Position numbers and translations under genes: made by a program. Below the pieces are notes generated by a model. That model was given only the letters and a program-made list of their open reading frames with translations, did not search any database and was not told where the DNA came from. From NCBI GenBank assembly GCA_963668695.2, contig CAXXLQ010000004.1, forward strand, positions 2,016,001 through 2,080,000: a DNA stretch of 64,000 bases, in the 5' to 3' direction. This DNA comes from Vicinamibacteria bacterium (GTDB lineage: Bacteria > Acidobacteriota > Vicinamibacteria > Marinacidobacterales > Marinacidobacteraceae). Positions 1 through 64,000 of the stretch are shown here, piece by piece (position 1 is the stretch's first letter; each line of letters begins with the position of its first letter).

Positions 1-99
1 CCGGGCGGTTCGGGGGCGGGGGCGTGTCGCCGAGAACCCGTGTGACGCGGATCGGCCCGGTGATGTGCCCCCGTCCCCGAACCGCTAGCCGCATCCCTC

Positions 100-1866
100 T
101 CAGCCGCCCACCGGTGGTTTCCTCAGGTGGAAGTCCGTCGCCTGCTGGTATGCGTGGGCGAGCGTCAGGATCTCGGTATCCCCGTAGAGCTTTCCCGTCA
201 TCCGCAGGCTGGTCGGCGACCCTTCGTGGTAGCCGTTCGGCATACAGACCTCGGGATGCCCGGTCAGGTTGGTGAGCCCCAGGCTCGATCCGATGAATAG
301 GTCGAGATCTCCGAACGCCTCGTCGAATTCCTGCATGATCCGGGTCCGCACCCGCATCGCCTGGATGTACTCCACCGCGGGGACGAAACGGTGCAGGCGG
401 AAGGAGTCCGGCCAACTGCTTTCTTCCGGGGGCGCCTTCATCGCGAGGTCGGCGCCGCTCCGGGAGAGGGCGTCGTGCGCCGCGGCGGATTCGGTGCTCA
501 GCACGAACGAGAGGTCATTCCAGTCCAGCTCGGGGAGCTCGAACGGGGTGATCGTGACCCCGATGCCGCGCAGCACTTCGATCCCCGCCCGGGTGTTCGC
601 CTGCGAGGTCCGCTGAAGCGCCGTCCGTTCCGGGTTCTCCGGATCGTCTTCGATCTCGTCTTCGACCGCGGCCCGGTCGTACCCCACCCGGAGCGCGGTC
701 GGATCGGCCGACGCGTCCCAGGCGAACGGAGGATCGTGCACCGCGCGGTCGAGTCCGTCGGCGCCCCGGATGGTCTCGAACACGAGGGCGCAATCTTCGG
801 CGCTGCGGCACATCGGCCCGATCTTGTCCATCGTCCAGGAGAGCGCCATGGCGCCCGCGCGGCTGACCCGGCCGAACGTGGGACGGTGGCCCGTGATCCC
901 GTTCCTGGTCGAGGGCGAGATGATCGAACCCCGGGTCTCGGTGCCGATCGAGAACCCGACGAGCCCGGCGGAGGTCGCCGAACCCGGCCCCGCTGAGGAT
1001 CCGCTCGATCCTTGCTCCGTGTTCCAGGGATTGCGGGTTCGGCCGCCGAACCAGCGGTCCCCCTGGGCGAGGGCGCCCATCGTCAGCTTGGCGACCAGCA
1101 CCGCGCCGGCCTCGGTCAGGTTCGTATAGACAGTCGCGTCCTCGTCGATTACCCGGTCGCGGTAGGGGGAAGCCCCCCAGGTGGTCTTCGTGCCCTTGAC
1201 CGCCAGCAGGTCCTTGGCTCCCCACGGGATCCCATGGAGCGGTCCGCGGTAGTTGCCGGCGGCGATCTCTTCGTCGGCGCGCGCCGCCTGCTCCCGCGCC
1301 AGGTCTTCGGTCTGGTTCACCACACACATCAGAACCGGATCGAACTCCTTGAGTCGCGCCAGGTAGAGCTCGGTCAGCTCGGTGGAGGTGACCTCGCGGG
1401 ACTCGACGAGCCGCGCCAGGTGGGTTACGGGAAGGAATGCGAGGTCGGTGTTGGACGCCGGGCGGGGGACCTCCGGCTGGGAACGCCGCATACCGCCGGC
1501 CGTCTCCGGCATCGGCTTCCCGGGGGGCAGGGGATGGAAGACGAAGGACGGCGGCAGGTGGTTGTGGATCTCCGGATCCCGGATGCCCCGGTAGGCGTCC
1601 AGCAGGTTCCGCTCGCCGTTCAGCCGTTCGGCCACGACGGACAGCTCGTCGTCGGAGAGATCCAGTCCCGCGAGTTGTTGCGCCGTGCGCAACATCCCGA
1701 CGGACACCGTGTCCGCGTCGGCGGCGCAGGCGGTAAGCGCCCCGGGAAGCAGAGTGGAACCGAGTCCCAGCCCGGAGAGCCCGGCGACGAAGCGGCGCCG
1801 GTTCCAGGCAAGCCGTTCCGGTCCCGGCGAGGGGATGGAGGAAGGAGGAGCAAGGGTGTCGGCCAT
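100..1866 (-). CDS. Amidase-signature (GatA-like) amidase with twin-arginine signal
   Basis: GPLHGIPWGAKD, GSSGSSAG and IGTETRGSI amidase motifs; N-terminal NRRRFVAGL Tat-like motif. Confidence 0.9.
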   Translation of the reverse strand: MADTLAPPSSIPSPGPERLAWNRRRFVAGLSGLGLGSTLLPGALTACAADADTVSVGMLRTAQQLAGLDLSDDELSVVAERLNGERNLLDAYRGIRDPEIHNHLPPSFVFHPLPPGKPMPETAGGMRRSQPEVPRPASNTDLAFLPVTHLARLVESREVTSTELTELYLARLKEFDPVLMCVVNQTEDLAREQAARADEEIAAGNYRGPLHGIPWGAKDLLAVKGTKTTWGASPYRDRVIDEDATVYTNLTEAGAVLVAKLTMGALAQGDRWFGGRTRNPWNTEQGSSGSSAGPGSATSAGLVGFSIGTETRGSIISPSTRNGITGHRPTFGRVSRAGAMALSWTMDKIGPMCRSAEDCALVFETIRGADGLDRAVHDPPFAWDASADPTALRVGYDRAAVEDEIEDDPENPERTALQRTSQANTRAGIEVLRGIGVTITPFELPELDWNDLSFVLSTESAAAHDALSRSGADLAMKAPPEESSWPDSFRLHRFVPAVEYIQAMRVRTRIMQEFDEAFGDLDLFIGSSLGLTNLTGHPEVCMPNGYHEGSPTSLRMTGKLYGDTEILTLAHAYQQATDFHLRKPPVGG

Positions 1867-1886
1867 GGGTTCATTGTGCTCGCTCA

Positions 1887-2067
1887 GCAGCCTGTGGGTA
1901 AAGTGGCGTGAGCGCCGAGGCTGGCGAGGCGCGCGGCTGACAAGGCGCGCGAGGGAGGAATACCGGGTGTATTTCGACCGAAGCGCAACGATGAGCGCCT
2001 TCGAGAGGCGCGATTCAGCCGGGATGGATCGCCAGCCAAACGCCGCGCGACTTTGTCCACCGGCTGC
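1887..2067. mobile_element. MITE family A copy (minimal form, no 20-nt module)
   Basis: Ends GCAGCC...GGCTGC, flanked by TCA on both sides; core ggctgacaaggcgcg...gaataccgggtgtatttcgaccgaa...cagccgggatggatcgcc shared with other copies. Confidence 0.8.
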
Positions 2068-2122
2068 TCAGCTTTTCGCCGCCACCGGCTCGAAGCCGCC
2101 CCCGCCGGAAGGAACCGCCCTC

Positions 2123-3121
2123 ATGACGATCCCCGAGACTCTCCGCGTCCATCTGGCGACCGACGCCGGCGAAGCCGGTTACTACCGGCTGGACCGCGAG
2201 CGTTTCGAGAATGCGGGAAAGGAGTTTCTCGACACCTTCCGGCGGCTCCGACCCACGTATTCCAATGACGAGGCCGGCTTCGTCCAGGGTGTCCGTGATG
2301 CGGACATCCTGGTGGGCTGGAAGTTCCCCCGGCCGGGGCTCGTGGAACGCGCCCCCAACCTCCGGTGGGTGCAACTCATCGGCGCCGGGGTGGACCACCT
2401 GTACCCGCTCGACTGGCTGCCCGCCGGCGTGAAGCTGATCACCGCGAGCGGCGTCCACACCAGGAAATCCTTCGAGTACGTCCTGATGGGGCTCGTGGCA
2501 CTCCATACCCGGCTGCCCCAACTCGCCGAACAGCAGCGCCGCCGGACCTGGAAGAAGATTCAGACCGGGACCCTTCCGGGAAAGACGGCGCTGGTGATCG
2601 GCCTGGGGGCCGTGGGGACGGGCGCCGCGGAAGCGGCGCGCACTCTGGGCATGCGGGTCCTCGGGGTCCGGCGGACGGCGCGTCCCCACCGCTTCGTGGA
2701 CGAGCTCTTTGGTCCCGGGGACCTTGCGAGAGCCTTGCCGCGCGCCGACTATGTCGTCCTCGCGGCGCCGCTCACGAGAGACACCGAAGAGATCCTGGGC
2801 GAACGCGAACTGGACCTGCTGCCCGAGGGGGCGGGCATCGTCAACCTGGGACGGGGCCGGCTGGTCGCCCAAGCAGCGCTCGAGGCCGGGCTCCGCAGCG
2901 GAAGGATCGGGGGCGCCTTTCTCGACGTGGTGTGGCCTGAACCGCACCCCCCCGAGAGCACCCTCTGGGACGCCCCGAACCTGTTCATCACCCCCCACGT
3001 CGGCGCCGACGACATCGAGAACTACGTGCCGGAGGTCTTCCGGATCGCGCTCGGAAACATGGCCCGCTTCTTCGCAGGCCGCCGGCTCCGGAACATCGTG
3101 AACCGGCGCCGGGGCTATTGA
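2123..3121 (+). CDS. D-2-hydroxyacid dehydrogenase family protein
   Basis: IGLGAVG Rossmann motif, VNLGRG, FLDV, ITPHVG; start moved to ATG 2123 because the longer ORF runs through the MITE. Confidence 0.88.
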   Translation: MTIPETLRVHLATDAGEAGYYRLDRERFENAGKEFLDTFRRLRPTYSNDEAGFVQGVRDADILVGWKFPRPGLVERAPNLRWVQLIGAGVDHLYPLDWLPAGVKLITASGVHTRKSFEYVLMGLVALHTRLPQLAEQQRRRTWKKIQTGTLPGKTALVIGLGAVGTGAAEAARTLGMRVLGVRRTARPHRFVDELFGPGDLARALPRADYVVLAAPLTRDTEEILGERELDLLPEGAGIVNLGRGRLVAQAALEAGLRSGRIGGAFLDVVWPEPHPPESTLWDAPNLFITPHVGADDIENYVPEVFRIALGNMARFFAGRRLRNIVNRRRGY

Positions 3122-3225
3122 TCCCCGACAGCCCGCCGGCATCCGCCGCGCCGGCCAGGCTGTTGACTCGCAGCGCTCGAGATGGCCATGATTCATGGCC
3201 ATCTCACTCCGTTCGAACCCGTCCC

Positions 3226-3474
3226 ATGATCCACGATTCTCCGGCCGCGCCTCCCACCGTCACCGTCAGCGAGTTCAAGCTGCGATGCCTTGAGTTGTTG
3301 AAACGACTCGGTCCCGAAGGAGTCGTGCTCACGCGGCGTGGCGAACCGGTCGCCCAGGTGATCCCGTACCCGTCCAGCCCGGCCTCCTTGATCGGTTGCA
3401 TGCGCGGCAAGCTGACGATCCGGGGCGATGTCCTCTCGACCGGGATCGCGTGGGAGTCGGATGATCAATCTTGA
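3226..3474 (+). CDS. Phd/YefM-family antitoxin
   Basis: VTVSEFKLRCLELL...VVLTRRGEPVAQVIP pattern; overlaps start of a PIN toxin gene. Confidence 0.85.
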   Translation: MIHDSPAAPPTVTVSEFKLRCLELLKRLGPEGVVLTRRGEPVAQVIPYPSSPASLIGCMRGKLTIRGDVLSTGIAWESDDQS

Positions 3475-3861
3475 CACGCATATCCTGCTCCACGGGTTCA
3501 CCGGCGATCTCCGACCCCGCGAACAAGCGCTCCTGGCGGCGAATCCGTGGAGCATTGCGGCGATCGTGCTCTAGGAGATCGTCTCGCTGGCGCGGCTTGG
3601 GCGATCGTGCTCTAGGAGATCGTCTCGCTGGCGCGGCTTGAGCGCGTCTCGGTAGATCTGGATGACCGGGAGTTCCGGTCCTACCTGAATCGCGTCCATA
3701 TTTGGCCGCTGGACCTCCGGGTCGCGGTAGCCCTCAACCGGCTGGACTTCCGGGCCGATGCGGCCGATGAACTGATCGCCGCGACCAGCGTCGCCTACGC
3801 TGTCCCCTTGCTCACCCGCGACCGCCGCATCCTGCAGTCGCAGGTTGTGCCCCTGGCGTGA
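3461..3861 (+). pseudogene. VapC/PIN toxin pseudogene
   Basis: MINLDTHILL start and ADELIAATS...LLTRDRRI end; in-frame TAG at 3572-3574 and a 41-bp tandem duplication (units start 3560 and 3601) that shifts the frame. Confidence 0.85.
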
Positions 3862-3885
3862 CGGCGCGCGCCGTGCGGCGCGGCT

Positions 3886-4719
3886 TCAGGTTTCGTCCAC
3901 CACTGCGTTCCGGAGCACTCCGACCCTTCCGATCTCCACTTCGACCACGTCCCCCGGTTTCATGAAGAGCTGCGGATCGCGGGCGACGCCCACCCCCGAC
4001 GGGGTGCCGGTCGAGATCACGTCCCCAGGATGAAGGGGATGGATCCGGGAGAGGTAGGCGATCAGCTCGCGCACCGGATAGGTCATCTGTGAGGTGTGGC
4101 TCTGCTGGACCCCCTCGCCGTTCAGCCGGGTCTCGATCCGGAGATCCTGCGGATCGGAAATCTCGTCCGCGGTGACCAGAAACGGACCGAATCCGCCGGT
4201 GCGCCAGAAGTTCTTGCCGGGGCCGAACTGGGTGCTGTGACCCTGGTAGTCGCGTACCGAGGCGTCGTTGAAGCACGCGTAACCCGCCACGTGGTCGAGC
4301 GCCGCAGCTTCCGGGATGTGCCGGCCGGGCCGGCCGATGACCACTGCGAGTTCGCCTTCGAAGTCGAGCTGGTGCGAGGCGGTGGGCCGCACCAGCGCCT
4401 CCCCGTGTCCCACCAGCGAGGCCGGAAACCGGGTGAAGAGCGTCGCGTAGTCCGCCTTCGCCCTCCCGGTCTCGAGCCGGTGGTCCTCGTAGTTGAGGCC
4501 GACGCACCAGAGCGCGCCGGGCCGCGGGATGAGAGGCAGGAAACGGACGTCGGACAGGAGCGGCGCCGTGTCCCAGTCGATATCCCGGTGGGGCAGGGGA
4601 CCGGCAAGCCGGTCGGCGAGCGGAGCCGGCCCGTCGAACGGTTGGTAGCGGGAGCCGTCAGGCGAAACGACGGCCGGGGTTTCACCCCTGCCGGGAACGA
4701 GGAGGGTCGCGAGTCGCAT
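3886..4719 (-). CDS. Fumarylacetoacetate hydrolase family protein
   Basis: CVGLNY, LDFEGELAVVIG, NDASVRD, GDVISTGTPSGVG motifs. Confidence 0.92.
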   Translation of the reverse strand: MRLATLLVPGRGETPAVVSPDGSRYQPFDGPAPLADRLAGPLPHRDIDWDTAPLLSDVRFLPLIPRPGALWCVGLNYEDHRLETGRAKADYATLFTRFPASLVGHGEALVRPTASHQLDFEGELAVVIGRPGRHIPEAAALDHVAGYACFNDASVRDYQGHSTQFGPGKNFWRTGGFGPFLVTADEISDPQDLRIETRLNGEGVQQSHTSQMTYPVRELIAYLSRIHPLHPGDVISTGTPSGVGVARDPQLFMKPGDVVEVEIGRVGVLRNAVVDET

Positions 4720-4818
4720 AGGGCGGAGCGCCGGCCTCCGGCCGGCATCGCCGCCCCGGAGGGCGGTCAAACAGCGTAACGGTAACGGTCCGGGTGGCGT
4801 TTCCCGAAGCGCGGGATG

Positions 4819-5223
4819 CTATCTGTCCCGGGAGCGGGCGCGGGCCAGCGCCCGGGCAAAGGTGTGGGGTTCGCCGTTCCATGCGCCGCCCGGCGCCGGG
4901 ACGAAATCCGCCGGTGGGGGTCCGGGATGGATATACAGCGCCAGTGGTTCGGTTTCCCCTTCCGGCCGGACCGCCACCCGCCGATAGCCGAACTGGCTCT
5001 CGAAGGCGTCCAACTGCGCCACGGTTCCCTCATCTACCCGGTAGGTCTCCACCACCACCGCGTTCACCGCGCCGGACGGGACGAGCATCGGGTACTCCTC
5101 GTTCCCGAACAGGCGATAGGGAATCCGAACCGGTCCCGCGCCGACGAGCGGGACTCCCCCGAGGAATGCCTCGTGGTTCGCGTGGCCGCGCTTCAGCGTT
5201 CCGTAAACCCCGACCAGCGTCAC
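4819..5223 (-). CDS. Gamma-glutamylcyclotransferase (AIG2-like) family protein
   Basis: VYGTLKRG motif and LDAFE motif. Confidence 0.85.
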   Translation of the reverse strand: MTLVGVYGTLKRGHANHEAFLGGVPLVGAGPVRIPYRLFGNEEYPMLVPSGAVNAVVVETYRVDEGTVAQLDAFESQFGYRRVAVRPEGETEPLALYIHPGPPPADFVPAPGGAWNGEPHTFARALARARSRDR

Positions 5224-5226
5224 GTC

Positions 5227-6957
5227 CTACTCCCCGGCGTTCCAGACCACCTTTCCGCCGACGATGGTCATCGCGACCTCCGCCTCGGGGATCTCCTCGT
5301 CCGGCACCGTGAGGATGTCCTTCGTGAGCACGACGATGTCCGCGTACTTCCCTGGCGTCAGGCTCCCCTTGACGTCCTCCTCAAAGGCGGACCAGGCGGC
5401 CGCCATCGTGTAGGAATAGAGCGCCTCCTCGCGGGTCAGGGCTTGCTCGGGATAGAACCGGGTGCCGTCGGGCAGCTCCCGGGTCACCGTGGCGAAGTAG
5501 CTCGGGAGGGGATTCACGTCCTCTACCGGAGCGTCGGTGCCGTTGGTCACCAACGCCCCGGAATCGAGCAGCGACCGCCACACGTAGGCGCCGGTCCGGG
5601 CGCGTTCGTCGCCGAGCTTTTCCGGAACCCAGGGTCCGTCCGAGGTCGCGTGGACCGCCTGCATCGAGGCGATCACGCCGAGTTCGCCGAACCGCGGAAT
5701 ATCGTCGGGGTGGATGTGCTGCGCGTGCTCGATCCGGAAGCGGAGGTCGGGCCCGTTCACTCCCGCCTCGCCGAAGGCCCTTTCGTAGGCGTCGAGGATC
5801 TCGCGGTTACCCCGGTCGCCGATCGCGTGGGTGTTCACCTGGAAGCCGTGGCGGATGGCGATCCGCGCGGTTTCCTCGATGTCCTCTACTTCCTCGATCA
5901 CCAGACCCGCGCTCGAGGGCATGTCGTCGTACGGCTCGAGCAGCCACGCGCCGTGGGCGCCGAGGGCGCCGTCCACCTGCCGCTTGATGGACCGCACGGT
6001 AAGGAAGCCGTCGGCGTGGTTCGTCATCAGGAAGTCGGGAAGCCTGGCGTCCATCTCCTCGTTCGACTGTCCCCGCACCATCACGTAGAGCCGTATCGGA
6101 AGCCGCCCGGCCTCCGCCATCTCCTTGAAGAAGGAGATCATCTCGAACGAGGATCCCGCGTCCTGGAACGAGGTGACTCCCTTGCGGAGCGACTCTTCCG
6201 CGGCCAGTTCGAGCTGCAGCTCCAGCTCCGCGCGCCGTTCCTCGTCGCTCCGTTCCGCCAGGGCCCGATCACGGGCGCGCGCCACGAGGCGCTGCGCCGT
6301 CTCCCGGAGCGCTCCGGTCGCCTTGCCTTCGGCGTCCCGCACGATGGTGCCGCCCGGCGGGTCGGGGGTGCTCCGGTCGATCCCGGCCAGCTCCATCGCG
6401 AGGGCGTTGGCGAAAGCGGCGTGGCCGCTCGCGTGCCGGAGCAGCACCGGGTTCTGCGGGGAAATCTCCGATAGACCCAGGTGATGGGGTAGTCCCTCCA
6501 CCGCGCCGCCCGGGATCTGGTCCCACTTCTCCTGATGCCAGCCGCGCCCGTCGATCCAGCCCCCCTCGGGAGCCTCGGCGACCGCCTCGGCGACCATGTC
6601 CACGATGCGGTTCCAGTTGTCCGCCTCGCCCAGCTTCAGGATCATCTGGGCGTTTCCGACCCCCATGAAGTGGCCGTGACCCTCGATGAAACCGGGAATC
6701 GCCAGCCTGCCCTCGAGCTGGATGACCTCGGTGTCGGGCCCGGCGGTCGCCTCGATCTCCGCGGTGGTGCCCACGGCCGCGATCCGGCCGTTCCGAACCG
6801 CCACCGCTTCCGCTTCGGGGTGGTCGGGATCCACGGTCACGACCCGGCCACCGAGCAGCACCAGATCGGCGGGACCGCCGATATCGGGCGCCTGGGGGCC
6901 GCAGCCGAACGCCAGGGGTACGGCGACCAGAAACGTGAGACGAGAAAGGAGACGCAT
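5227..6957 (-). CDS. Amidohydrolase_3 (YtcJ-like) protein, probable lipoprotein
   Basis: PGFIEGHGH, HAIGD, RIEHAQ, GTDAPV, GKYADIVVL; signal ending AFGC. Confidence 0.9.
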   Translation of the reverse strand: MRLLSRLTFLVAVPLAFGCGPQAPDIGGPADLVLLGGRVVTVDPDHPEAEAVAVRNGRIAAVGTTAEIEATAGPDTEVIQLEGRLAIPGFIEGHGHFMGVGNAQMILKLGEADNWNRIVDMVAEAVAEAPEGGWIDGRGWHQEKWDQIPGGAVEGLPHHLGLSEISPQNPVLLRHASGHAAFANALAMELAGIDRSTPDPPGGTIVRDAEGKATGALRETAQRLVARARDRALAERSDEERRAELELQLELAAEESLRKGVTSFQDAGSSFEMISFFKEMAEAGRLPIRLYVMVRGQSNEEMDARLPDFLMTNHADGFLTVRSIKRQVDGALGAHGAWLLEPYDDMPSSAGLVIEEVEDIEETARIAIRHGFQVNTHAIGDRGNREILDAYERAFGEAGVNGPDLRFRIEHAQHIHPDDIPRFGELGVIASMQAVHATSDGPWVPEKLGDERARTGAYVWRSLLDSGALVTNGTDAPVEDVNPLPSYFATVTRELPDGTRFYPEQALTREEALYSYTMAAAWSAFEEDVKGSLTPGKYADIVVLTKDILTVPDEEIPEAEVAMTIVGGKVVWNAGE

Positions 6958-7016
6958 GGGATTCCTCCGCGGGACCGGGCAGCGTAACGCCATGCTCGGT
7001 TGGGTACAGTCCCGGG

Positions 7017-8852
7017 ATGCTCAAGCCTCGATCGCTCCGCGCGTCCGTCGGCGCGCTCCTGCTCCTGCTGCCCGGTCCCGCCGCCGCCCAGTGGTATCCC
7101 GAGCCGGATCTCGTGTTGACCGGCGCCGAGGTTCGGACCGTGGACGCGGAGGACTCGCTCGCCGAGGCCCTCGCCATCAAGGATGGCCGCGTCGTGGCGG
7201 CGGGGACGGCCTTGGAGGTCGGCGCGCTGGCGGGTCCGAACACGCGGACCGTGGACCTCTCCGGGAAGACGGTGATCCCCGGCATCCAGGACTCGCACAT
7301 CCACTTCCTGTCGCTCGGGCGCGACATTACGAACGGCGTGGAGCTGAGTTACGCGGAGTCGGCGGAAGACATCGCGGCCGGGGTACGCAATCGGATCGCG
7401 GAGAGTCGGATCGAGCCCGGCGAGTGGGTGGTGGGGCGCCGCTGGGACCAGTTCAAGTACCCGCAGATGGTGACCCGCTGGCAGCTCGACGAGGCCGCGC
7501 CCGCGAACCCGGTGGCGCTCTACCGGGTGTACCGGGGCGTCGCGGTGAACACCGAGGTGTTTCGCCGCATGGGGATCGAAGACGGCGATCCGTCCACCTG
7601 GCCGTCGTGGTGGCTCGAAGATCCCGACAACTTCACCTTCGAGGACCAGGTCCTGCGGGAGTCCCGGGAGGTGGTAGTGGACGGCGCGGCGGCGACCCGG
7701 GAGATCCCGACGGGAGTTTTTCTCGGGTCGCGGGCATCGCGCCTCGTCACGGAGCGGCCTCCGCCCGATGACTTCGAGGACGATGTCGAGAGCGTCCGGC
7801 TGGGGGTTGAGGAGTTGCTCTCGCTCGGCGTGACCTCCATCGTGGACCCCTCGTCCCGGATGGGACACAACATGCGGGTCTATCAGGAAGCAGTGAACCG
7901 CGGAACCTTGCGGCTCCGGATCGCCGCGGTGTACGAGGGCACCTTCAACACCCACGCGCCCGAGGCCATTTCCTCACACCTCGACGGCATCAAGGTCAAC
8001 AATCTCGGCGACCGCTTCCTCCGCTGGCGCGGAGTCAAGGTGTACGGCGACGGGGGCGTGGGCACCCGGAGCGCCTGGATGTCCGAGCCCTTCCACATGT
8101 GGGACGAAATCGAAGGGGAGCGGAACCTGGGCAATCCCGTGGTGGAAAGCTACCCGGAGCGCGAGGCGCAATACCGCGCCATCCGGAGCCACGGCTGGGA
8201 CCTCCACACCCACAGTTGTGGCGACCAGGCGATGCGCCAGACCGTGGACCTCTACATGGAGCTGCTCGACGAGATGCAGGAGGAGAGCGGAGAACTTCCC
8301 GACCTGCGCTGGAGCGTCATCCACGCCTACTTCCCCATCGAACCCAAGACCCGGGTCCTCGACGACATGGCCCGCTACGGCATCGTGGCCGCCACCAATC
8401 CGGTCTTCAACTGGCAGCAGGGGTTCTCGTTCGCCGCCAACTCGGGGCCGGAGCGGATGGCGCGGCTACAGCCTTTCCGCAGCTACATGCGGGGCGGGGT
8501 GATCATGGCTTCGGGCTCGGATTACGGCGTGACCACTCACAACCCCTGGATGGGCTTCTACGCTCTCCTGACCCGCAAGGACCAGAAATTGGGAATCGTT
8601 CACGGAGAGGACGAGACGGTCACGATTGCGGAGGCGCTCCGCTCCTACACCTGGAACGGCGCTTTCCTGACGCACGACGAGGAGGACCGCGGGAGCCTGG
8701 AGTCGGGCAAACTGGCCGATCTCGTGGTGCTCGATCTTTCGGGGCTCGATGTGCTGGAGGAGGATCCCGAACTCCTCTTCTCGATGCGCGAGCGCGTGGT
8801 GGCCACGATGGTGGAGGGAGAGATCGTGCACGGGAGTCTCCCGTCGCGGTAA
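7017..8852 (+). CDS. Amidohydrolase_3 (YtcJ-like) secreted protein
   Basis: PGIQDSHIH, HSCGD, GSDY, GKLADLVVL; signal peptide ending AAA. Confidence 0.9.
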   Translation: MLKPRSLRASVGALLLLLPGPAAAQWYPEPDLVLTGAEVRTVDAEDSLAEALAIKDGRVVAAGTALEVGALAGPNTRTVDLSGKTVIPGIQDSHIHFLSLGRDITNGVELSYAESAEDIAAGVRNRIAESRIEPGEWVVGRRWDQFKYPQMVTRWQLDEAAPANPVALYRVYRGVAVNTEVFRRMGIEDGDPSTWPSWWLEDPDNFTFEDQVLRESREVVVDGAAATREIPTGVFLGSRASRLVTERPPPDDFEDDVESVRLGVEELLSLGVTSIVDPSSRMGHNMRVYQEAVNRGTLRLRIAAVYEGTFNTHAPEAISSHLDGIKVNNLGDRFLRWRGVKVYGDGGVGTRSAWMSEPFHMWDEIEGERNLGNPVVESYPEREAQYRAIRSHGWDLHTHSCGDQAMRQTVDLYMELLDEMQEESGELPDLRWSVIHAYFPIEPKTRVLDDMARYGIVAATNPVFNWQQGFSFAANSGPERMARLQPFRSYMRGGVIMASGSDYGVTTHNPWMGFYALLTRKDQKLGIVHGEDETVTIAEALRSYTWNGAFLTHDEEDRGSLESGKLADLVVLDLSGLDVLEEDPELLFSMRERVVATMVEGEIVHGSLPSR

Positions 8853-9563
8853 CAGCCGGTGGTGGAACCCGGGTGAGCGCCGAGGTCGGCCAGTTCTCCC
8901 GGTGGGGCCAGTCCTCCCGGTGGGGGCCCGGCTGACGAGGCGCGTGAGGGAGGAGCCCCCACCGGGAGAACTGGCCCGGGTGTATTTCGACTGAAACGCA
9001 ACGATGAGCGGCGCGCAGCGACGCGGTGAACAGCCGGTGGTGGAACCCGCGGGAGCGCCGAGGCGCCCGGCTGACAAGGCGCGTGAGGGAGGAGCCCCCA
9101 CCGGGAGAACTGGCCCGGGTGTATTCCGACCGAAACGCAACGATGAGCGGCGCGCAGCGACGCGGTGAACAGCCGGTGGTGGAACCCACGTGAGCGCCGA
9201 GGCCGGTGAGGCGCCCGGCTGACAAGGCGCGTGAGGGAGGAATACCGGGTGTATTCCGACCGAAGCGCAACGATGAGCGGCGCGAAGCGACGCGGTTCAG
9301 CCGGGATGGATCGCCGGCCGAACGCCGCGCGGGTTTCATCACCGGTTGTTTGGCCGGTGGTGGATCGCCGGCCGAGCCCCCACCGGGAGAACTGGGCCGC
9401 GTGGGTTTCACTGCCGGCTGTCTGGCCGGGATGGATCGCCGGCCGAGCCCCCACCGGGAGAACTGGGCCGCGTGGGTTTCATCACCGGTTGTTTGGCCGG
9501 GATGCATCGCCGCTCGAGCCCCCACCGGGAGAACTGGGCCGCCGGGGTTTCACCACAGGCTGT
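8852..9563. mobile_element. MITE family A, internally amplified composite
   Basis: TA-ACAGCC...GGCTGT-TA; left TA lies in the amidohydrolase stop codon; repeated left-end and right-end modules; about 7 copies of the 20-nt module. Confidence 0.8.
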
Positions 9564-9605
9564 TAAGCGGAGGATCAAAGGATCCCGGATTCGACAAATC
9601 GCCGG

Positions 9606-9634
9606 TTGACATGCCGCCTGAGGAGCGGTACAAA
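9606..9634 (+). promoter_or_regulatory. Sigma70-type promoter
   Basis: TTGACA, 17-bp spacer, TACAAA. Confidence 0.6.
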
Positions 9635-9640
9635 CGCAAA

Positions 9641-9921
9641 CACCAACTTGACCCGGTTTCGGAAAGGGGGTCGGAAATGACTGCACCGCCGGACGACTTT
9701 GCACTCCAGGCCCCAACGGGGGTTCCGGGAGGGTCTGAAGGGAGCTTCCCGAACCGCGACGGGGCCTGGAACTCACGGGACGAGTTCCCGGGGTCCTGAC
9801 CACTCATACCGGCAGAAGCGGGGCTGATTGTCAGGGGCCGGAGCGCAGCAAGCGCCCGCCCCTACCGCTCCCCACTGCGATGAGGCCTAGCGGTTTCAGA
9901 GGGACCCCGGGGCTTTTTTTT
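9641..9921 (+). ncRNA. Candidate structured ncRNA or cis-regulatory leader (family not recognised)
   Basis: Four consecutive stem-loops after the promoter; last is a ~125-nt rod (cccggggtcc...ggaccccggg) followed by T8. Confidence 0.45.
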
Positions 9922-11040
9922 GCCCGCGGCCGACGGGCGGATCGCCGCGGCCTACTACTGACTGCCCTACTACTGACTGCTCTGGCGGGCGCCGTTTTGG
10001 GGCTCTCCTGCGACGCGCGTCTCTATCTCTACATTCATGCCGGCCGGGAGACGCTGCTGCCCGGCCGCGCGTACGGTGACGCCCTGGTCACCCAGGGATA
10101 TCTGGCATCCGTGCCCCCCGGCAGGGGGCTTCCGCCGGGGGAGCCTCCCCGCCGCTTCGTTCTCCGGCATCCGTTCCGCTTTCCCGATTGGAACGGCACC
10201 CTGGTCATCGGCGCCCACCGCGGCCTCGGGGGCATCCGGCGCGGTCCGGGCGGCGCCGAACTCGGGAGTGGTGAGACCGAACTGGACGATCTGGTGGGCT
10301 GGTGGGCGCTCGATCAGGGGTTTGCCTGGGCGAGCTTCGACCGGGCGGGGCTCGGGGCGGGACCCGATGCGTACCGGCTCACCGAAGCGTTCGCCCGGCT
10401 GATGTTCGACCAGATCCGGCCGCGCCTGGCGCTGGAGCCCGAGCGCACCATCCTCCTCGGTTACGGGGAGGGGGGCGGGCTCGCGCGGCACGCCGCCGCC
10501 GCTGAGGAGGAAACTCTCGACGGGGTGGTCCTGGTCGCCGCCACTCTGGGTGACCCCGAGGGGGCGGCCCGCCGGCGCGCCGCCCGCCTCGCCCTCGCGG
10601 CGGAACGGGAAGCAAGCGAGGCCGGCCTTGCCGCCTACGCGGCGGCTGCCGGAGTCGGTACGGAGGGGAGCCGGTTCTGGCCCTTCTACGACGCCGCCGC
10701 CACTGCCCCGAGTCCGGTGTTGCCGGCGCCGCCCTCGACTCTCCGGCGCCCGGTCGTCGAGGTGGTGGGGGCGCTCGACGATTTCGTGCTGCCCGAGGTG
10801 CTCTCCTACCGCGATCGCGTCCAGGCGGCCGGCACGGCGGAGCTGCACGAACTGCGCCTGGTAGAGGGGGCCTGGCGGGTCGGACCGGGAGACGACGCAG
10901 TCGACGAGATCCAGGCCTGGGCGGAGGAACTCGGTTTGTCCGCGGCCGACCGCGCCGCTCTCGCCACCGGCAGGAGTCTGGCGCCCGAAGTCAGAAAAGC
11001 CCTGTCGGACCTCGACGCGCGCCTCCGTGAACCCACTTAG
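9880..11040 (+). CDS. Hypothetical alpha/beta-hydrolase-like exported protein
   Basis: 386-aa ORF; hydrophobic N-terminus ending LSC; WNGTLVI and ILLGYGEGG (nucleophile-elbow-like, no Ser); start uncertain. Confidence 0.6.
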   Translation: MRPSGFRGTPGLFFARGRRADRRGLLLTALLLTALAGAVLGLSCDARLYLYIHAGRETLLPGRAYGDALVTQGYLASVPPGRGLPPGEPPRRFVLRHPFRFPDWNGTLVIGAHRGLGGIRRGPGGAELGSGETELDDLVGWWALDQGFAWASFDRAGLGAGPDAYRLTEAFARLMFDQIRPRLALEPERTILLGYGEGGGLARHAAAAEEETLDGVVLVAATLGDPEGAARRRAARLALAAEREASEAGLAAYAAAAGVGTEGSRFWPFYDAAATAPSPVLPAPPSTLRRPVVEVVGALDDFVLPEVLSYRDRVQAAGTAELHELRLVEGAWRVGPGDDAVDEIQAWAEELGLSAADRAALATGRSLAPEVRKALSDLDARLREPT

Positions 11041-12322
11041 TAGCCGGTTGGCGCCGAAGGCAAGGACGCCGCGGCCGGCGCGGGCCTTCGCCGTCCTGCT
11101 CGGCGGAGCGATGCTTGCCTCGACCGCCTATCTCCTGGTCCTGTCGATCACGCCGCTCCTGTCCCGCCGGTATCTCCCCGATTCTTCGTGGATCGGCCTT
11201 CCGAACGCCGCCCTGATTCTGGGCGTGGCGGCTGGAACTCCGCTCCTGACCTGGCTCTTCGCGCGCCGGGGCAGGCCCTTTTCCCTGGGTCTGGGCCTCA
11301 GTGTGGCCGCCTGCGCCGCCGTAGGCCTGGCGCTCTCGGCGTGGTGGGAAGCGGGTTTCCTGGTCCACTTCGGCGTGAGCCTGATGCTCGGCTGCGGATA
11401 CGCCGGCTATCACCTGACCCGCTATACGGCGGCGCTGCTGGTCCCGGCGAGTCGGAGCGGAAGGGCGATCGGGCTCGTGGTCTGGGTGGCCGTGGCCGGT
11501 GCCTTCGTCGCGCCGCTCATTTTCGGGTGGATCGAGCGAATCGTCGCGCCCCGCGGGAGCGAGGCGTTTTCGCTTACCTATCTGTGCGCCGCAGCCTTGT
11601 TTGGGCTCGCCGCCGTCCTGTTCCTGCGCAGCCGGTCGCTTCGGGCGCGGCGTGCGCTCGGGGTCCGCCCGGTCGAACCGAAGCGGGAACGGGTCCCTCA
11701 GCCATCCGAATCGTCAGCGCTCGGGCGGACTTTCCGGCTCGCCGTCGTCTCGCTGGTTACGGCGCAGTCGGGGATGATGGTCCTCATGACGATGGCCCCG
11801 CTTCAGATGATGGGAAGCGGGGGTTCCCTTTCCGGGCTCGGAGCGATGATGGGCGCCCATAATCTGGGCATGTTCGCCCTGTCTCCCGTGGTCGGCATCC
11901 TGTGCGATCGCTTCGGCGAGCGTCCCATCATCGCGCTCGGCGGCGCGACGCTGGTTGCGGCGGGGCTCCTGGCCGCGTTTGGTCCCGGCCACGGGGTCGG
12001 GCTCGGCGTCGCGCTCTATCTCGTGGGTCTCGGCTGGTGTCTGGCCTTCGTGGCCGCGAGCACCCTGCTTTCGGAGGGGCCGGACTCACCGGCCAAGGTA
12101 CGGCGGCAGGGCTTCGCGGACGCGCTCAACTGGCTGATTGCCGCCGTCGCCTGCGTCACTTCGGGCGCCCTCATGACGCAGTTCGGATTTCAGGCCGTCG
12201 CTTTTGCGTGCGTGACGCTGGGCCTGGTCTCCCTCGCCGCCGCCCTCGCCGGCTTCGCCCACCCCTCTCCCGAACGTCACGCTCGTCAGGTGGTTCCCGG
12301 ACGGGACCACGAACTGGAGTAG
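11027..12322 (+). CDS. MFS transporter
   Basis: About 12 hydrophobic segments; GILCDRFGER motif-A-like sequence. Confidence 0.88.
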   Translation: MNPLSSRLAPKARTPRPARAFAVLLGGAMLASTAYLLVLSITPLLSRRYLPDSSWIGLPNAALILGVAAGTPLLTWLFARRGRPFSLGLGLSVAACAAVGLALSAWWEAGFLVHFGVSLMLGCGYAGYHLTRYTAALLVPASRSGRAIGLVVWVAVAGAFVAPLIFGWIERIVAPRGSEAFSLTYLCAAALFGLAAVLFLRSRSLRARRALGVRPVEPKRERVPQPSESSALGRTFRLAVVSLVTAQSGMMVLMTMAPLQMMGSGGSLSGLGAMMGAHNLGMFALSPVVGILCDRFGERPIIALGGATLVAAGLLAAFGPGHGVGLGVALYLVGLGWCLAFVAASTLLSEGPDSPAKVRRQGFADALNWLIAAVACVTSGALMTQFGFQAVAFACVTLGLVSLAAALAGFAHPSPERHARQVVPGRDHELE

Positions 12323-12622
12323 ATCCGGATCGTTAACCTGGATTCGGTTGGGGCCCCGTCCGGGAAGCCCGGCGCTGCGCGCCGGGCTTCCGAAGTGCGG
12401 CGAGAGCCGCGCGGAGACCCCGGAGCGGGAGGGGTTGGGGTCGGGGGACCCGACTCCCAGCCGCTCCTGGCTCGGGAATCGGAACTCCCTTGCGCGCTCA
12501 AGCGCGCGGCGGCGAGTCCCGATTCGACGTTTTCTGATTGTGAGAGGGGGAGTTCCCCCTTTCACACTTTCCCCCGAACATGCGGGCGGTTCACCCTGCG
12601 GGTTCGCCGCCATCAGTTTTTT
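12290..12622 (-). repeat. Structured repeat family E, copy 1 (extra ~95-bp insert)
   Basis: Reverse complement has aaaaaactgatggcggcgaac, gtgaaaggggg..cccc, gaatcgggactc...gagttccgattc, ccggcgcgcagcgccgg and terminal long hairpin. Confidence 0.75.
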
Positions 12623-12826
12623 CGGACGGGAGTCCCCGCCACCCCCACCTCTGACCCTCCCAACCTTGGTGTGACCGCATCTCCCAGTGCGCTCCGCCAA
12701 TCCGCGTCACGACGCACACCAGGCTGACACCGCCACTCATCCCCAATTGGAGCGCCGGTCTGAAGGCCCTCTCCGGGAGGACTGACTGGCGCTCCCTCAT
12801 CCCCCCACCCGGGAAGGCCCCACCCC

Positions 12827-13351
12827 CTACAAGTACCGATCCTCCAGCACCCGGCGGTGATGGATCGCGTGGCCCACCGTCAGAAAGCAGATGGCGCGCA
12901 CCGTGGCGCGGGCGCCGCTCGCTTCCCCGCTCCGGCCGAGGGCGGTCTCGTCGAAAGAGCGCATCAGACTCACCGTCGCGTGGCGGATCGTCTCCAGTTC
13001 ATCGAGAAGCGAGGCCAGGGAACGCCCGCGGTGTCCGGAGTTGGCCACGTAGGGATCCTGTTCCATCCCGGGTAGCGAAGTGTCGTCGCCCCGGGCGAAG
13101 CGCAACGCACGCACCGACATGATCCGCTCCACGTCGGCGATGTGGCCGACGACCTCCCGAATGGACCACTTCCCGGGCGCATAGCCCCGCGAGGAAGCGT
13201 CCTCCGATACACCCGCGAGGAGCGCGCGGAGCGTCGCCATTTCCTTGAGCGCACTTCCCGGAAGATCGCCGCCCTCCGGCACCAGGCGGATGTAGTTCCG
13301 GTAGTAGTCGGCGCACTCATCAGGCTGGGGTGGGGTCCACATGTCTTTCAT
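12827..13351 (-). CDS. DinB family protein
   Basis: YAPGKWSIREVVGHIADVER and GHAIHH motifs. Confidence 0.88.
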   Translation of the reverse strand: MKDMWTPPQPDECADYYRNYIRLVPEGGDLPGSALKEMATLRALLAGVSEDASSRGYAPGKWSIREVVGHIADVERIMSVRALRFARGDDTSLPGMEQDPYVANSGHRGRSLASLLDELETIRHATVSLMRSFDETALGRSGEASGARATVRAICFLTVGHAIHHRRVLEDRYL

Positions 13352-13405
13352 CGTAAGCGAACCGCTGCCGGTACTATCCAGCGCCACCTCCGGAGGATCC
13401 TTCCC

Positions 13406-13888
13406 ATGCGTTCTTTCTCTTCTCCCGTTTTTCTCGGCTGCGCCCTGCTGTCGCTCCTGGCGCTTTCCTGCACCGGGCCGGTGAACGTGGACATGGAAGT
13501 CCCGAAGCCCGAGAAATCCCGCCTGGACGGGCGCATTCCTCCCGTCGGCCCGTATTCCGCGGGAATCGAGTATGGGGACATCGTCTTCCTCGCCGGCCAG
13601 ATCGCCCTCAATCACGAGGGCGGCGGGCTCGTCGAGGGCGGAATCGCCGAGCAGACCCACCAGGTCATGCAGAACCTGCAGGCCGTTCTCGAGGAGGCCG
13701 GACTCGGTTTCGGGGACGTGGTCCGAAGCGGCGTCTTTCTCGCCGACGTGAACGATTTCGGGGCGATGAACGAGGTGTACGCCTCCTACTTCCCCGAGGG
13801 TGGGATTCCGCCGGTGCGCACTACGGTGGCGGTGGCCGACATCCCGCTCGGCGCGCTCCTCGAAATCGACATGATCGCGGTGCGCTGA
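13406..13888 (+). CDS. RidA/YjgF family protein with lipoprotein signal
   Basis: GPYS, LAGQI, DFGAMNEVY, PVRTTV, LLEID; GGAGG RBS; N-terminal LLSLLALSC. Confidence 0.85.
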   Translation: MRSFSSPVFLGCALLSLLALSCTGPVNVDMEVPKPEKSRLDGRIPPVGPYSAGIEYGDIVFLAGQIALNHEGGGLVEGGIAEQTHQVMQNLQAVLEEAGLGFGDVVRSGVFLADVNDFGAMNEVYASYFPEGGIPPVRTTVAVADIPLGALLEIDMIAVR

Positions 13889-13927
13889 TCGGCCGGCAAA
13901 CGGTCACCCGCCACCCACCGGCTGCCA

Positions 13928-14145
13928 GCAGCCGGTGGATAAAGTGGCGTGAGCGCCGAGGCTGGCCAGTTCTCCCGGTGGGGGCGAGGCGCCCGGCTGA
14001 CAAGGCGTGCAAGGGAGGAGCCCCCACCGGGAGAACTGGCCCGAGTGTATTTCGACCGAAGCGCAACGCAGAGCGCCTCGAAGAGGCGCGGTTCAGCCGG
14101 GATGAATCGCCCGCCGAACGCCGCGTGACTTTGTCCACCGGCTGC
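13928..14145. mobile_element. MITE family A copy with two 20-nt modules
   Basis: GCAGCCGGTGGATAAAGT...ACTTTGTCCACCGGCTGC ends; modules at 13966 (+) and 14020 (-). Confidence 0.8.
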
Positions 14146-14159
14146 TAGTCTCCCGTCCC

Positions 14160-15482
14160 GTGACCGGCGGCAACGGAGGTCCGGGCCGGGGGCTCGGCCT
14201 TTCCCTCTGGACCGCCGCCATGTTCGTGGTGGCGAACATGATCGGGACCGGGGTCTTCACGAGCCTTGGCTTCCAGGTCGCCGCGGTCCCCTCCGAGTTC
14301 CCCGCGCTTCTCCTCTGGGTTGTGGGGGGCCTCGTCGCCCTCGCCGGGGCGCTGGTCTATGGCGAACTCGGGGCGGCGCTTCCCCGTTCCGGCGGGGAGT
14401 ACAACCTGCTCCGCCGGAGTTTTCACCCCGCTGCCGGCTTCGCTGCCGGCTGCGTTTCGGCCACTATGGGATTTGCGGCGCCCACCGCCCTCGCGGCGGT
14501 GGCGATGGCCACCTATCTGCGGCCGTTGTTCCCGGGGATAGAACCCGTCCACTTCGCCGCGGTGGTCGTCGTGGCGTTCACCGCCGTCCACTCCCTGCCG
14601 GTCCGCTGGGGCAGCGGGATCAACAACCTCCTGACCGCCGCCAAGATCGTGCTGGTCATCGCCTTCTGCTGCATGGGGTTCCTGGCCGGGGGGATCTCGA
14701 CGCCGCTGGTCCCGAAGCCGGGCGACTTCGGGCTCCTGCTCAGTCCGGGCTTCGCCGTGTCCCTGGTGTTCGTCTCCTACGCCTATACCGGGTGGAACGC
14801 CGCCGTGTACATCGTCGGGGACCTGAAACGCCCCGAACGCCTCGCCCGGGCCCTGGTGGCGGGCACGCTGCTGGTCACCGTCCTCTATTTCCTGGTCAAT
14901 CTCGTCATCCTGCGCGCGGTCCCCCTCGACGAACTCGCCGGGAGGATCGAGATCGGCTACCTGGCTGCCGAACGCATCCTGGGAGCCGCCGGGGGCCGGG
15001 TGATGGCCGCCGTGCTCGGCCTCGTCCTCGCGTCCACGGTAAGCGCGATGGTGTTCCTCGGACCGCGGGTGGTGCGCGCGATGGGGGAGGACGAGCCGTT
15101 CCTCAGGCCCCTCGGCCGCGTCGGCGCGGGCGGCATTCCCCACCGGGCCCTGTTGCTGCAACTCGCCATCACCCTCGTGCTCCTCTATTCCGGGACCTTC
15201 GAGCAGATCCTGCTCTACGCCGGCTTCACCCTGAACCTGGTGACGGCGGCCGCCGTCGCGGGCGTCTTCCGCCTGCGCGCCGGAAGGATTCCGGACGCCG
15301 TCCCCGGCCGTTTCCGGACCCCGCTCTATCCCCTCGTCCCCCTCTTCTTCCTCGGGATGAGTGGCTGGACCCTCGGCTACACGCTCCTCGAACGGCCCGC
15401 GGAATCCCTGCTCGGGCTCGCCACCGCCGCGGGCGGCGCCGTTATCTACCTGATCGCCAAGCGGGGGTCAGCGCCCGCGTAG
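14160..15482 (+). CDS. APC-family amino acid permease
   Basis: MIGTGVF, YGELGAALPRSGGEY, YAYTGWN motifs. Confidence 0.92.
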   Translation: MTGGNGGPGRGLGLSLWTAAMFVVANMIGTGVFTSLGFQVAAVPSEFPALLLWVVGGLVALAGALVYGELGAALPRSGGEYNLLRRSFHPAAGFAAGCVSATMGFAAPTALAAVAMATYLRPLFPGIEPVHFAAVVVVAFTAVHSLPVRWGSGINNLLTAAKIVLVIAFCCMGFLAGGISTPLVPKPGDFGLLLSPGFAVSLVFVSYAYTGWNAAVYIVGDLKRPERLARALVAGTLLVTVLYFLVNLVILRAVPLDELAGRIEIGYLAAERILGAAGGRVMAAVLGLVLASTVSAMVFLGPRVVRAMGEDEPFLRPLGRVGAGGIPHRALLLQLAITLVLLYSGTFEQILLYAGFTLNLVTAAAVAGVFRLRAGRIPDAVPGRFRTPLYPLVPLFFLGMSGWTLGYTLLERPAESLLGLATAAGGAVIYLIAKRGSAPA

Positions 15483-15600
15483 GAGCGCCGGCCAGTTCTC
15501 CCGGTGGGGGCCTTCAGACCGGCATCGCGGCCGAAGGCCGCGAAACTCCCGCTGCCCGACTCCCTCAAGTCGCGTCCAACCCCGGGGATGGTTCCGCGCT
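15479..15600 (+). repeat. REP-like family C copy with 20-nt module
   Basis: gTAGGAGCGCCGG[module]cttcagaCCGGC atcgcggccgaaggccgcgaaactccc; near-identical to 39525-39648; overlaps permease stop. Confidence 0.75.
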
Positions 15601-15612
15601 GGGGGTAATGCC

Positions 15613-16338
15613 CTACAGCCGGCGGCGCGGGTTGATCATTGTCCGCCACATGTGGGAGGACGGGCTGTTGTCGTACCCCAGCCCTTCCTTCGGCTGCTTG
15701 AAGTGCCGGCCGATGATGTCCACGAACGGGTCGATGGACACCTTGGCGCCCCGCTCGAAGCTGTAGTCGTCGTGGATGGTGATGGAGCGCGCTTCCATGT
15801 ACCACTTGTGGTTGCGGGCGTAGTCGTGCGCGGCCTTGATGTACGGCTCGGGCTCGTGGTCGGCGCCGAACATCCGCACGTACATCTCCGGGTACTCGTA
15901 GTCCACCGACGGGTCGGGGAAGAACCGGAGCGCCTGGTGGTAGCGGATGGCCCAGGCCACTTTTTCGGGAACGTACGGCTCGATCATCTGGGCGCACCAC
16001 CAGCCGTGGTCCGCGCGCACCAGGTTCGTCACCGAGATGTCGTGGAGCAGGCAGGCGAGGACGATCTCCTCGCTCATCCCGTGCTTCATCGCACGGGTCG
16101 CGCTTTGCAGCACGTGGGAGGCCGGCGCGAACCGGTGCTCGTAGAAGTCCACGAGCGTCGGCTTGGCGGGCATCACCGAGAGCGGCTCTTCTCCCTCGGC
16201 CTTCGAGAGCGGCGGTCGCTCGGGCGCTTCCAGCAGGTGGATCATCTCGTGCTCGAGCGCTTCCGCCCGGTCGTTAACGCCCACGATGCCGGCGCCGCTC
16301 ACCGCGGCCGCCGCCTTCAGAAAGAGTCTGCGGTCCAT
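15613..16338 (-). CDS. HD-domain protein with Tat signal
   Basis: MDRRLFLK signal; HVLQSA...ACLLHDI...DHG HD motifs. Confidence 0.8.
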   Translation of the reverse strand: MDRRLFLKAAAAVSGAGIVGVNDRAEALEHEMIHLLEAPERPPLSKAEGEEPLSVMPAKPTLVDFYEHRFAPASHVLQSATRAMKHGMSEEIVLACLLHDISVTNLVRADHGWWCAQMIEPYVPEKVAWAIRYHQALRFFPDPSVDYEYPEMYVRMFGADHEPEPYIKAAHDYARNHKWYMEARSITIHDDYSFERGAKVSIDPFVDIIGRHFKQPKEGLGYDNSPSSHMWRTMINPRRRL

Positions 16339-16430
16339 GTCGTTCGCCTCCTGACGGACTGGCGCGTCACGGACCCGGTCTACGAGCAGGGAGCCCGGCC
16401 AGCCGTCGGTGCCCTAGTATAGAAAATCTG

Positions 16431-17642
16431 ATGCCGCCAACTCCGATCGTTCCGCCGTCGCCCGGTGAGACGTTGCAACTGCCGTCCCGCCGCCGCGTCC
16501 TCGGCGCCGCCGCGCAACTCGCGTCCGGTCTCGCTGTCGGGGCCGCCTCGGCCTGCGCCGGCCGGCCGGTCCCGCCGTCCCGGACCAGTCCCGATCCGCT
16601 CCCGGCTCCGGCGTTTCGCCTGCCGGCGGTCAACGTTTCCCGGGACCGGGTCATCCGCACGGTGGTCGGTCTCCGTCCCTATCGCCCCTCGGGGTTCCGC
16701 GTCCAGCAGCAGGACCTCGGCGGCGGCCGCCTCCTGGTCCACAACTATGGCCACGGCGGGGCCGGCGTGACCCTGTCCTGGGGCACCTCCTGGCTCGCTG
16801 TCGAGGAACTTCTCGGCGAAAGCCCGCCCCCGTCGCGGGCCGCGGTGATCGGTTGCGGCGCCGTCGGGCTGGCCACCGCCCGCCTGCTGCAGCGGCGCGG
16901 CGTGGACGTGACGATCTATACGAAGGATCTGCCGCCGAACACGACCTCGAACGTGGCCTGCGCCCAGTGGGGTCCCTACTCGGTGTCGGACGCCCGGGTT
17001 CACACCGACGCGTTTCAGGACCGCCTCGAACGGGCCGCGCGGATCTCGCAGCGCATCTTCCAGGACCTGGTGGGCGTTCGCTACGGCGTCCGCTGGCTCC
17101 CGAACTATCCCTTGAGCGACGTGCCCTTCGGGGGTCCGGACCAGCCGGACCGGCTTGCGGACCTTTTCCCCGATGCTCGCGACCTGGCAGCCGGAACCCA
17201 TCCGTTCCCGGTGCGCCACGCGCGTCAATACACCACGATGATGATCGAGCCGCCGGTATATCTGGGTGCGGTGATGCAGGACTTCCAGCTCGCCGGCGGC
17301 CAGGTCCGGATCCGCGACTTTGGCTCTCTCGATGAGATTGCCGGCCTGCCCGAACGCCGCGTGGTCAACTGCACCGGCATCGGCGCCCGCGAGCTGGTCG
17401 GAGACGAGGAACTCACCCCACTCAAGGGCCAGCTCACCGTTTTGCTCCCGCAGCCCGAGATCCGCTACATCGCGCTGTACCAGGGGCTTTACATGATGCC
17501 CCGGGCGGACGGCATCCTGCTCGGCGGAACCCGGGAAGCGGGCGAGTGGTCCCTCGAACCCAACCGGGAAGCCGAGGAGCGCATCCTGAGTGGCCATGCC
17601 GACTTCTTTGGCCGGATGGCGGCGTTAGCACGCCGTGCCTGA
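16431..17642 (+). CDS. D-amino-acid-oxidase-like FAD oxidoreductase, circularly permuted, Tat-like signal
   Basis: GLRP and HNYGHGGAGVTLSWG precede VIGCGAVG; VVNCTGIGA and KGQ follow; SRRRVL signal. Confidence 0.85.
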   Translation: MPPTPIVPPSPGETLQLPSRRRVLGAAAQLASGLAVGAASACAGRPVPPSRTSPDPLPAPAFRLPAVNVSRDRVIRTVVGLRPYRPSGFRVQQQDLGGGRLLVHNYGHGGAGVTLSWGTSWLAVEELLGESPPPSRAAVIGCGAVGLATARLLQRRGVDVTIYTKDLPPNTTSNVACAQWGPYSVSDARVHTDAFQDRLERAARISQRIFQDLVGVRYGVRWLPNYPLSDVPFGGPDQPDRLADLFPDARDLAAGTHPFPVRHARQYTTMMIEPPVYLGAVMQDFQLAGGQVRIRDFGSLDEIAGLPERRVVNCTGIGARELVGDEELTPLKGQLTVLLPQPEIRYIALYQGLYMMPRADGILLGGTREAGEWSLEPNREAEERILSGHADFFGRMAALARRA

Positions 17643-18014
17643 AGGTCACCCCGCTGACCCGGTACGCCGGTTTCGGGCGAAGTTCGGCGGCAGCGATCTG
17701 GCCTGTCGTTTCCGGTTCAGTTTCTTGAATTCGTTTCTCCAGAATCCAGGCACCGGACACCTTGCGAGAAACTTGCGAGAAAAAGGTATAAAAGCAGTTC
17801 AATTCAATGACTTGGCCAGGGGCGTAGGAACCTCTGCGAACACGGTCCGCCTCTTGCCTATCGTGACTGTGGAGAAACGTGACCGAATCGCCTACAGTTT
17901 CGCACTTAGATGCGTGGACTTGTCGTTTCGACTCTTCGCGACTCAACGTGCTTGGGACTGCCCGTTCACTCGGGCTTTCTGATCATGGACTCATTCGAAT
18001 CCAGGGAGGGACTT

Positions 18015-21000
18015 ATGAGATCTTTTTTGTTTAGGACCGTTGCGTTGCTCGGCGTTCTGGGACTCGCGACGGGCGCTTTCGCCCAGACGTTCCAGGGCGG
18101 CATTCGCGGTGTGATTCGGGACGCCGACGGTGGCGTCCTTCCCGGCGTCACCGTGACGCTGAACAACCCGGACACTGGCGTGTCCCGGACCGCGGTTGCA
18201 AACGCAGTCGGGGAGTACAACTTCTCGAGCGTCCAGCCCGGCACCTTCACGCTCCGCGCTGAACTGAGCGGCTTCGCGCCGTACGTGAGCGAAGGGCTCA
18301 TCATCGGCGTTTCTTCGTTCCTGGTCTTGGACGCCACGCTCGTGATCGGTGGAATTGAAGAGACGGTGACCGTCACCGGCGAAACCCCGCTCATCGAGAC
18401 CGCGACCGCTTCGGTTGCTTCGTCCGTCACCCGGGCCGAACTCGACGTGCTGCCGACCCCGGGCCGGAACGTGTTCATCCTCGCGGTGGGCACGCCGAAC
18501 GTGGTCCACACCGGCAACCCGGTATGGGTGAAGCAGTCCGACCAGACGAACTCGTCCCTCCTCTCGCTGGGCGGCGGACCGCTCCGCGGCAACAACTACA
18601 CCGTGGACGGCGTCTCGACGACCGACCTCCGAAACCGCACCGCGATCATCCCGATCTTCGACGCGGTTCAGGAAATGAAGGTCCAGATCAACACCTACGA
18701 CGCCGAAATGGGCCGCACCGGCGGCGGCGTCTTCAACGTGATCGCCCGTGGCGGCACGAACAACTGGGCCGGCGGCGGCACCTGGCAGAAGCGCCCGGGC
18801 AAAGTGGACACGCTCTGGCGCGCGCTCTCCTACACCGACCAGTTGTCCTCTGACGCCAACCCGGACAGGACGTTCGCCGACCGTCCCTTCGACCTGTGGG
18901 GCGGCTCCTTCGGCGGCCCGATCCTGTCGGACCGGACCTTCTTCTGGGCGGCGGCCGAGGGATTCGAGGATCTCCTCGCCGACAACACCGAGGTCATCAT
19001 CCCCACTTCCGCCGAGGCGGCGGGCGACTTCTCCGGGAGCGGGACGACGATCTACAACCCGTTCGACCTCGACGCGAACGGAAACCGGCGGCCCTTCCCC
19101 GGGAACGTGATCCCGTCCCACATGGTCGACCCGGCGGGCCGCGGGCTGGCGCAGTTGCTGACCAACCTGGGGCCGGGCGGTCCGATCAGCTCCTCCGGAG
19201 CCCAGGCCACGACCGCGCTCCAGGCCGACCTGAACCTGACGCACGCCTTCTCGGACAACTGGCAGTCTTCGCTGAGCTACCTGTACTACACGTCGAAGGA
19301 AGGCGCCTTCCAGCAGTACACGGACCTGCTGGGTTTGGACAGCGCCCCCGCCTACGGGATCGGCGCTGCGGACCTGCTCCGGGACGTGCACGTGGTGGCC
19401 TTCAACAACACCTTCGTGGTGGGCGACGCCTCGGTGTTGACGCTGCGCTACGGCCAGATGTACTTCAACGACTCGGTGATCAATCCGGAGTACGGCATTG
19501 ACCAGATCCGGGGCGAGCTCGGTATCCAGGGCGGCTTCCTGGATCAGATCGGCGCGCAGGACGGCTACATCAGTCAGTTCCCATCGGTCAGCGTCTCCAA
19601 CTTCGGCGACGGCGGTTCGACGCACGGCTCCTGGGGCAATACCGACACCCAGTGGTGGTCGCGTGAGGTCAGCGGCACCTACTCGATGTTCCTCGGCAAC
19701 CACACTGTGAAGTACGGCGGACAGTGGCGGCGCATGGGTCTCCACAACGCGAGTTTCAGCAACGGCTTCAGTATGAGCTTCGCGCAGAAGTTCACCCAGG
19801 GCCCGAGCCCCACCGCGCCGGACAGCGGCTCCGGGAGCGGCTTGGCTGACCTGCTGCTCGGCATCCCGAACGGCGGCAGCGCCACGATCGCCCAGGCGGC
19901 CGACGTCTTCATCGACTACTACGGTGGCTTCATCCAGGACGACTGGCGCCCGAGCCAGAACCTGGTGCTGAACCTCGGACTCCGGGTGGAGCGCGAGAGC
20001 GGCCTCATGGAGGACGACAACGGCTTCGCCGTCGGCTGGGACCGGAGCAATCCTTACCCGATGCAGGTCGGCCTGGACACGAGTCTCGAGGGGTCCCTTC
20101 CGGGCTTCCCGCTCCGCGGCGGGCTCATGTATGCGGGCCTCGACGGCAACCCCACCCACCAGTGGGATCCGCCGGGTATCAAGCTCGGACCGCGCGTCGG
20201 CTTCGCCTACACGATCAACCCCGAGACCGTCATCCGTGGCGGTTACGCGGTCTTCTGGGCGCCCTACGCAATCCCGAGCGGCGGCGGCGCGTCGAACCTC
20301 GGGACCTACGGCTACACCAACGTCACCTCCCTCGCGACCAGTGTCGACGGCAAGACCCCGCCGACGGCGACCGCTTCGAACCCGTTCCCGAACGGCATCG
20401 GGAACCCGATCGGGAATGCCAACGGCCGCTTGCAGAACATCGGCGGGAACGTGTACTTCAACGAGCAGTTCCGCGCTTCGCCCTACATCAACAAGTGGTC
20501 CCTCGACCTCCAGCGCGACATCGGCAACGACCTCGCGGTGAAGATCGGCTACGTCGGCAGCCAGGGCGCCGACATCCCCATCGGCGGCACGAACAACTCG
20601 TCCATCAACATTAACCAGTTGGCTGACCAATACCTGTCGCTGGGCGACCGGTTGAACGACGAATATCCCAACCCGTTTTACGGTGATTCGCGCTTCGGGA
20701 GTTTCTCGGGTGCGGAAACGCTGCCGCTCGGCCAGCTCCTGCGTCCGTATCCGCACTTCCGGAACGTCTTGGCCCGCCACGTGAGTTCCGGCAAGTCGCT
20801 CTATAACGCCCTCCGGGTGGAGTTCGAGAAGCGGTTCCGGGGCAACTGGGGCGCCCGGATCAACTACACCTTCACGAAGCACGAGGACAACATCTACGAG
20901 AACAACCAGTTGCTGGAGAACGAGACGAACGTCATCTACAACACGCCCGACGAGTGTGCATTCGCCAAATGCGGGCCGCTGTCGGACGCCGACTACGGCC

Positions 21001-21527
21001 CGTCGCGGGTCCACGTGCCGCACCAGTTCAACATCAACGGCACCTACCGCACCCCCGGAGACAACCCGATCTTCAGCGGCTGGGCGCTTTCAGTGGTGAC
21101 GATCATGCGGAGCGGTTTCCCGGTGGTGGTCTACCAGAACTCGAACCCGCTGAGTTCCTACGGCTTCAACCACCAGCGGCCCACGAGCGCGAACCTGAGC
21201 GGCGGCGGCAACCCGACGGGAAACCACACCAGTTACCTTTCGGCTGGCGACGCGCAGCTCACCCAGGGACTCACGCTGAGCAACTCTCCGAACACCACGG
21301 CCTCGGTGCGCAGCCCGGTCCTCATCAACTGGGACGTCGCGCTCGAGAAGACCACGCGGATCTACGAGGACATGAACCTGACCCTGCGGTTCGAGTTCAT
21401 TGACCTCTTCAACCACGTGAATTGGCGCGGACCCCGCACGATTCTCGGTAACAGCAACTTCGGGAGCATCCCGGGTACCCGCGGCTACCCGAGGACCTTC
21501 CAGTTCATGGGCAAGATCACCTTCTAG
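18015..21527 (+). CDS. Oar-like TonB-dependent receptor with carboxypeptidase-regulatory-like N-domain
   Basis: Signal peptide AFA/Q, GVLPGVTVTL, NNYTVDG, YDAEMGRTGGG, QDDWR, C-terminal PRTFQFMGKITF; GGAGG RBS. Confidence 0.92.
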   Translation: MRSFLFRTVALLGVLGLATGAFAQTFQGGIRGVIRDADGGVLPGVTVTLNNPDTGVSRTAVANAVGEYNFSSVQPGTFTLRAELSGFAPYVSEGLIIGVSSFLVLDATLVIGGIEETVTVTGETPLIETATASVASSVTRAELDVLPTPGRNVFILAVGTPNVVHTGNPVWVKQSDQTNSSLLSLGGGPLRGNNYTVDGVSTTDLRNRTAIIPIFDAVQEMKVQINTYDAEMGRTGGGVFNVIARGGTNNWAGGGTWQKRPGKVDTLWRALSYTDQLSSDANPDRTFADRPFDLWGGSFGGPILSDRTFFWAAAEGFEDLLADNTEVIIPTSAEAAGDFSGSGTTIYNPFDLDANGNRRPFPGNVIPSHMVDPAGRGLAQLLTNLGPGGPISSSGAQATTALQADLNLTHAFSDNWQSSLSYLYYTSKEGAFQQYTDLLGLDSAPAYGIGAADLLRDVHVVAFNNTFVVGDASVLTLRYGQMYFNDSVINPEYGIDQIRGELGIQGGFLDQIGAQDGYISQFPSVSVSNFGDGGSTHGSWGNTDTQWWSREVSGTYSMFLGNHTVKYGGQWRRMGLHNASFSNGFSMSFAQKFTQGPSPTAPDSGSGSGLADLLLGIPNGGSATIAQAADVFIDYYGGFIQDDWRPSQNLVLNLGLRVERESGLMEDDNGFAVGWDRSNPYPMQVGLDTSLEGSLPGFPLRGGLMYAGLDGNPTHQWDPPGIKLGPRVGFAYTINPETVIRGGYAVFWAPYAIPSGGGASNLGTYGYTNVTSLATSVDGKTPPTATASNPFPNGIGNPIGNANGRLQNIGGNVYFNEQFRASPYINKWSLDLQRDIGNDLAVKIGYVGSQGADIPIGGTNNSSININQLADQYLSLGDRLNDEYPNPFYGDSRFGSFSGAETLPLGQLLRPYPHFRNVLARHVSSGKSLYNALRVEFEKRFRGNWGARINYTFTKHEDNIYENNQLLENETNVIYNTPDECAFAKCGPLSDADYGPSRVHVPHQFNINGTYRTPGDNPIFSGWALSVVTIMRSGFPVVVYQNSNPLSSYGFNHQRPTSANLSGGGNPTGNHTSYLSAGDAQLTQGLTLSNSPNTTASVRSPVLINWDVALEKTTRIYEDMNLTLRFEFIDLFNHVNWRGPRTILGNSNFGSIPGTRGYPRTFQFMGKITF

Positions 21528-21549
21528 GCGATCTCAACCCAGAACCTTG

Positions 21550-21580
21550 GGGGCGGGCCTTCGGGCCCGCCCCTTTTTTT
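21550..21580 (+). terminator. Rho-independent terminator
   Basis: ggggcgggcc-ttcg-ggcccgcccc followed by T7. Confidence 0.9.
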
Positions 21581-21593
21581 GTCGGAGCGCCGT

Positions 21594-21830
21594 GGAGCGC
21601 CGGTCTCTGACCGGCATCGTGGCCCGCAGGGCCACGAAACTCCCATCGCCAGTCCCCGTATGGCGCAGCAGGCAACGAGGATGGCGCAGCGCCACCTAGG
21701 CGTCCCCAGGGCGTTTCGCCGTCCCCGGTTAGGCCCGGTGAATCGGCGAGCATGACGATGGGAGTTTCGCGGCCTTCGGCCGCGATGCCGGCCACTTCTC
21801 CCGGTGGGGGCCTCCAGACCGGCGCTCCTA
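21594..21830. repeat. Inverted pair of family C REP-like elements (REPIN-like)
   Basis: ggagcgccggtctctgaccggcatc...aaactccc and inverted gggagttt...gatgccgg[module]ctccagaccggcgctccta. Confidence 0.75.
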
Positions 21831-21868
21831 GCGCAACGCCACCCCCCCCCCCCGAGCAACGCCACCCC

Positions 21869-23911
21869 CTACTCCCCCTGACCCCGGCTCCTCCAGACCC
21901 GTCCCTGCCGGTAGAACGCGAGCCGGTCCCGAATCTCCCGAGCGAATGCGGCTTCCCCGGCGGCGCTGGCTTGCGAGGCCGCAAGCTCCGCCGTCCTTAC
22001 CGCCAACTCGAAATCGCCGTCCGCGGCGTAAACCGCCGCGAGCAGATCGAGCGCGCGCGGCTCCTGGTACCCCCCGAAGCCTGCGAGCCGCTCCGCCAGC
22101 CGCCTCGCTTCCGTGACGTCCCTCACATCGGCATCGGGATCGGGATCGAGCGCGAGCAGCCGCGCCAGGGCGTCGAGGACCGCCGGCGCGTCCGAATCCA
22201 GTTCGTGCGCGGTGCGGAGCGCTTCGTCGGCCTCCCGCAGTTCACGCCGGCGCCACCGGGTGAGCCCCAGCTCGAGCCACGGCCCGGGCGAGGAGCTCTC
22301 CAGCTCTACCGCAGCCAGGCCCTCCCGCAGCGCCTCCTCAAGACGCTCAGCCTCCCGATAGGCCGAGCCCAGCCGGGAAGCCACGACGGAGGAACCCGCA
22401 TTCAGGCTACGGGCTGCTTCGAGGGGTTCGACCGCCCCGGGGCCGTCGCCTCGCTGGAGGCGGAGGTCGCCCAGATCGAAGAACGCCTGCGCCGCTTCCG
22501 GCTCCATTGAGGTGGCCCGCGTCAGCGCCGCCTCAGCCGACTCGGGCCGTCCGGTTTCGCGGAGGAGCGCCGCGGCCTTGAGCAGGCGCTGGTAGTCGGG
22601 TCCGGACTCGAGACCCCGTTCCAGGGTTTCAACGGCGGTGGCCTGAAGTCCCTGGGCGAACAGGAGTTCTCCGAGACCCACGAGCAGCCGGGCCTCCTCC
22701 TGCTGGTCGTTCTCACCAGACAACTCGTTCCGGTAGAGGAGTTCCAGATACTGGAGTTCCGCACGCTCCCCGGGCGAACCGGGGGCCGGAGGCGCGCCCT
22801 GAACGCGGATCCGGTGATCGGTGAAGGCGGCGCCCGGAAAGACCTCCTCCCGAAGCGGCAGGTGGCAGGCGAGGCAATCCGAGGCCGCGGTGACGCGCTC
22901 GTAGTCGTGGAGCGCCGCCGGGTCCTCGTGGCAGCGGCGGCAGATGGTTCGACTCCGTTCGGCGACGGAACTCTCGGCCCGATGCGGGTCGTGACAGTCG
23001 GTACAGGAAATCGTGCGCTCCGGAGAGGGCGTCCGGAAGCAGGCGCTCATCATCAGGCTGCCGGCGGCGTGGCGGGCGAGGCCGGAGTCCCGCTGGAGGA
23101 CCTGCAGCGGTTCGAAGTCGGTGGGCGTCCGGTGGCACTGGCCGCAGAAACGCACCTCTTCGGCCGGAGCAAGCCGCCCGGGATTGAAGATCAGGCGCGC
23201 GTCCGTGGTTCCCGCGTGCGCTTCGCCCGGCCCGTGGCACCGCTCGCAGCGCACCCCCCACTCCGATTCCGCGAGGTCGGGCGCGGGTCCGTTCCAGGCG
23301 GCCGCGGTCGCGTGGCAGCCGACGCATTCCCGCATTGCCCGCGGAGAGTCGAGATCCCCCAGGGGATGACGGTCGCCCTCCGACCCGGGAGTTTCGATCC
23401 ACGCGTTCCGTCCGTGCGACCAGGTGACCCGGAGTTCCCGCATCCCGCCTTCAGCGGTGAAGTGAACCGGGGTGACGCCCCGCAGGCCCGAGCCGAAGAC
23501 GGCATGGACCGCGGCGCTCTCGCCCGACGGGTCCACGAGGGCCACGCCTGCCTCGGTCCGCAGGTAGCGGGGCCGCTCGTCGGCATCCGGCCCCGGGCTT
23601 CTCCACTGGACGGAGGTGTTCAGCCGTTCTTCCGAAAACCACGGGTCGGCCGCCTCCGGAAGGAGCGCCACACCGGTGCGCGCCATCGGGTGCGCCTCCT
23701 GCTCGGCGGCAATGTCGGCGTGGCAGGCCGAGCAGACCTGAGGTCCTGTGAGGGAGCCGGGGCGTGCTCTTCCTTCCCACTCTCCGAGCAGTTCCTTCCG
23801 GTCGGGCGGTTGCCGGGAGCGCGCTTCCGAAGGGAGGAGGAACCCGGCCAGGAAGGAGGCTGGCACAAGGACGAGTCCGACTCGCAGGAGCGTCGGCAAG
23901 GAGCGGTGCAT
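21869..23911 (-). CDS. Multiheme cytochrome c (7 CxxCH) fused to C-terminal TPR repeats
   Basis: CSACH, CVGCH, CERCH, CGQCH, CTDCH, CRRCH, CLACH; FTDHRI; TPR-like helices; signal peptide. Confidence 0.85.
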   Translation of the reverse strand: MHRSLPTLLRVGLVLVPASFLAGFLLPSEARSRQPPDRKELLGEWEGRARPGSLTGPQVCSACHADIAAEQEAHPMARTGVALLPEAADPWFSEERLNTSVQWRSPGPDADERPRYLRTEAGVALVDPSGESAAVHAVFGSGLRGVTPVHFTAEGGMRELRVTWSHGRNAWIETPGSEGDRHPLGDLDSPRAMRECVGCHATAAAWNGPAPDLAESEWGVRCERCHGPGEAHAGTTDARLIFNPGRLAPAEEVRFCGQCHRTPTDFEPLQVLQRDSGLARHAAGSLMMSACFRTPSPERTISCTDCHDPHRAESSVAERSRTICRRCHEDPAALHDYERVTAASDCLACHLPLREEVFPGAAFTDHRIRVQGAPPAPGSPGERAELQYLELLYRNELSGENDQQEEARLLVGLGELLFAQGLQATAVETLERGLESGPDYQRLLKAAALLRETGRPESAEAALTRATSMEPEAAQAFFDLGDLRLQRGDGPGAVEPLEAARSLNAGSSVVASRLGSAYREAERLEEALREGLAAVELESSSPGPWLELGLTRWRRRELREADEALRTAHELDSDAPAVLDALARLLALDPDPDADVRDVTEARRLAERLAGFGGYQEPRALDLLAAVYAADGDFELAVRTAELAASQASAAGEAAFAREIRDRLAFYRQGRVWRSRGQGE

Positions 23912-24058
23912 CAGGGGAGGACCGGCAGGCTGTCGCCATGCTAGCGGGTGTTCCCACACCCCATGCCGCCGGCACGGACAGGAATTGGGTTTACCGACAG
24001 CGCCCGGAAGGAACCCGATGAAACCTTCGGGATCGAATCTGCGCCCTCGGGGCGCGGC

Positions 24059-24478
24059 TCAACCGATTGCGGGCGCTTCGACGCCCGCCGACTCTGCAGC
24101 GGCGCGAAGTTGCCTATCCCGGGTGGCGAGCGGAATCCGCAGCCGTCCGGCGAGTTCGAGGTACATCGCATCGTAGGCGGAGATCCCATGCACGCTCGCC
24201 AAGTCGAGGGTTGCACCCCAGGTGCGCGACGCGGAGATCGGATCCACTTCAATGGGCAGCGCGTCGAGGTGGGCGCGAATCGCGGGCCACTCATTCCGGG
24301 TGATCCGACCGCGGCGGGTTGCGGTGAGCAACGCGTTGGAGGTCTCGATCGGCCAGAGCGCCGGTACGAACGCCCGAGTCTCCAGGAGGGAGTCCCTCAG
24401 CCGGTCTGTTGCATCCGTTGCCTCGTCGGAGAAGACCCATGCCATCGTGACCGAAGTGTCGAGCACGAACGCCATCAA
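24059..24478 (-). CDS. VapC/PIN toxin
   Basis: FVLDTSV, ISAYDAMYLELA, LATRDRQL. Confidence 0.9.
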   Translation of the reverse strand: MMAFVLDTSVTMAWVFSDEATDATDRLRDSLLETRAFVPALWPIETSNALLTATRRGRITRNEWPAIRAHLDALPIEVDPISASRTWGATLDLASVHGISAYDAMYLELAGRLRIPLATRDRQLRAAAESAGVEAPAIG

Positions 24479-24717
24479 AAACGCCGTCCTTCCTCGATCA
24501 GTTGGCGAACTGACAACCCGCCGAGGCTGTGATCCCGTTGGAATTCCTTCAGGCCCTCGATGGCCGCTCGGATTCTTTCCGTATCTCGCTTCTGGAAGGG
24601 AATCAGCTCGGCCACGGGATGGCTGTGCCGGGTGATGACAAATCGTTCCCCCTGCTGCACACGCCTGAGGAGCGCAGGCAGATGTGTCTTCGCTTCGAAC
24701 GCGCCAACTTCGGACAT
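24475..24717 (-). CDS. Phd/YefM antitoxin
   Basis: VGAFEAKTHLPALL...FVITRHSHPVAEL; 4-bp overlap with toxin. Confidence 0.9.
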   Translation of the reverse strand: MSEVGAFEAKTHLPALLRRVQQGERFVITRHSHPVAELIPFQKRDTERIRAAIEGLKEFQRDHSLGGLSVRQLIEEGRRF

Positions 24718-24866
24718 CGGTAACCTCCCTTTTGCAGGAACAAGACGGTACTCAGACTAGTCTATCTTGGCGGCATCCGGTGAAATGGCGACAGGGATGC
24801 CAGGGCGCCAGTTGCCGGCGCAGGGGGTCCAAGCCGCTGCTTCCCGCGCGGAAGTACGATCGGGGC

Positions 24867-26180
24867 GTGATCGCACCCCTCCCGCGCCCCGGCCTCGGGT
24901 TCGCGCTCGGCATGGGCTTCTTGGCGCTCACGGCTGCCGGGCAGAGCCCCGGTCCCCCGATCGTGGAGAGCCGGGACATGGAGCCCCAGGTCGGGGAGCT
25001 GCTCGGCCGTCTGGCGGACGAAGTCCGGGCGGGGCCAGCAGACGCCGGAGTCTGGCTCGTCTATGGGGAGACGCTCCATGCTCACGGCCTGATCGCTGAA
25101 GCGGCGGGGTGTTACCGGCGGGCTCTGGAGTTGCTTCCAGGTGGCGATGTCACGCGTCTTACCGCGCACTATTTGCTCGCCCACGCGCTGCGCGGCAGCG
25201 ATCCGGGCGAAGCGGCGGCAACGCTGGCGGCGGGGGTGAACGAGCATCCGGGGTATCCGCCGGCCCTGATTTTTCTGGGAGAGCTTCGGGAGGAACTCGG
25301 AGACCGGGATGGAGCCGCGGCTGCCTATCGGGAGGCCTTGGAGGTGGAGCCGGGGTCAGCGCTGGGCCTCTTCCGTCTGGGCTCGGTCCTGCTCGCGGGT
25401 GGCGACGCCCCGCAGGCCCTTCCCTTGCTTGAGCGTGCCCTGGTGCTGGCGCCGGACGCGGGGGCGGCGCGGTCGGCTCTGGTGCGCGCCTGGAGCGCCG
25501 TCGGAGATCGGGACCGGGCGCGCGAGGTGGCGGACGCCGGAGCGGAGCGCCCCACGGGCGGCCTCCCCGCCCTCGAGGATCCGATCCACTTCCGGATGAA
25601 CGACCGCGATATCTCCTCTCCGCGGCTCCTCGAGAGGGCACGCGCCGCCCGGGGGGAGGGCCGTCTCGGCGACGCGGAGAGCCTCTATCGGGACCTGGCC
25701 CGGATCCGTCCGCGGGACGCCGATGTGCTCGCCGAGTTCGGCGCTGTCCTCGGCGGACGGGACAAGAGCGCGGAAGCGGAACCCTTCTATCGGGACGCAG
25801 TCGCGCTCGACCCGGAACAGGCGCTGGCCCGGTTCGGCCTGGGCGTGCTCCGCGCTCGCGAGGGGAATCTCCCGGCGGCGGAGTACGAGTTCCGCGCGTC
25901 GCTCGAATCGCGGCCCGAGGAACCGCAGACCCACGCCGCGCTCGGGGATGTCCTCCTTCGCCAACGGCGCTTCGAGCCGGCGCTCACCGCTCTCCAGCGC
26001 GCCGGCCAGCTCGACCCGACGGACGCAGCGAGCCGGATCCTGGCCGCGGTGGCGCTCGCCGAACTCGGCCGCTTCCCCGAAGCGTGGGCGGCGGTTCACG
26101 AGGCGCGGGATCTGGGGGCCGAGCCCCCGGAGAGATTCCTCGCTGCGCTCCGCGAAAAGCACCCGGAACCGGGCCGCTGA
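24867..26180 (+). CDS. Exported TPR-repeat protein
   Basis: Multiple TPR-like repeats; hydrophobic N-terminus; start approximate (GTG). Confidence 0.78.
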   Translation: MIAPLPRPGLGFALGMGFLALTAAGQSPGPPIVESRDMEPQVGELLGRLADEVRAGPADAGVWLVYGETLHAHGLIAEAAGCYRRALELLPGGDVTRLTAHYLLAHALRGSDPGEAAATLAAGVNEHPGYPPALIFLGELREELGDRDGAAAAYREALEVEPGSALGLFRLGSVLLAGGDAPQALPLLERALVLAPDAGAARSALVRAWSAVGDRDRAREVADAGAERPTGGLPALEDPIHFRMNDRDISSPRLLERARAARGEGRLGDAESLYRDLARIRPRDADVLAEFGAVLGGRDKSAEAEPFYRDAVALDPEQALARFGLGVLRAREGNLPAAEYEFRASLESRPEEPQTHAALGDVLLRQRRFEPALTALQRAGQLDPTDAASRILAAVALAELGRFPEAWAAVHEARDLGAEPPERFLAALREKHPEPGR

Positions 26181-26190
26181 CGGGGACCCC

Positions 26191-27858
26191 TTGCATCGTT
26201 GGAATGGGGTTCGCCGCGCAGCGATCATGACGGGTCTCGCTTTCGGCGGGGTGCCCCTCTCGGTGGCTCAGGTGGCGCCCCGCCTCGCAGAGGTCACGAG
26301 GGAGTCGGGCATCGACTTCGTCCACGATCCGGGAGACCTCTCCCGGTTCCCGCTCCCCGCGATCATGGGTTCGGGCGCGGCGCTCTTCGATGCCGACGGG
26401 GATGGGCACCTCGATCTCTACCTGATCCAGGCCGGTCCGCTGCCCGACGATCGGGCTGGAACTTCTCCGGCGGAACTCCCCGGGAACCGGCTCTTCCTCC
26501 GACAACCGGACGGGACATTTCGGGACACCGAAGGGGCGCTCGGACTCGCCGACCGCGCCTACGGCACCGGGGTGGCCGTCGGGGACGTTGACGCGGACGG
26601 GGACCCCGACGTGTTCGTTGCGAACTACGGGCCGGACGCCCTCTACATCGGCGAGGATGGCGCGTTCGAGCGGGCGGATTCCGCGGTGTTCGGCGCGCGC
26701 TGGTCGAGTTCGGCGGTCTTTTGCGACTACGACGGCGACTCGGACCTCGACCTCTACGTCGGCGGCTACCTCGAGAACGATCCGGACCGGGACTGCGTCT
26801 CGGCTTCCGGCGAACCCGACTTCTGCTCTCCCCAGAGCCTCCCTTACGAGCGTGACGGCCTCTACCGCAACCTGGGTGGCGGAACGTTCGAAGATGTCTC
26901 GGGCGAGGCCGGCATCCTGGGCGAACGCCGTCCGGCGCTAGGGGTCCTCTGTCACGATTTCACCGGCGACGGACGCCTCGATTTCTACGTGGCGAACGAC
27001 GGCGAACCCAACCTGCTCTGGGAGCAGAACGAAGACGGGACCTTCGCCGACGCCGCCCTGTTTCTGGGAGTGGCGTTGAACGCGCAGGGACGCTCCGAGG
27101 CCAGCATGGGGGTGCTGCTCGGCGACGTGGATGGCGACGGCGACCTCGACCTCTTCATGACCCACCTGCGCGCCCAGACGAACACGCTCTACCGGAACCA
27201 GGGCGGCGGGTTCGTCGATGACACTCCGGCGATGGGGCTGGGGCTGCCGAGCCTGCCCTGGACCGGGTTCGGAACCCGGTTCCTGGACCTCGAGCTCGAC
27301 GGCGACCTCGACCTCCTGCTGGTGAACGGCGCCGTCGCCCGCGAGGCGGGCTCCTCGTTGGCCGACGGGCTCGGTGCCTACGCCGAGCCGGCCCAGGCTT
27401 TCCTCGGCGACGGGAGCGGCCGGTTCGCGGAAATGGCCTTGGCAGGCTTCACGGACATCCCGGCGGTCGGCCGAGGTCTCGCGACCGGGGATTGGGACCG
27501 GGACGGCGATCTGGACCTGGTGGTGACCAGCGTGGGCGGCCCGGCGCGGCTCTTCGAGAACCGGTCAGCGCGGAGCGGTGCGTTCCTCGTCGTGGAGCCG
27601 CGTGAGTTCGGGCGGCCGAGTCAGGGGGCGGTCGTCACCCTGGAGCTTGGGGAGCGCGCCCTGGTGCGCGCGGTGAATCCCGAAGCCGGCTATCTGACGA
27701 GCAGCGAGCCGGTGGCCCACTTCGGGATTCCGGCGGGGGCGGAGGTTACGGGTTTGCGGATCCGGTGGCCGGATGGAGTCGAAGAACGGTTCGATCCCCC
27801 GCTACTGGACACCCGGGTGGCGGTCGTTCGGTCGGTGGCGCTGCGGGAGCGCCGCTGA
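26191..27858 (+). CDS. CRTAC1-family FG-GAP/VCBS repeat protein with ASPIC/UnbV domain
   Basis: Repeated DxDGDGDxD motifs, MGSGAALFD, ASMG, GRGLATGD, HFG..IRWPDG; start approximate. Confidence 0.88.
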   Translation: MHRWNGVRRAAIMTGLAFGGVPLSVAQVAPRLAEVTRESGIDFVHDPGDLSRFPLPAIMGSGAALFDADGDGHLDLYLIQAGPLPDDRAGTSPAELPGNRLFLRQPDGTFRDTEGALGLADRAYGTGVAVGDVDADGDPDVFVANYGPDALYIGEDGAFERADSAVFGARWSSSAVFCDYDGDSDLDLYVGGYLENDPDRDCVSASGEPDFCSPQSLPYERDGLYRNLGGGTFEDVSGEAGILGERRPALGVLCHDFTGDGRLDFYVANDGEPNLLWEQNEDGTFADAALFLGVALNAQGRSEASMGVLLGDVDGDGDLDLFMTHLRAQTNTLYRNQGGGFVDDTPAMGLGLPSLPWTGFGTRFLDLELDGDLDLLLVNGAVAREAGSSLADGLGAYAEPAQAFLGDGSGRFAEMALAGFTDIPAVGRGLATGDWDRDGDLDLVVTSVGGPARLFENRSARSGAFLVVEPREFGRPSQGAVVTLELGERALVRAVNPEAGYLTSSEPVAHFGIPAGAEVTGLRIRWPDGVEERFDPPLLDTRVAVVRSVALRERR

Positions 27859-27897
27859 CCGGGCAAGCCGGCCGGCGCTCCCTTGAATGGTGCGGCC

Positions 27898-28413
27898 CTA
27901 CGACGAGTTCGTGCAGCCGGACAGATCGCATGAGACGCTGATCGGATCGCAGCCGGCGGTTCCCGCGCGGACTTCCAGTTCCGAGATCCATTCGAGCGTC
28001 ATCGTCTGCCGGAAGCCGTCGCCCTCCGGCGCGAAGGCGAGATCCGAGACGAACACTCCGATCGTGGGACGAAGGCTGGGGACGTCCAGGTTGGCGCCGC
28101 CTTCGGGGACCTCGATGGTGTACGGCGACGCGAAGTGGAGGCCGACATCCGGGTCGGCTGCCACGAGCGTCAGTTCGCCGCGCGCGATTTCGGTGGCATC
28201 GCCCTGGCCCAGAAAGGCGACTTGAAGCGACACTTCGCTGCAGGGGTCGGGAGGTGGTGGAGGAGGTGGTGCAGGAGGAGGCGATGACGGGGGCGTCTGA
28301 ACCGCGGGCGCCGGAGATGGGGCGGCCGGGGTCAAGCTATCCGTGCATCCCAGCAACGACAGCATTCCGACGGCGATCAGGGCAGTCCCAATTCTGCGTG
28401 CGAGCCGAATCAT
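27898..28413 (-). CDS. Hypothetical lipoprotein with Pro-rich linker
   Basis: LLGC lipobox, poly-Pro tract, translationally coupled to upstream protease. Confidence 0.65.
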   Translation of the reverse strand: MIRLARRIGTALIAVGMLSLLGCTDSLTPAAPSPAPAVQTPPSSPPPAPPPPPPPDPCSEVSLQVAFLGQGDATEIARGELTLVAADPDVGLHFASPYTIEVPEGGANLDVPSLRPTIGVFVSDLAFAPEGDGFRQTMTLEWISELEVRAGTAGCDPISVSCDLSGCTNSS

Positions 28414-29456
28414 CCCGGGGTCACCTCGCGTCCGGGATGGACGACGATCTCAACTTCCTCGAGCACCTCGTCGGCTTCGACACGTACCCACCGCCACTGG
28501 TCGAGGAACTCCGATGCACCGGCCGCGTCGGCGTCGGGAGTCATAGGGTGGGCGTTCCGGCGGGTCACCAGGATGGGATGCACCCACAGCATCCAGTGTC
28601 CCGGGGAGAGGCCCTCGAGATGGAAATCGCCATTTTTGTCTGCGAACGTCCCGGGGCCGGGGCGGGTGGGGATGCCGGATTCGCCCGGCCGCACCGCCTG
28701 CACATAGGCGAATGCCGCGGGCCGTTCCTCGAGGACCACGCTCCCGCGCACCGAACCGCGCGATTTGAGGAAGCCGGGCGCCGGATAGAGCAGCGAGACG
28801 GGGACCGTGTCGTCTTCGGGCAGTTCCAACCCGTAGGAATTCGAATACGACATCACCGGATCGGGCAGAAAGGCCGGGTCCGCTTTCACCGGGCGATCCG
28901 TCCAGAGCGGCATCGGGTGCGGCTCGGTGTGTCCGAGCCCCAGGCAGTGGCCCATCTCGTGGACGGCCACGACCTCGAGGAGCCGGTCGGGATCCTGCGG
29001 CGACCAGTTCTTGACGAAGTCGGGATTCACCTCGATGTCACAACCGACCAGTTTGTTGCCGTCGAACCGCCAGGCCGCCCGCGCGGTGATCCAGGAATCC
29101 ACGAAATCCTCGTCGGAAGAAAAGCCGATGGTATTGACGCCGTCATCCATGTCGGCCTGCGACAGAGCCACGGTTTCCTCCTCCAGCACGATCTCGATGC
29201 GGGCCGTCGGAATGCCGGTCCAGTGGACCAGGCTCCGCTCCACGAGCTCGGTCCAGCCCGTTTGCGTGAGGTCCACGTCGGCCGGCAGGTTGTCGTTCTC
29301 CAGCATCCGGAAGCGGAGCGGGAAATCGGACTCGGCCCAGTGGAGCGCCTCGGCGGAAGAAAGCGTCCACGCCGAGCCGCGCAGCCGGTAGCCGTCCGCG
29401 GTCCCGACCGCCCCCAGGATCGCGAGACCCGCCGCTACGAGACCCCAGCGCCTCAC
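28410..29456 (-). CDS. Matrixin/metzincin-like secreted metalloprotease
   Basis: HEMGHCLGLGH zinc motif and VMSY Met-turn; C-terminal beta-sandwich-like region. Confidence 0.85.
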   Translation of the reverse strand: MRRWGLVAAGLAILGAVGTADGYRLRGSAWTLSSAEALHWAESDFPLRFRMLENDNLPADVDLTQTGWTELVERSLVHWTGIPTARIEIVLEEETVALSQADMDDGVNTIGFSSDEDFVDSWITARAAWRFDGNKLVGCDIEVNPDFVKNWSPQDPDRLLEVVAVHEMGHCLGLGHTEPHPMPLWTDRPVKADPAFLPDPVMSYSNSYGLELPEDDTVPVSLLYPAPGFLKSRGSVRGSVVLEERPAAFAYVQAVRPGESGIPTRPGPGTFADKNGDFHLEGLSPGHWMLWVHPILVTRRNAHPMTPDADAAGASEFLDQWRWVRVEADEVLEEVEIVVHPGREVTPG

Positions 29457-30535
29457 GACTCGCCGTCCGCTTCGATCGGCGTGGACAGCGTCCCGATCCC
29501 CTCGATCTCGATGTGGACCGTCTGGCCCGGACTCAGGAACTCCGGCGGTTCGCGCCCCGACCCGACCCCGTCCGGGGTGCCGGTGGCGATCACGTCACCC
29601 GGGTGGAGGGTCATGATCTGACTCGCGTAGGCGACGAGGTGGGCGACCGAATAGATCATGTCGGCGGTGGCGCCGTCCTGTACCACCCGATCGTCGATCC
29701 GGGTGGTGAGGCGAAGCGCCTGGGGATCGGGAAGGAAGGCGCTCGGGGTGACGTAGGGACCCATGGGGGCGGCGCGGTCGCCGCTCTTGCCGGAGAACCA
29801 GTCGGGTCCGGGCAGCATCGGGTTCTCGCGATAGCGCCCGCCCCGGTCGCTCACGTCGAAGACGACGGTGTAGCCGAACACGTAGTCGAGGGCCTCATCG
29901 AGCGGGACCCGGCGGGCCGTCTTTCCGATGACCACCCCGAGTTCGCCTTCCCAGTCGATCCGGTCGCGGCCGGGCGGGATCCGGTAGGCCTCTCCCGTTC
30001 CGATGATCCCCGAGCGGGCGGACTTGGCGAAGAGGTAGGGCGCGTCCCGGTCCGGGTCCACCTCCTGCTCCACGTTCATTTCGGCGGCGTGCGAGCGGTA
30101 GTTCGCGGCCGCCGCCAGCAGGTTCGCCGGGTAGAGGAGCGGCGCGGTCAGCCGATGCGGCTCGACGCGGAAGCGGAACCCGTCCTCGCGACCCTCGAAA
30201 TGGTTGGCGAGCTGGTTCAGCCGGGCGGTGGCGGAGTCCCCGGCGGCGATCACCGCGATCAGGTCTTCGGCGAAGCCGAACGGCGAGGCGCCGGTCTCGG
30301 TGGCGAAGAGGGCGTCGGCGGCGGCGAGGTCCAGCATGGTGTCCCCGATGACGATCGCCGGACGGGGCGCCCCGTCGCCGGCGTCCGAGGCGCGGTAGGT
30401 GGCCAGCCGGTAGGGAGTCAGGGGATCGGGGGAAGGCAGCGCGATGTCGCTCGAGCCGCCGCAGCCGGCCAGGCCGAGGAGAATTCCGGCCGCCGCCAGG
30501 ATCCCGGTGGACGCTTTCTTTCGAACGGAGAACAT
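29453..30535 (-). CDS. Fumarylacetoacetate hydrolase family protein with lipoprotein signal
   Basis: IDWEGELGVVIG, GDVIATGTPDGVG; N-terminal LAGC lipobox. Confidence 0.88.
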   Translation of the reverse strand: MFSVRKKASTGILAAAGILLGLAGCGGSSDIALPSPDPLTPYRLATYRASDAGDGAPRPAIVIGDTMLDLAAADALFATETGASPFGFAEDLIAVIAAGDSATARLNQLANHFEGREDGFRFRVEPHRLTAPLLYPANLLAAAANYRSHAAEMNVEQEVDPDRDAPYLFAKSARSGIIGTGEAYRIPPGRDRIDWEGELGVVIGKTARRVPLDEALDYVFGYTVVFDVSDRGGRYRENPMLPGPDWFSGKSGDRAAPMGPYVTPSAFLPDPQALRLTTRIDDRVVQDGATADMIYSVAHLVAYASQIMTLHPGDVIATGTPDGVGSGREPPEFLSPGQTVHIEIEGIGTLSTPIEADGES

Positions 30536-30607
30536 GATCCGATTAGCCTATCCGAGCGTTCTCGCGTCTGCCGGCCCCGGTGGCCGGATTTCCCGTGGAG
30601 GGATCCC

Positions 30608-30979
30608 ATGCTGCGTCTGCTTCTCGTCCTCTCTCTCGGCCTGCTGGTCGGGTTCGCTTCCGGTTCCCGCTTCGCCGGCGGGCAGGAGCAGCGTTCCCGC
30701 CGCGAGCCGCAGTTCGAAAACGAACATCTCAAGGTCTGGAAGACGCTCGTCTACCCGGACCAGCCGCTCTCCATGCACCGTCACGAGAACGGCCGCGCGA
30801 TCGTGGCGCTCCGGGGCGGAACCCTCCACGTAGTGACCGAGGAGGGGAAGGAAAAGGCCATGCACTGGGAGGACGGCAAGGCCTACTGGCTCGACGCCGA
30901 CCCGCCGGGCGAACTGCACGGGGACGTGAACCGGGGGGCCGATCCCATCGAGGTCATCGTCCTCGAACTTCAGCGCTGA
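30608..30979 (+). CDS. Secreted cupin-fold protein
   Basis: Signal peptide; FENEHLKVW, MHRH, HGDVN; GGAGG RBS. Confidence 0.75.
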   Translation: MLRLLLVLSLGLLVGFASGSRFAGGQEQRSRREPQFENEHLKVWKTLVYPDQPLSMHRHENGRAIVALRGGTLHVVTEEGKEKAMHWEDGKAYWLDADPPGELHGDVNRGADPIEVIVLELQR

Positions 30980-30981
30980 GC

Positions 30982-32034
30982 GTGAGCCCCACGGAGCGCA
31001 GGCCGGTCGGGTTCGGCCTGATCGGGACCGGGATGGCGGGCGGCTTCAGCGCCCGCGAGCTGGAGTTCGTCGAGGGCGGGTTCCTGGCCGCGGTCTGCTC
31101 CCGCGACCCGGAGGGGGTCCGCGCCTTCGCGGCCGAGCACGGGAACCCCCGCGCCTACACCGACTACCGCGATCTGATCGCCGATCCGGAGGTGGAGGTG
31201 GTGGTCATCACCAGTCCCACCGGCCTCCACGCGGAGATGACCCTGGCGGCGGCGGACGCCGGGCGCCACGTGCTGGTCGAGAAGCCACTGGAAGCGACGG
31301 TCGAGGCGGGCGAGCGGATGGTTGAGCACTGCCGGCAACGGGGAGTGCGGCTCGGGGTGATCTTCCAGATGCGCTTCGGGCGGGTTGCGGACATGCTCCG
31401 GGAGCTGCTCGGAAGCGGGGGGCTCGGCGAGATCTGGCTGGCCGACGCCTTCGACAAGGCGAGCCGGTCCCCGTCCTACTACCGGCGGGCGGCCTGGCGC
31501 GGTACCGCCGCGCTCGAGGGCGGCGGCTGCCTGATGACCCAGTCCATCCACATCATTGATCTCCTCCAGCACCTCGTGGGGCCGGTCGCCTCGGTAATCG
31601 GGCGGACCGCCACCCGGCGGCACGCGATCGAGGTGGAGGACGTCGCCACCGCGATGCTCCGTTTCGAAAATGGCGCGATGGGGGTCGTGGAGAGCACCAC
31701 CGCGATCCGGCCCGCGCTCCGTTCGCGGCTCGAGATCCACGGCGAGCGGGGGACGGTGATCGCGAACGCGCAGTACGACCAGTTCCTGGTGTGGGACGTC
31801 GAAGGCGTCCCCGGGCCCGAAGGACTGCCGGAGAGTACGGACTGGGTGGATACCGACGACCCCTGGGCCTACCCGCAGACGCGCCACCGGGTGCAGCTTC
31901 AGGACATGGCGGACGCGGTGCGGGAGGGGAGGGATCCGGTGCTCACCGGGGAGGAAGCGCTCCGCTCCCTCCGGGTGGTGAAGGCGATTCAGCAGTCCTC
32001 CGCGCTCGGCCGCGAAGTCTTCTTGAAGACATAG
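30982..32034 (+). CDS. Gfo/Idh/MocA oxidoreductase
   Basis: IGTGMAG, HVLVEKP, GGGCLMTQSIHIID. Confidence 0.9.
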   Translation: MSPTERRPVGFGLIGTGMAGGFSARELEFVEGGFLAAVCSRDPEGVRAFAAEHGNPRAYTDYRDLIADPEVEVVVITSPTGLHAEMTLAAADAGRHVLVEKPLEATVEAGERMVEHCRQRGVRLGVIFQMRFGRVADMLRELLGSGGLGEIWLADAFDKASRSPSYYRRAAWRGTAALEGGGCLMTQSIHIIDLLQHLVGPVASVIGRTATRRHAIEVEDVATAMLRFENGAMGVVESTTAIRPALRSRLEIHGERGTVIANAQYDQFLVWDVEGVPGPEGLPESTDWVDTDDPWAYPQTRHRVQLQDMADAVREGRDPVLTGEEALRSLRVVKAIQQSSALGREVFLKT

Positions 32035-32387
32035 GAGCGCCGGTGTTCACACCGGCATCGCGGCCGCAGGCCGCGAAACTCCCACCGCCAATCTCACCGA
32101 TTGACCAGACCTAGCAGCCTGTGGTGAAACCCGGAAGGCATCCATTCGCGGCGCGCAGCGCCGCGGGGGTGGGGTGTGGGGAGGGGTTTCCCCTCCCCAC
32201 GAAAGACGGTGGTGCGAATCGCGCAGCGATTCGCACCACCAACCCGTGGGGAAAGCGCCCCGCACGCACACAAACCGACGGATTCGCCGCGCGCGACCTC
32301 CTCGGGCTCGTGCGGGGTGCTTTCACCACGGGCTGCTAACCGGGGACGGCGAAACGCCGTGGGGACGCGTGGGTGGCGTTGCGCCAC
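32032..32387 (+). repeat. Family C element interrupted by a MITE
   Basis: taggagcgccggtgttcacaccggc...aaactccc...accTA and TAaccggggacggcgaaacgcc halves match the uninterrupted copy at 21682-21830 (- strand). Confidence 0.75.
32114..32336. mobile_element. MITE with family-A-type ends and family B interior, TA duplication
   Basis: TA-GCAGCCTGTGGTGAAA...TTTCACCACGGGCTGC-TA; interior matches 46530-46950. Confidence 0.8.
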
Positions 32388-32393
32388 CCTTCC

Positions 32394-33713
32394 CTACCCC
32401 CGATCCACCGCCAATACCGCCCGTCGCAGCAGATCCACCCCCCGGGCGCAGTCTTCCCAGGACGTCCACTCGTCGGGGGCGTGGCTGATCCCGCTCCGGC
32501 TGGGGACGAAGATCATCCCCGTGGGGATGCCGTGCCGGGCGGTGTTCTGGGCGTCGTGGCCGGCGCGGCTCGGGAGCGAGAGCGGCTCGTGACCCGCCTC
32601 CCGGGCGACTCGGTAGAGCAGCGCCCGGAGCCCGGGATCCATGTCGGCGGGAGGCTCGCGGAGCGTCCGGTGGATCGCGACCGCGCAGTCCGTGGCTTCG
32701 GCCAACCGGGTTCCCCGCGCCCCGATCCGCTCGATGATGTCGTCCACCACCTCGTCCTTCAGGTCGCGCAGTTCGATCGGGAACCGCACGGCGCCCGGCA
32801 CCACGTTGGCCGCATCGGGCGAGACGGCGAGCTGGCCCACGTTGCCGACCTGTTCCCCCGGGAGGGCCCGGATCTCTTCGTGGACCGCGACGATCAGGTG
32901 CGCGGCGGTGAGCATGGCGTCCTTCCGTTCGGCCATCGGGGTGGTGCCGGCGTGGTTCTGGAACCCGCCGACGTTCACCTCGAACCGGTGGATTCCCACG
33001 ATGCCCTCCACGACCGCGACCCGGCAGCCCTCCCGTTCCAGGTTCCCGCCCTGCTCGATGTGGAGTTCGAAGACCGCCCGCACCCGGCGCGGGTCCAGGA
33101 CGGCGCGCTCCAGCGCCCGGGGATCGAGCCCGTAGCGCTCGATCCATTCGTGGAGGCTGAGCCCGTCCTCTCCGACCCGGTCGAGTTCGCCGGCGTGGAT
33201 GCCTCCGGTCGCGGCGCGGCTGCCGAAGAGTCCGTTCCCGAAGTGGGCGCCCTCCTCGTCGCACCAGACGACCATCTCCAGCGGGTGGCGCGTTTCCACG
33301 CGCTGCTCCGCGAGGGCGCGCAGCACTTCGAGCGCTCCCAGCACGCCGAGCGTACCGTCGTAGTGGCCGCCCCGCGGCACCGTATCGAGGTGGGACCCGA
33401 AGAGGATGGCCGGGAGGGGCTCCTTTCCCTCGCGCCGGCCGAAGAGGTTGCCGGCCGGATCGGTGCGCACGAGAAGTCCGGCGCTTTCCATCTCGCCGGT
33501 AATCCAGGCGCGCGCCGCGAGCTCGTCTTTCGAAAAGGCCAGTCGCTGGGCGCCTCCATCGGGATGGGGGCCGAAGCGGGAGAGCCGGATCAGCGAGTCC
33601 TTGAGGCGTCCCGCGTTGATTCCCAGGGTCTCCTCGCCGGGCAGATCGTGTTGGAGTTCGGATTCGGTCCGTCGTCTGGGAAACTTTTGTCGTCCGTTGG
33701 ATGTTTTATCCAT
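32394..33713 (-). CDS. M20-family Zn amidohydrolase (N-carbamoyl-amino-acid/allantoate hydrolase-like)
   Basis: GSHLDTV, YDGTLGV, DEEG, ELHIEQG, HAGTTPM, AGHDA, GISHAPDE. Confidence 0.92.
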   Translation of the reverse strand: MDKTSNGRQKFPRRRTESELQHDLPGEETLGINAGRLKDSLIRLSRFGPHPDGGAQRLAFSKDELAARAWITGEMESAGLLVRTDPAGNLFGRREGKEPLPAILFGSHLDTVPRGGHYDGTLGVLGALEVLRALAEQRVETRHPLEMVVWCDEEGAHFGNGLFGSRAATGGIHAGELDRVGEDGLSLHEWIERYGLDPRALERAVLDPRRVRAVFELHIEQGGNLEREGCRVAVVEGIVGIHRFEVNVGGFQNHAGTTPMAERKDAMLTAAHLIVAVHEEIRALPGEQVGNVGQLAVSPDAANVVPGAVRFPIELRDLKDEVVDDIIERIGARGTRLAEATDCAVAIHRTLREPPADMDPGLRALLYRVAREAGHEPLSLPSRAGHDAQNTARHGIPTGMIFVPSRSGISHAPDEWTSWEDCARGVDLLRRAVLAVDRG

Positions 33714-33750
33714 ACGGCACTGATTCTCTCTCCGTCCCGGACTTTCCTCC

Positions 33751-34440
33751 ATGTTCTTCTTTGATCCTCTCTATTTCCTGATGCTGGCGCCCGCCATCGC
33801 GCTCACCCTGTGGGCGACGTTCAAGGTGAAGCGCACCTTCGCCCGCTACAACCGGGTCCCGGTCTCGAGCGGACGCAGCGGCCGCGAGACCGCCGAGATG
33901 CTGCTCCGCCGCCAGGGCATCCATATCCCCGTGGAGCAGCACCCGGGAGCGCTTTCCGACCACTACGACCCCCGTGTCCGGGTGCTCCGGCTCTCGCCCG
34001 AGGTGTACGGCGGACGGACGGTGGGAGCGGTGGCGGTGGCCGCCCACGAGGTCGGGCACGCCATGCAGCACCACGCCGGCTATCAGCCGCTGATGTTCCG
34101 TCAGGTTCTCGCGCGGCCGGCGAGTTTCGCTTCGAACATCTCCATTTTCCTGCTGATCGGCGGCTTCCTGTTCGGAGCTCTCGGGTTGGTTCAGCTCGGA
34201 ATCGCGCTCTTCTCGCTCGTCGTGCTGTTCCAGGTGGTGACACTGCCGGTGGAACTGAACGCTTCCCGGCGCGCCAAGGCGCTCGTCTGGGAAACCGGGA
34301 TCATCACCCCCGAAGAACGGCATGGCGTGTCCAAAGTACTGAGCGCCGCCGCGATGACCTACGTCGCCGCCGCTCTCACGGGCATCCTGACCCTGCTCTA
34401 CTACCTGCTCCGCTCCGGCTTTCTCGGCGGCGACGAATAA
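33751..34440 (+). CDS. Membrane zinc metallopeptidase (YugP-like)
   Basis: LSDHYDP, AAHEVGHA, TLPVELNAS, AAMTYVAA. Confidence 0.92.
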   Translation: MFFFDPLYFLMLAPAIALTLWATFKVKRTFARYNRVPVSSGRSGRETAEMLLRRQGIHIPVEQHPGALSDHYDPRVRVLRLSPEVYGGRTVGAVAVAAHEVGHAMQHHAGYQPLMFRQVLARPASFASNISIFLLIGGFLFGALGLVQLGIALFSLVVLFQVVTLPVELNASRRAKALVWETGIITPEERHGVSKVLSAAAMTYVAAALTGILTLLYYLLRSGFLGGDE

Positions 34441-34679
34441 ACGTCGCAGCGAACTCCGTTCGCTGCCCGCGTTTTCGGGGGAAAGTGTGAAAGGGGGGAT
34501 TCTCCCCTTTCACAAAACGGTAACGACGAATCGGAACTCGCCGCCGCCCGCCGCAGGCGGGCAAGGGAGTTTCGGTTCGCGGCGCGAAGCGCCGGGCGGT
34601 CCGGAACCGGGGTTCACCCCCAGTCCGTTCTACTTCCCGGACTCATTCGCGAACATGCCCCGGTTCCGGAGCGCTCGAC
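34437..34679 (+). repeat. Structured repeat family E, copy 2
   Basis: Scaffold hairpins plus terminal hairpin with unique loop; ends gctcgac. Confidence 0.78.
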
Positions 34680-34685
34680 GTGTCG

Positions 34686-34787
34686 CTGAGCGCCGCGGCG
34701 ATGACCTACGTTGCCGCGGCGCTCACCGGCGTCGTGACCCTGCTCTACTACCTGCTCCGCTCCGGCCTGCTCGGCGGCGACGACTAG
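34686..34787 (+). pseudogene. Diverged duplicate of the last 102 bp of the zinc peptidase gene
   Basis: Aligns without gaps to 34339-34440 with 11 mismatches, mostly third-position. Confidence 0.85.
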
Positions 34788-34849
34788 ACAGCGGCGGGTT
34801 CGTTCCTGGACAACCCAGACGCCTCCTCCCCTCTCAAACCCCTCCCATC

Positions 34850-34951
34850 CCGGGATGGATCGCCAGCCGAACGCCGCGTGGGTTTCATCACCGGTTGTTC
34901 AGCCGGGATGGATCGCCGGCCGAACGCCGTGTGGGTTGTGCCACAGGCTGT
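34850..34951. mobile_element. MITE family A right-end remnant (two tandem right ends)
   Basis: cgggatggatcgcc...ccacaggctgt-TA. Confidence 0.7.
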
Positions 34952-35146
34952 TATGGCACCGACCTGGCCGGGGACGGCGAGACGCTCTGCTGGCCAGCGC
35001 CCCAGGGCAGTGACGCTCCGCCCCCCGCCCTCATGGCCAGCGACAGCGGAAGCGCGTACTCCCAACCACACTTACGTGACTGGGAAGGCCACCCCCAACC
35101 CCCCGCTCCCGGACCGCAATCCCGGATGACGAACTGCCGAACGCGC

Positions 35147-35395
35147 AAGAAACTCATGGCAGCGAACTTTGTTTGCTGCCTGCGATTTCGGGGGAAAGTG
35201 TGAAAGGGGGGATTCTCCCCTTTCACAAGAAGGTAACGACCAATCGGAACTCGCCGCCGCGCGCCTTGGCGCGCAAGGGAGTTTCGATTGCCGGCGCGGA
35301 GCGCCGGGCGGTTCGGGAGCGGGGCGCTTGGATCAGGCGGCTCTGATGTTTCCGCTGCTGATTTCTTGGTGCGCCCCGCCCCCGGACCGCTCGAC
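35147..35395 (+). repeat. Structured repeat family E, copy 3
   Basis: Same scaffold; ends gctcgac directly at the stop codon of the convergent TPR gene. Confidence 0.78.
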
Positions 35396-37054
35396 CTACT
35401 GTTGCATCGTGGTTTCGCCGACCATGGCTTCCGCGTCCGCCAGCCCCGGGAGATCCGGACCGCGCTCCGGAGTGCTGAGGAGCTGTTCGAAGTAGCGGCG
35501 GGCCGCTTCCTCGTCGCCGATAGCGGCCGCGGCGCGCGCGGCGCCGTAGAGCGAATGGGGCCGCTTCGCGGTCCGCTGGAGCGAGGTCTCGAAGACTTGA
35601 AGAGCCGTTTCGGCGTCGCCGGTATCGAGCAGCATGTCGCCTAGCAGCTCGTGGGCGGGCTGGATCGGCGAATCGATGGGGGACTCGCCCGGAGGCCCGG
35701 AGGGAGGCTCCATGCCTTCCGCCACCTCCACCGCCATGCGGAAGGCCTTGAGGGCGCCGTCGCGGTCGCCCTCGGCCTTGGCGAGCACGCCCGCCATCTC
35801 GTGGGCCATCACCGCCGCCTGCTCGGCGCCGCGCGGGTTCTCGTCATTCTCGAGCATCGCTTGGATCTTCTGCAGTCCTTCGAGCGCTTTCTTCGCGGTT
35901 TCGATGTCCCCGGTCTCGGCGGCGCTAACCCCGCGGGCATAGATCATCGCGCCGGCGGTGCGGTGGCCGACCTCGGGTTCGTCGCCGTCAATTTGCGCCA
36001 CCAGATCGTCCACCGGCTCGGGCTTCCAGCGCCGCGTCTCCACCGTGTGCAGGGCATCCATGCGGAGCCAGGTCTCTTTCATCCCGCCCGTCATTTCGTC
36101 GCGCTTGGTGAGTTCCCCGAACTCGTCGAGCAACGCCTGGGAGTCGTCGTAGCGGCCCTCCTCAAGGTAGGCGTAGAGGAGCCAATAGAGCGCGTGGTAG
36201 GAGTAGCGCGCCGGTGAGAGACCCTTCTTCTCCGCGCGGTCGATCGAGGCCTGGTAGGAACGGGTGTTGAGGCCCCGAACCTGGTCCCACATCCCGTGCT
36301 GAACGAAGATGTGCGAGGGCATGTGGAGCGCGTGCACCGCCGCCGGGGCGATGTCCGAGTACTTCTCGGCCGCGTAGAGCGCCACCGGGGCGTGCACCGG
36401 GTCGTCGTAGGCGTGGATCACGTAGTGGGCCGCGCCGGGATGGTCAGGGTTCTCCCGGAACACCCGCTGGGCGATGGCGCCGGCGCGCATGTCAACCCGC
36501 TGGCTGGCTCCGCCCCGGACCCGGGTGCGCATGAGGGCGAGCGCATGGAACGCCGCCGCTTCGAGATCGTCGGGATAGGCGGCCGTCAACTCCGCCAGCG
36601 CCGCCTCGTAATCGTCACTCCGTTCCTGAAGGTCGCCGGGTCCGTAGAGGATGTGGGTCGACTCGAGATAGCGCTTCTCGCGGTCGGTCTTCGCCTTCGC
36701 GACCCGCTCGGCGCGGGTCTTCCCGAGCTTCAGCAGCGCGGCCCGCGCTTTCGACATGTCCTGTCCCGCCGGGGCGTGGTGGCCGCCGGTATGGCTCAGG
36801 GCCTCTCCCCAGTAGGCGAGCGCGAAGTCGGGGTCGGCTGCCTGGGCGCGCTGGAACGCCTCGGCGGCGTCCTCCCACTCGAAGCTGTGGAGCAGGCCGA
36901 CGCCGTCGATGAAGTCCTTTTGGGCCGCCTCGTTACCGGAGTTCGGGAACGAGATGGTGCCGAGACCGCTCGACTGGGCGAGGACGGGGGAGGCTGCGAG
37001 GGCGAGGAGGGCCGCGCCCAGCGCAGCCCGCATACAGAGTGTCCGGAAAGTCAT
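35396..37054 (-). CDS. Secreted TPR-like protein
   Basis: Signal peptide VLA/Q; GVGLLHSF, HPGAAHYVIHAYD, HALHMPSHIF. Confidence 0.8.
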   Translation of the reverse strand: MTFRTLCMRAALGAALLALAASPVLAQSSGLGTISFPNSGNEAAQKDFIDGVGLLHSFEWEDAAEAFQRAQAADPDFALAYWGEALSHTGGHHAPAGQDMSKARAALLKLGKTRAERVAKAKTDREKRYLESTHILYGPGDLQERSDDYEAALAELTAAYPDDLEAAAFHALALMRTRVRGGASQRVDMRAGAIAQRVFRENPDHPGAAHYVIHAYDDPVHAPVALYAAEKYSDIAPAAVHALHMPSHIFVQHGMWDQVRGLNTRSYQASIDRAEKKGLSPARYSYHALYWLLYAYLEEGRYDDSQALLDEFGELTKRDEMTGGMKETWLRMDALHTVETRRWKPEPVDDLVAQIDGDEPEVGHRTAGAMIYARGVSAAETGDIETAKKALEGLQKIQAMLENDENPRGAEQAAVMAHEMAGVLAKAEGDRDGALKAFRMAVEVAEGMEPPSGPPGESPIDSPIQPAHELLGDMLLDTGDAETALQVFETSLQRTAKRPHSLYGAARAAAAIGDEEAARRYFEQLLSTPERGPDLPGLADAEAMVGETTMQQ

Positions 37055-37171
37055 GTGTGGTTCTCCTTGAGGAAATGAGCGGAACGCACCCTTGTACCAG
37101 ACAGCCGGGCCGTCGGCAAGCGTCCCACCGCGCGGCGGAACCGCGGTCCGGGTCGCCCCGGTGTTGCGGGG

Positions 37172-38131
37172 TCAGCCCGAGGGGATGGGCAGCACGCTCC
37201 GGATCGGGAAGAACAGACGTCCCTCGCGTCCCGCGGCCTGCGGGAACTCCCATCCGGACACGATGCCGAGCACCCGGGGAGTGACCTCGGGCAGGGTGAT
37301 TTCGAGGATCTCGGTGTGATTCACGGCGCCTTCTTCGTCCAGGTGGACGCGGAGGCGCAGGATGCCTTCCGCGTTCCCGACCAGCGGCGACCGGAGCTCC
37401 CGCAGCCGAGGATCGTCCGGCGGCCGTAGCCGGACGGCCGGCGGCGAAGCCGGACCTTCGAGGCGCCGGAAAGTGATCCCGAACGCCAGGTAGATGTTCT
37501 GATTCCGGATACCCTCGTAAAGCTTCTCCCGGGCCGCGAGGTCGCCGGGCTCCCGGAACCACGACAGGTAGCGGCTGAGCGGTATCTCGAAGTTGAGGCC
37601 GCTGACGATCCGGGTCATTCCCGGCTCGATCGGCCCCTGCAGCTTGATTTCCTGGGCCGCGGTTCCGGTGCGGAGGAGATCGAAGTCCAGCCGGAAGCGC
37701 CCGGGCGGTCCGTTCGCCTCCGGTGTGTCCCTCCCGGAGACGGGTCCGCTTGCCCGAGCGTCTGCGGCGGCGGGCCGCACGCGCATCCGGATGGCCCGCC
37801 TGCCGTCCTGCCGTCTGATTTCCCATTTGGCCTCGGCCGCAGCCGGCGCGGGCCCGAACGTCAGGAGCTGGGCGAAGTAGGCGTCCGGGATCCGGCGGGC
37901 AAGCGTCGCGAGCCATTCGGAGACCTGGACCGAGGTTCCGTCGCTGTCCACCCCGAACGAGAGGTCTTCGATCGGGGAAAAGTCCGAGTTCAAGCGCCGG
38001 ATCTCGAAGACCCGCACCTCGACCACCAGCGGTCCGGCATCCTCTCGGCCGTCCGGGGCAGCGGCGGCCGTCCCGGCCGCGGCGGCGAACGCCAGTGCGG
38101 CGAAAACGAGGCCGCGCGCGCGCCTTTGCAT
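37172..38131 (-). CDS. Hypothetical exported protein with TonB-C-like C-terminus
   Basis: Signal peptide; EGILRLRVHLDEEGAV...WEFPQA resembles a TonB C-terminal domain. Confidence 0.5.
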   Translation of the reverse strand: MQRRARGLVFAALAFAAAAGTAAAAPDGREDAGPLVVEVRVFEIRRLNSDFSPIEDLSFGVDSDGTSVQVSEWLATLARRIPDAYFAQLLTFGPAPAAAEAKWEIRRQDGRRAIRMRVRPAAADARASGPVSGRDTPEANGPPGRFRLDFDLLRTGTAAQEIKLQGPIEPGMTRIVSGLNFEIPLSRYLSWFREPGDLAAREKLYEGIRNQNIYLAFGITFRRLEGPASPPAVRLRPPDDPRLRELRSPLVGNAEGILRLRVHLDEEGAVNHTEILEITLPEVTPRVLGIVSGWEFPQAAGREGRLFFPIRSVLPIPSG

Positions 38132-38192
38132 CCGCCGGAGTGTATGGGTTCTCCACCGCTCGGATCCCGTTCCCGCTTGCTACGCTTGCGGC

Positions 38193-39527
38193 ATGACCGT
38201 GAGTACGATTTCCGCTGCTGTTTCGCGGGGGCCGAGCCCCGCCGAAGTCCACGACATCCTTCGCCGGCATCTCATCACGGACGGGCTGGACCTCGTCCTC
38301 GATCTCGACGAAAGCCACGGGGCGTGGATGCGCTGCGCCCGCACCGGCCGGGATTTTCTCGACTGTTTTTCCTATTTCGCGACGAACCCCATCGGCCACA
38401 ACCATCCGGGGGTCACCAATCCCGCGTTCCTGGAGCGTCTGGGTCGGGTCGCGGTCCACAAACCGTCGAACTCGGACTTCTACACCGTCGAGATGGCCCG
38501 TTTTCTCGAGACCTTCTCCCGCCTCGCCGTCCCGGAAGGGATGCCGCACGCCTTCTTCGTCGCTGGCGGCAGCGTGGCGGTGGAGAACGCGCTCAAGACC
38601 GCCTTCGACTGGAAGGTGCGGAAGAACCTCGCCGCCGGGAAGGGCGAGCGGGGCAGCAAGATCATCCACTTCCGGCAGGCCTTCCACGGGCGGACCGGCT
38701 ACGCCCTCTCGATCACGAACACCGAGCCGATGAAGGTGGCCTATTTCCCCAAGTTCGACTGGCCGCGCATCGAGAATCCCTACATCCGCTTCCCGGAAGC
38801 CGAGCGTCTCGCTGAGACGGAAGCCGCCGAGGCGCGGGCGCTCGCCGCGATCGAGGCCGCGGTGGCCGAAGATCCCGACGACATCGCCGGCCTCATCATC
38901 GAACCGATCCAGGGGGAGGGCGGCGACCTCCACTTCCGGCGCGAGTTTTTCGAGGCGCTGCGGCGGCTGGCCGACGAGCACGAGTTCCTGCTCATCTTCG
39001 ACGAGGTGCAGACCGGGGTGGGGATGACCGGCCGGATGTGGTGTTTCGAGCACTTCGGGGTCCAGCCGGACATCCTCGCCTTCGGCAAGAAAACGCAGGT
39101 CTGCGGCATCCTCGCGAGCCGCCGGGTGGACGAGGTGGAGGACAACGTCTTCCGGCTGCCCTCGCGGATCAACTCGACCTGGGGCGGCAACCTGGTGGAC
39201 ATGGTCCGGTTCGGCCGCTATCTCGAGATCATCCAGGAAGAGAAGCTGATCGACAACGCCACCCGGGTCGGCCGGGTGATTCTGGACGGCTTCCACGATC
39301 TGGCCCGGGAGGCCGGCGGCCGGATGACCGCCGTCCGCGGCCGGGGCCTCATGTGCGCCTTCGACCTCCCGGATAGGGAGGAGCGCGACCGCTTCCTGGC
39401 CCGGGCCTACGAGAACCGGCTCCTCATCCTCGGCTGCGGTGCGCGCTCGGTGCGCGTCCGCCCGAACCTCTCGCTGACCGAGGACGAGGCGGGAACGGTC
39501 CTCTCGCTGATCGCCCGCTCGCTCTAG
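38193..39527 (+). CDS. lat: L-lysine 6-transaminase (class III PLP aminotransferase)
   Basis: KPSNSD, VENALKTAFDWK, AFHGRTGY, FDEVQTG, FGKKTQV, STWGGNLVDM. Confidence 0.9.
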   Translation: MTVSTISAAVSRGPSPAEVHDILRRHLITDGLDLVLDLDESHGAWMRCARTGRDFLDCFSYFATNPIGHNHPGVTNPAFLERLGRVAVHKPSNSDFYTVEMARFLETFSRLAVPEGMPHAFFVAGGSVAVENALKTAFDWKVRKNLAAGKGERGSKIIHFRQAFHGRTGYALSITNTEPMKVAYFPKFDWPRIENPYIRFPEAERLAETEAAEARALAAIEAAVAEDPDDIAGLIIEPIQGEGGDLHFRREFFEALRRLADEHEFLLIFDEVQTGVGMTGRMWCFEHFGVQPDILAFGKKTQVCGILASRRVDEVEDNVFRLPSRINSTWGGNLVDMVRFGRYLEIIQEEKLIDNATRVGRVILDGFHDLAREAGGRMTAVRGRGLMCAFDLPDREERDRFLARAYENRLLILGCGARSVRVRPNLSLTEDEAGTVLSLIARSL

Positions 39528-39820
39528 GAGCGCCGGCCAGTCCTCCCGGTGGGGGCCTTCAGACCGGCATCGCTGGCCGCAGGCCAGCGAAACTCCCGCT
39601 TCCCGACTCCCTCAAGTCGCGTCCAACCCGGGGGATGGTTCCGCGCTGAAACTCCCATCGTCCGTCCCCGCATGGCACCGCGGTGAATAGGAGCGCCGGG
39701 CAGTTCTCCCGGTGGGGCCCTTCAGACTAGGAGCGCCGGTGTTCACACCGGCATCGCCCCGCGTAGCGCGCTGAAACTCCCCTCGCTATTCCCCGCATAG
39801 CGCTGCGCGCAACAGGGATG
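39525..39820 (+). repeat. Cluster of three family C REP-like units
   Basis: TAGGAGCGCCGG at 39525, 39688, 39728; two carry the 20-nt module. Confidence 0.75.
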
Positions 39821-39943
39821 GCGCGATGGAAACCCAAGGGGCGCTTCGCCGTCCTCGCGGTGGGTCCGGGCAATGGGCGAGGGCAGCGAGACTCACACCG
39901 TTACTCCCTGGTTGGCCTGCCGTCACCCGGGCCAGGCGGCCCG

Positions 39944-40654
39944 TCAGAAGACCCCGAGCGCGGCTTCGCTCACCCGCACCAGCGCCCAGAGCACCGCCGC
40001 GGTCCCGAGCGGCACGAACAGGTTGTCGCTTCCGAAGGGGCAGACCGCTTCGATCCCGGCCGCCGCGGTCCCCGTCACCAGCCCGAAAGCGACCGCGGGG
40101 TGCCAGGAGAAGCCCGCCATCGTGTTGAGCACCAAGGCGACGACCACCCCCGTGACCAGGAACATCGCCATGCTCCCTTCCATCGTTCGCGAGTGGCCGA
40201 GGATCGTGTAGCGCCGGGTTCCGTAGCGCTTCCCGAAAACGGCGGCCGCAGCGTCGCCCAGCGCCATGGTGAGAAGGCCCGCCACCGCCACGAAGGCCTC
40301 GTCATTCGGGGCTCCGGGCCGGAAGAAGACGGCGAGCAGCGTAGCGAAGGAGATGGGGAAGAACACCGTGCCCAGGTTCGCCGGGTCGTCGTCGAGTGCG
40401 GGCAGCAGCCGGAAGCGGTGGATGACGTAGTTGGAGACCACGAAGGTCACGGGCGGGATGATTGCCACCCGCCAGTCGGAGAAGACGAAGACCGTCGGCA
40501 CCACCCAGAGCCCGACGCCGGCGTGGACGATCTTGCGCGCGGTGTCCGGCGAGGTTTTGCCGCCCCGGCGCAGCAGTTCGGTGCCGAGCAGCAGCGCGCC
40601 GACATAGCCGTAGCTGAGGAGGAGGGCGGTGGGGTGGGGCAGCGGAAGGGTCAT
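39944..40654 (-). CDS. Phytol/dolichol kinase-like membrane protein (CTP_transf_1 clan)
   Basis: RKIVH, LGDAAAAVFG, RTMEGS, SDNLFVP. Confidence 0.85.
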   Translation of the reverse strand: MTLPLPHPTALLLSYGYVGALLLGTELLRRGGKTSPDTARKIVHAGVGLWVVPTVFVFSDWRVAIIPPVTFVVSNYVIHRFRLLPALDDDPANLGTVFFPISFATLLAVFFRPGAPNDEAFVAVAGLLTMALGDAAAAVFGKRYGTRRYTILGHSRTMEGSMAMFLVTGVVVALVLNTMAGFSWHPAVAFGLVTGTAAAGIEAVCPFGSDNLFVPLGTAAVLWALVRVSEAALGVF

Positions 40655-40697
40655 GCGCGCTCTGCGAGCCCGGTGCGCTTCCGCGTCTGTGCCGGCA

Positions 40698-41571
40698 TCA
40701 GGTGGGCCCTGGAGTTCGGAGTTTTTCCAGCCGTTCGATCAACTTCCATACATCCGTAAAAGAGGACGCGCCCGAGTCGGAGACGCGCTTTGCATTTGAG
40801 ACCGCTGTCGGGATCCGATCGGCGATGCGTTCGAAGACTCCGGCGTCGTTCTTCTGGTAGTCCGGTAGATGGCGCCTTAACAGCCGGTGGTGAAACCCAC
40901 GTGAGCGCCGAGGCCGGCCAGTTCTCCCGGTGGGGGCGAGGCCCAGTTCTCCCGGTGGGGCCAGTTCTCCCGGTGGGGGCCCGGCTGACAAGGCGCGTGA
41001 GGGAGGAATACCGGGTGTATTTCGACCGAAACGCAACGCAGAACGCAGCGAAGCGGGGTGGTTCAGCCGGGATGGATCGCCGGTCGAACGCCGCGTGGGT
41101 TTTGCCACAGGCTGTTAGTTCCCGGGTAACTTGAGCGCACGCTGACTGGCCGGGAACCCCGGCAAAAGGCTTGGTCGTGAACTCGAAATGCAGGAGGAGC
41201 CAGAATTCGAAACAGGGCCTCGAGACGGCGACGTGAAATGCCGGCGCTGCGGTCTGCACGCCGGCGCGTATTGCTTTGGATCGAAAATCGGCTACAGCCA
41301 ACTCCCGGCCGTCGTGATCCAGGACGCACCAGATTTCGTCCCCCGGAGACATGCTGCGCGCTTCGCGGCGAACTCGTTCTTGTAGTCGCGCCAACCCAGT
41401 ACCCGGCTCACTTCCCAGCACCCGAACGCTAGGCAATCGGTACCACTGCTTGAGGGCCGAGAAATAGTGGGGCTCGGTCCGTGTACCTTCGCAGAGAATC
41501 AGAATCGAGGAACGGCCCTTGCGCCTCGCTCGCGTACGTTTCCCGAACGGGCGCTGTTTCGCCGAAGCCAC
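40698..41571 (-). pseudogene. RloB-family gene split by a MITE
   Basis: ILCEGTRTEPHYF, WCVLDHD, SRPCFEFWLLLHF; C-terminus continues in another frame; removing 238 bp restores a 211-aa ORF. Confidence 0.88.
40880..41115. mobile_element. MITE family A, 236 bp, TA target duplication
   Basis: TA-ACAGCC...GGCTGT-TA within rloB; three 20-nt modules. Confidence 0.9.
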
Positions 41572-42855
41572 TCAGTCGGTAGGAACGAACTGCGGCGTCG
41601 AGGTCACCGGAATCCCTCCGTAGCGTCCAGTCAGATAGCCGCGCTCCAAGGCTTCCCGCCTCCGAGGGTGGAAGTGGGAGAGCGGAGTGAGGTTTGCGGC
41701 CTCACTTGGTCGTTCCTTGTCGGTCAGCCAGATCTGGCCGCGGTCCAGCGCTCCGCCAAGGAGAGTAGTGTCGTGCAGAGTGGCAATCAGCTGACCCCGC
41801 CTGCTGCTGTCGCTTCCACTGTTGAGACGTCGCAGGAGCGCTTCCACGAGCAGCGGATGGAGGCTGTGGTCAAGCTCGTCTACTACTAGAACCCGATCGT
41901 TATCGAGGATGTCGAGAAGCGGCCATGCCAACGCAAAGAGTCGTTGGGTGCCGTCCGATTCTTGTTCCAGATCCAGGAACTGAAGATCGCTACTTCCGTC
42001 GACTGCGTGGCCGAGTTGCGTCTGGAAAGACTCCACAGAATCCGCACCTGTCTTTGACAACTCCTTGAGGATGCTGGGCGGCACACTTTCCCTCATTGAT
42101 TCGAGGCTTGTCTTCTCTCTCCTGACTGACACATCGGCCGCCGTGATGTCGGCGGCCCGCAACAGCTCCAGTACACGCCGCTTTTTCGTTTCGTCGGCGA
42201 GGACTGCCTCGGGCGTGTAGGTGTCCGACAAATAGTCGGGTCCGATACCCGCCAACCGCTTCCGAAACCACTCGACTACCGGAGTGAAGATGTCGCTGTT
42301 GAGTTGGGCAGCAACGGACACAAGCAGGGCGTTCTGGCGGGTGCTGCGCCGCCAGACTTCCTTGGGACCCGACACCGAGTGGCCGAAGGTCCACTCGTAG
42401 CTCTGGTTCCCCACATCCCAGCGCCGCTCCAACAGCAAGCGCTTCCGGCCATCCGGGGGCCAGACCAGGAGAGACTCGGAGCGAACCCGCTCCCGGTCGA
42501 GGGAGAACGTGTACTCGTAGCAAGAGCCGTCCTCAATGAAGCTGACTTCGAAGATCGTTGGGCGTGTCCGGGTCTCGGTGTCGAAGAGGAACGGCGTATA
42601 CGGAATTTCCTCGCCGGCTTGGGTGCTGGTTGCCGATTTGACCACGAAGCTCTTGGCAAACATCAGCCCCAGGAGCAAGCGAGACTTGCCACTGCCGTTG
42701 GGGCCGTAGATCGCCGTCACCCGGTTCAGCCGGGGTGCCCTCCGGGAGCCGCTGTCGAATGCGTGTAGATCACTTGCCCGCGTTACGGCTTGGACACTCA
42801 GCTCGTGCCGTTCCCGAAAGCATGCATAGTTCGTCAATGCGAAGGCGACTAACAT
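41572..42855 (-). CDS. RloA-like AAA_21 ATPase (putative abortive-infection/defence partner of RloB)
   Basis: IYGPNGSGKS Walker A, ESDGTQR, VVDELDHSLHP, QLIATLHD, YLTGRYGGIP; lower GC. Confidence 0.88.
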   Translation of the reverse strand: MLVAFALTNYACFRERHELSVQAVTRASDLHAFDSGSRRAPRLNRVTAIYGPNGSGKSRLLLGLMFAKSFVVKSATSTQAGEEIPYTPFLFDTETRTRPTIFEVSFIEDGSCYEYTFSLDRERVRSESLLVWPPDGRKRLLLERRWDVGNQSYEWTFGHSVSGPKEVWRRSTRQNALLVSVAAQLNSDIFTPVVEWFRKRLAGIGPDYLSDTYTPEAVLADETKKRRVLELLRAADITAADVSVRREKTSLESMRESVPPSILKELSKTGADSVESFQTQLGHAVDGSSDLQFLDLEQESDGTQRLFALAWPLLDILDNDRVLVVDELDHSLHPLLVEALLRRLNSGSDSSRRGQLIATLHDTTLLGGALDRGQIWLTDKERPSEAANLTPLSHFHPRRREALERGYLTGRYGGIPVTSTPQFVPTD

Positions 42856-43086
42856 GGCTTGCCTCCTGGGATAACGGCCATATTTTACTGATTGTTGACG
42901 ATTTCTACAAGAAAATCTATCTTGTTTCGGCAGATCACGCGTTTGGCGTTCGATTGGGGGTCGCGGCCGCAACCCTCATCCGTCCGTCGTCGCCGGGTAT
43001 CGCTGTGGTGGTCCGCGCCGGCGCATTGGCGCGAACCATCGCGACTTGTCCCAGTGCCGCCAGTGGATATTCGGCGCGCGTCCCGC

Positions 43087-43764
43087 TCAGGCTGTGGCTC
43101 CCGCCCGCGCCCGCAGGAAACTGTCCCAGTCATCCACGTCCAGGAGTTCCTGCTTCGTTGCCGGGACGACCACGAGATCCTGTCGGTGTCTTGAGAGGAC
43201 GCGCCCGGCGCCCCGGTCCCGGCCTCCGTCTTCGATCGCGCGGGTCCCCGAAAGTTCGAGCACCTCGGGAAAAAGGCGCCTTCGGAGCACCACCGGCAGG
43301 CCCCAGGTTCCCGTCCGCTGCATAGCCGAAGTGGCCGGTACGGCCGCGGCGGGGGGGTGCCGGGGCTCGGCCGCGGCGGCGACCAGCCTGCGAATGAGGG
43401 TGGCGGAAAGGAAGGGTTGGTCCAGCGGGGCAACCACCGCCCAGAAGACGTGCCGCTCGGCGGCCAGCGCCCGGATTCCGACCTGGAGCGACGAGAGCAT
43501 GCCCCGCTGGTAGGCAGGGTTTGGGACGGCGCGCACCGCGAGTCCCCGGAGCTCAGGGGCGATCTCCCGATGGGCGTGGCCGAGCACGGCGATCACCGGG
43601 TCGAGACCGGCGGCGATGAGCGTCTCCGCGGCGGCGCGGATCAGGGTCCGGCCGGAGCCGTCCGGGTGGGGGAGGAGGGCCTTGGTGCGGCGCATCCGCT
43701 TCGACTCGCCGGCGGCGAGGAGGATCCCGGCGGCTGCCGCGGGACGTTCCGCGGTCGTCGCCAG
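43087..43764 (-). CDS. MocA/YgfJ-like NTP transferase (molybdopterin cytidylyltransferase-like)
   Basis: ILLAAGESKRM, KALL, GMLSSL, DQP, LDVDD; motif begins upstream of the first ATG (43695), start uncertain. Confidence 0.8.
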   Translation of the reverse strand: MATTAERPAAAAGILLAAGESKRMRRTKALLPHPDGSGRTLIRAAAETLIAAGLDPVIAVLGHAHREIAPELRGLAVRAVPNPAYQRGMLSSLQVGIRALAAERHVFWAVVAPLDQPFLSATLIRRLVAAAAEPRHPPAAAVPATSAMQRTGTWGLPVVLRRRLFPEVLELSGTRAIEDGGRDRGAGRVLSRHRQDLVVVPATKQELLDVDDWDSFLRARAGATA

Positions 43765-44052
43765 CGGGTCGGTCGGGGGAATGGCGGAGGGTCCTGAGAG
43801 GTAGGGGAGGGGAGCAGCGAGTGTATTGCGGTCCTCACGAGAATCGGAGGAGCTTCGCGGTAGGCTGGAAACCCGTGAGACATCAGTTTCTTCTCCTTCC
43901 TCGTCTCCTGCGGAGAAGAGGGCGTCTCAGGCACGCCTACCGTCCCGCTGGCGCCGCCGCGGTTTCGCCCGCGTTCCGCGGGCGGTGCCAGTCTGAAGAC
44001 TGGCGTTCCCGGGCGTGCCGTCTTTCGGTGGGTTGGCGTATCGCTCAACGCG

Positions 44053-44521
44053 AAAAAAACTGATGGCAGCGAACTTGTTCGCTGCCCGCCTGACCGGGGG
44101 GAAAGTGTGAAAGGGGGGTACCCCCCCCTTTTCACAAAAAGGTAACGACCAATCGGAACTCGCCGCCGCGCGCCTTCGGCGCGCAAGGGAGTTTCGATTG
44201 CCGGCGCGAAGCGCCGGGCGGTTCGGAAGGGGGGCCACCTTTGATCAGGCTAGGCGACCAGCCATCAAACCGACCAAGCGCCCCCCTTCCGGAACGCTCG
44301 ACGACGGGGAAAGCGTGAAAGGGGGAACTCCCCCTTTCGCAAAAAAGGCAACTACGAATCGGAACTCGCCGCAGTGCGCCTACGGCGCACAAGGGAGTTT
44401 CGATTCCGGCGCGAAGCGCCGGGCGGTTCGGGAACGGGGCGTTCACCCCACACCGAGCAGACGGTGCAAGACCAAAGGTCCGATTGGGGAGTGAACGCCC
44501 CGTTCCCGGACCGCTCCGGAC
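44053..44521 (+). repeat. Structured repeat family E, tandem copies 4 (44053-44302) and 5 (44306-44521)
   Basis: Same scaffold, different terminal loops; copy 5 ends at the stop codon of the convergent gene. Confidence 0.78.
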
Positions 44522-45175
44522 TTAGTGTTCGCCTTCGCCGTCGACGACGAACCCGAGGGTGAGGCCGCCCTCCCAGGGGTAGCCGAGCGCCCAGGCGCCG
44601 GCGTCGTCCTGAAAGACGGTCGGCTCGCTGATGCCGTCCCAGTTCGGGGCGAGGCTCATCACCGCCGGGTGGCCGATGCCGGTGGCGGCGAAGCTCATGA
44701 TGTTCAGGTCGTCCTGTCCCCACTCGACGTCAACGGTCATGTCCTCGACCACCGGAACGAGCAGCACGTAGTCGAGGTGGACGGAAACGCCCATGTGGTT
44801 CCCGTCCTCCGGGCGATTCCCGTAGCGCATGGTGAAGACGCCGGGCTCGATCGGATTCCCCTTGTAGTCGGACCAGGGGCCGTCGATCCGGACCACCCCG
44901 ACCAGGGTCCCCACCTTCAGGTCGGGGAAGGTGGCTCCCGGATTCGTCCCGCCCCCACCGGGGGCCTCGGTCCGTAGCCAGAAGTCGAGGTTCACTCCCG
45001 AGCCGAGCGTCGTCCGGACGCCTTCGGCTCCTACCACCGCCCGGATCTCGTCGGAGACGCCCTCCGGAGGGGCGCCGTCGGCCGCCGCCAGGGTCGGCTG
45101 ATCGCTTGCGAGTGCGAGGCCGGCAGCGAGTACCCCCGCGGGCAGCAGATAGGCGAAACGCAAAGGCACGTACAC
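44522..45175 (-). CDS. Hypothetical secreted protein in molybdoenzyme locus
   Basis: Signal-like N-terminus; GVFTMRYG..PEDGNHMGVS, GHPAVMSL; longer ORF is MITE read-through. Confidence 0.7.
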   Translation of the reverse strand: MYVPLRFAYLLPAGVLAAGLALASDQPTLAAADGAPPEGVSDEIRAVVGAEGVRTTLGSGVNLDFWLRTEAPGGGGTNPGATFPDLKVGTLVGVVRIDGPWSDYKGNPIEPGVFTMRYGNRPEDGNHMGVSVHLDYVLLVPVVEDMTVDVEWGQDDLNIMSFAATGIGHPAVMSLAPNWDGISEPTVFQDDAGAWALGYPWEGGLTLGFVVDGEGEH

Positions 45176-45189
45176 CGGGCGACGCGCTA

Positions 45190-45606
45190 GCAGTCGGTGG
45201 GCGAAGTCGCGTGAGCGCCGAGAGCGGCGAGGCGTCCGGCTGACAAGGCGCGCGAGGGAGGAGCCCCCACCGGGAGAACTGGCCCGCGTGTATTGCGACC
45301 GAAGCGCAACGATGAGCGACGCGAAGCAGAGCGGTGAACAGTCAGTGGTGGAACCCGCGTGAGCGCCGAGGCTGGCGAGGCCCAGTTCTCCCGGTGGGGC
45401 CAGTTCTCCCGGTGGGGGCCCGGCTGACAAGGCGCGTGAGGGAGGAATACCTGGTGTCTTTCGACCGAAACGCAACGATGAGCGGCGCGCAGCGACGCGG
45501 TCAGCCGGGATGGATCGCCAGCCGAACGCCGCGCGGGTTTCATTACTGGCTGTTTGGCCGGAATGAATCGCCGCTCGAACGCCGCGTGAGTTGGTTCACC
45601 GGCTGC
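45190..45606. mobile_element. MITE family A composite
   Basis: TA-GCAGTC...GGCTGC-TA; duplicated left and right modules; three 20-nt modules. Confidence 0.8.
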
Positions 45607-45614
45607 TAGCGCGT

Positions 45615-46304
45615 CTAGCGAACGAAGGTGCCGAGGAAGGCGCTCCGCTTGAGCGGGCAACTCCACGTGGTGTTGAAGTCGTCGCCCCGGAACGAGTGGG
45701 CCTCGGTGTAGGCCGGCATCGCGTCCGCGATCTCGGTCAGCGGCGGGTAGTACACGAACTCGCTGCCGCAGAGGTGATCCTTGTGGGTGAGCGCCCGGGT
45801 GCGGAGCTCCACCAACTCGCCGGCCGTCAGCGAGGCGTGCCCCGGCCGGCTGTCGAAGTCCGCGGCCACCGGAGCGTCGTGAATGTTCAGGACGTTCTCG
45901 AGCAGTTCGCCGCCCATGTCGTGGGCAAGCTGGATGAGCGCGGCTCGCTGGTCGGCGTTCGCGTTCTCGTCCACGATCAGCACCGACTTGGCCGGATAGG
46001 GGTTGGCATGCGGATCGCCCAGCGTGGCCTGCGCCTTCACCACCGCGACTACCGAGAGCCCGGACAGATCGACGCCCTCGTACGTCCCGTCGGAGACGTT
46101 CCAGGCCAGCACGGCTTCCTGTCCGTCCAGCCCGACTTCGCTGTTCGCGAAGCAGTGACCGGCGTACACGTCTGCGGTGCGGGCCTCGAGGTAGAGCCCC
46201 TCAAGTGTGGCGTCCGACTCGCCGGGACCACCAGGTCCACCGGCGAAAGCCGTCGCGCCCATCGCGAGGAGGGCGGCTGCCAGCAGGAAACGCGAAATCT
46301 TCAT
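45615..46304 (-). CDS. DUF1326-like secreted protein
   Basis: GLYLEARTADVYAGHCFANSE, HLCGSE.VYYPPL; signal peptide. Confidence 0.7.
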   Translation of the reverse strand: MKISRFLLAAALLAMGATAFAGGPGGPGESDATLEGLYLEARTADVYAGHCFANSEVGLDGQEAVLAWNVSDGTYEGVDLSGLSVVAVVKAQATLGDPHANPYPAKSVLIVDENANADQRAALIQLAHDMGGELLENVLNIHDAPVAADFDSRPGHASLTAGELVELRTRALTHKDHLCGSEFVYYPPLTEIADAMPAYTEAHSFRGDDFNTTWSCPLKRSAFLGTFVR

Positions 46305-46359
46305 GACACTTCCTCCATCGGGAAACCGCCGCTCGGGGCGGTCAGCCGAATGTCGCAGT

Positions 46360-46950
46360 TTAACAGCCGCAGGTTGCCCACCGTACGCGGCTGGCCCAGG
46401 CTCAGCAGGCTGTGCTGAAACCCAGGCGGCGTCCGTCCGCGACGCGGCAGGTTGCCCACCGCACGCGCGTGCCGCGGGCTTAACAGGCTGTGCTGAAACG
46501 TCAGGCGGCGTCCGTCCGCGGCGCGGCGCGGCGCGCCGCGGGGGAGGGGTGTGGGGAGGGGTTTCCCCTCTCCACGAAAAAGGATGGCGCGGATCGCGAA
46601 GCGATCCGCGCCATCACCCCGTGGGGGAAGCGCCTGGAGGACGCACGCGGAAGCGCCTTCGGCGCGATTCTCGCCGGGGAAATAGTGCGGGGTCCTTTCC
46701 CAAGGGCTGGCGGGGTGCTTTCCCCACGGGCTGTCCGCGGCGCGGAGCGCCGCGGGGGAGGGGTGTGGGGAGGGGTTTCCCCTCCCCGCGAAAGAAGGAT
46801 GGCGCGGATCGCGAAGCGATCCGCGCCATCACCCCGTGGGGGAAGCGCCCCGCACGCGGAACAACTGGCGCCTTCGGCGCGATTCGTCAGGGAAATAGTG
46901 CGGGGTGTTTTCCCCACGGGGTGATGGCGGGGTGCTTTCCCCACGGGCGG
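46360..46950. repeat. Family B palindromic repeat cluster (two tandem units plus duplicated caggctgtgctgaaac end-like motifs)
   Basis: ggggtgtggggaggggtttcccctc and gatggcgcggatcgcgaagcgatccgcgccatc twice; related to 32160-32330. Confidence 0.75.
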
Positions 46951-47211
46951 TCAGTACGCTGATTCGAAGCAGCTCCGTCCGGACCCCGCCGTGCATTGGT
47001 CGCGGTCGGCCACCCGGCCGTCGGGGCCAAGGCAGTTCTGGGTGTGGGTGCACCAGAAATAGCCGTCGCCGGGTATGCCGCCCGGGACGCTCGGGTCGTA
47101 CTCCACGTCCATGTACATCGCCTTGGAGCGAAGACGGTGGCAGAGCGAGAAGGCGGCGCGTCCGGAGGCTCCCGGAATGGCGCTTTTCGGAACGGTTGTT
47201 TTGGTGGCCAT
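46951..47211 (-). CDS. Small Cys-rich protein at end of molybdoenzyme operon
   Basis: 86 aa, five Cys (LCHRLRSK, FWCTHTQNCLGPDG, C..GRSCF); GAGGA RBS. Confidence 0.7.
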   Translation of the reverse strand: MATKTTVPKSAIPGASGRAAFSLCHRLRSKAMYMDVEYDPSVPGGIPGDGYFWCTHTQNCLGPDGRVADRDQCTAGSGRSCFESAY

Positions 47212-47222
47212 CGTCTATCCCC

Positions 47223-48167
47223 TCACATGGCGGCGAGCGCGGCGCGCTTCACCGCGACCCGCGCGAGCTGGATCTTGTAGGCGTTTCCGGAGAGCGCGGC
47301 GGCGTCCGCCACTGCGGCGTCACCCGCCGCCTGGGCGCTGGCCTCGCTGATGCCGCCGGCGAGCGCGCCGGCGGCGGCGACGCTCATCCACGGGGTCGGG
47401 GCGACGTGTCCGAGCACCACCCGGGTGCCCCCGTCGCCCATCGCTACCGAGGCGGTGGCGAGCGGCCAATCGAAGCCCTTCCGGTTTCGCACATCGTAGG
47501 TGGCGTTCTTGCTCGCCCGCATCGGGATGGTGACCCCGGTGACGATCTCGGCGGCGCCCAGCGTGAACTCGCTCTCGTCGCTCGACATCGGCGTGCGATA
47601 GAGATCCTCCAGCGCGATGGTGCGCTCGCCGTCCGGACCCAGGATGGTCGCCGACGCGCCGAGCGCGATCAGCGGCGGCGCGAGGCTCGACGGGTTCACG
47701 AAGACCGCCGCCCCCGAGTTCCCGAAGATCGCGTGGTAGCGGTTGTCGCCCGTCTTCGCCATGGACTCGCCGTCGTGCATCGGGACGAGCCCGAAACCGG
47801 CCCGGAAGTACCAGCAGCGGGGCCGCTGGCAGAGGTCGCCGCCGACCGTCCGCATCGACAGGACCTGCCGGCTGCGGACCCCGGCGATCGCCTGGGCGAG
47901 CGCGGGAAACGACTCGCGGATCGCGCGGTGCTCGCCCAGCGGCCCGAGGCGGGTCGTGGCGCCGATGTGGAGCCCGTCGCCGGTCTCGTGAGCCCCGGTG
48001 AGATCCTGGATCGCCTTCAGGTTGACGAGGCGCGACGGCGCCGCCGCCCCGTCCTTCATCAGGCTCAGCAGGTCGGTGCCGCCGGCGAGCGCCACGGCGC
48101 CCTCGGCGGACAGCATCCGGATCGCGTCTTCGGCGGTCCGGGGACTCGTGTATTCGAAGGCGCGCAT
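47223..48167 (-). CDS. Xanthine-dehydrogenase-family FAD-binding subunit (PaoB/YagS-like)
   Basis: LAGGTDLL, TVGGDLCQRPRCWYFR, NAYKI. Confidence 0.92.
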   Translation of the reverse strand: MRAFEYTSPRTAEDAIRMLSAEGAVALAGGTDLLSLMKDGAAAPSRLVNLKAIQDLTGAHETGDGLHIGATTRLGPLGEHRAIRESFPALAQAIAGVRSRQVLSMRTVGGDLCQRPRCWYFRAGFGLVPMHDGESMAKTGDNRYHAIFGNSGAAVFVNPSSLAPPLIALGASATILGPDGERTIALEDLYRTPMSSDESEFTLGAAEIVTGVTIPMRASKNATYDVRNRKGFDWPLATASVAMGDGGTRVVLGHVAPTPWMSVAAAGALAGGISEASAQAAGDAAVADAAALSGNAYKIQLARVAVKRAALAAM

Positions 48168-50293
48168 CAGGCCATTCCTCCACCGTTGATTGCGGCGAGC
48201 ACCCGGTCGGGGGTCATCGGCAGCTCGTTGATCGGGACTCCGGCAGCGTTGCTCGCCGCGTTGGCGATCGCCGCTCCCGGCGCGATGACCGGCGGCTCAC
48301 CGAGGCCGATCACGCCCCGTTCGTCGTAGCCGGGTCCGGTCATCATGTGGACGATCATCTCGCCCACGTCCTCGATTCCGGCGAGCTTGTAGAACTCCAT
48401 GTCGGCATTCAGCATCAGGCCGGTGTGCGGATCGAAGATCCGTTCTTCGGTGAGCGCGTAGGTGACGCCCATGATGAGCGCTCCGTACACCTGGCTCTCC
48501 GCGGTCTTCAGGTCGAGGACCAGCCCGCAGTCCTGGACCGCCACCAGCCGGTTGATGGAGACCACGCCGGTCTCCATGTCCACGCTGACGTCGGCCATCT
48601 GGACGCCGCACACCCCGCTGTCGTTCAGTTGACCCGGGCCGGGGTTGGCGCCGGCGGCGGACACCGGGTTCACCCCGATGAGGGTCGCGGCCTGCCGCCA
48701 GGGCATCGCTGCCATGGAGCCGTCCTGGAAGTGGAGCTGGCCCTCCTTGAGTTGAAGGTTCGCGGCCTCGGTCCCGAGCCGGGGTGCGATCCGCTCGAAC
48801 ACCGCATCCACGGCGTTGAGCGCCGCCCGGCGGGTGGAGCCGCTGACCCCTCCCACCGTGGTGCTGCCTCCCGAGGCGCCGGAGGCCGGGAGCACGCTCC
48901 GCCCCATGGTCACCTTGACCTGGTCGATCCCGACGCCGAAGGTCTCGGCGAGCACCAGGGCGATCACCGTGCGGGTTCCGGTGCCGAGGTCCTGACTCCC
49001 GATGCGGGCTTCGACCAGCCCGTCGCGGTAGGCGAGCACCTCGCAGTTGCTCCGGTGGCCGCGTCCGCCCCAGGTGTGGAGCGCGAGGCCGAGTCCGGAA
49101 CGCACCGTCCCGGTGGCCGAACCACGCGGGCGCCAGCGATCGCGCCAGCCCATCAGTTCGGCGGCTTTTTCGAGCTCCTCGGAGTAGACGCCGGACCGCT
49201 CGCCGGTCTTGTCGATGTTCTTCAGGAACATCGCGAGCGGGTCCATTCCCGCCGCGTGGGCGAGGTCCTCGAGCGCCCGCATCGTGACGAAGCACGCCTG
49301 CGGGTGGTTCGGCGCGCGCCAGGCCCGCGCCGGCCCGGTGTTGGTGGGCACCGAGGTGTGGGCGTGGGTCTGGTCGGCGAAGCCGAATACGTAGGGAATC
49401 GGCGGCGAGCCGGCGCCCGACGGACCCCCGGACCCCCAACTCTTCGAATCCCAGGCGACCACGTTGCCGTCGGCGTCGGCGGCTGCCGAAATCTCCGCGT
49501 GGGTGGAGGGGCGCGCACCGGCGACGCTGACTTCCTGGTCGCGGTCGAGCATCAGCTTTACCGGACGCCCGGTCATGCGCGCGAGTTCCGCGCAGACCAC
49601 GCCCCAGCGGTCGACGCTGAACTTGCTGCCGAAGCCGCCGCCCATGTACTGGGTCTCGACGTGGACGTTCGAGGCCGGGATGCCGATCGCTTCGCCGAGC
49701 TGCGAAGCCACGCCGGAAATGGCCTGCGTGGAGGCCCAGACCGTCACCGTCTCCTCGTCCTCCCATTCGGCGACCTGGCCGTGGGGTTCGAGGGAGCAGT
49801 GGGCGATCTGGGCCACGTGGTAGGTGCCGTTCGAGCGGGTCGCCGCCGAGGCCATGGCGGCCGCCGGGTCGCCGGTGGTCTCCGCCTGGGCGGGCTGGGC
49901 GTCGGGCGCCTCGTCCACGGCGCGCTCGTTCACGAAGTGCGGCAGCACCTCGTAGTCGACCTTCACCGCGGCCGCGGCGTCGCGCGCCACCTCTTCGGAG
50001 GTGGCCGCCACCGCCACGATCTCGTCGTGGGCCCACTGGATCTCGGTCCCCACGTCCTGAATGACGTGGACCTTGACCACCCCGTCCATCGCCTCGGCGG
50101 CCGACGTGTCGATGCCGGTGATGCGGGCGTGGGCGTGCGGACTCTGGACCATGACCGCCCAGACCATGCCGAGCCGGTTCATGTCGTAGGCGTATTTCGC
50201 CCGTCCGGTCACCTTGACCGGGCCGTCGAGCCGGCTGATGCGTTTGCCGATGTGCAGGCGGTCGCCTGCTGCGGGCCAGGTGTACTCAGCCAT
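48167..50293 (-). CDS. Xanthine-dehydrogenase-family molybdopterin-binding subunit
   Basis: KVTGRAKY, MGGGFGSK, WRAP, QDLGTG, QVYGA, GLGEP. Confidence 0.93.
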   Translation of the reverse strand: MAEYTWPAAGDRLHIGKRISRLDGPVKVTGRAKYAYDMNRLGMVWAVMVQSPHAHARITGIDTSAAEAMDGVVKVHVIQDVGTEIQWAHDEIVAVAATSEEVARDAAAAVKVDYEVLPHFVNERAVDEAPDAQPAQAETTGDPAAAMASAATRSNGTYHVAQIAHCSLEPHGQVAEWEDEETVTVWASTQAISGVASQLGEAIGIPASNVHVETQYMGGGFGSKFSVDRWGVVCAELARMTGRPVKLMLDRDQEVSVAGARPSTHAEISAAADADGNVVAWDSKSWGSGGPSGAGSPPIPYVFGFADQTHAHTSVPTNTGPARAWRAPNHPQACFVTMRALEDLAHAAGMDPLAMFLKNIDKTGERSGVYSEELEKAAELMGWRDRWRPRGSATGTVRSGLGLALHTWGGRGHRSNCEVLAYRDGLVEARIGSQDLGTGTRTVIALVLAETFGVGIDQVKVTMGRSVLPASGASGGSTTVGGVSGSTRRAALNAVDAVFERIAPRLGTEAANLQLKEGQLHFQDGSMAAMPWRQAATLIGVNPVSAAGANPGPGQLNDSGVCGVQMADVSVDMETGVVSINRLVAVQDCGLVLDLKTAESQVYGALIMGVTYALTEERIFDPHTGLMLNADMEFYKLAGIEDVGEMIVHMMTGPGYDERGVIGLGEPPVIAPGAAIANAASNAAGVPINELPMTPDRVLAAINGGGMA

Positions 50294-50966
50294 TGGTGGT
50301 TCCTCCTGCGGAGGCCTGGGCCACGGCGGCCCGGATGCCGGCGTAGGTGCCGCAGCGACACAGGTTGCCGCCGAGTTCCCGGTGGATGGTGTCCCGGTCG
50401 GGGTTCGGATGACGGTTCAGAAGCGCCGTGCTGGCGACGATGAAGCCGGGAGTGCAGAAGCCGCACTGCTGCGCGTCGTTGTCCACGAACGCCTGCTGGA
50501 TCGGTTGCATGTTTTCCGGCGATCCGATGCCCTCGATGGTGGTGATGTCCACGCCCTGCGCTTCGATCGCGAGCACCGAGCAGGAATAGACCGGATCCCC
50601 GTTCATGAGCACCGTGCAGGCGCCGCAGGTTCCGCGGTCGCAGACCTTCTTGGCGCCGGTCAGGTCGAGGTGGTTTCGGAGCGCATCGAGCAGCGTGACC
50701 CTGGGTTCCAGGGTGGCTACGCGCGCCTTGCCGTTGATCTTGAAGGCCATGTCCACCGCGCCCGGCCCGGCGATTCCCGGCTCTCCCTGAGCCGCGGCTT
50801 CATCCAGCATGCCGGACAGCAACCCCGCGGAGGCGGCGCCGGCGGCGGCGCTTCCCCGCAGGAACTGGCGGCGGGAGAATCCTCCCGGCGGCGGCGTTCC
50901 GGCCTGCTCGCTGCTCTCTTCGGGGAGCTCCCGGCGAGGCGTTTTCGGGTACCTGGTCTGGGCCAT
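50286..50966 (-). CDS. 2Fe-2S subunit with Tat signal (PaoA/YagT-like)
   Basis: SRRQFL; CDRGTCGAC, QCGFCTPG, NLCRCG. Confidence 0.93.
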   Translation of the reverse strand: MAQTRYPKTPRRELPEESSEQAGTPPPGGFSRRQFLRGSAAAGAASAGLLSGMLDEAAAQGEPGIAGPGAVDMAFKINGKARVATLEPRVTLLDALRNHLDLTGAKKVCDRGTCGACTVLMNGDPVYSCSVLAIEAQGVDITTIEGIGSPENMQPIQQAFVDNDAQQCGFCTPGFIVASTALLNRHPNPDRDTIHRELGGNLCRCGTYAGIRAAVAQASAGGTTNG

Positions 50967-51006
50967 CGAAGTCCCTCCGGATCGAGTTTTCAAGAGGGCG
51001 ACTATA

Positions 51007-51788
51007 ACAGTCGGTGGTGGAACCCACGTGAGCGCCGAGGCCGGTGAGGCGCCCGGCTGACAAGGCGCGTGAGGGAGGAATACCGGGTGTATTCCGACCG
51101 AAACGCAACGATGAGCGGCGCGCAGCAGAGCGGTGAACAGCCGGTGGTGGAACCCGGGTGAGCGCCGAGGCCGAGGCCCAGTGGTGGAACCCCGTGAGCG
51201 CCGAGGCGCAGCGACGCGGGCCAGTTCTCCCGGAGGGGGCGAGGCCCAGTTCTCCCGGTGGGGCCAGGGGCCCGGCTGACAAGGCGCGTGAGGGAGGAAT
51301 ACCGGGTGTCTTTCGACCGAAACGCAACGATGAGCGGCGCGCAGCGACGCGGTGAACAGCCGGGGTGGATCGCCGGGGCCGAGCGCCGATGAGCCGGCGA
51401 GAACTGGGCCGCGTGGGTTTCACTACCGGGCGGTTCAGCCGGGATGGATCGCCGGCCGAGCCCCCACCGGGAGAACTGGGCCGCGTGGGTTTCACTACCG
51501 GCTGTTTGGCCGGGATGGATCGCCGGCCGAGCCCCCACCGGGAGAACTGGGCCGCCGGGTTTCACTACCGGCTGTTTGGCCGGGATGGATCGCCGGCCGA
51601 GCCCCCACCGGGAGAACTGGGCCGCGCGGGTTTCATCACAGGCTGTTTGGCCGGGATGGATCGCCGGCCGAGCCCCCACCGGGAGAACTGGGCCGCGCGG
51701 GTTTCATCACAGGCTGTTTGGCCGGGATGGATCGCCGGCCGAGCCCCCACCGGGAGAACTGGGCCGCGTGGGTTTCACCACCGGCTGT
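51007..51788. mobile_element. MITE family A composite with five tandem 70-71-bp right-end units
   Basis: TA-ACAGTC...GGCTGT-TA; units start 51438, 51509, 51579, 51650, 51721. Confidence 0.82.
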
Positions 51789-51852
51789 TAGCAGTCGAAA
51801 GGCCCCCGCCGGGAGGGGCCAACCGCCGCTCCCGCCGGTTACGATCCCGGAT

Positions 51853-52245
51853 ATGCGGCGCGTTTCCCCGTCATTCCCGGATCCGTCCTTCACGGACCGG
51901 CGCCGGCGTGATCCGGTCCCGATCGGGGAACTCGTCGGCCTGACCCTGCCGCGCCGTGTGCGGGGGGGCATCCTCGACCTCGGTTTCCTGAAGACGCTCT
52001 GGGAGCAGGCGGCGCCCGACGGGATCGCTGGCAAGGCCGTTCCGGTGCGCTTCGAGAACGGGGTCCTGACGATCCTCGCCTCCGACCCGGGGACCCGCGC
52101 CGCGGCGCACCGCCGGCGGCTGGAAATCGCGCGCCGGCTGGTGAGCGCCGCCGGCCTTCCGGACGCCCGGCTGCGGGTGCGCGTCGAGCTCGGCGATCCG
52201 GCGGCGTCGCGGCCCGGAGGAGCGGAGTCAGGAGCGGAGTCATGA
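51853..52245 (+). CDS. DUF721/DciA-like protein
   Basis: PVPIGELV...[11 protein letters not shown]...[11 protein letters not shown] pattern; coupled to thiolase start. Confidence 0.6.
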
Positions 52246-53444
52246 CCGGGGCGGCGCCGGACGGCGGCCCACCGGTCTGGATCTCCTCCGCGGTCCGCAC
52301 TCCGATCGGGAAGCTGCTCGGCGGGCTATCTCCGCTGCCCGCCCCGAAACTCGGCGCGCTGGTGGTCCGGGAAGCGGTGGAACGGGCCGCGGTGCCGGCG
52401 GACGCCGTGGACGAGGTCATCCTCGGGAACGTGCTCACCGCCGGACTCGGCCAAAACCCCGCCCGCCAGGCGGCGCTCGGCGCGGGACTGCCCGCCGGGA
52501 CCGGCGCGCTCACCATCAACAAGGTGTGCGGGTCGGGGCTGAAGGCGGTGATGCTCGCCCGCCAGGCGATCCTCGCCGGGGATGCGGACGTGGTGGTCGC
52601 GGGCGGGATGGAGTCCATGTCGAACGCCCCGCACCTCGTTTCCGGGATGCGGGCCGGATCGAAGATGGGGGACGGCACCCTCGTGGATTCGATGGTGCAC
52701 GATGGGCTCACGGACGCCTTCGAGGACATCCATATGGGCGAGACCGCGGAGCGGGTCGCGGACCGCTACGGCGTGACCCGCGAGGCGATGGACGCTTGCG
52801 CCGCCGAGAGTCAGCGCCGCGCCCACGCCGCCACCGAGGCCGGCCGCTTCGCCGCCGAGATCCTTCCGGTGGAGGTTCCGGGGCGCAAGGGCCCGGTGGT
52901 GGTCGAGCGGGACGAGGGCATCCGCCCGGACGCCACCGAGGCGTCGCTCGCGCTGCTCCGTCCGGTCTTCCGGAAGGACGGCCGGGTGACCGCGGGGAAC
53001 GCTCCCGGGGTGAACGACGGCGCCGCTGCGCTGGTGATCGCCTCGGACGCGGCGGTCCGGCGCCACGGCCTGCCGCGCCTCGCGCGGATCGTCGGGCAGG
53101 CGGTCTCGGGACTCGAGCCCCAGTGGGTGATGATGACCCCGGTGCCGGCCGTCCGGAGGCTTCTCGAGCGGCTCGACTGGACGGTGGACGGGGTGGACTG
53201 CTTCGAGATCAACGAGGCCTTCGCCGCCCAGGCGGTGGCGGTGCGCGGAGAACTCGGGCTCCCGGCGGACCGGACGAACATGAACGGGGGCGCGGTCGCG
53301 CTCGGCCACCCCATCGGGGCGAGCGGGGCCCGCATCCTCACCACGCTGCTGTATCTGCTCCGGGAGCACCAGCTGGACCGGGGCGTTGCGAGCCTTTGTC
53401 TCGGCGGCGGCAACGGGGTCGCTCTGGGAGTGGAACGTGCCTGA
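52242..53444 (+). CDS. Acetyl-CoA acetyltransferase (thiolase)
   Basis: [37 protein letters not shown]. Confidence 0.95.
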
Positions 53445-54324
53445 TCCGGCCGCGCTGCGGCGCGCCCTGGTCGTGGGCGCCGGGACCATGGGGAACGGCA
53501 TCGCCCAGGTCTTTGCGCTTGCCGGGATCGAGGTCGATCTCGTGGACATCCGGGAAGAGTTCACGGCGCGGGGGATGGCGACCATCGAGAAGAACCTGGG
53601 ACGCCAGGTGAAGCGGGGAACGGTGTCCGAGCCGGAAGCGGCCGCCGCGCTTTCCCGCATCCGGCCGGGAACGGAGATGGCGCCCGCCGCCGACGCGGAG
53701 TTCGTGATCGAGGCCATCGTCGAAGACGAAGCCAAGAAACTCTCGCTCCACGCCGCGCTCGAGCCGCGGCTGCCGCCGGAGACGATCCTCGCGACGAACA
53801 CCTCGTCGATCTCCATCACCCGGCTCGGCGCTCGGTCGGGCCGTGCCGACCGGTTCATCGGCATGCACTTCATGAACCCGGTTCCGGTCATGGAACTGGT
53901 GGAGGTCATCCGGGGGCTCGAGACCTCGGACCCGGTGTTCGAAACCACCATGGGCCTCGCGCGCCGCCTCGGGAAGACGCCCTGCGCGGTCAACGACGCT
54001 CCCGGGTTCGTCTCCAACCGGGTCCTCATGCCCATGATCAACGAGGCCGCCTTCGCGCTCATGGAAGGCGTCGCCGCCGCCCGGGACATTGACCGGATCA
54101 TGACGCTCGGGATGCGGCACCCGATGGGGCCGCTCGCCCTCGCCGATCTCATCGGCCTCGACGTGGTGCTCGACATCCTCCGGGTCCTCCAGGAGGGGTT
54201 CGGGGACCCGCGCTACCGCCCGTGTCCGCTCCTCGTGAAGCTGGTGGACGCCGGCCGGCTCGGCAAGAAGACCGGCCGCGGCTTTTACGACTACCCGGGT
54301 CCGGGCGCCGGAACGGGCGGGTAA
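53437..54324 (+). CDS. hbd: 3-hydroxybutyryl-CoA dehydrogenase
   Basis: [46 protein letters not shown]. Confidence 0.92.
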
Positions 54325-54441
54325 CAGCCTGTGGACGGAGTGGTGTGAGCGCCGAGGTCGGCGTTCTCTCGGCGGACGAGGCGCGCGCCGGCCGAGCCCC
54401 CACCGGGAGAACTGGGCCGCGCCACTCCGTTTACAGGCTGT
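54324..54441. mobile_element. Short MITE family A derivative
   Basis: 20-bp imperfect inverted ends acagcctgtggacggagtgg / ccactccgtttacaggctgt; begins in hbd TAA stop; one 20-nt module. Confidence 0.72.
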
Positions 54442-54580
54442 TCGCACCTTCCCGCGGGCTTTTTGCGCCGGGGTGGGACAAAATTTGGCTCAATTCCGTC
54501 TTAGCCTTTAGAGACCTGAAGCGGCGCCGCCGGCCCTGGGGCTGGGGCGCCCAATTCCGACGAGGAGACTCCCGCCAGCC

Positions 54581-55663
54581 ATGAAGCCAGCCATGAAGCC
54601 AGACGTCAAGAAAGCGCAGAGCGCCGAGCAGCGTTCCCGCGCCCTCGACATCGCCCTCGAGCAAATCCAGAAACAGTTCGGCCGGGGGGCCATCATGCGC
54701 CTCGGCCAGTCCGCCCTGGACGTGTTGTCCATCCCGACCGGCGTGATTTCGCTGGACGCCGCCCTCGGGGTGGGCGGCTTTCCCCGCGGCCGGGTGATCG
54801 AGGTGTTCGGGCCGGAGTCTTCCGGAAAGACCACCCTGGCGCTCACGGTGGTCGCCTCCGCCCAGGCGCTCGGCGGCGTCGCGGCCTTCGTGGACGCCGA
54901 GCACGCCCTGGATCCGGTCTACTGCCGGGCGCTCGGGGTGAATACGGACGAGCTGCTCGTGTCCCAGCCCGACGACGGCGAGCAGGCGCTCGAGATCACC
55001 GAGACGCTGGTGCGCAGCGGCTCGGTGGATGTCATAGTGGTGGACTCGGTCGCCGCCCTCGTACCCCGCGCCGAGCTCGACGGGGAGATGGGGGACTCCC
55101 AGGTGGGCCTCCAGGCGCGTCTCATGTCGAAGGCGCTCCGCAAGCTCACCGGGATCGTCTCGAAGTCGGCGACCTGTCTGGTCTTCATCAACCAGCTCCG
55201 CGAGAAGATCGGGGTCATGTTCGGCAACCCGGAGACCACCAGCGGCGGACGCGCGCTCAAGTTCTATTCCTCGGTGCGCGTGGACATCCGGCGGATCGGC
55301 GCCCTCAAGGAAGGGGACGCCGTGATCGGGAACCGGACGCGGGTCAAGATCGTGAAGAACAAGGTGGCGCCTCCCTTCCGGCAGGCGGAGTTCGATATGC
55401 GCTACGGCGAGGGGATTTCCCGGACCGGCGACTTGATCGATCTGGCGGTGAAGGAGCGGATCATCGAAAAGAGCGGCGCCTGGTATTCGTACCAGGGCGA
55501 ACAGATCGGCCAGGGACGGGAGCGGGTCCGCCGCGCCCTTCTGGAAGATGAGCCGCTGGCGGCGGAGATCGAATCCCGGGTGCGGAAGGCGCTCGGCCTT
55601 TCAGGGGGGGATGATGCGGATGACGGGGTTGGCGGGGACACTGCGACCGGCGCGAAGGGCTGA
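54581..55663 (+). CDS. recA: Recombinase A
   Basis: [45 protein letters not shown]. Confidence 0.98.
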
Positions 55664-55709
55664 TCGCTGTGCCAAACTACCGCGCCCGCGCGACCTGCGG
55701 GGGCCCGTA

Positions 55710-55782
<73 letters not shown>

Positions 55783-55904
55783 CCCAGGCCGGAGCGGACC
55801 CGAAGGGGCCGCCCGGCGCTGTGTGCCGGTCTCCGCCCGGCGTCGTCCGCGGAATGCGGGCGAGACCGCGAATCGCCGACTGAGAGGAAGCGCGGGGACG
55901 GCTT

Positions 55905-56104
55905 GGAACGCCGACCTCCGGTCGGCACAGCGGCGCGCAGCGCCGCGGGCGGTTCACCGCTGATCGTGGGAGAGGGCACGCAGGCCCGGGAACGCCGACC
56001 TCCGGCCAGTCCTCCCGGTGGTCGGCACAGCTGCGCGTCAGCGCAGCGAACGGCGCACCGCCGATCCACTTCAAGCGCGGCCGGTATAGGGAACGCCGCC
56101 TCCA
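55905..56104 (+). repeat. REP-like family D (ggaacgccgacctccggtcggc), three units
   Basis: Units near 55905, 55988 (carries truncated module) and a truncated one near 56089. Confidence 0.65.
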
Positions 56105-56118
56105 ACTGACCTGCGTTA

Positions 56119-56354
56119 ACAGCCTGTGGTGAAACCCGGGTGAGCGCCGAGGTTGGCCAGTTCTCCCGGTGGGGGCGAGGCCCAGTTCTCCCGGTGGGGC
56201 CAGTTCTCCCGGTGGGGGCCCGGCTGACAAGGCGCGTGAGGGAGGAATACCTGGTGTATTTCGACCGAAACGCAACGCAGAACGGAGCGAAGCGGAGTGG
56301 TTCAGCCGGGATGGATCGCCAGCCGAACGCCGCTTGGCTTTTACCACAGGCTGT
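56119..56354. mobile_element. MITE family A, 236 bp, TA duplication
   Basis: TA-ACAGCC...GGCTGT-TA; same length and module layout as 40880-41115; degenerate partial copy follows to about 56445. Confidence 0.85.
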
Positions 56355-56539
56355 TAGGCGCGTGAGGGAGGTGCGACGCCAGCGCCGCAAAGCGGCGCGG
56401 TTCAGGCGGGATGCATCGCCGCTCGAACGCCGCCTGGAGGCTGTTAAGCGCGTGCGACAGCCAGCCTGCCCCGGGGACGTGAAGGCGGAATACAAGGAAT
56501 CCGGGTATCCTTACTTTCTCCCGTCACAGGAGACACCCC

Positions 56540-56767
56540 TTGCTCGCCAAATTGACATCCAAGAATCAAATCACCCTGCCCAAGGCGGTGATCGCGGATT
56601 TCCCCGACTCCCGGTACTTCGACGTGACCAAAGAGAACGGAAAGATCGTCTTGACGCCGGTGCGCCTCACGCGGGCTGATTCGGTACGCGCCAAGCTCTC
56701 CGAACTCGGCATTACCGAGGCCGACGTGGCGGGAGCCGTCGCTTGGGCCCGTCGGCCCTCCGAATAG
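56540..56767 (+). CDS. AbrB/MazE/SpoVT-family antitoxin
   Basis: AKLTSKNQITLPK...GKIVLTP. Confidence 0.88.
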   Translation: MLAKLTSKNQITLPKAVIADFPDSRYFDVTKENGKIVLTPVRLTRADSVRAKLSELGITEADVAGAVAWARRPSE

Positions 56768-56773
56768 GCCTGC

Positions 56774-57202
56774 GTGGCTGCGCCGCACCTCGTTCTGGAC
56801 ACGAACGTGGTGCTCTCGGCCCTTGTCTTCCCTGCGGGGGTGCTGTCGTGGCTGCGCGGGGCGTGGCAAGCGGGCCAGGTCGTTCCGTTAGTTGGCCGTG
56901 CGACCGCCGAGGAACTGATTCGGACTCTCGCCTATCCGAAGTTTCGGTTGACCGACGAGGAGCAGGAGGAGTTGCTGGCCGACTATCTGCCGTGGTGCGA
57001 GACGGTTCGGGTGCTTCGACCGCCCGCCGTACCCGAATGCCGGGATCCGTCAGATCGCTCTTTCCTCGAACTGGCGCTCGTGGGTGGGGCCGGTGCCCTC
57101 GTTACCGGAGACAACGATTTGCTCGCTCTTGCGCCGCAGTTTTCTGTTCCCATTCTCGATCCCGCGGCATTGCGGGCGCGCCTTCAGATCGGGCGGCTCT
57201 GA
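56774..57202 (+). CDS. PIN-domain toxin
   Basis: VLDTNVVLSAL, CRDPSD..FL, LVTGDNDLL. Confidence 0.9.
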   Translation: MAAPHLVLDTNVVLSALVFPAGVLSWLRGAWQAGQVVPLVGRATAEELIRTLAYPKFRLTDEEQEELLADYLPWCETVRVLRPPAVPECRDPSDRSFLELALVGGAGALVTGDNDLLALAPQFSVPILDPAALRARLQIGRL

Positions 57203-57454
57203 GGCTCACCCGGCTGGCTCCGGCGGACAAGGCGCCGGCGTTCCCGCCCCTACTGGCTGTTCTTCGCGGCCGTGGTTTCCACCACCTGAGCGAGCATTTC
57301 CGCGGTGCGGGTGCAGAATTTCCAGGAAGTTTTCCTCCCAGGAGTCAGTTTCTGGCGGCGAATTGAGCTGGATTAGGCGCAAATCGAGAAACCCACTGTA
57401 TTTTCCTTGAAAAACTGTTGGTAGTCATCTGATTTTCAAGTATTTTCGCGTGCC

Positions 57455-58696
57455 ATGATCCTCGCACGCCCCGGTGCGATTCGGCGTATTGCCCAGTCGT
57501 TCCGGGTCCATCCCGCGGTGGCGTTGCTCGGGCCCCGCCAGTGCGGCAAGACAACCCTGGCCCGCCTCTTGGCCGCTGGCGAGCCGGTATCCACGTTCTT
57601 CGACCTGGAGCGGGATGCCGACTTCCGGCGTCTCCAGAACCCGGAGGCGACCCTCTCGCCCCTCGGCGGACTCGTCGTGGTGGACGAGATCCAACTTCTC
57701 CCGCAGTTGTTCCGGGCGCTGCGGCCCATCATCGACCATCCGGCCGCCGCGGCCCGGTTTCTGTTACTCGGGAGCGTGTCGCCGACGGTCGTCAAGGGAG
57801 CGTCGGAATCGCTTGCCGGCCGGGTGGGGCTGGTGGACCTCGCCGGGTTCGATCTCGGCGAGGTTGGGTCGGGCCCGGACTGGCGGATCCTCTGGGAGCG
57901 TGGAGGCTTCCCCCGCAGCTATCTCCAACCGGACACGAGTGCGTCCCCGGACACGAGTGCGTCCCCGGACACGAGTGCGTCCCCGGACACGAGTGCGTCC
58001 CCGGACACGAGTGCGTCCTACGAATGGCGCGAGAACTTCATCCAGACTTTTCTGCAGCGCGACATTCCCGCGCTCGGGGGAAACGTCCCGGCCGCGGCGC
58101 TCCGTCGCTTCTGGTCCATGACGGCGCATTTTCACGGGCAGGTCTGGAACGCCGCCGAGTTCGCCCGCGCCCTCGGGCAGGGGGAGGCGGCGGCGCGCCG
58201 CTACCTCGACTTGCTCGCCGGCGCGTTCGTGGTCAGGGCGCTTCCCCCGTGGTTCGAAAACCTCAAGAAACGCCAGGTCCGTTCCCCCAAGGTGTACGTG
58301 CGCGACACCGGCATGCTCCACGCTCTGCTCGGCGTGCCGTCCCTCGCCGTGCTCACCGGCCACCCGAAGGTCGGAGCCTCGTTCGAGGGTTTTGCCGTCG
58401 AACAGATCTGCGCCGCCCTGTCTCCCCGCGATCCCTTCTTCTGGGCCACCCACGCCGGCGCGGAACTCGATCTCCTGCTGACCTCGAACGGCAAGCGCTA
58501 CGGCTTCGAGGTCAAGTTCACCGAGGCGCCCCGCACCACCCGCTCGATGCGGGTCGCGCTCTCCGACCTCGGTCTCGAACGCCTTTTCGTGGTCTATCCG
58601 GGGGATGAGGGCTATCCCCTCGATTCCCGGATCGAGGCTCTTCCCGTGCGTGAAATCCCGCGGCTACCCGCGCGTCCGGAGTTTGCCGCGGGGTGA
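57455..58696 (+). CDS. AAA_14 ATPase with DUF4143 domain
   Basis: GPRQCGKTT, VDEIQ, ESLAGR, GGFP, SPKVYVRDTG, ELDLL..GFEVK. Confidence 0.9.
   Translation: MILARPGAIRRIAQSFRVHPAVALLGPRQCGKTTLARLLAAGEPVSTFFDLERDADFRRLQNPEATLSPLGGLVVVDEIQLLPQLFRALRPIIDHPAAAARFLLLGSVSPTVVKGASESLAGRVGLVDLAGFDLGEVGSGPDWRILWERGGFPRSYLQPDTSASPDTSASPDTSASPDTSASPDTSASYEWRENFIQTFLQRDIPALGGNVPAAALRRFWSMTAHFHGQVWNAAEFARALGQGEAAARRYLDLLAGAFVVRALPPWFENLKKRQVRSPKVYVRDTGMLHALLGVPSLAVLTGHPKVGASFEGFAVEQICAALSPRDPFFWATHAGAELDLLLTSNGKRYGFEVKFTEAPRTTRSMRVALSDLGLERLFVVYPGDEGYPLDSRIEALPVREIPRLPARPEFAAG
57929..58018 (+). repeat. In-frame VNTR, 5 x 18 bp (PDTSAS)
   Basis: ccggacacgagtgcgtcc repeated five times perfectly. Confidence 0.95.
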
Positions 58697-58779
58697 GGAG
58701 GGAGCGTAGGCGTCCTTCACGGGGGTCAGCGCCATGCGGGTGGAGAGCGGTACGCGGTTTCGCGGCCCTGGCGGGCTGC

Positions 58780-59142
58780 GGTGCCGGCCGGAAGCCGGCG
58801 TTCCTGACGTGTGTGCCGTGCGGGTGAGTGGCGGAGGGAGTTTCGCCCGCTGTGCGGCCGCGATGCCGGTCTGAAGACCGGCGTTCCCAGCCCTCCGGGC
58901 CGCGGTGCCGACCGGAAGCCGGCGTTCCTGTGCCGTGCGGGTGAGTGGCGGAGGGAGTTTCGCCCGCTGCGCGGGCGATGGCGGTCTGAAGGGCCCCACC
59001 GGGAGAACTGCCCGGCGCTCCTGCGGTCGCGGGCCATTCCTCCCGCGGGGGTACGTGCCGAGACGGGAGCCATCCCGGAAACGGGCTGATACGCCGTCCG
59101 CCCCGCTGCGCGGGCGATGCCGGTGTGAACACCGGCGCTCCC
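58780..59142 (-). repeat. Cluster of family C-related REP-like units
   Basis: gggagtttcgcccgctg..cgatg.cggtctgaag..ccggcg.tcc twice (about 125-bp duplication), one with module; gccggtgtgaacaccggcgctcc at end. Confidence 0.7.
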
Positions 59143-59143
59143 T

Positions 59144-61093
59144 TCACTGGCCGTTCTTCGCGGCGGTGGTGTCGACTACCCGACCCAGCATTTCCGCATA
59201 GCGGGTGATGCCGTCGGAGACGGCCGACGCCAGCTTCGTCCGGTGGGATGAACTGCGGAGCTGCCTCGCCTCCTCGCGGTTGCTCACGAACCCCACCTCG
59301 ACCAGCACCGCGGGCATCTGGGCGCCCAGCAGCACGTGGAACCCGGCGGTCTTGACGCCGCGGTTCAGCGGGTGTTTCTCCCGGCCCAGGATGCTTTCGG
59401 CGATCTCGGCCTGCATCACCGTCGCGAGCTCCCGGGATTCTTCTTTCCGGGCGTGGTTCCAGATCTGGTCCATCAGCTTGCGGACATCGGCGATCCGGAC
59501 CTTTCCGGTGGAGGCGTTCTCCCGGGCCGCGACCTCCGCCGCGTCCGCCGAGGTGGCCAGGTTCAGGTAGAAGGTCTCGAGGCCCCGCGCGTTGCGGTTC
59601 CGCGCGGCGTTGACGTGGATCGAAACGAAGATGTCCGCTTCGCGGCTGTTGGCGATGAAGGCGCGTTGCTCAAGGGGAATGAAGACGTCCTTGTCCCGGG
59701 TCATGATCACTTCGAAGCCGCGCTGCTCGAGGTCGTCGCGGACCCGCTTCGCGACATCCAGCGCGATGTCCTTCTCGTGCAGGCTCCCGGCCCGGGTGCC
59801 CGGGTCCTTCCCGCCGTGCCCGGCGTCGATCACGATGCGGCTCACCCTGGCGCCGAGCTGGCGCGCCACCGAGTAGCCGCCCTGCGTCGGGAGGGGTACC
59901 GAGGGTGAGCCCTCGTTCTCGCTATCCGGCGTTTCGGCGGCGGCCGTCCGGGGAGCCTCGCCGGCCTTCCGCGCCCCCGCCGGGGAATCGGTCGTCTTGC
60001 CGCCGCCGGCGTCCGCCACCTGCACCGGAGGCGCCCCGTGGATGTCCACCACGAGCCGGTAGGGATCGGGGAGGGCGAACACGCTGACTTCCCGGACGCT
60101 CGAGAAATCGAGCACCACGCGGGTGGTCTTGGGTTCGGGAACGCCGAGCCGGATCTGCTGGAGGTGCGAGCCTTCGATCGGGAACGCCCGGCCCTCGAGC
60201 TCCTCGTCCGGCGTCGAGCCGTGGAGGTCGAAGAACACCCGGTCGGGATTCGTGAGCCGGCCTTCGGTGTGCGGCGTCGGCCCGCTCAGGTCGATCACCA
60301 CCCGGGTGTGCGAATCCCCGACCCAGTGGCGGATGTTCCGCACGGTGGTCGGCGGGTCGGCGGGCTTCACCTCCTGCTTCACCGGAACCGGACGGCTCGC
60401 CTCGGCCTTCGCCGGCGCCGCGGCTTGGGGGGTGCGTTCCGCCTCCGCCTTCGGAGCGGGAGCTGCCGCCCGGGGCCGCGCTGCGGGCTTCTGAAGGACG
60501 GCGGCGGCCAGCCGGGTCTCGGCGCTCTCCGGCGCGCGCTTCCGGAGCCGCTCGAGCGCGCGCCGCGCTTCGGCCTCGTCGCCGAGTCGGCCGGCGTAGA
60601 GACGCACCTGCGCGTAGAGCGCCTTCGGCACCCACTTGCTCGCCGGGTAGCCGCGGATCAGGAGGGCCCAGGCATCGGCGGCGCGCACCGCGAACCGGCG
60701 GTCGTCGAAGCGTTCGGCGGCGTCGCGATAGACGCCCCCCTCGTAGTGGAGCGCGTCGTCGCAATAGCCGCTTCGCGGGAAGGAGATGACCACCGACCGG
60801 TACTTCCGCCCGACGTTCTCCCATCGTCCCCGGTTGCGCATCGCGGTCTTCGAGCCGCGGAGCGACTCCTCCGCGCGCCGCGCCGCTTCGTAGAGCTGTT
60901 TCGCGGTGGCCGCCCCGGCGCCGGCCTCGCGGGAGGCGGCGGCCGGGGCCGCCAGCGCCATCCCGGCGCTCATGAGCACGGCGACCCCAACCGCGGAGAG
61001 CCGGGCGGCTGCGAGCCCAACCGCGGAGAGCCCAACCACGGGGAACCGCGCCGCGGCGAGCCGGACGGAACCGAACGTCGGGATCACGAGCAA
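59144..61093 (-). CDS. N-acetylmuramoyl-L-alanine amidase (TPR-like + AMIN + Amidase_3)
   Basis: IVIDAGHGGKDPG, EKD, FVSIHVNA, GLETFY, VLVEVGFVSN; AMIN-like RVVIDL/PDRVFFD. Confidence 0.92.
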   Translation of the reverse strand: MLVIPTFGSVRLAAARFPVVGLSAVGLAAARLSAVGVAVLMSAGMALAAPAAASREAGAGAATAKQLYEAARRAEESLRGSKTAMRNRGRWENVGRKYRSVVISFPRSGYCDDALHYEGGVYRDAAERFDDRRFAVRAADAWALLIRGYPASKWVPKALYAQVRLYAGRLGDEAEARRALERLRKRAPESAETRLAAAVLQKPAARPRAAAPAPKAEAERTPQAAAPAKAEASRPVPVKQEVKPADPPTTVRNIRHWVGDSHTRVVIDLSGPTPHTEGRLTNPDRVFFDLHGSTPDEELEGRAFPIEGSHLQQIRLGVPEPKTTRVVLDFSSVREVSVFALPDPYRLVVDIHGAPPVQVADAGGGKTTDSPAGARKAGEAPRTAAAETPDSENEGSPSVPLPTQGGYSVARQLGARVSRIVIDAGHGGKDPGTRAGSLHEKDIALDVAKRVRDDLEQRGFEVIMTRDKDVFIPLEQRAFIANSREADIFVSIHVNAARNRNARGLETFYLNLATSADAAEVAARENASTGKVRIADVRKLMDQIWNHARKEESRELATVMQAEIAESILGREKHPLNRGVKTAGFHVLLGAQMPAVLVEVGFVSNREEARQLRSSSHRTKLASAVSDGITRYAEMLGRVVDTTAAKNGQ

Positions 61094-61094
61094 C

Positions 61095-63407
61095 TCACGA
61101 GGGGGGCGTCACCAGGACGTCGCGCGGCTGGGCGCCGCGGGCCGGGCCGACCACGCCTTGGCGTTCGAGTTCCGCGACGATGCGCCGCGCCCGCTGGTAG
61201 CCGAGGCCCATTTCGGTCTGGAGCATCGAAGTGGACGCCTTCTGCTCGCGGATGATGAGGTCGCGGGCCCGAGGCAGCATCGAGTCCTCCCTGGATACCG
61301 CAGCGCCGTTTGCCGCCGGAATCGCTCCGTTACCCGAGCGCACGAAGGGAAGCGGCTGCTCCTCCTCCAGCATCCCCGTGTCGAAGACCGGTTTGGCGGC
61401 GCTCTCCCAGAACTTGACGAACCTTCCGACCTCTTTTTCGTCCACGTACCCGCCCTGCGCCCGGGGCAGGTCGGCGCCCGGCCGCATCATCAGCATGTCG
61501 CCCTTGCCGAGCAGCATTTCGGCGCCCACCCGGTCCAGGATGGTCCGCGAGTCCACGTAGCTGGCCACCCGGAAGGCGATGCGGGTAGGCAGGTTCGCCT
61601 TCAGCGTGCCGCTCACGATGTCGATCGAGGGGCGCTGGGTCGCCAGCACGAGGTGGATCCCCTCGGCGCGGCCCAGGCTGAGCAGCCGCTGGATCGCCGG
61701 CGTCACTTCCGCCTTGGCGTGGATGAAGAGGTCGGCGAGCTCGTCCACCACGATCACCAGCCGGGGCAGGGGCGCCGGGATCTCGGACTCTTCTTCGTTC
61801 TTCTTCCGGCGCTTCCGCGACTTGTCCGCGGCCATCTTCTCCACCAGCCGGTTGAAGCCGTCGATGTTCCGAACCCCGTGCTCTTCCAGGATCCGGGTGC
61901 GGCGGTCCAACTCGCGGCAGGCGTGCTGCAGCACCGTCTTCGCCTTGTCCGGTTCGAGGATGAGCGGGGTCAGCAGGTGCGGGATGTTCCGGTAGGGCCG
62001 GAGTTCCACCCGCTTCGGATCGATCAGGATCAGGCGCAGTTCGTCGGGGGTGCGCCGCGCGAGCAGCGAGCAGAGCAGGGTGTTGATCTGCACCGACTTG
62101 CCCGCGCCGGTAGCGCCGGCGATCAGCAGATGGGGCATCTCGGCCAGGTCCTTGACCAGCGGCCGTCCGTCCACCAGCCGTCCGATCGCGACCGGCAGCG
62201 CCCCGCTCTCGTCCTGGAACTCGGGCGCCTCGAGGATTTCCCGCAGGCCGACCACCGAGGGTGACTCGTTCGGCACTTCGATCCCCACCACCCCCTTGCC
62301 CTTCACCCGCTCCACCCGGATGGCGGGGGCGCGGAGCGCCATGCAGATCTCTTCGTGGCGGTTGCGGAGCTTCTTGAGCGTTTCGCCTTCGCCCAGCCGG
62401 AACTCGAAGGTCGTGACCACCGGCCCCGGCTGGATGCGGTCCACCTGGCCGCGTACCCCGTATTCGAGACACGCGGCTTCGAGGGCCTTCCGCCGCTCTT
62501 CGAGCGCCCGCTTCGCGGGAGCCGGCTGGTGCGCCCGCCGGGTGAGGAGCTGGAGCGAGGGCAGTTTCCAGGCGCCGGGAGCCGGCGGCGCGCCGGGTTT
62601 TTGAGGTTTCGACAGCAGGTCGGGCCGGGAGCGCGGCCGGGCCACCGGGACGCGTTCGGTGGCGGGGTCCGTTTCCGGGTCGGGCCTCTTGCGCTTGCGC
62701 CGGATGCGCGCCACGAAGGGCCGCTCGAAGCCTTCCCCGATCTCCGGCTCCTCAGCGACGAGCTCTTCCGGCGGGCGCTCCGCCGGGCGGAACCGGCGAA
62801 GGAGCCGCGAGATCCAGCGCCTGCCCTGACTGCTGTCGTGTTCCTTGAGCGCGGGGCCGCCGAAGCCCCATTCCCGGAGCGCGGCGTAGCCCATCAGCCC
62901 CACCGTCCCCAGCACCAGCCCCGCTCCGAGCGGGTTCATGGCGCCCGAGAGTGCGGTCGCCAGCAGGGAGCCGCCGATTCCGCCCCAGGCGAAGCTCCCG
63001 CTCCAGGCAGGACCTCCGGCCGCTCCGTCGCCGAAGACCTGCTGGGCGAGGGAGGCGAGACCGGTCGCGCTGACCGCGAGGCTCGCAAGAATGAGGATCC
63101 GCACCGCGGTCGAGTCGTCCCCCTCGGGGGGAGCGGGGCGGAGACGCCGCCGGCCTGCCTGGATGAGCACCAGCGGCAGCGCGAAGCCGATCACGCCGAG
63201 GAGTTGCAGGATTACTTCGGCGAGGAGCGCCCCGGTCGGCCCGAGCCAGTTCGTCACCGTTTCGTGGGTGCCCGTCTTGAGCAGCAGCACGGGATCCCCC
63301 GACGCATAGGAGACGAGCGAGAGGAGGAGGAGCGCGGCGACCGCGAGCATGGCTATGGCGGTGACGCCCCGGCGGCCGAATACCGCCCTAAGCGCTTGAG
63401 AGGCCAA
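61095..63407 (-). CDS. ftsK: DNA translocase FtsK
   Basis: N-terminal TM region, PHLLIAGATGAGKS, IVVDELADL, ATQRPS, DSRTIL, C-terminal gamma domain. Confidence 0.95.
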   Translation of the reverse strand: MASQALRAVFGRRGVTAIAMLAVAALLLLSLVSYASGDPVLLLKTGTHETVTNWLGPTGALLAEVILQLLGVIGFALPLVLIQAGRRRLRPAPPEGDDSTAVRILILASLAVSATGLASLAQQVFGDGAAGGPAWSGSFAWGGIGGSLLATALSGAMNPLGAGLVLGTVGLMGYAALREWGFGGPALKEHDSSQGRRWISRLLRRFRPAERPPEELVAEEPEIGEGFERPFVARIRRKRKRPDPETDPATERVPVARPRSRPDLLSKPQKPGAPPAPGAWKLPSLQLLTRRAHQPAPAKRALEERRKALEAACLEYGVRGQVDRIQPGPVVTTFEFRLGEGETLKKLRNRHEEICMALRAPAIRVERVKGKGVVGIEVPNESPSVVGLREILEAPEFQDESGALPVAIGRLVDGRPLVKDLAEMPHLLIAGATGAGKSVQINTLLCSLLARRTPDELRLILIDPKRVELRPYRNIPHLLTPLILEPDKAKTVLQHACRELDRRTRILEEHGVRNIDGFNRLVEKMAADKSRKRRKKNEEESEIPAPLPRLVIVVDELADLFIHAKAEVTPAIQRLLSLGRAEGIHLVLATQRPSIDIVSGTLKANLPTRIAFRVASYVDSRTILDRVGAEMLLGKGDMLMMRPGADLPRAQGGYVDEKEVGRFVKFWESAAKPVFDTGMLEEEQPLPFVRSGNGAIPAANGAAVSREDSMLPRARDLIIREQKASTSMLQTEMGLGYQRARRIVAELERQGVVGPARGAQPRDVLVTPPS

Positions 63408-64000
63408 TGCCGATCCCTCCGACCGCGAGGCAGTACCAGCCGAACTGGTGGAACCGCTCCCGGGAAAGCCAGTCGAATACCCAGCGCAGCGCGAACGTCC
63501 CGGCCACGAATGCGGTGAGGAACCCGACCGTCAGTTCCAGCGCGACGACGCCTCCTGCCTCCGCGAGCGCGCCGCTGCCGAGGGCGGAGGCGCCTTCGAG
63601 CAGCGTCGCTCCGGCGATCACCGGGGCGGACAGCAGGAAGCTGAAACGGGCGGCGTCCGCGGGTGAGACGCCGCGTTCGCGGCCGGCGACGATGGTGAGC
63701 CCCGACCGGGAGATTCCGGGAAGGATGGCCGCCGCCTGGGCGACTCCGATCCAGAGCGCATCGGCGAGGCCGCGCGGGAGGCGCGGGATGGCCGGGGCGG
63801 GTTTCGCCGACAGGTTTGCGGCGTCTTTCGCCGGCCGCCGGAAGGCGAGCAGCACCGCCCCGGTCAGCACCAGGCCGCCGCCGGCGACGGCCATCCCGCT
63901 GAACGCGTGGTGGATCTGGTCCCGGAATGCGACCCCGACGATGGCCGCCGGTACCGACGCGACGAGCAGCAGCCCGATGAGCCGTCGCCCGCGCTGGACG
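63388..64000 (-). CDS. uppP: Undecaprenyl-diphosphate phosphatase, 5' end outside window
   Basis: IGVAQAAAILPGISRSGLTI and AARFSFLLS motifs. Confidence 0.9.
   Translation of the reverse strand, partial: VQRGRRLIGLLLVASVPAAIVGVAFRDQIHHAFSGMAVAGGGLVLTGAVLLAFRRPAKDAANLSAKPAPAIPRLPRGLADALWIGVAQAAAILPGISRSGLTIVAGRERGVSPADAARFSFLLSAPVIAGATLLEGASALGSGALAEAGGVVALELTVGFLTAFVAGTFALRWVFDWLSRERFHQFGWYCLAVGGIGIGLSSA

Follow-up and report, generated by a model that had tools for sequence, protein, structure and literature searches.

The recurrence of one constant 20-nt word within otherwise unrelated repeats raises the question of whether so short a sequence can itself be mobile. The word, CCAGTTCTCCCGGTGGGGGC (hereafter the module), was noticed in a 64,000-nt stretch of DNA, here called the window, from the genome of a sponge-associated acidobacterium (GCA_963668695.2; 4.1 Mb, 91.7% complete). 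The original prediction held that it occurs about 30 times, on both strands, as a separate unit inserted into unrelated repeat families. We counted 31 matches in the window at up to two mismatches (20 of them exact, 9 with a single mismatch and 2 with two; 17 plus-strand and 14 minus-strand), against 0 expected and 0 in 100 dinucleotide-preserving shuffles. Comparison of filled and empty sites bears out the separate unit, and the module is confirmed as a discrete insert.

Occurrence of the module

Across the genome, the module has 1,601 matches at up to two mismatches (962 exact, 535 with one mismatch and 104 with two). Removal of haplotig contigs and of the duplicated end of contig C4 leaves a non-redundant set of 1,497 copies, of which 186 lie in predicted coding sequence. 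Since coding sequence makes up 74% of the genome by our gene calls, which come from a crude codon-usage ORF filter, this is a sixfold depletion. Within the window, 28 of the 31 copies are intergenic and the other three (45263, 45382 and 45400) are MITE sequence overrun by an over-long ORF. The claim that the module lies only inside intergenic repeats thus holds for the window but fails for the genome, where an exact, in-frame copy sits in an RND efflux gene at C4:394433.

Among other genomes of the bacterial family, 17 of 18 contain the exact module, and none of 12 from two sister families does; the 20-mer is exactly conserved in three genera. Copy number among close relatives ranges from 0 to ~1,500 per genome; three of the five richest are the analyzed genome (1,497), G004 (721) and G018 (244). 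Metagenomes yielded the module in 88 stretches, and contigs of sequencing runs from 4 studies contain it as well. Public contigs break at the repeats, which made them uninformative on the strain differences described below. A DNA uptake sequence was considered and rejected on the coding depletion and on an origin by gain of 18 to 19 nt rather than by point mutation.

Filled and empty sites in the window

Every filled/empty pair named in the original prediction reads as claimed. Three sites lie in MITE A. Site 1, gctgg[c]gaggc, is empty near 1929 and filled at 13966; site 2, gaggc[gc]ccggctgac, is empty near 9215 and holds a double copy at 40943/40961; and site 3, gagga[ata]ccgggtg, is empty near 9241 and filled in reverse at 9094. 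A fourth, ggccga[ac]gccgcg in a 71-nt sub-repeat, is empty near 9322 and filled in reverse at 9376. In REP C, the empty hairpin GCCGGTC ttca GACCGGC (58850..58885, minus strand) has filled counterparts at 15492..15511 (plus), where an exact module (M) gives GGAGCGCCGG[M]CTTCAGACCGGC, and at 21792..21811 (plus), where a one-mismatch module enters REP C from its other strand to give GCGATGCCGG[M]CTCCAGACCGGC. In REP D, the empty hairpin at 55905..55931 (plus), in which GCCGACCTCCGG adjoins TCGGC, pairs with a 3′-truncated 16-nt module, CCAGTCCTCCCGGTGG, at 56006..56021 (plus), with no nucleotide replaced.

The densest cluster is a host array at 8851..9564 made of three MITE A units and four 71-nt units, with inverted ends AACAGCCGGTGGTGGAACCC and GGGTTTCACCACAGGCTGTT; five relatives lack it entirely, their orthologous spacer being 20–33 bp long. 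It holds a MITE A tandem pair, with a one-mismatch unit 1 (effectively 18 nt) at 8890..8909 and a T6C variant as unit 2 at 8908..8927 (both plus), followed by CCGGCTGAC. Exact modules fill site 3 at 8955..8974, in place of ATA in the hairpin GGAATAC/GTATTCC, and at 9094..9113 (both minus), and a MITE A unit at 9168..9299 (plus) has sites 1, 2 and 3 all empty, with t, gc and ata in place. Three of the 71-nt sub-repeats carry exact modules on the minus strand, at 9376..9395 in place of AC, at 9447..9466 and at 9518..9537.

Elsewhere in the window, site 1 of MITE A is filled by exact modules at 13966..13985 (after GCTGG), 40918..40937 and 56157..56176, and a site 1-like position by a one-mismatch copy at 51221..51240 (all plus). 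Site 2 carries tandem pairs of an 18-nt unit 1 and an exact unit 2 at 40943..40962 and 40961..40980, 45382..45401 and 45400..45419, and 56182..56201 and 56200..56219, and a one-mismatch module at 51246..51265 (all plus). Exact modules occupy site 3 at 14020..14039 and 45263..45282 (both minus). A 5.6-unit array of the 71-nt repeat has one exact module per unit (51460, 51531, 51601, 51672 and 51743, spanning 51460..51762), and a fragment of such a unit has another at 54396..54415 (all minus). Further REP C copies carry a T6C module at 39537..39556 (plus) and a two-mismatch module at 58992..59011 (minus), and a REP C-like unit carries a two-mismatch module at 39700..39719 (plus). MITE E, which shares its terminal repeats with MITE A and differs in its interior, is present at 32113..32337 as an empty copy of a hairpin that is filled twice elsewhere in the genome. 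The prediction of at least seven distinct sites proved an underestimate, as at least 15 contexts have abundant empty counterparts in this genome, and these empty forms carry 1- to 2-nt fillers.

Insertion rule and target

An event usually adds 20 nt and removes 1 to 3 nt of the target, for a net gain of 18 or 19 nt. As predicted, the filled/empty comparisons show replacement of 0 to 3 nt, no target duplication and no real terminal inverted repeat, the sharply bounded unit having only CCA..TGG at its ends. Classification of the flanks of 1,495 copies of this genome and 209 loci of relatives and metagenomes gave 147 distinct contexts, across which the boundaries are identical and the flanks have nothing in common. 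The exception is the two bases immediately before the module: G occupies positions −2/−1 in 67/64% of contexts and C in 30/31%, against 34% each genome-wide, and T occurs at neither position (0%). The target lies directly 3′ of two G/C bases, mostly GG and often CCGG, and is typically the stem-loop junction of a short GC-rich hairpin. Empty hosts fold as 7-bp hairpins and filled hosts fold like shuffled sequence, the hairpin being abolished by the module; for REP C DNA, the empty form has a z score of −2.2 (−8.2 kcal/mol) and the filled form +1.0, no better than shuffles. The original prediction had suggested that the module may tag or inactivate its host repeats, and it does abolish their hairpins. 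Neither folding nor inspection of the 20-mer found dyad symmetry or a hairpin of its own. The 3′ end of the module is more variable than the 5′ end (GC, GT or GG, and forms of 16 to 19 nt), and the upstream units of tandem pairs are 18 nt long; copying by a polymerase would likewise yield a loose 3′ end and 18-nt upstream units.

Presence and absence in genes, strains and nested copies

Comparison with outgroups gives the polarity and the unit of insertion in genes, where the targets have no homology to the donor repeats and the net gain of 18 nt preserves the reading frame. The RND pump gene carries the module in this genome and in G001, and exactly 18 nt are missing from 10 of 11 aligned orthologues of the same genus; the site reads CCCG[CG]CGGG when empty and CCCG[20-mer]CGGG when filled. 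The mfd gene of G012 has 18 nt more than its orthologue in the analyzed genome, and coaBC of G010 contains a copy that its orthologues do not have. Among haplotype contigs (97.6–99.7% identical, all from one metagenome assembly), one and the same repeat copy differs by a clean 18- or 19-nt module indel: twice at MITE site 3, twice at MITE site 2, once as one versus two tandem units and once, by 19 nt, in REP C. One of these events has a linked SNP 2 nt away.

The module comes in two flavors with linked variants, and it also inserts into itself. In G018, which belongs to another genus, the nested structure CCAGTTCTCCCGG[TG->20-mer]GGGGC occurs in 60 copies, against 0 in four genomes of the analyzed genome's genus, and the module is nested as well in a two-base variant, CCGGTTCTCCCGGTAGGGGC, that has 118 copies there. 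The 60 nested copies may represent few events amplified with their host. They retain the host suffix GGGGC although these 5 nt are identical to the end of the insert, showing that an available microhomology was left unused.

None of the three outcomes that the original prediction had named as fatal to it was found. An adapter or assembly artefact is rejected because the module recurs in assemblies made independently from long and from short reads, in metagenome contigs and, in frame, within genes. The gene insertions, nesting and haplotype polymorphism reject a single ancestral insertion spread by recombination, and host sequence that runs on at both sides rejects the end of a larger IS.

Candidate enzymes

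The original prediction looked to a source copy near an RT, HUH/RAYT, Cas1-like or primase-polymerase gene, and this part was not borne out; no enzyme able to move the module was found. The RVT_1 reverse transcriptase domain (PF00078) has 0 matches in the 91.7%-complete genome, which rejects retron- or RT-made DNA, and is also absent from 15 of 18 family genomes; searches of the genome found no Prim-Pol and no resolvase or serine recombinase. The one cas1 gene lies beside a normal 45-repeat CRISPR array with a 61-nt period (~29-nt repeat and 32-nt spacer), and no module occurs within 15 kb of either. A Cas1-type integration is rejected because module sites lose 1 to 3 nt rather than duplicating and Cas1 is confined to this canonical locus. 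For RAYT and other Y1 enzymes, a PF01797 search of the genome, and tblastn and protein comparisons with the RAYT of its relatives, came back empty; an IS200/IS605-derived (PATE-like) element is rejected because the unit has no hairpin and the genome no Y1 gene. Of the 15 other genomes of the genus, 13 carry RAYT (NCBIfam NF047646; 97.5 and 88.9 bits, cut-off 80), as does G016; it was found in none of the analyzed genome, G004 and G018.

Explanations for the spread of the module

Taken together, we favor, with a probability of roughly 60%, the explanation that the module is a very small non-autonomous mobile insert that is moved in trans by a sequence-specific factor and had REP C as its first host. 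The first, cross-genus host would have been the REP C hairpin, the cognate REP of RAYT in related genomes. In the analyzed lineage, the module would then have entered several fixed sites of a TA-flanked MITE family, the 71-nt sub-repeat, REP D and MITE E, with rare hits at unique sites, genes included, and further gain of copies by host amplification and probably also by conversion between paralogous repeats. The hosts can occur without the module, G010 having 95 MITE A anchors but 11 modules. We infer that the factor would be conserved in the bacterial family and would cut and replace sequence in hairpins that are extruded or single-stranded; in the analyzed genome, it would be something other than an RT, a Y1/RAYT, a serine recombinase or a Prim-Pol. 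A more specific claim, that a DNA-writing activity has inserted a fixed 20-nt oligonucleotide with removal of 1 to 3 nt beside CCGG-type hairpin junctions, hundreds of recent site-specific times and without an RT, HUH/Y1, serine recombinase or Prim-Pol enzyme, is tentative, and we offer it as a serious possibility rather than as our expectation.

The absence of any dedicated machinery must also be weighed. Non-allelic gene conversion among mosaic repeats could produce many of the filled/empty differences among the 679 MITE copies, with new contexts arising at stalled or broken hairpins when, on rare occasions, a template switch or microhomology priming leads to copying of one of the many modules in the genome. 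Hairpins are known as fragile or stalling sites. All 12 of 12 fill-state combinations at the three MITE A sites, which lie within 60 nt, are present, as expected of recombination, and the linked SNP at one haplotype difference and the heterogeneous 3′ end agree with it. With GG as the usual left flank and GGGG at the end of the unit, re-priming would give the observed 18-nt tandem period. Yet the boundaries are the same in 147 contexts without a common flank, the in-gene targets offer no donor homology, and the nested copies, including those inside the module's own variant, keep GGGGC unmerged. At MITE A site 3, filling requires C at position −3 (280 of 287 filled and 188 of 266 empty copies), and fill state is nearly independent of SNPs 10 to 21 nt away (at R+10, A/G is 198/89 in filled and 196/69 in empty copies), 10 nt being less than a plausible conversion tract. 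Inside MITEs, the module diverges by 0.1–0.4% against 1.6–5.3% in the flanks and is thus 5 to 40 times more uniform. This uniformity, together with a fill state that hardly tracks SNPs at a distance of 10 nt, speaks for numerous recent insertions at specific sites, and we regard conversion as the sole source of the pattern as unlikely.

Alternatively, RAYT itself could be the enzyme, with the module riding the REP C and RAYT system, excised and re-inserted as ssDNA at hairpins, and RAYT-less genomes keeping and shuffling older copies. Enzymes of the HUH type work on hairpins of ssDNA without producing a target duplication. RAYT is widespread in the genus, and the RAYT of G010 lies among 6 + 11 REP C copies in inverted arrays, which identifies REP C as its cognate REP. 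In a second genus, as in low-copy genomes, REP C hosts the module most often, and its module copies are the most diverged (7.5%, against 4–9% in the flanks). Against this, RAYT was not found in three of the five module-richest genomes, and the syntenic locus of the analyzed genome has a hybrid histidine kinase and 13 modules instead. All 17 of the 17 REP C copies flanking RAYT in G010 are empty, and no module occurs within 1.5 kb of RAYT in G001, G008, G010 or G016. The MITE, MITE E and gene targets are unlike REP C, the module has no hairpin, and no replichore strand bias was found in a test that is confounded by host orientation. RAYT as the mover therefore seems to us quite improbable.

The module might instead be retained because a protein, such as a nucleoid or regulatory one, binds it, and be favored wherever it arises, which is compatible with any mechanism of insertion. 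Exact conservation in three genera, the extreme uniformity inside MITEs and the two linked-variant flavors would fit such a role, but the module decays in REP C at the rate of its flanks, varies from 0 to ~1,500 copies among close relatives, is tolerated in frame in three unrelated genes, and has neither dyad symmetry nor a partner protein that we could find, and we consider selection for binding very doubtful. That the module is the product of an RT or retron, Cas1 or a primase-polymerase, or a sequencing or assembly artefact, is hardly credible: its constant short sequence and the cas1 gene would suit such an origin, but the first and last enzymes were not found, module sites have no repeat-duplication signature, and its recovery by several technologies and projects adds to the refutation of an artefact given above.

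Comparison with known systems

The preferred reading, a small insert moved in trans, implies that hairpin repeats such as REPs and MITEs have parasites of their own, which destroy the hairpins that the repeats depend on and place six extra codons in essential genes. If true, the DNA-writing activity would be a new class of transposition or templated insertion, with an element about the size of a primer, and an enzyme able to place a set short sequence in structured DNA would have evident value as a tool. A single genome here supplies ~1,500 copies, and a dozen relatives whose genomes are closed or nearly so range from 0 to ~1,500; with the two flavors, polymorphism between co-occurring strains and exact, outgroup-polarized gene insertions, this material makes the question of how 20 nt can move tractable by comparison and biochemistry.

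Like REPs and REPINs, the last being ~100-nt doublets according to PMC3116915, the module is short, high-copy, mostly extragenic and clade-specific with sequence flavors, and its oldest host is a genuine RAYT-flanking REP. Unlike them, it is non-palindromic and non-folding, and interrupts REPs rather than being one, in a genome without RAYT; the REP C copies around the G010 RAYT are module-free, and we reject this identity. With MITEs, including its hosts MITE A and MITE E, it shares being non-autonomous, amplified and intergenic, but it has no terminal inverted repeats or target duplication and, as predicted, is too small, at 20 nt against 150–350 nt for the host MITEs and roughly 50–500 bp for MITEs in general, and is rejected as one. 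In the dRS3/NIME mosaics of Neisseria and the BIMEs of E. coli, a ~20-bp word recurs between variable intergenic repeat units as a junction or recombination-target motif, whereas the module is inserted into otherwise intact units and into genes. Rickettsia palindromic elements and yeast mitochondrial GC clusters are small selfish inserts that also occur in frame in genes, as the module does, but they are palindromic and 30–150 nt long, and the module is non-palindromic and 20 nt.

Elhai et al. (2008, Genome Res 18:1484) reportedly described SDR4, SDR5 and SDR6 of Nostoc punctiforme as "very small mobile repeated elements", and to our knowledge their mechanism has never been solved. As reported, these SDRs form a class of ~20–27 nt with hundreds of dispersed, non-coding copies, were judged mobile from presence and absence at the same site, lie inside other repeats and in hairpin contexts, encode no protein and have no known mechanism, and the module resembles them in all of these respects. 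It differs in belonging to the Acidobacteriota and in its unrelated sequence; the GC-rich CCGG/hairpin target, the rule of +20 and −1 to −3 nt, the 18-nt tandem re-insertion and the in-frame gene insertions that we establish for it may set it apart further. A citing paper names HIP1 as a possible SDR5 insertion site and reports SDRs from Nostocaceae only. Our literature search found no mobile DNA of ~20 nt other than the Nostoc SDRs (2008). These SDRs, at 21–27 nt, are the closest precedent for the module, which by its behavior belongs with the smallest known mobile elements.

Occurrence of the word across the genome and the clade

Allowing up to two mismatches, a search of the window for the 20-nt word CCAGTTCTCCCGGTGGGGGC gives 31 copies, of which 20 are exact, 9 have one mismatch and 2 have two; the same search gives none in 100 shuffles of the window. 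All the pairs of filled and empty host repeats (copies with and without the word) listed in the original prediction were recovered on rereading, as was the copy truncated to 16 nt at 56006-56021. The window comes from the genome G000 (four contigs, 4.10 Mb, 67.5% G+C), where it spans C4:2016001-2080000, and the repetition extends to this whole genome: of the 1,601 copies counted there, 962 are exact, 535 carry one mismatch and 104 carry two. Two small contigs repeat sequence of C4 as close haplotype copies, at 97.6-99.9% identity: C1 (144 kb) matches C4:304-421 kb and C3 (31 kb) matches C4:3505-3538 kb. The ends of C4 also overlap each other by ~140 kb (C4:9-148 kb recurs at C4:3776-3914 kb). 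This redundancy fits the 9.3% contamination reported for the assembly and indicates that it mixes close strains or has overlapping ends, so that copy counts are inflated by a few percent; removal of the redundant contigs and ends leaves 1,497 copies. By a crude codon-usage filter, 186 of these 1,497 lie inside ORFs called coding, while such ORFs make up 74% of the DNA. Conservation drops sharply beyond the word, with constraint only at the two bases preceding it, and the modules show no replichore strand bias in a test confounded by the orientation of their hosts.

At up to one mismatch, G000 has 1,497 copies, three genomes of the same genus have 690, 721 and 636, the twelve remaining same-genus genomes have 7-104, closed ones included (11 in G010 and 72 in G014), and the three other genera of the family have 244, 6 and 0, with counts from fragmented MAGs being lower bounds and the relatives not independent of one another. 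No copy was found in any of 12 genomes from two sister families, a tally that includes the unpublished G027. The exact word is present in public MAG records under the names Candidatus Marinacidobacterium sp., Vicinamibacteria bacterium and Acidobacteria bacterium, among them short-read assemblies of other projects, and in 88 stretches of metagenome contigs; its letters are also seen in run contigs from four studies. A search of viral contigs gave no exact match. The word is thus a clade-wide feature and not an artefact. Logan contigs from runs of four studies were broken at every repeat across window positions 39100-59050, leaving the fill state of each locus unreadable. In two runs, the contigs have loose ends at 55921, in the empty REP D, that continue as module sequence, for which other copies may be the source.

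Insertion as a unit with a replacement rule

The word comes and goes as a unit. An RND efflux gene of G000 contains one exact in-frame copy, adding the residues PHRENW, which is common to its closest relative, G001; exactly 18 nt are missing from the other 10 of 11 aligned same-genus orthologues. Without the word the site reads as the palindrome CCCG[CG]CGGG; with it, the 20-mer takes the place of the central CG. Similarly, mfd of G012 holds one copy, at +18 nt relative to its G000 orthologue, and coaBC of G010 has one copy inside the gene. The haplotype contigs, as assembled, differ by clean indels within otherwise identical repeat copies: ATA versus a 21-nt form at site 3 of MITE A (two adjacent units), GC versus the 20-mer at site 2 (two cases), one versus two tandem module units, and 19 nt in a REP C. 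Comparison with the orthologues sets the polarity of the change as a gain of the word.

In at least 15 flank contexts of G000, empty forms are abundant and have a filler of 1-2 nt (AT, GT, GC, AC, TT, T or C). One rule recurs: 20 nt are substituted for 2 (net +18) or for 1 (net +19). At MITE A site 2, the replaced GC is identical to the last two bases of the word, so that insertion regenerates its own target, which accounts for tandem arrays that reach 5 units and are spaced at 18 nt. A perfect 18-nt x 5 tandem repeat of CCGGACACGAGTGCGTCC at 57929-58018, within a predicted gene at 57455-58696 (+), has the period of the tandem modules yet is unrelated to the module. In G018, of a different genus, the word is nested in itself as CCAGTTCTCCCGG[TG replaced]GGGGC in 60 copies, a form with no occurrence in four genomes of the genus of G000; it is also nested in a variant with two linked base changes, CCGGTTCTCCCGGTAGGGGC, present 118 times in G018 and in 4 exact copies in G000. 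Also repeated through G000 is a related word, GGGTTTCTCCCGGTGGGGGC, which differs at the 5′ end and has a flank context of its own (e.g., ccgatcatgg[GGGTTTCTCCCGGTGGGGGC]); it may represent an earlier form or a sister of the module.

Host repeats and their age

MITE A is a genuine family of MITEs: its members measure ~150-350 bp, have ends AACAGCC(G/T)GTGGTG(A/G)AACCC (~500 per orientation) flanked by T..A, and contain inner pieces of 139 and 71 nt that are frequently repeated in tandem. MITE E, a family of ~27 copies genome-wide with one at 32113-32337, joins the terminal repeats of MITE A to an unrelated interior, and one transposase evidently served both families. We sought an autonomous MITE A parent in the genome and found none; end pairs 1.1-3.4 kb apart hold just ordinary genes. 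The host array at 8851-9564 is absent from the orthologous 20-33-bp spacer in five relatives. G010 has 95 MITE A anchors against 11 modules, an excess which indicates that the MITE A host is older than the insert. REP C, a true REP, is the usual host in low-copy genomes and in a second genus of the family, g2, as GGAGCGCCGG[M]C.TCAGACCGGC, where [M] is the module. In G010, a REP-associated tyrosine transposase (RAYT; NCBIfam NF047646 at 97.5 bits, with a Pfam Y1_Tnp match) is flanked by 6 REP C copies upstream and 11 downstream in opposite orientation, all empty. Among copies chosen by their flanks alone, the module diverges by 7.5% in REP C versus 4-9% for the flanks, and by 0.4% in MITE site 3 and 0.1% in the 71-nt unit versus 1.6-5.3% for the flanks, a recent uniformity confined to the latter hosts. 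An Rfam search gave no match on the repeats; matches over the gathering score in the window are a suhB/mmgR-type sRNA at 21511-21587 (+; 45.4 bits) and a tRNA at 55710-55782 (+; 71.8 bits), ~120 nt past which the REP D copies begin. A tRNA or rRNA origin of the word was considered by eye and dropped.

Target sites

When empty, REP C and MITE site 3 form 7-bp hairpins; once filled, they show no more folding than shuffled sequences. By inspection, the insert lies at an arm-loop junction or inside an arm in REP C, REP D, MITE A (GCCGG-cgaggcgc-CCGGC and GGAATAC-cgggt-GTATTCC) and MITE E. The target may be recognized as single-stranded or cruciform DNA. The flanks are biased. Across 147 distinct contexts, each counted once and taken from 1,495 copies without tandem partners among 1,786 examined, G accounts for 67% at −2 and 64% at −1 and C for 30% and 31%, against 34% each for G and C in the genome, while T is at 0% at both positions and A at 2% at +1. 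At site 3, C occupies −3 in 280 of 287 filled copies versus 188 of 266 empty ones, indicating that an intact CCGG preceding the site matters.

The filler at two empty insertion points is unusually variable genome-wide: C (183), T (173) or G (73) at MITE A site 1, and AC, GC, GA or GG at the site between AAGCG and GCGGTTCAG. The positions beside both points vary by 2-5% only, and excision footprints are one possible reading of these fillers.

Number of events and the process behind them

At MITE sites 1-3, all 12 of 12 state combinations are present among 679 anchors, with 9 to 164 copies each. Flank diversity at site 3 is equal in filled and empty copies, and the common flank SNPs there have the same frequencies in both, even 10 nt from the insert (A/G 198/89 versus 196/69, p = 0.23). 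Copy counts are not event counts. These three observations argue for many independent site-specific insertions in already dispersed MITEs; the alternative is conversion whose tracts hardly exceed the word in length. Conversion does play a part at least on occasion, as one haplotype difference is accompanied by a SNP at a distance of 2 nt.

We favor, with a probability of roughly 60%, a discrete and very small mobile insert that is placed at hairpin junctions by a sequence-specific activity acting in trans. Conversion combined with rare template switching would dispense with a dedicated enzyme and is favored by the GG left flank, by the run of G that ends the word, by the 18-nt period and by the heterogeneous 3′ end; we consider it unlikely because nested copies leave microhomology unused, the borders are constant and there is no linkage.

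Candidate enzymes

If an enzyme inserts the word, RAYT is quite an unlikely one. It was found in 13 of the 15 other same-genus genomes and in G016, and sought without success in G000, G004, G015, G017 and G018; a RAYT protein query matched 10 of 11 same-genus genomes and had no match in G000 or G004. Its occurrence thus does not track module copy number. In G000, which is 91.7% complete, the RAYTs of relatives had no match by tblastn or protein search. At the syntenic locus (thyA-folA-ridA ... M16 peptidase; C4:2178541-2182744, outside the window), the place of RAYT between ridA and the M16 peptidase gene is taken by an 824-aa hybrid histidine kinase/response regulator and a cluster of 13 modules. 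Within the reading of a trans-acting insertion, another enzyme, perhaps encoded on an unbinned replicon, would be likelier than RAYT.

The original prediction had looked to a source copy near a reverse transcriptase, HUH/RAYT, Cas1 or primase-polymerase gene, and G000 offered none: searches for RVT_1, Y1_Tnp, resolvase and Prim-Pol returned 0 matches, the TnpB zinc-ribbon family gave nothing above the cut-off, and the one Cas1 gene, adjoining a 45-repeat CRISPR array, has no module within 15 kb. The array itself (C4:3280876-3283700, outside the window; 3876-6700 of local stretch L146) is canonical, with repeats GGTCCATCCCCGCGCGTGCGGGGGAAGC at a 61-nt period; the Cas1 beside it scores weakly (26 and 25 bits), and a separate tandem array of 53-nt period lies upstream (L146:20-1135). 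A Pfam scan of 62 ORFs beside modules in the low-copy genomes G010, G012, G007 and G016 gave only housekeeping genes and no recurrent nuclease or recombinase, and the module neighbors examined elsewhere likewise showed nothing recurrent; one G010 module pair, 4 kb apart, flanks an aconitase and a PLP enzyme. Among the densest module clusters, a 172-aa gene flanked by 9 + 9 modules has no family match, and it neighbors an HU/IHF-like gene and a MerR gene. Long multi-copy DNA includes a few two-copy transposase-like ORFs, named by eye from sequence, none connected to the module. The genome's only IS110-family element (C4:482090-483960, outside the window) sits in a REP D hairpin between GTGCCGACCGGAGG and TCCGGCGTTCC, 7 nt from the module's site; it is a REP-targeting IS, and REP targeting is known for the IS1111 group. 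A binding site under selection is a weakly supported and very unlikely reading, though compatible with the others.

Comparison with known systems

Judged by their defining features, neither REPs nor MITEs include the insert, and IS200-type elements and uptake sequences do not include it either. A literature search by words found, in the text it reached, no paper on repeats in these bacteria. The nearest precedent, compared here through citing passages, is the small dispersed repeats of Nostoc, of 21-27 nt, which Elhai and colleagues reportedly described in 2008. We class the insert among such very small mobile repeats, which it extends to a further phylum, and it has an explicit insertion rule and target.

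Follow-up and report, generated by a model that had tools for sequence, protein, structure and literature searches.

Copies of family E in the window

The window, a 64,000-nt stretch of DNA, contains five copies of a repeat that we term family E. The family E unit is ~250 nt long and is composed of five hairpins in the order A, B, C, D1 and terminal D2, with all modules co-oriented. Sequence and alignment place all five copies where the initial annotation located them. The ordered hairpin series that it described is common to the five, except that c44b lacks module A and c12k carries an extra insert of ~90 nt.

12292–12622, − strand: c12k, with extra module; A 12622–12585, B 12575–12540, C 12526–12476, insert 12475–12386, D1 12386–12368, D2 12370–12292
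34437–34679, + strand: c34k, full unit; A hairpin 34446–34466, B 34477–34514, C 34527–34578, D1 34579–34595, D2 34594–34676
35147–35395, + strand: c35k, full unit; A 35147–35180, B 35190–35226, C 35241–35290, D1 35291–35307, D2 35306–35392
43984–44010, + strand: Z-type REP hairpin (GGTGCC-hairpin-GGCGTTCC) of a separate REP family, ~43 nt upstream of c44a
44053–44302, + strand: c44a, full unit; A-run 44053–44059, A hairpin 44065–44086, B 44096–44135, C 44150–44200, D1 44201–44217, D2 44216–44299 with its centre at ~44236–44279, terminal GAC 44300–44302
44306–44516, + strand: c44b, without module A; B 44306–44345, C 44355–44405, D1 44406–44422, D2 44421–44516

Three copies (c12k, c35k and c44b) touch the stop codon of an opposing gene, as had been noticed initially. 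Specifically, the stop codon of the convergent gene 35396–37054 (−) lies 3 nt beyond D2 of c35k, that of the convergent gene 44522–45175 (−) lies 5 nt beyond D2 of c44b, and D2 of c12k contains the last codons and the stop codon (12320–12322) of the convergent gene 11027–12322 (+). Orthologues of c44b with an identical junction are present in genomes G001, G004, G008 and G009. The A-run of c34k overlaps the TAA stop codon (34438–34440) of the co-directional gene 33751–34440; c34k has no counterpart in G001, G004, G008 or G010, and G009 carries at this site only a module-A-like hairpin, directly 3′ of the stop codon. The c12k insert sits between C and D1, and this module recurs in contig C4 of genome G000 (~327,700) and in contig C1.

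Family E is a high-copy, genus-wide family

The figure of five copies understates the family. A search with nhmmer yields 108 scaffold matches in the 4.1-Mb genome G000, 73 of them full length, and BLAST yields 160 family E loci. The modules are arranged as ABCD, BCD, D alone, ABC arrays and D arrays, and are also found truncated, singly and in tandem arrays. Family E is present in all 15 same-genus genomes searched and in three of nine genomes from other genera of the same family, and in none of the 16 genomes searched from other families of the same order; exact-motif matches come mostly from metagenome-assembled genomes titled Acidobacteriota/Vicinamibacteria.

A known family, which the initial annotation had allowed for, did not emerge from Rfam: at gathering thresholds the whole window gives only tRNA and suhB/mmgR matches, both elsewhere, and an E-value scan of 43900–44650 gives chance-level matches only. 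Family E is structured, intergenic, high-copy, genus-wide and without coding capacity of its own, which upholds the proposal of a non-autonomous element or ncRNA family.

Compensatory change maintains hairpins that fold best on the + strand

Among 34 scaffolds from several genomes, double changes occur in 11 of the 46 predicted pairs, and one-sided changes are nearly all to G·U. The variable part of the D2 stem was tabulated over seven positions in 108 D2 hairpins, with two to four pair types per position. Of the resulting 756 cells, 681 are Watson-Crick, 47 GT/TG, seven AC/CA and 21 other. The compensatory changes reported for the five copies are thus real, and the hairpins of family E are maintained by compensatory change.

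The best fold is on the + strand of the initial reading, as indicated by conserved G·T wobbles, by an excess of G·T over A·C intermediates and by a G-N-A triloop in D1. In particular, module C carries a conserved G·U in 22 of 34 scaffolds, and D2 carries G·T at position −2 in 98 of 111 cases and, at position 4, T·G in 50, T-A in 32, C-G in 29 and C·A in none. The conserved G·T mismatches also count against simple self-correction of palindromes, which the initial annotation had named as another source of the covariation.

D2 joins conserved feet to a centre without detectable constraint

A long terminal hairpin follows 86 of the 90 D1 motifs, so that the conserved base and differing interior first described for the window hold generally. 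D2 combines conserved feet and an invariant GGGG:CCCC core with a covarying stem (19–23 bp in 61 of 86) and a loop of mostly 40–45 nt, within a constrained total length of mostly 84–88 nt. Its arms (GGGCGGTTCGG, a variable part and GGGG) are not self-palindromic on inspection.

The 40–45-nt centre shows no detectable constraint. Its information content is ≤0.5 bit at every position, and its composition on the + strand is C 36%, A 23%, G 24.5% and T 17%, that is, G-poor. Folding of the loop cores is on a par with that of shuffles (mean z −0.21, with 11% of 90 below −2), contrary to the internal loop plus inner stem said to be usual, and the median pairwise identity of the loops is 0.57, compared with 0.55 for shuffles. 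The term copy-specific fits most loops but is overstated, because 25 of 65 have a partner at ≥80% identity (tandem and haplotype duplicates included) and several D2 types are found again in other genomes, at sites that are not syntenic.

The proposal that this segment is programmable finds no support in sequence comparisons. The 57 unique loops searched against the genome give a mean best score of 28.9 bits, compared with 27.6 bits for shuffles; there is no excess complementarity to flanks or genome, and the best match outside the family, 34.2 bits, equals the shuffle maximum. Searches of phages and plasmids with whole c44a and c44b, and of viral contigs with the B-module motif, found nothing.

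The D2 end lies at gene and tRNA 3′ ends

Family E copies are dispersed on both strands, beside syntenic core genes and seven tRNA genes. In contig C4, the D2 end abuts a convergent gene or tRNA 3′ end in 34 of 67 elements, compared with 2.5% of random intergenic points. Counted by distance, 37 of 72 D2 ends fall between −25 and +13 nt relative to a convergent 3′ end, which belongs to a tRNA in seven cases. The contact with opposing stop codons is therefore a genome-wide pattern. Convergent spacers hold 27 of 67 elements, compared with 14% of all spacers, and the A side keeps away from genes, staying at least 75 nt from 3′ ends with one exception.

This placement would fit a cis-acting, portable 3′ UTR on the reverse strand, in which D2, D1, C and B would be nuclease-blocking hairpins, followed by A and a U-run as an intrinsic terminator, the whole being kept by selection on mRNA stability or termination. 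Consistent with this possibility, the reverse complement of the A hairpin, GC-rich and of 9–10 bp, is terminator-like with its T-run in c44a and c34k, and two short forms each lie 3′ of a stop codon, D2-A at C4:480362 and A alone in L136. Furthermore, RNA-library contigs X1 (35305–37072) and X2 (35285–37079) run from gene 35396–37054 through D2 of c35k. However, the T-run begins 5 nt past the stem, and the terminator scan overall is not above shuffles (12 found, 9.0 ± 3.6 expected). RNA-library contigs for gene 44522–45175 stop at the stop codon and do not include D2, although contigs cannot prove ends, and 20 of 72 D2 ends face a gene start. The wobbles favour the other strand, the conserved G·T pairs becoming A·C mismatches on the mRNA strand. 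Carriage in a 3′ UTR fails to explain the structure, because the strand that folds (+) is opposite to the mRNA strand of the neighbouring gene, and we consider this explanation unlikely.

A multi-copy structured RNA of the + strand, running from A to D2 and acting as an sRNA, or as an antisense RNA with D2 as its 3′ hairpin against the convergent gene end, would agree with the strand of the fold. G·U is tolerated on this strand and intermediates are G·U rather than A·C, the linkers between hairpins are A-rich, and the loops are G-poor. In addition, pairing is kept in copies that are ~19% diverged, which suggests selection on each copy and speaks for a role in the host, perhaps one played as RNA. 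Promoter signals are absent, however: no promoter-like block is conserved ahead of module A (~0–0.3 bit upstream of position −5), and a sigma-70 scan finds a promoter-like site at no copy. In the RNA library, c44a and c44b have low coverage compared with the neighbouring gene, a weak indication as it comes from contigs only; no Rfam family matches, and truncated or shuffled modules and tandem D arrays suit repeats better than RNA genes. An RNA gene of this kind is therefore a distinctly doubtful explanation.

Copies are polymorphic and whole D2 units are exchanged

Closely related species and strains differ in their family E copies, which also exchange D2 units with one another. Some orthologous sites are empty in G008 and G010, and 21 of 60 comparisons show a good flank match with no element nearby. 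There is no sign of recent transposition, so that loss or allelic replacement could account for the polymorphism. The median scaffold identity is 0.81, and just two dispersed pairs reach 0.93. Comparison of filled with empty sites defines no target-site duplication or clean target motif. IS200/IS605-type elements show replication-strand bias; family E shows none, with 24 + and 33 − copies on one replichore.

One exchange lies at a tRNA-Leu gene, where D2 is replaced between haplotypes that are 99.5% identical, with the adjoining C-D1 differing at 3–4 of ~90 positions. D2 types that recur at non-orthologous sites are swapped at orthologous ones, and scaffold similarity is uncorrelated with D2 similarity (Spearman 0.05, Mantel p 0.25, 41 elements). 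D2 of c44b is 96–98% identical among G000, G001 and G004, so some centres may be constrained; the c44b scaffold score of 0.75–0.78 is lowered because this copy lacks module A. The initial annotation had named gradual loop divergence, a lack of target matches and palindrome self-correction as grounds for giving up its reading. Target matches were indeed not found, but the mismatches described above speak against self-correction, and the replacement of entire D2 units shows that loops do not change by gradual divergence alone.

The precise swap between near-identical haplotypes, D2 types that keep 96–98% identity across species beside a more divergent scaffold, and the unlinked scaffold and D2 variants leave open a reading of D2 as an exchangeable hairpin cassette. 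The five-hairpin scaffold, as + strand ssDNA or RNA, would present a free 40–45-nt segment, and a putative hairpin-recognising enzyme would swap whole D2 units at specific sites, the 3′ ends of genes and tRNAs. We judge this very unlikely.

D2 may also be likened to attC sites, which are imperfect palindromes with conserved mismatched feet, a variable centre and a strand-specific single-strand fold, placed immediately 3′ of a stop codon whose gene points at the site. If D2 were such a structure-specific recombination site, folded as ssDNA at gene 3′ ends with a recombinase reading its mismatched feet, its wholesale replacement between D1 and the tRNA would be explained, and D2 has the fixed foot mismatches, the variable centre of constrained length, the strand-specific fold and the place after stops. 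Unlike attC sites, however, family E copies are parts of a larger mosaic dispersed by core syntenic genes and tRNAs, not co-oriented cassette arrays; the replaced D2 brings extra substitutions in module C, as in an ordinary gene-conversion tract; and no recombinase or integrase is linked to family E, the gene searches having covered IS110, TnpB and Y1. An attC-like site is highly improbable.

No IS110, TnpB or Y1 gene is linked to family E

In G000 (91.7% complete), a search for PF01797 (Y1/RAYT) gives no match, and PF01548 (IS110) gives a single match at C4:482375–483622. None of the 108 scaffold matches is adjacent to this IS110 gene; the nearest family E piece, a D2-A remnant, lies ~1.9 kb off, behind another gene. 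The adjacency to IS110, HUH or TnpB genes that the initial annotation proposed to look for is thus not found.

In 12 of 13 other genomes of the genus, RAYT genes are flanked by Z-type REPs, which form inverted arrays around them, and not by family E modules. Of six RAYT loci inspected, five lack any such module within ~1.5 kb, and the remaining one has an A module nearby. The Z-type REP is shorter than family E and is a different repeat, which often precedes module A at a fixed distance: a same-orientation Z ends 27–123 nt upstream of 15 of 75 A modules, compared with 1.7% of random intergenic points, and a single Z near module A is inverted.

A guide RNA, with the D2 centre as a specificity segment on a constant scaffold as in IS110 bridge or seek RNAs, OMEGA RNAs or crRNAs, is disfavoured and extremely unlikely: the constant scaffold and variable centre, the lack of a similar genomic partner for most centres and the cross-species conservation of some D2 types fit it, but the one IS110 gene is unlinked, TnpB and Y1 genes are absent from G000, the loops show no complementarity or structure above chance, the elements tested (c44a and c44b) have no phage or plasmid match and the B-module motif no viral-contig match, and variation in the D2 stem itself would be incompatible with a fixed protein-binding scaffold. 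The likeness to IS110/IS1111 bridge (seek) RNAs is confined to the general scheme of scaffold plus variable segments, and differs in that family E does not lie beside a DEDD transposase gene, has no loop complementarity to target or donor, and has >100 copies with different loops per genome.

Family E resembles REP, BIME and REPIN repeats

BIMEs of enterobacteria and BOX elements of pneumococci are extragenic mosaics of a few ordered modules in variable number, often located in 3′ UTRs. Family E is likewise a mosaic of a few ordered modules that vary or are missing, with a REP (the Z-type hairpin) linked at a fixed distance. Unlike BIMEs, it is longer, has five distinct hairpins and a hypervariable terminal one, and has one end placed precisely at stops and tRNA ends; its modules and the Z-type REP are co-oriented (15 to 1), instead of REPs alternating in orientation with linkers between them. 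The A module resembles an intrinsic terminator in its reverse complement, a GC-rich hairpin followed by a T-run, and differs in the offset of that run and in being one module of a repeat, with a terminator role that is only predicted. A MITE was considered and set aside: the two ends of the element, one at the A-run and the other at D2, bear no relation to each other, and no transposase is linked.

In REPIN hairpins (PMC3116915), conservation is lower in the spacer, where nothing but length and the ability to pair counts, and compensatory changes occur often. D2 resembles this description, being a long hairpin with conserved ends, a less-conserved centre of constrained length and compensatory changes, with 90% Watson-Crick pairs at variable stem positions; intergenic copies in the hundreds and a fold read as ssDNA are further shared traits (PMC3116915). 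It differs in that its arms, on inspection, are not short palindromic REPs and in that D2 is one module of a five-hairpin mosaic. Family E also differs from REP-RAYT systems, since the RAYT genes of relatives are flanked by the Z-type REP, G000 has no RAYT, and family E has no cognate RAYT.

On balance, we consider it somewhat probable that family E is a new, genus-wide, REP/BIME/REPIN-like mosaic interspersed repeat carried by an uncultured lineage of Vicinamibacteria (Acidobacteriota), and not a guide RNA. The single-strand structure would serve the element's own propagation or maintenance, most likely as folded ssDNA forming the substrate of a trans-acting, hairpin-recognising enzyme (HUH/Y1-type, as for REPs). 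Propagation may be helped by recombination between copies, D2 modules may be reshuffled by ectopic gene conversion, and an element behind genes would be tolerated and, as the contigs joining gene 35396–37054 to D2 of c35k suggest, would in some cases be transcribed as part of the adjoining gene's 3′ UTR. The centres would then owe their differences to a constraint on length and pairing only and to the reshuffling of D2 by gene conversion, not to programming against targets. Weighing against this REP-like reading, no enzyme is tied to family E, neither recent transposition nor strand bias is seen, no target-site duplication or clean target motif could be defined, the pairing kept in each diverged copy points to a host function, and the strand that folds is not the one carried in the neighbouring mRNA. 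Should D2 instead prove to be an exchangeable cassette, family E would act as a diversifiable system of specificity or tagging, and would not be passive repeat DNA.

Family E is an ordered series of hairpin modules

Family E is a repeat of ~250 nt in which hairpin modules A, B, C and D1 (the scaffold) are followed by a long terminal hairpin, D2, with a variable interior of 40–45 nt (the centre, or loop); we refer to the A-to-D2 reading as the + strand. Sequence inspection and alignment bear out the initial annotation's claim of five copies with a common ordered hairpin series, all five lying where it had placed them in the window:

12292–12622, − strand: copy c12k, with an additional module of ~90 nt in the interval between C and D1
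34437–34679, + strand: copy c34k
35147–35395, + strand: copy c35k
44053–44302, + strand: copy c44a
44306–44516, + strand: copy c44b, without module A

The modules are composed as follows:

Module A: A-run, then GGCAGCGAAC..GTTCGCTGCC
Module B: GGGGGAAAGT, then GTGAAAGGGGG..CCCCCTTTCAC
Module C: outer stem AATCGGAACTC/GAGTTTCGATT around an internal loop and a GC stem
Module D1: CCGGCGCG-A-AGCGCCGG
Module D2: long hairpin

No Rfam family matches these modules. A small ORF beginning at an ATG in module A was rejected by inspection; the frame differs between copies. Two diverged copies of the last 90–100 nt of gene 33751–34440 flank c34k (window 34352–34440 and 34699–34787). The detached downstream copy is nearer to the orthologues (93.8% versus 88.8% identity to G001, the genome of a relative), which suggests that the present 3′ end of the gene came in together with c34k.

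Paired changes point to folding of the + strand

In the assembly that contains the window (G000, GCA_963668695.2), a long hairpin follows the D1 motif in 86 of 90 cases. Its stem is 19–23 bp in 61 of the 86, its loop is 40–44 nt in 47 and 35–39 nt in 13, and the total length of D2 hairpins from other genomes is again mostly 84–88 nt. In 114 hairpins the conserved foot, GGGCGG/CCGCTC, carries G·T at position −2 in 98 of 111. At position 4, T·G was seen 50 times, T-A 32 times and C-G 29 times, and C·A never; positions 5–11 alternate among two to four pair types; and positions 12–15, GGGG:CCCC, are nearly invariant. Direct comparison of the two arms, independent of any folding program, counted 681 Watson–Crick, 47 G·T/T·G and 7 A·C/C·A combinations at the seven variable positions below this core, with 21 others (756 cells).

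The scaffold alignment comprises 34 sequences, four from the window and 30 from other genomes selected on the exact B motif, so that the B 5′ arm is invariant by construction. RNAalifold predicts 46 pairs in this alignment, 11 of them with double compensatory changes. One-sided changes, counted by hand, give ~32 G·U cells and 6 A·C cells. In module C a G·U is conserved in 22 of the 34 sequences, and the D1 loop has the form G-N-A (N, any base); GCGAAGC is an unusually stable DNA mini-hairpin. The preference for G·T and G·U over A·C, the conserved G·U in module C and the G-N-A loop of D1 together place the fold of family E on the + strand, as RNA or as single-stranded DNA. Simple palindrome self-correction would erase fixed mismatches, and those in the family E stems therefore argue against it.

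D2 often contacts the ends of convergent genes and tRNAs

With gene ends taken from a crude codon-model caller (83% of the genome) and ARAGORN, which agree with the ORF listing for the window copies, 52 of 72 well-formed D2 hairpins face a convergent feature. Specifically, 37 of the 52 end at −25 to +13 nt from the 3′ end of the feature, peaking at −2 and between +3 and +5; seven convergent features at D2 ends are tRNAs, at +1 to +7. On contig C4 alone, 34 of 67 D2 ends lie at a convergent 3′ end, versus 2.5% of random intergenic points in random orientation (binomial p 3e-36, the copies being not fully independent), and family E is enriched in convergent spacers (27/67 versus 14% of all spacers). 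The A side always lies at least 75 nt from a gene, the sole exception being c34k.

Read on the reverse strand, family E begins with (G)GTCGAGCGGTCCGG directly past the stop codon, sometimes provides the stop codon or the last codons, and closes with the A hairpin, ATCAG and a T-run, in that order; this end scores as terminator-like in a consensus scan. A short form at C4:480362–480490 stands directly after a stop codon; it lacks D1, C and B, and its D2 is fused to a reverse-strand module A with a T-run.

RNA contigs were available from four metatranscriptome runs of one study, and show neither strand nor transcript ends. In two runs, contigs join gene 35396–37054 to the D2 of c35k and end at the start of the repeated scaffold, a break that is expected for assembly at a repeat. 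The contigs of gene 44522–45175 end at its stop codon, and c44a and c44b have little RNA contig cover.

Family E is abundant within one genus and appears to be old

A BLAST search with the five copies yields 160 merged loci in the assembly (4.10 Mb, 67.5% GC), and iterated nhmmer yields 108 non-overlapping scaffold (A to D1) matches, 73 of them full length. The D1 motif, too short for nhmmer seeding and located by a fuzzy pattern, occurs 90 times (≤3 mismatches). Module combinations such as ABCD, BCD and D alone occur, as do arrays of ABC and of four D units. The copies are clustered, with 36 of ~100 between 2.0 and 2.4 Mb; GC skew places ori at ~1.08 Mb and ter at ~3.06 Mb, and the elements of one replichore show no replication-strand bias (24 + versus 33 −).

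All 15 of the other genus members searched carry family E, as do, with weaker matches, 3 of 9 genomes from other genera of the same family; none of 16 genomes from two other families of the order gave a match. In an exact B-motif scan of one genome per species, the matches listed come mostly from Acidobacteriota/Vicinamibacteria/'Candidatus Marinacidobacterium' MAGs; Oscillospiraceae-type MAGs contribute a few single matches and a Gemmatimonadetes MAG one. Window 21511–21587, at the 3′ end of ORF 17910–21527, matches Rfam suhB/mmgR at 45.4 bits (gathering score 41). The mmgR family is alphaproteobacterial; since the B-motif matches listed are mostly in Acidobacteriota/Vicinamibacteria MAGs, the match is probably no sign of an alphaproteobacterial genome, and in an acidobacterial-looking genome it may be a false positive or reflect a wider distribution.

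Among 41 full elements on C4, median identity is 0.81 for the scaffold and 0.63 for the D2 interior, only two dispersed pairs have a scaffold identity of at least 0.93, and scaffold and D2 similarity show no correlation (Spearman 0.05, Mantel p 0.25). These values indicate that family E is old, that it had no recent burst in this genome and that its modules have been reshuffled.

D2 units differ between orthologous sites and haplotypes

Synteny around the window is retained in five relatives. The spacer that holds c34k and c35k is 'empty' in the related genomes G008 and G010, where the convergent genes lie 54–61 nt apart with one short native GC hairpin; in G004, another relative, one element sits between the stop codon and the native GC hairpin, and in G001 the spacer contains other repeats and a remnant of the D2 3′ arm. 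The junction of c44b to the stop codon is identical in G001, G004, G008 and G009. Its D2 is 96–98% identical in G001 and G004 and unalignable in G008 and G009, where the scaffold is still alignable; the corresponding site of G010 holds a different repeat.

We compared 30 units of the assembly (1.98–2.30 Mb), each with G001 (220 kb) and G004 (180 kb). Among these 60 comparisons, 9 had no flank match, 18 had a partial flank match only, 21 had a good flank match (81–97% identical) with no D1 within 330 nt, and 12 had an element, with a comparable D2 in 10. Three of the 10 D2 units are at least 93% identical and seven score 0.61–0.76; by inspection, one of the seven belongs to the same type but was extracted truncated, another shares the stem and has a diverged loop, and five represent a different type, which is found elsewhere in G000. 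Between species, homology usually stops at the stop codon or within 3 nt of it.

Other repeats were also seen. A further family (CGACGGGAGTTTCGC, hairpin, GATGCTGGCCAGTTCTCCCGGTGGGGGCC) in G001 fills sites that hold family E in G000 (G001 locus L112, ~1050–1450, and near the G001 orthologue of G000:C4:2202999). A ~400-nt repeat at window 45180–45610, between genes 44522–45175 and 45615–46304, has dozens of copies at 75–93% identity in G001, G004 and G008, and a ~104-nt repeat at window 34850–34953, two tandem units beginning GGGATGGATCGCC, has many copies at 85–92% identity in relatives.

Contig C1 of G000 represents a second haplotype of C4:304–421 kb (~99.5% identity). At a tRNA-Leu site the entire D2 differs between C1 and C4, and the neighbouring C–D1 differs at 3–4 of ~90 positions; relative to C4, C1 also carries an extra 1.15 kb between two copies of the B 5′ half. 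We read these differences as ectopic recombination and gene conversion between family members. C1 (144 kb) and C3 (31 kb) are both second haplotypes of C4 regions, at 97.6–99.9% identity, and fit the 9.3% 'contamination' figure of the assembly. Repeat elements interrupt colinearity with C4, as does a 14-kb segment beside a tRNA-Val that only C1 carries.

The D2 centre carries no signature of a guide

The initial annotation proposed that the variable loop is a programmable guide segment, usually with an internal loop and an inner stem. Among 90 centres of typical length, information is at most 0.5 bit at every position and a conserved motif is absent. Folding of the same 90 centres does not exceed that of shuffles (mean z −0.21, median 0.14, 11% below −2), so an inner stem does not characterise the family. 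On the + strand the centres are 36% C, 23% A, 24.5% G and 17% T. Loop pairs within G000 have a median identity of 0.57 versus 0.55 for shuffled pairs, and only 1.4% lie above the 99.9th percentile of the shuffled set; for 25 of 65 loops another loop reaches an identity of at least 0.8, many of these being tandem or haplotype duplicates.

Complementarity to the genome was no more telling: 57 unique loops scored no better than shuffles against the whole of G000 with the family masked, and the two top matches are partial family E copies 114 and 445 nt away. Among phage and plasmid sequences nothing similar to c44a or c44b was found, and the B motif is absent from IMG/VR; viruses of this lineage may be missing from all these collections. 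We found no positive evidence for a programmable guide, and rate that explanation as very unlikely given the combined lack of a loop motif, loop structure, genome complementarity, phage or plasmid match and linked enzyme.

Candidate enzymes and a separate REP family

The only IS110 gene in G000 is unlinked to family E; it lies amid Z-type repeats, 1.9 kb past the short form at C4:480362–480490. In G000, TnpB gave no match above threshold and one sub-threshold match elsewhere, and the Pfam profile for Y1/RAYT has no match. Of 13 other genus members searched, 12 have Y1 matches above the Pfam cut-off, one or two each. Their flanks are inverted arrays of a different, shorter REP, the Z type (GGTGCC-hairpin-GGCG[CT]T[CT]C), the classic RAYT–REP picture; family E modules are missing from five of six RAYT loci inspected. 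In relatives, Z arrays flank single-copy Y1/RAYT genes (loci L134–L139), and G000 and G004 keep the REPs with no RAYT match.

The Z pattern, which misses variants, has ~385 matches in G000. With this pattern, a co-oriented Z stands upstream of 15 of 75 A modules, its end 27–123 nt away (39–49 nt in 11), versus 1.7% of random points. Z and family E are thus physically linked.

DISCUSSION

Relaxed constraint and module exchange can produce a constant scaffold with a variable loop, with no guide function needed, and family E is a caution for scans that seek programmable RNAs. The anatomy that suggested a guide equals that of REPIN hairpins: in the REPIN study (PMC3116915), the spacer is described as less conserved, length and pairing capacity matter and compensatory changes are common, and family E likewise combines a constant frame with compensatory stems and a variable centre. 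On this likeness we lean, with modest confidence, towards family E being a new mosaic REP/BIME/REPIN-like repeat, whose single-stranded fold of the + strand would serve its own propagation or maintenance and whose D2 centre would be free to drift and to be exchanged. Family E is not thereby a REPIN: in contrast to REPINs, it lacks their defining RAYT association, and the analysis found neither an enzyme nor a target-site duplication nor a recent copy for it. Because pairing persists in old copies and some D2 units are highly conserved, a host role at the RNA level may exist. No published description of family E was found in the literature searched, including that on REPIN/RAYT.

Family E copies reshape gene 3′ ends, with some genes ending inside the element. 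They also mark strain-level rearrangement hot spots, as in the 1.15-kb indel between two B modules and the tandem arrays, and short-read assemblies will break at them. An uncultured Acidobacteriota lineage carries a large, old, structurally constrained repeat system alongside an ordinary REP/RAYT system. Because no identified enzyme accounts for its strand-asymmetric covariation or its exact contact with stop codons and tRNA ends, family E is a reasonable substrate for seeking a new hairpin-specific DNA or RNA activity.
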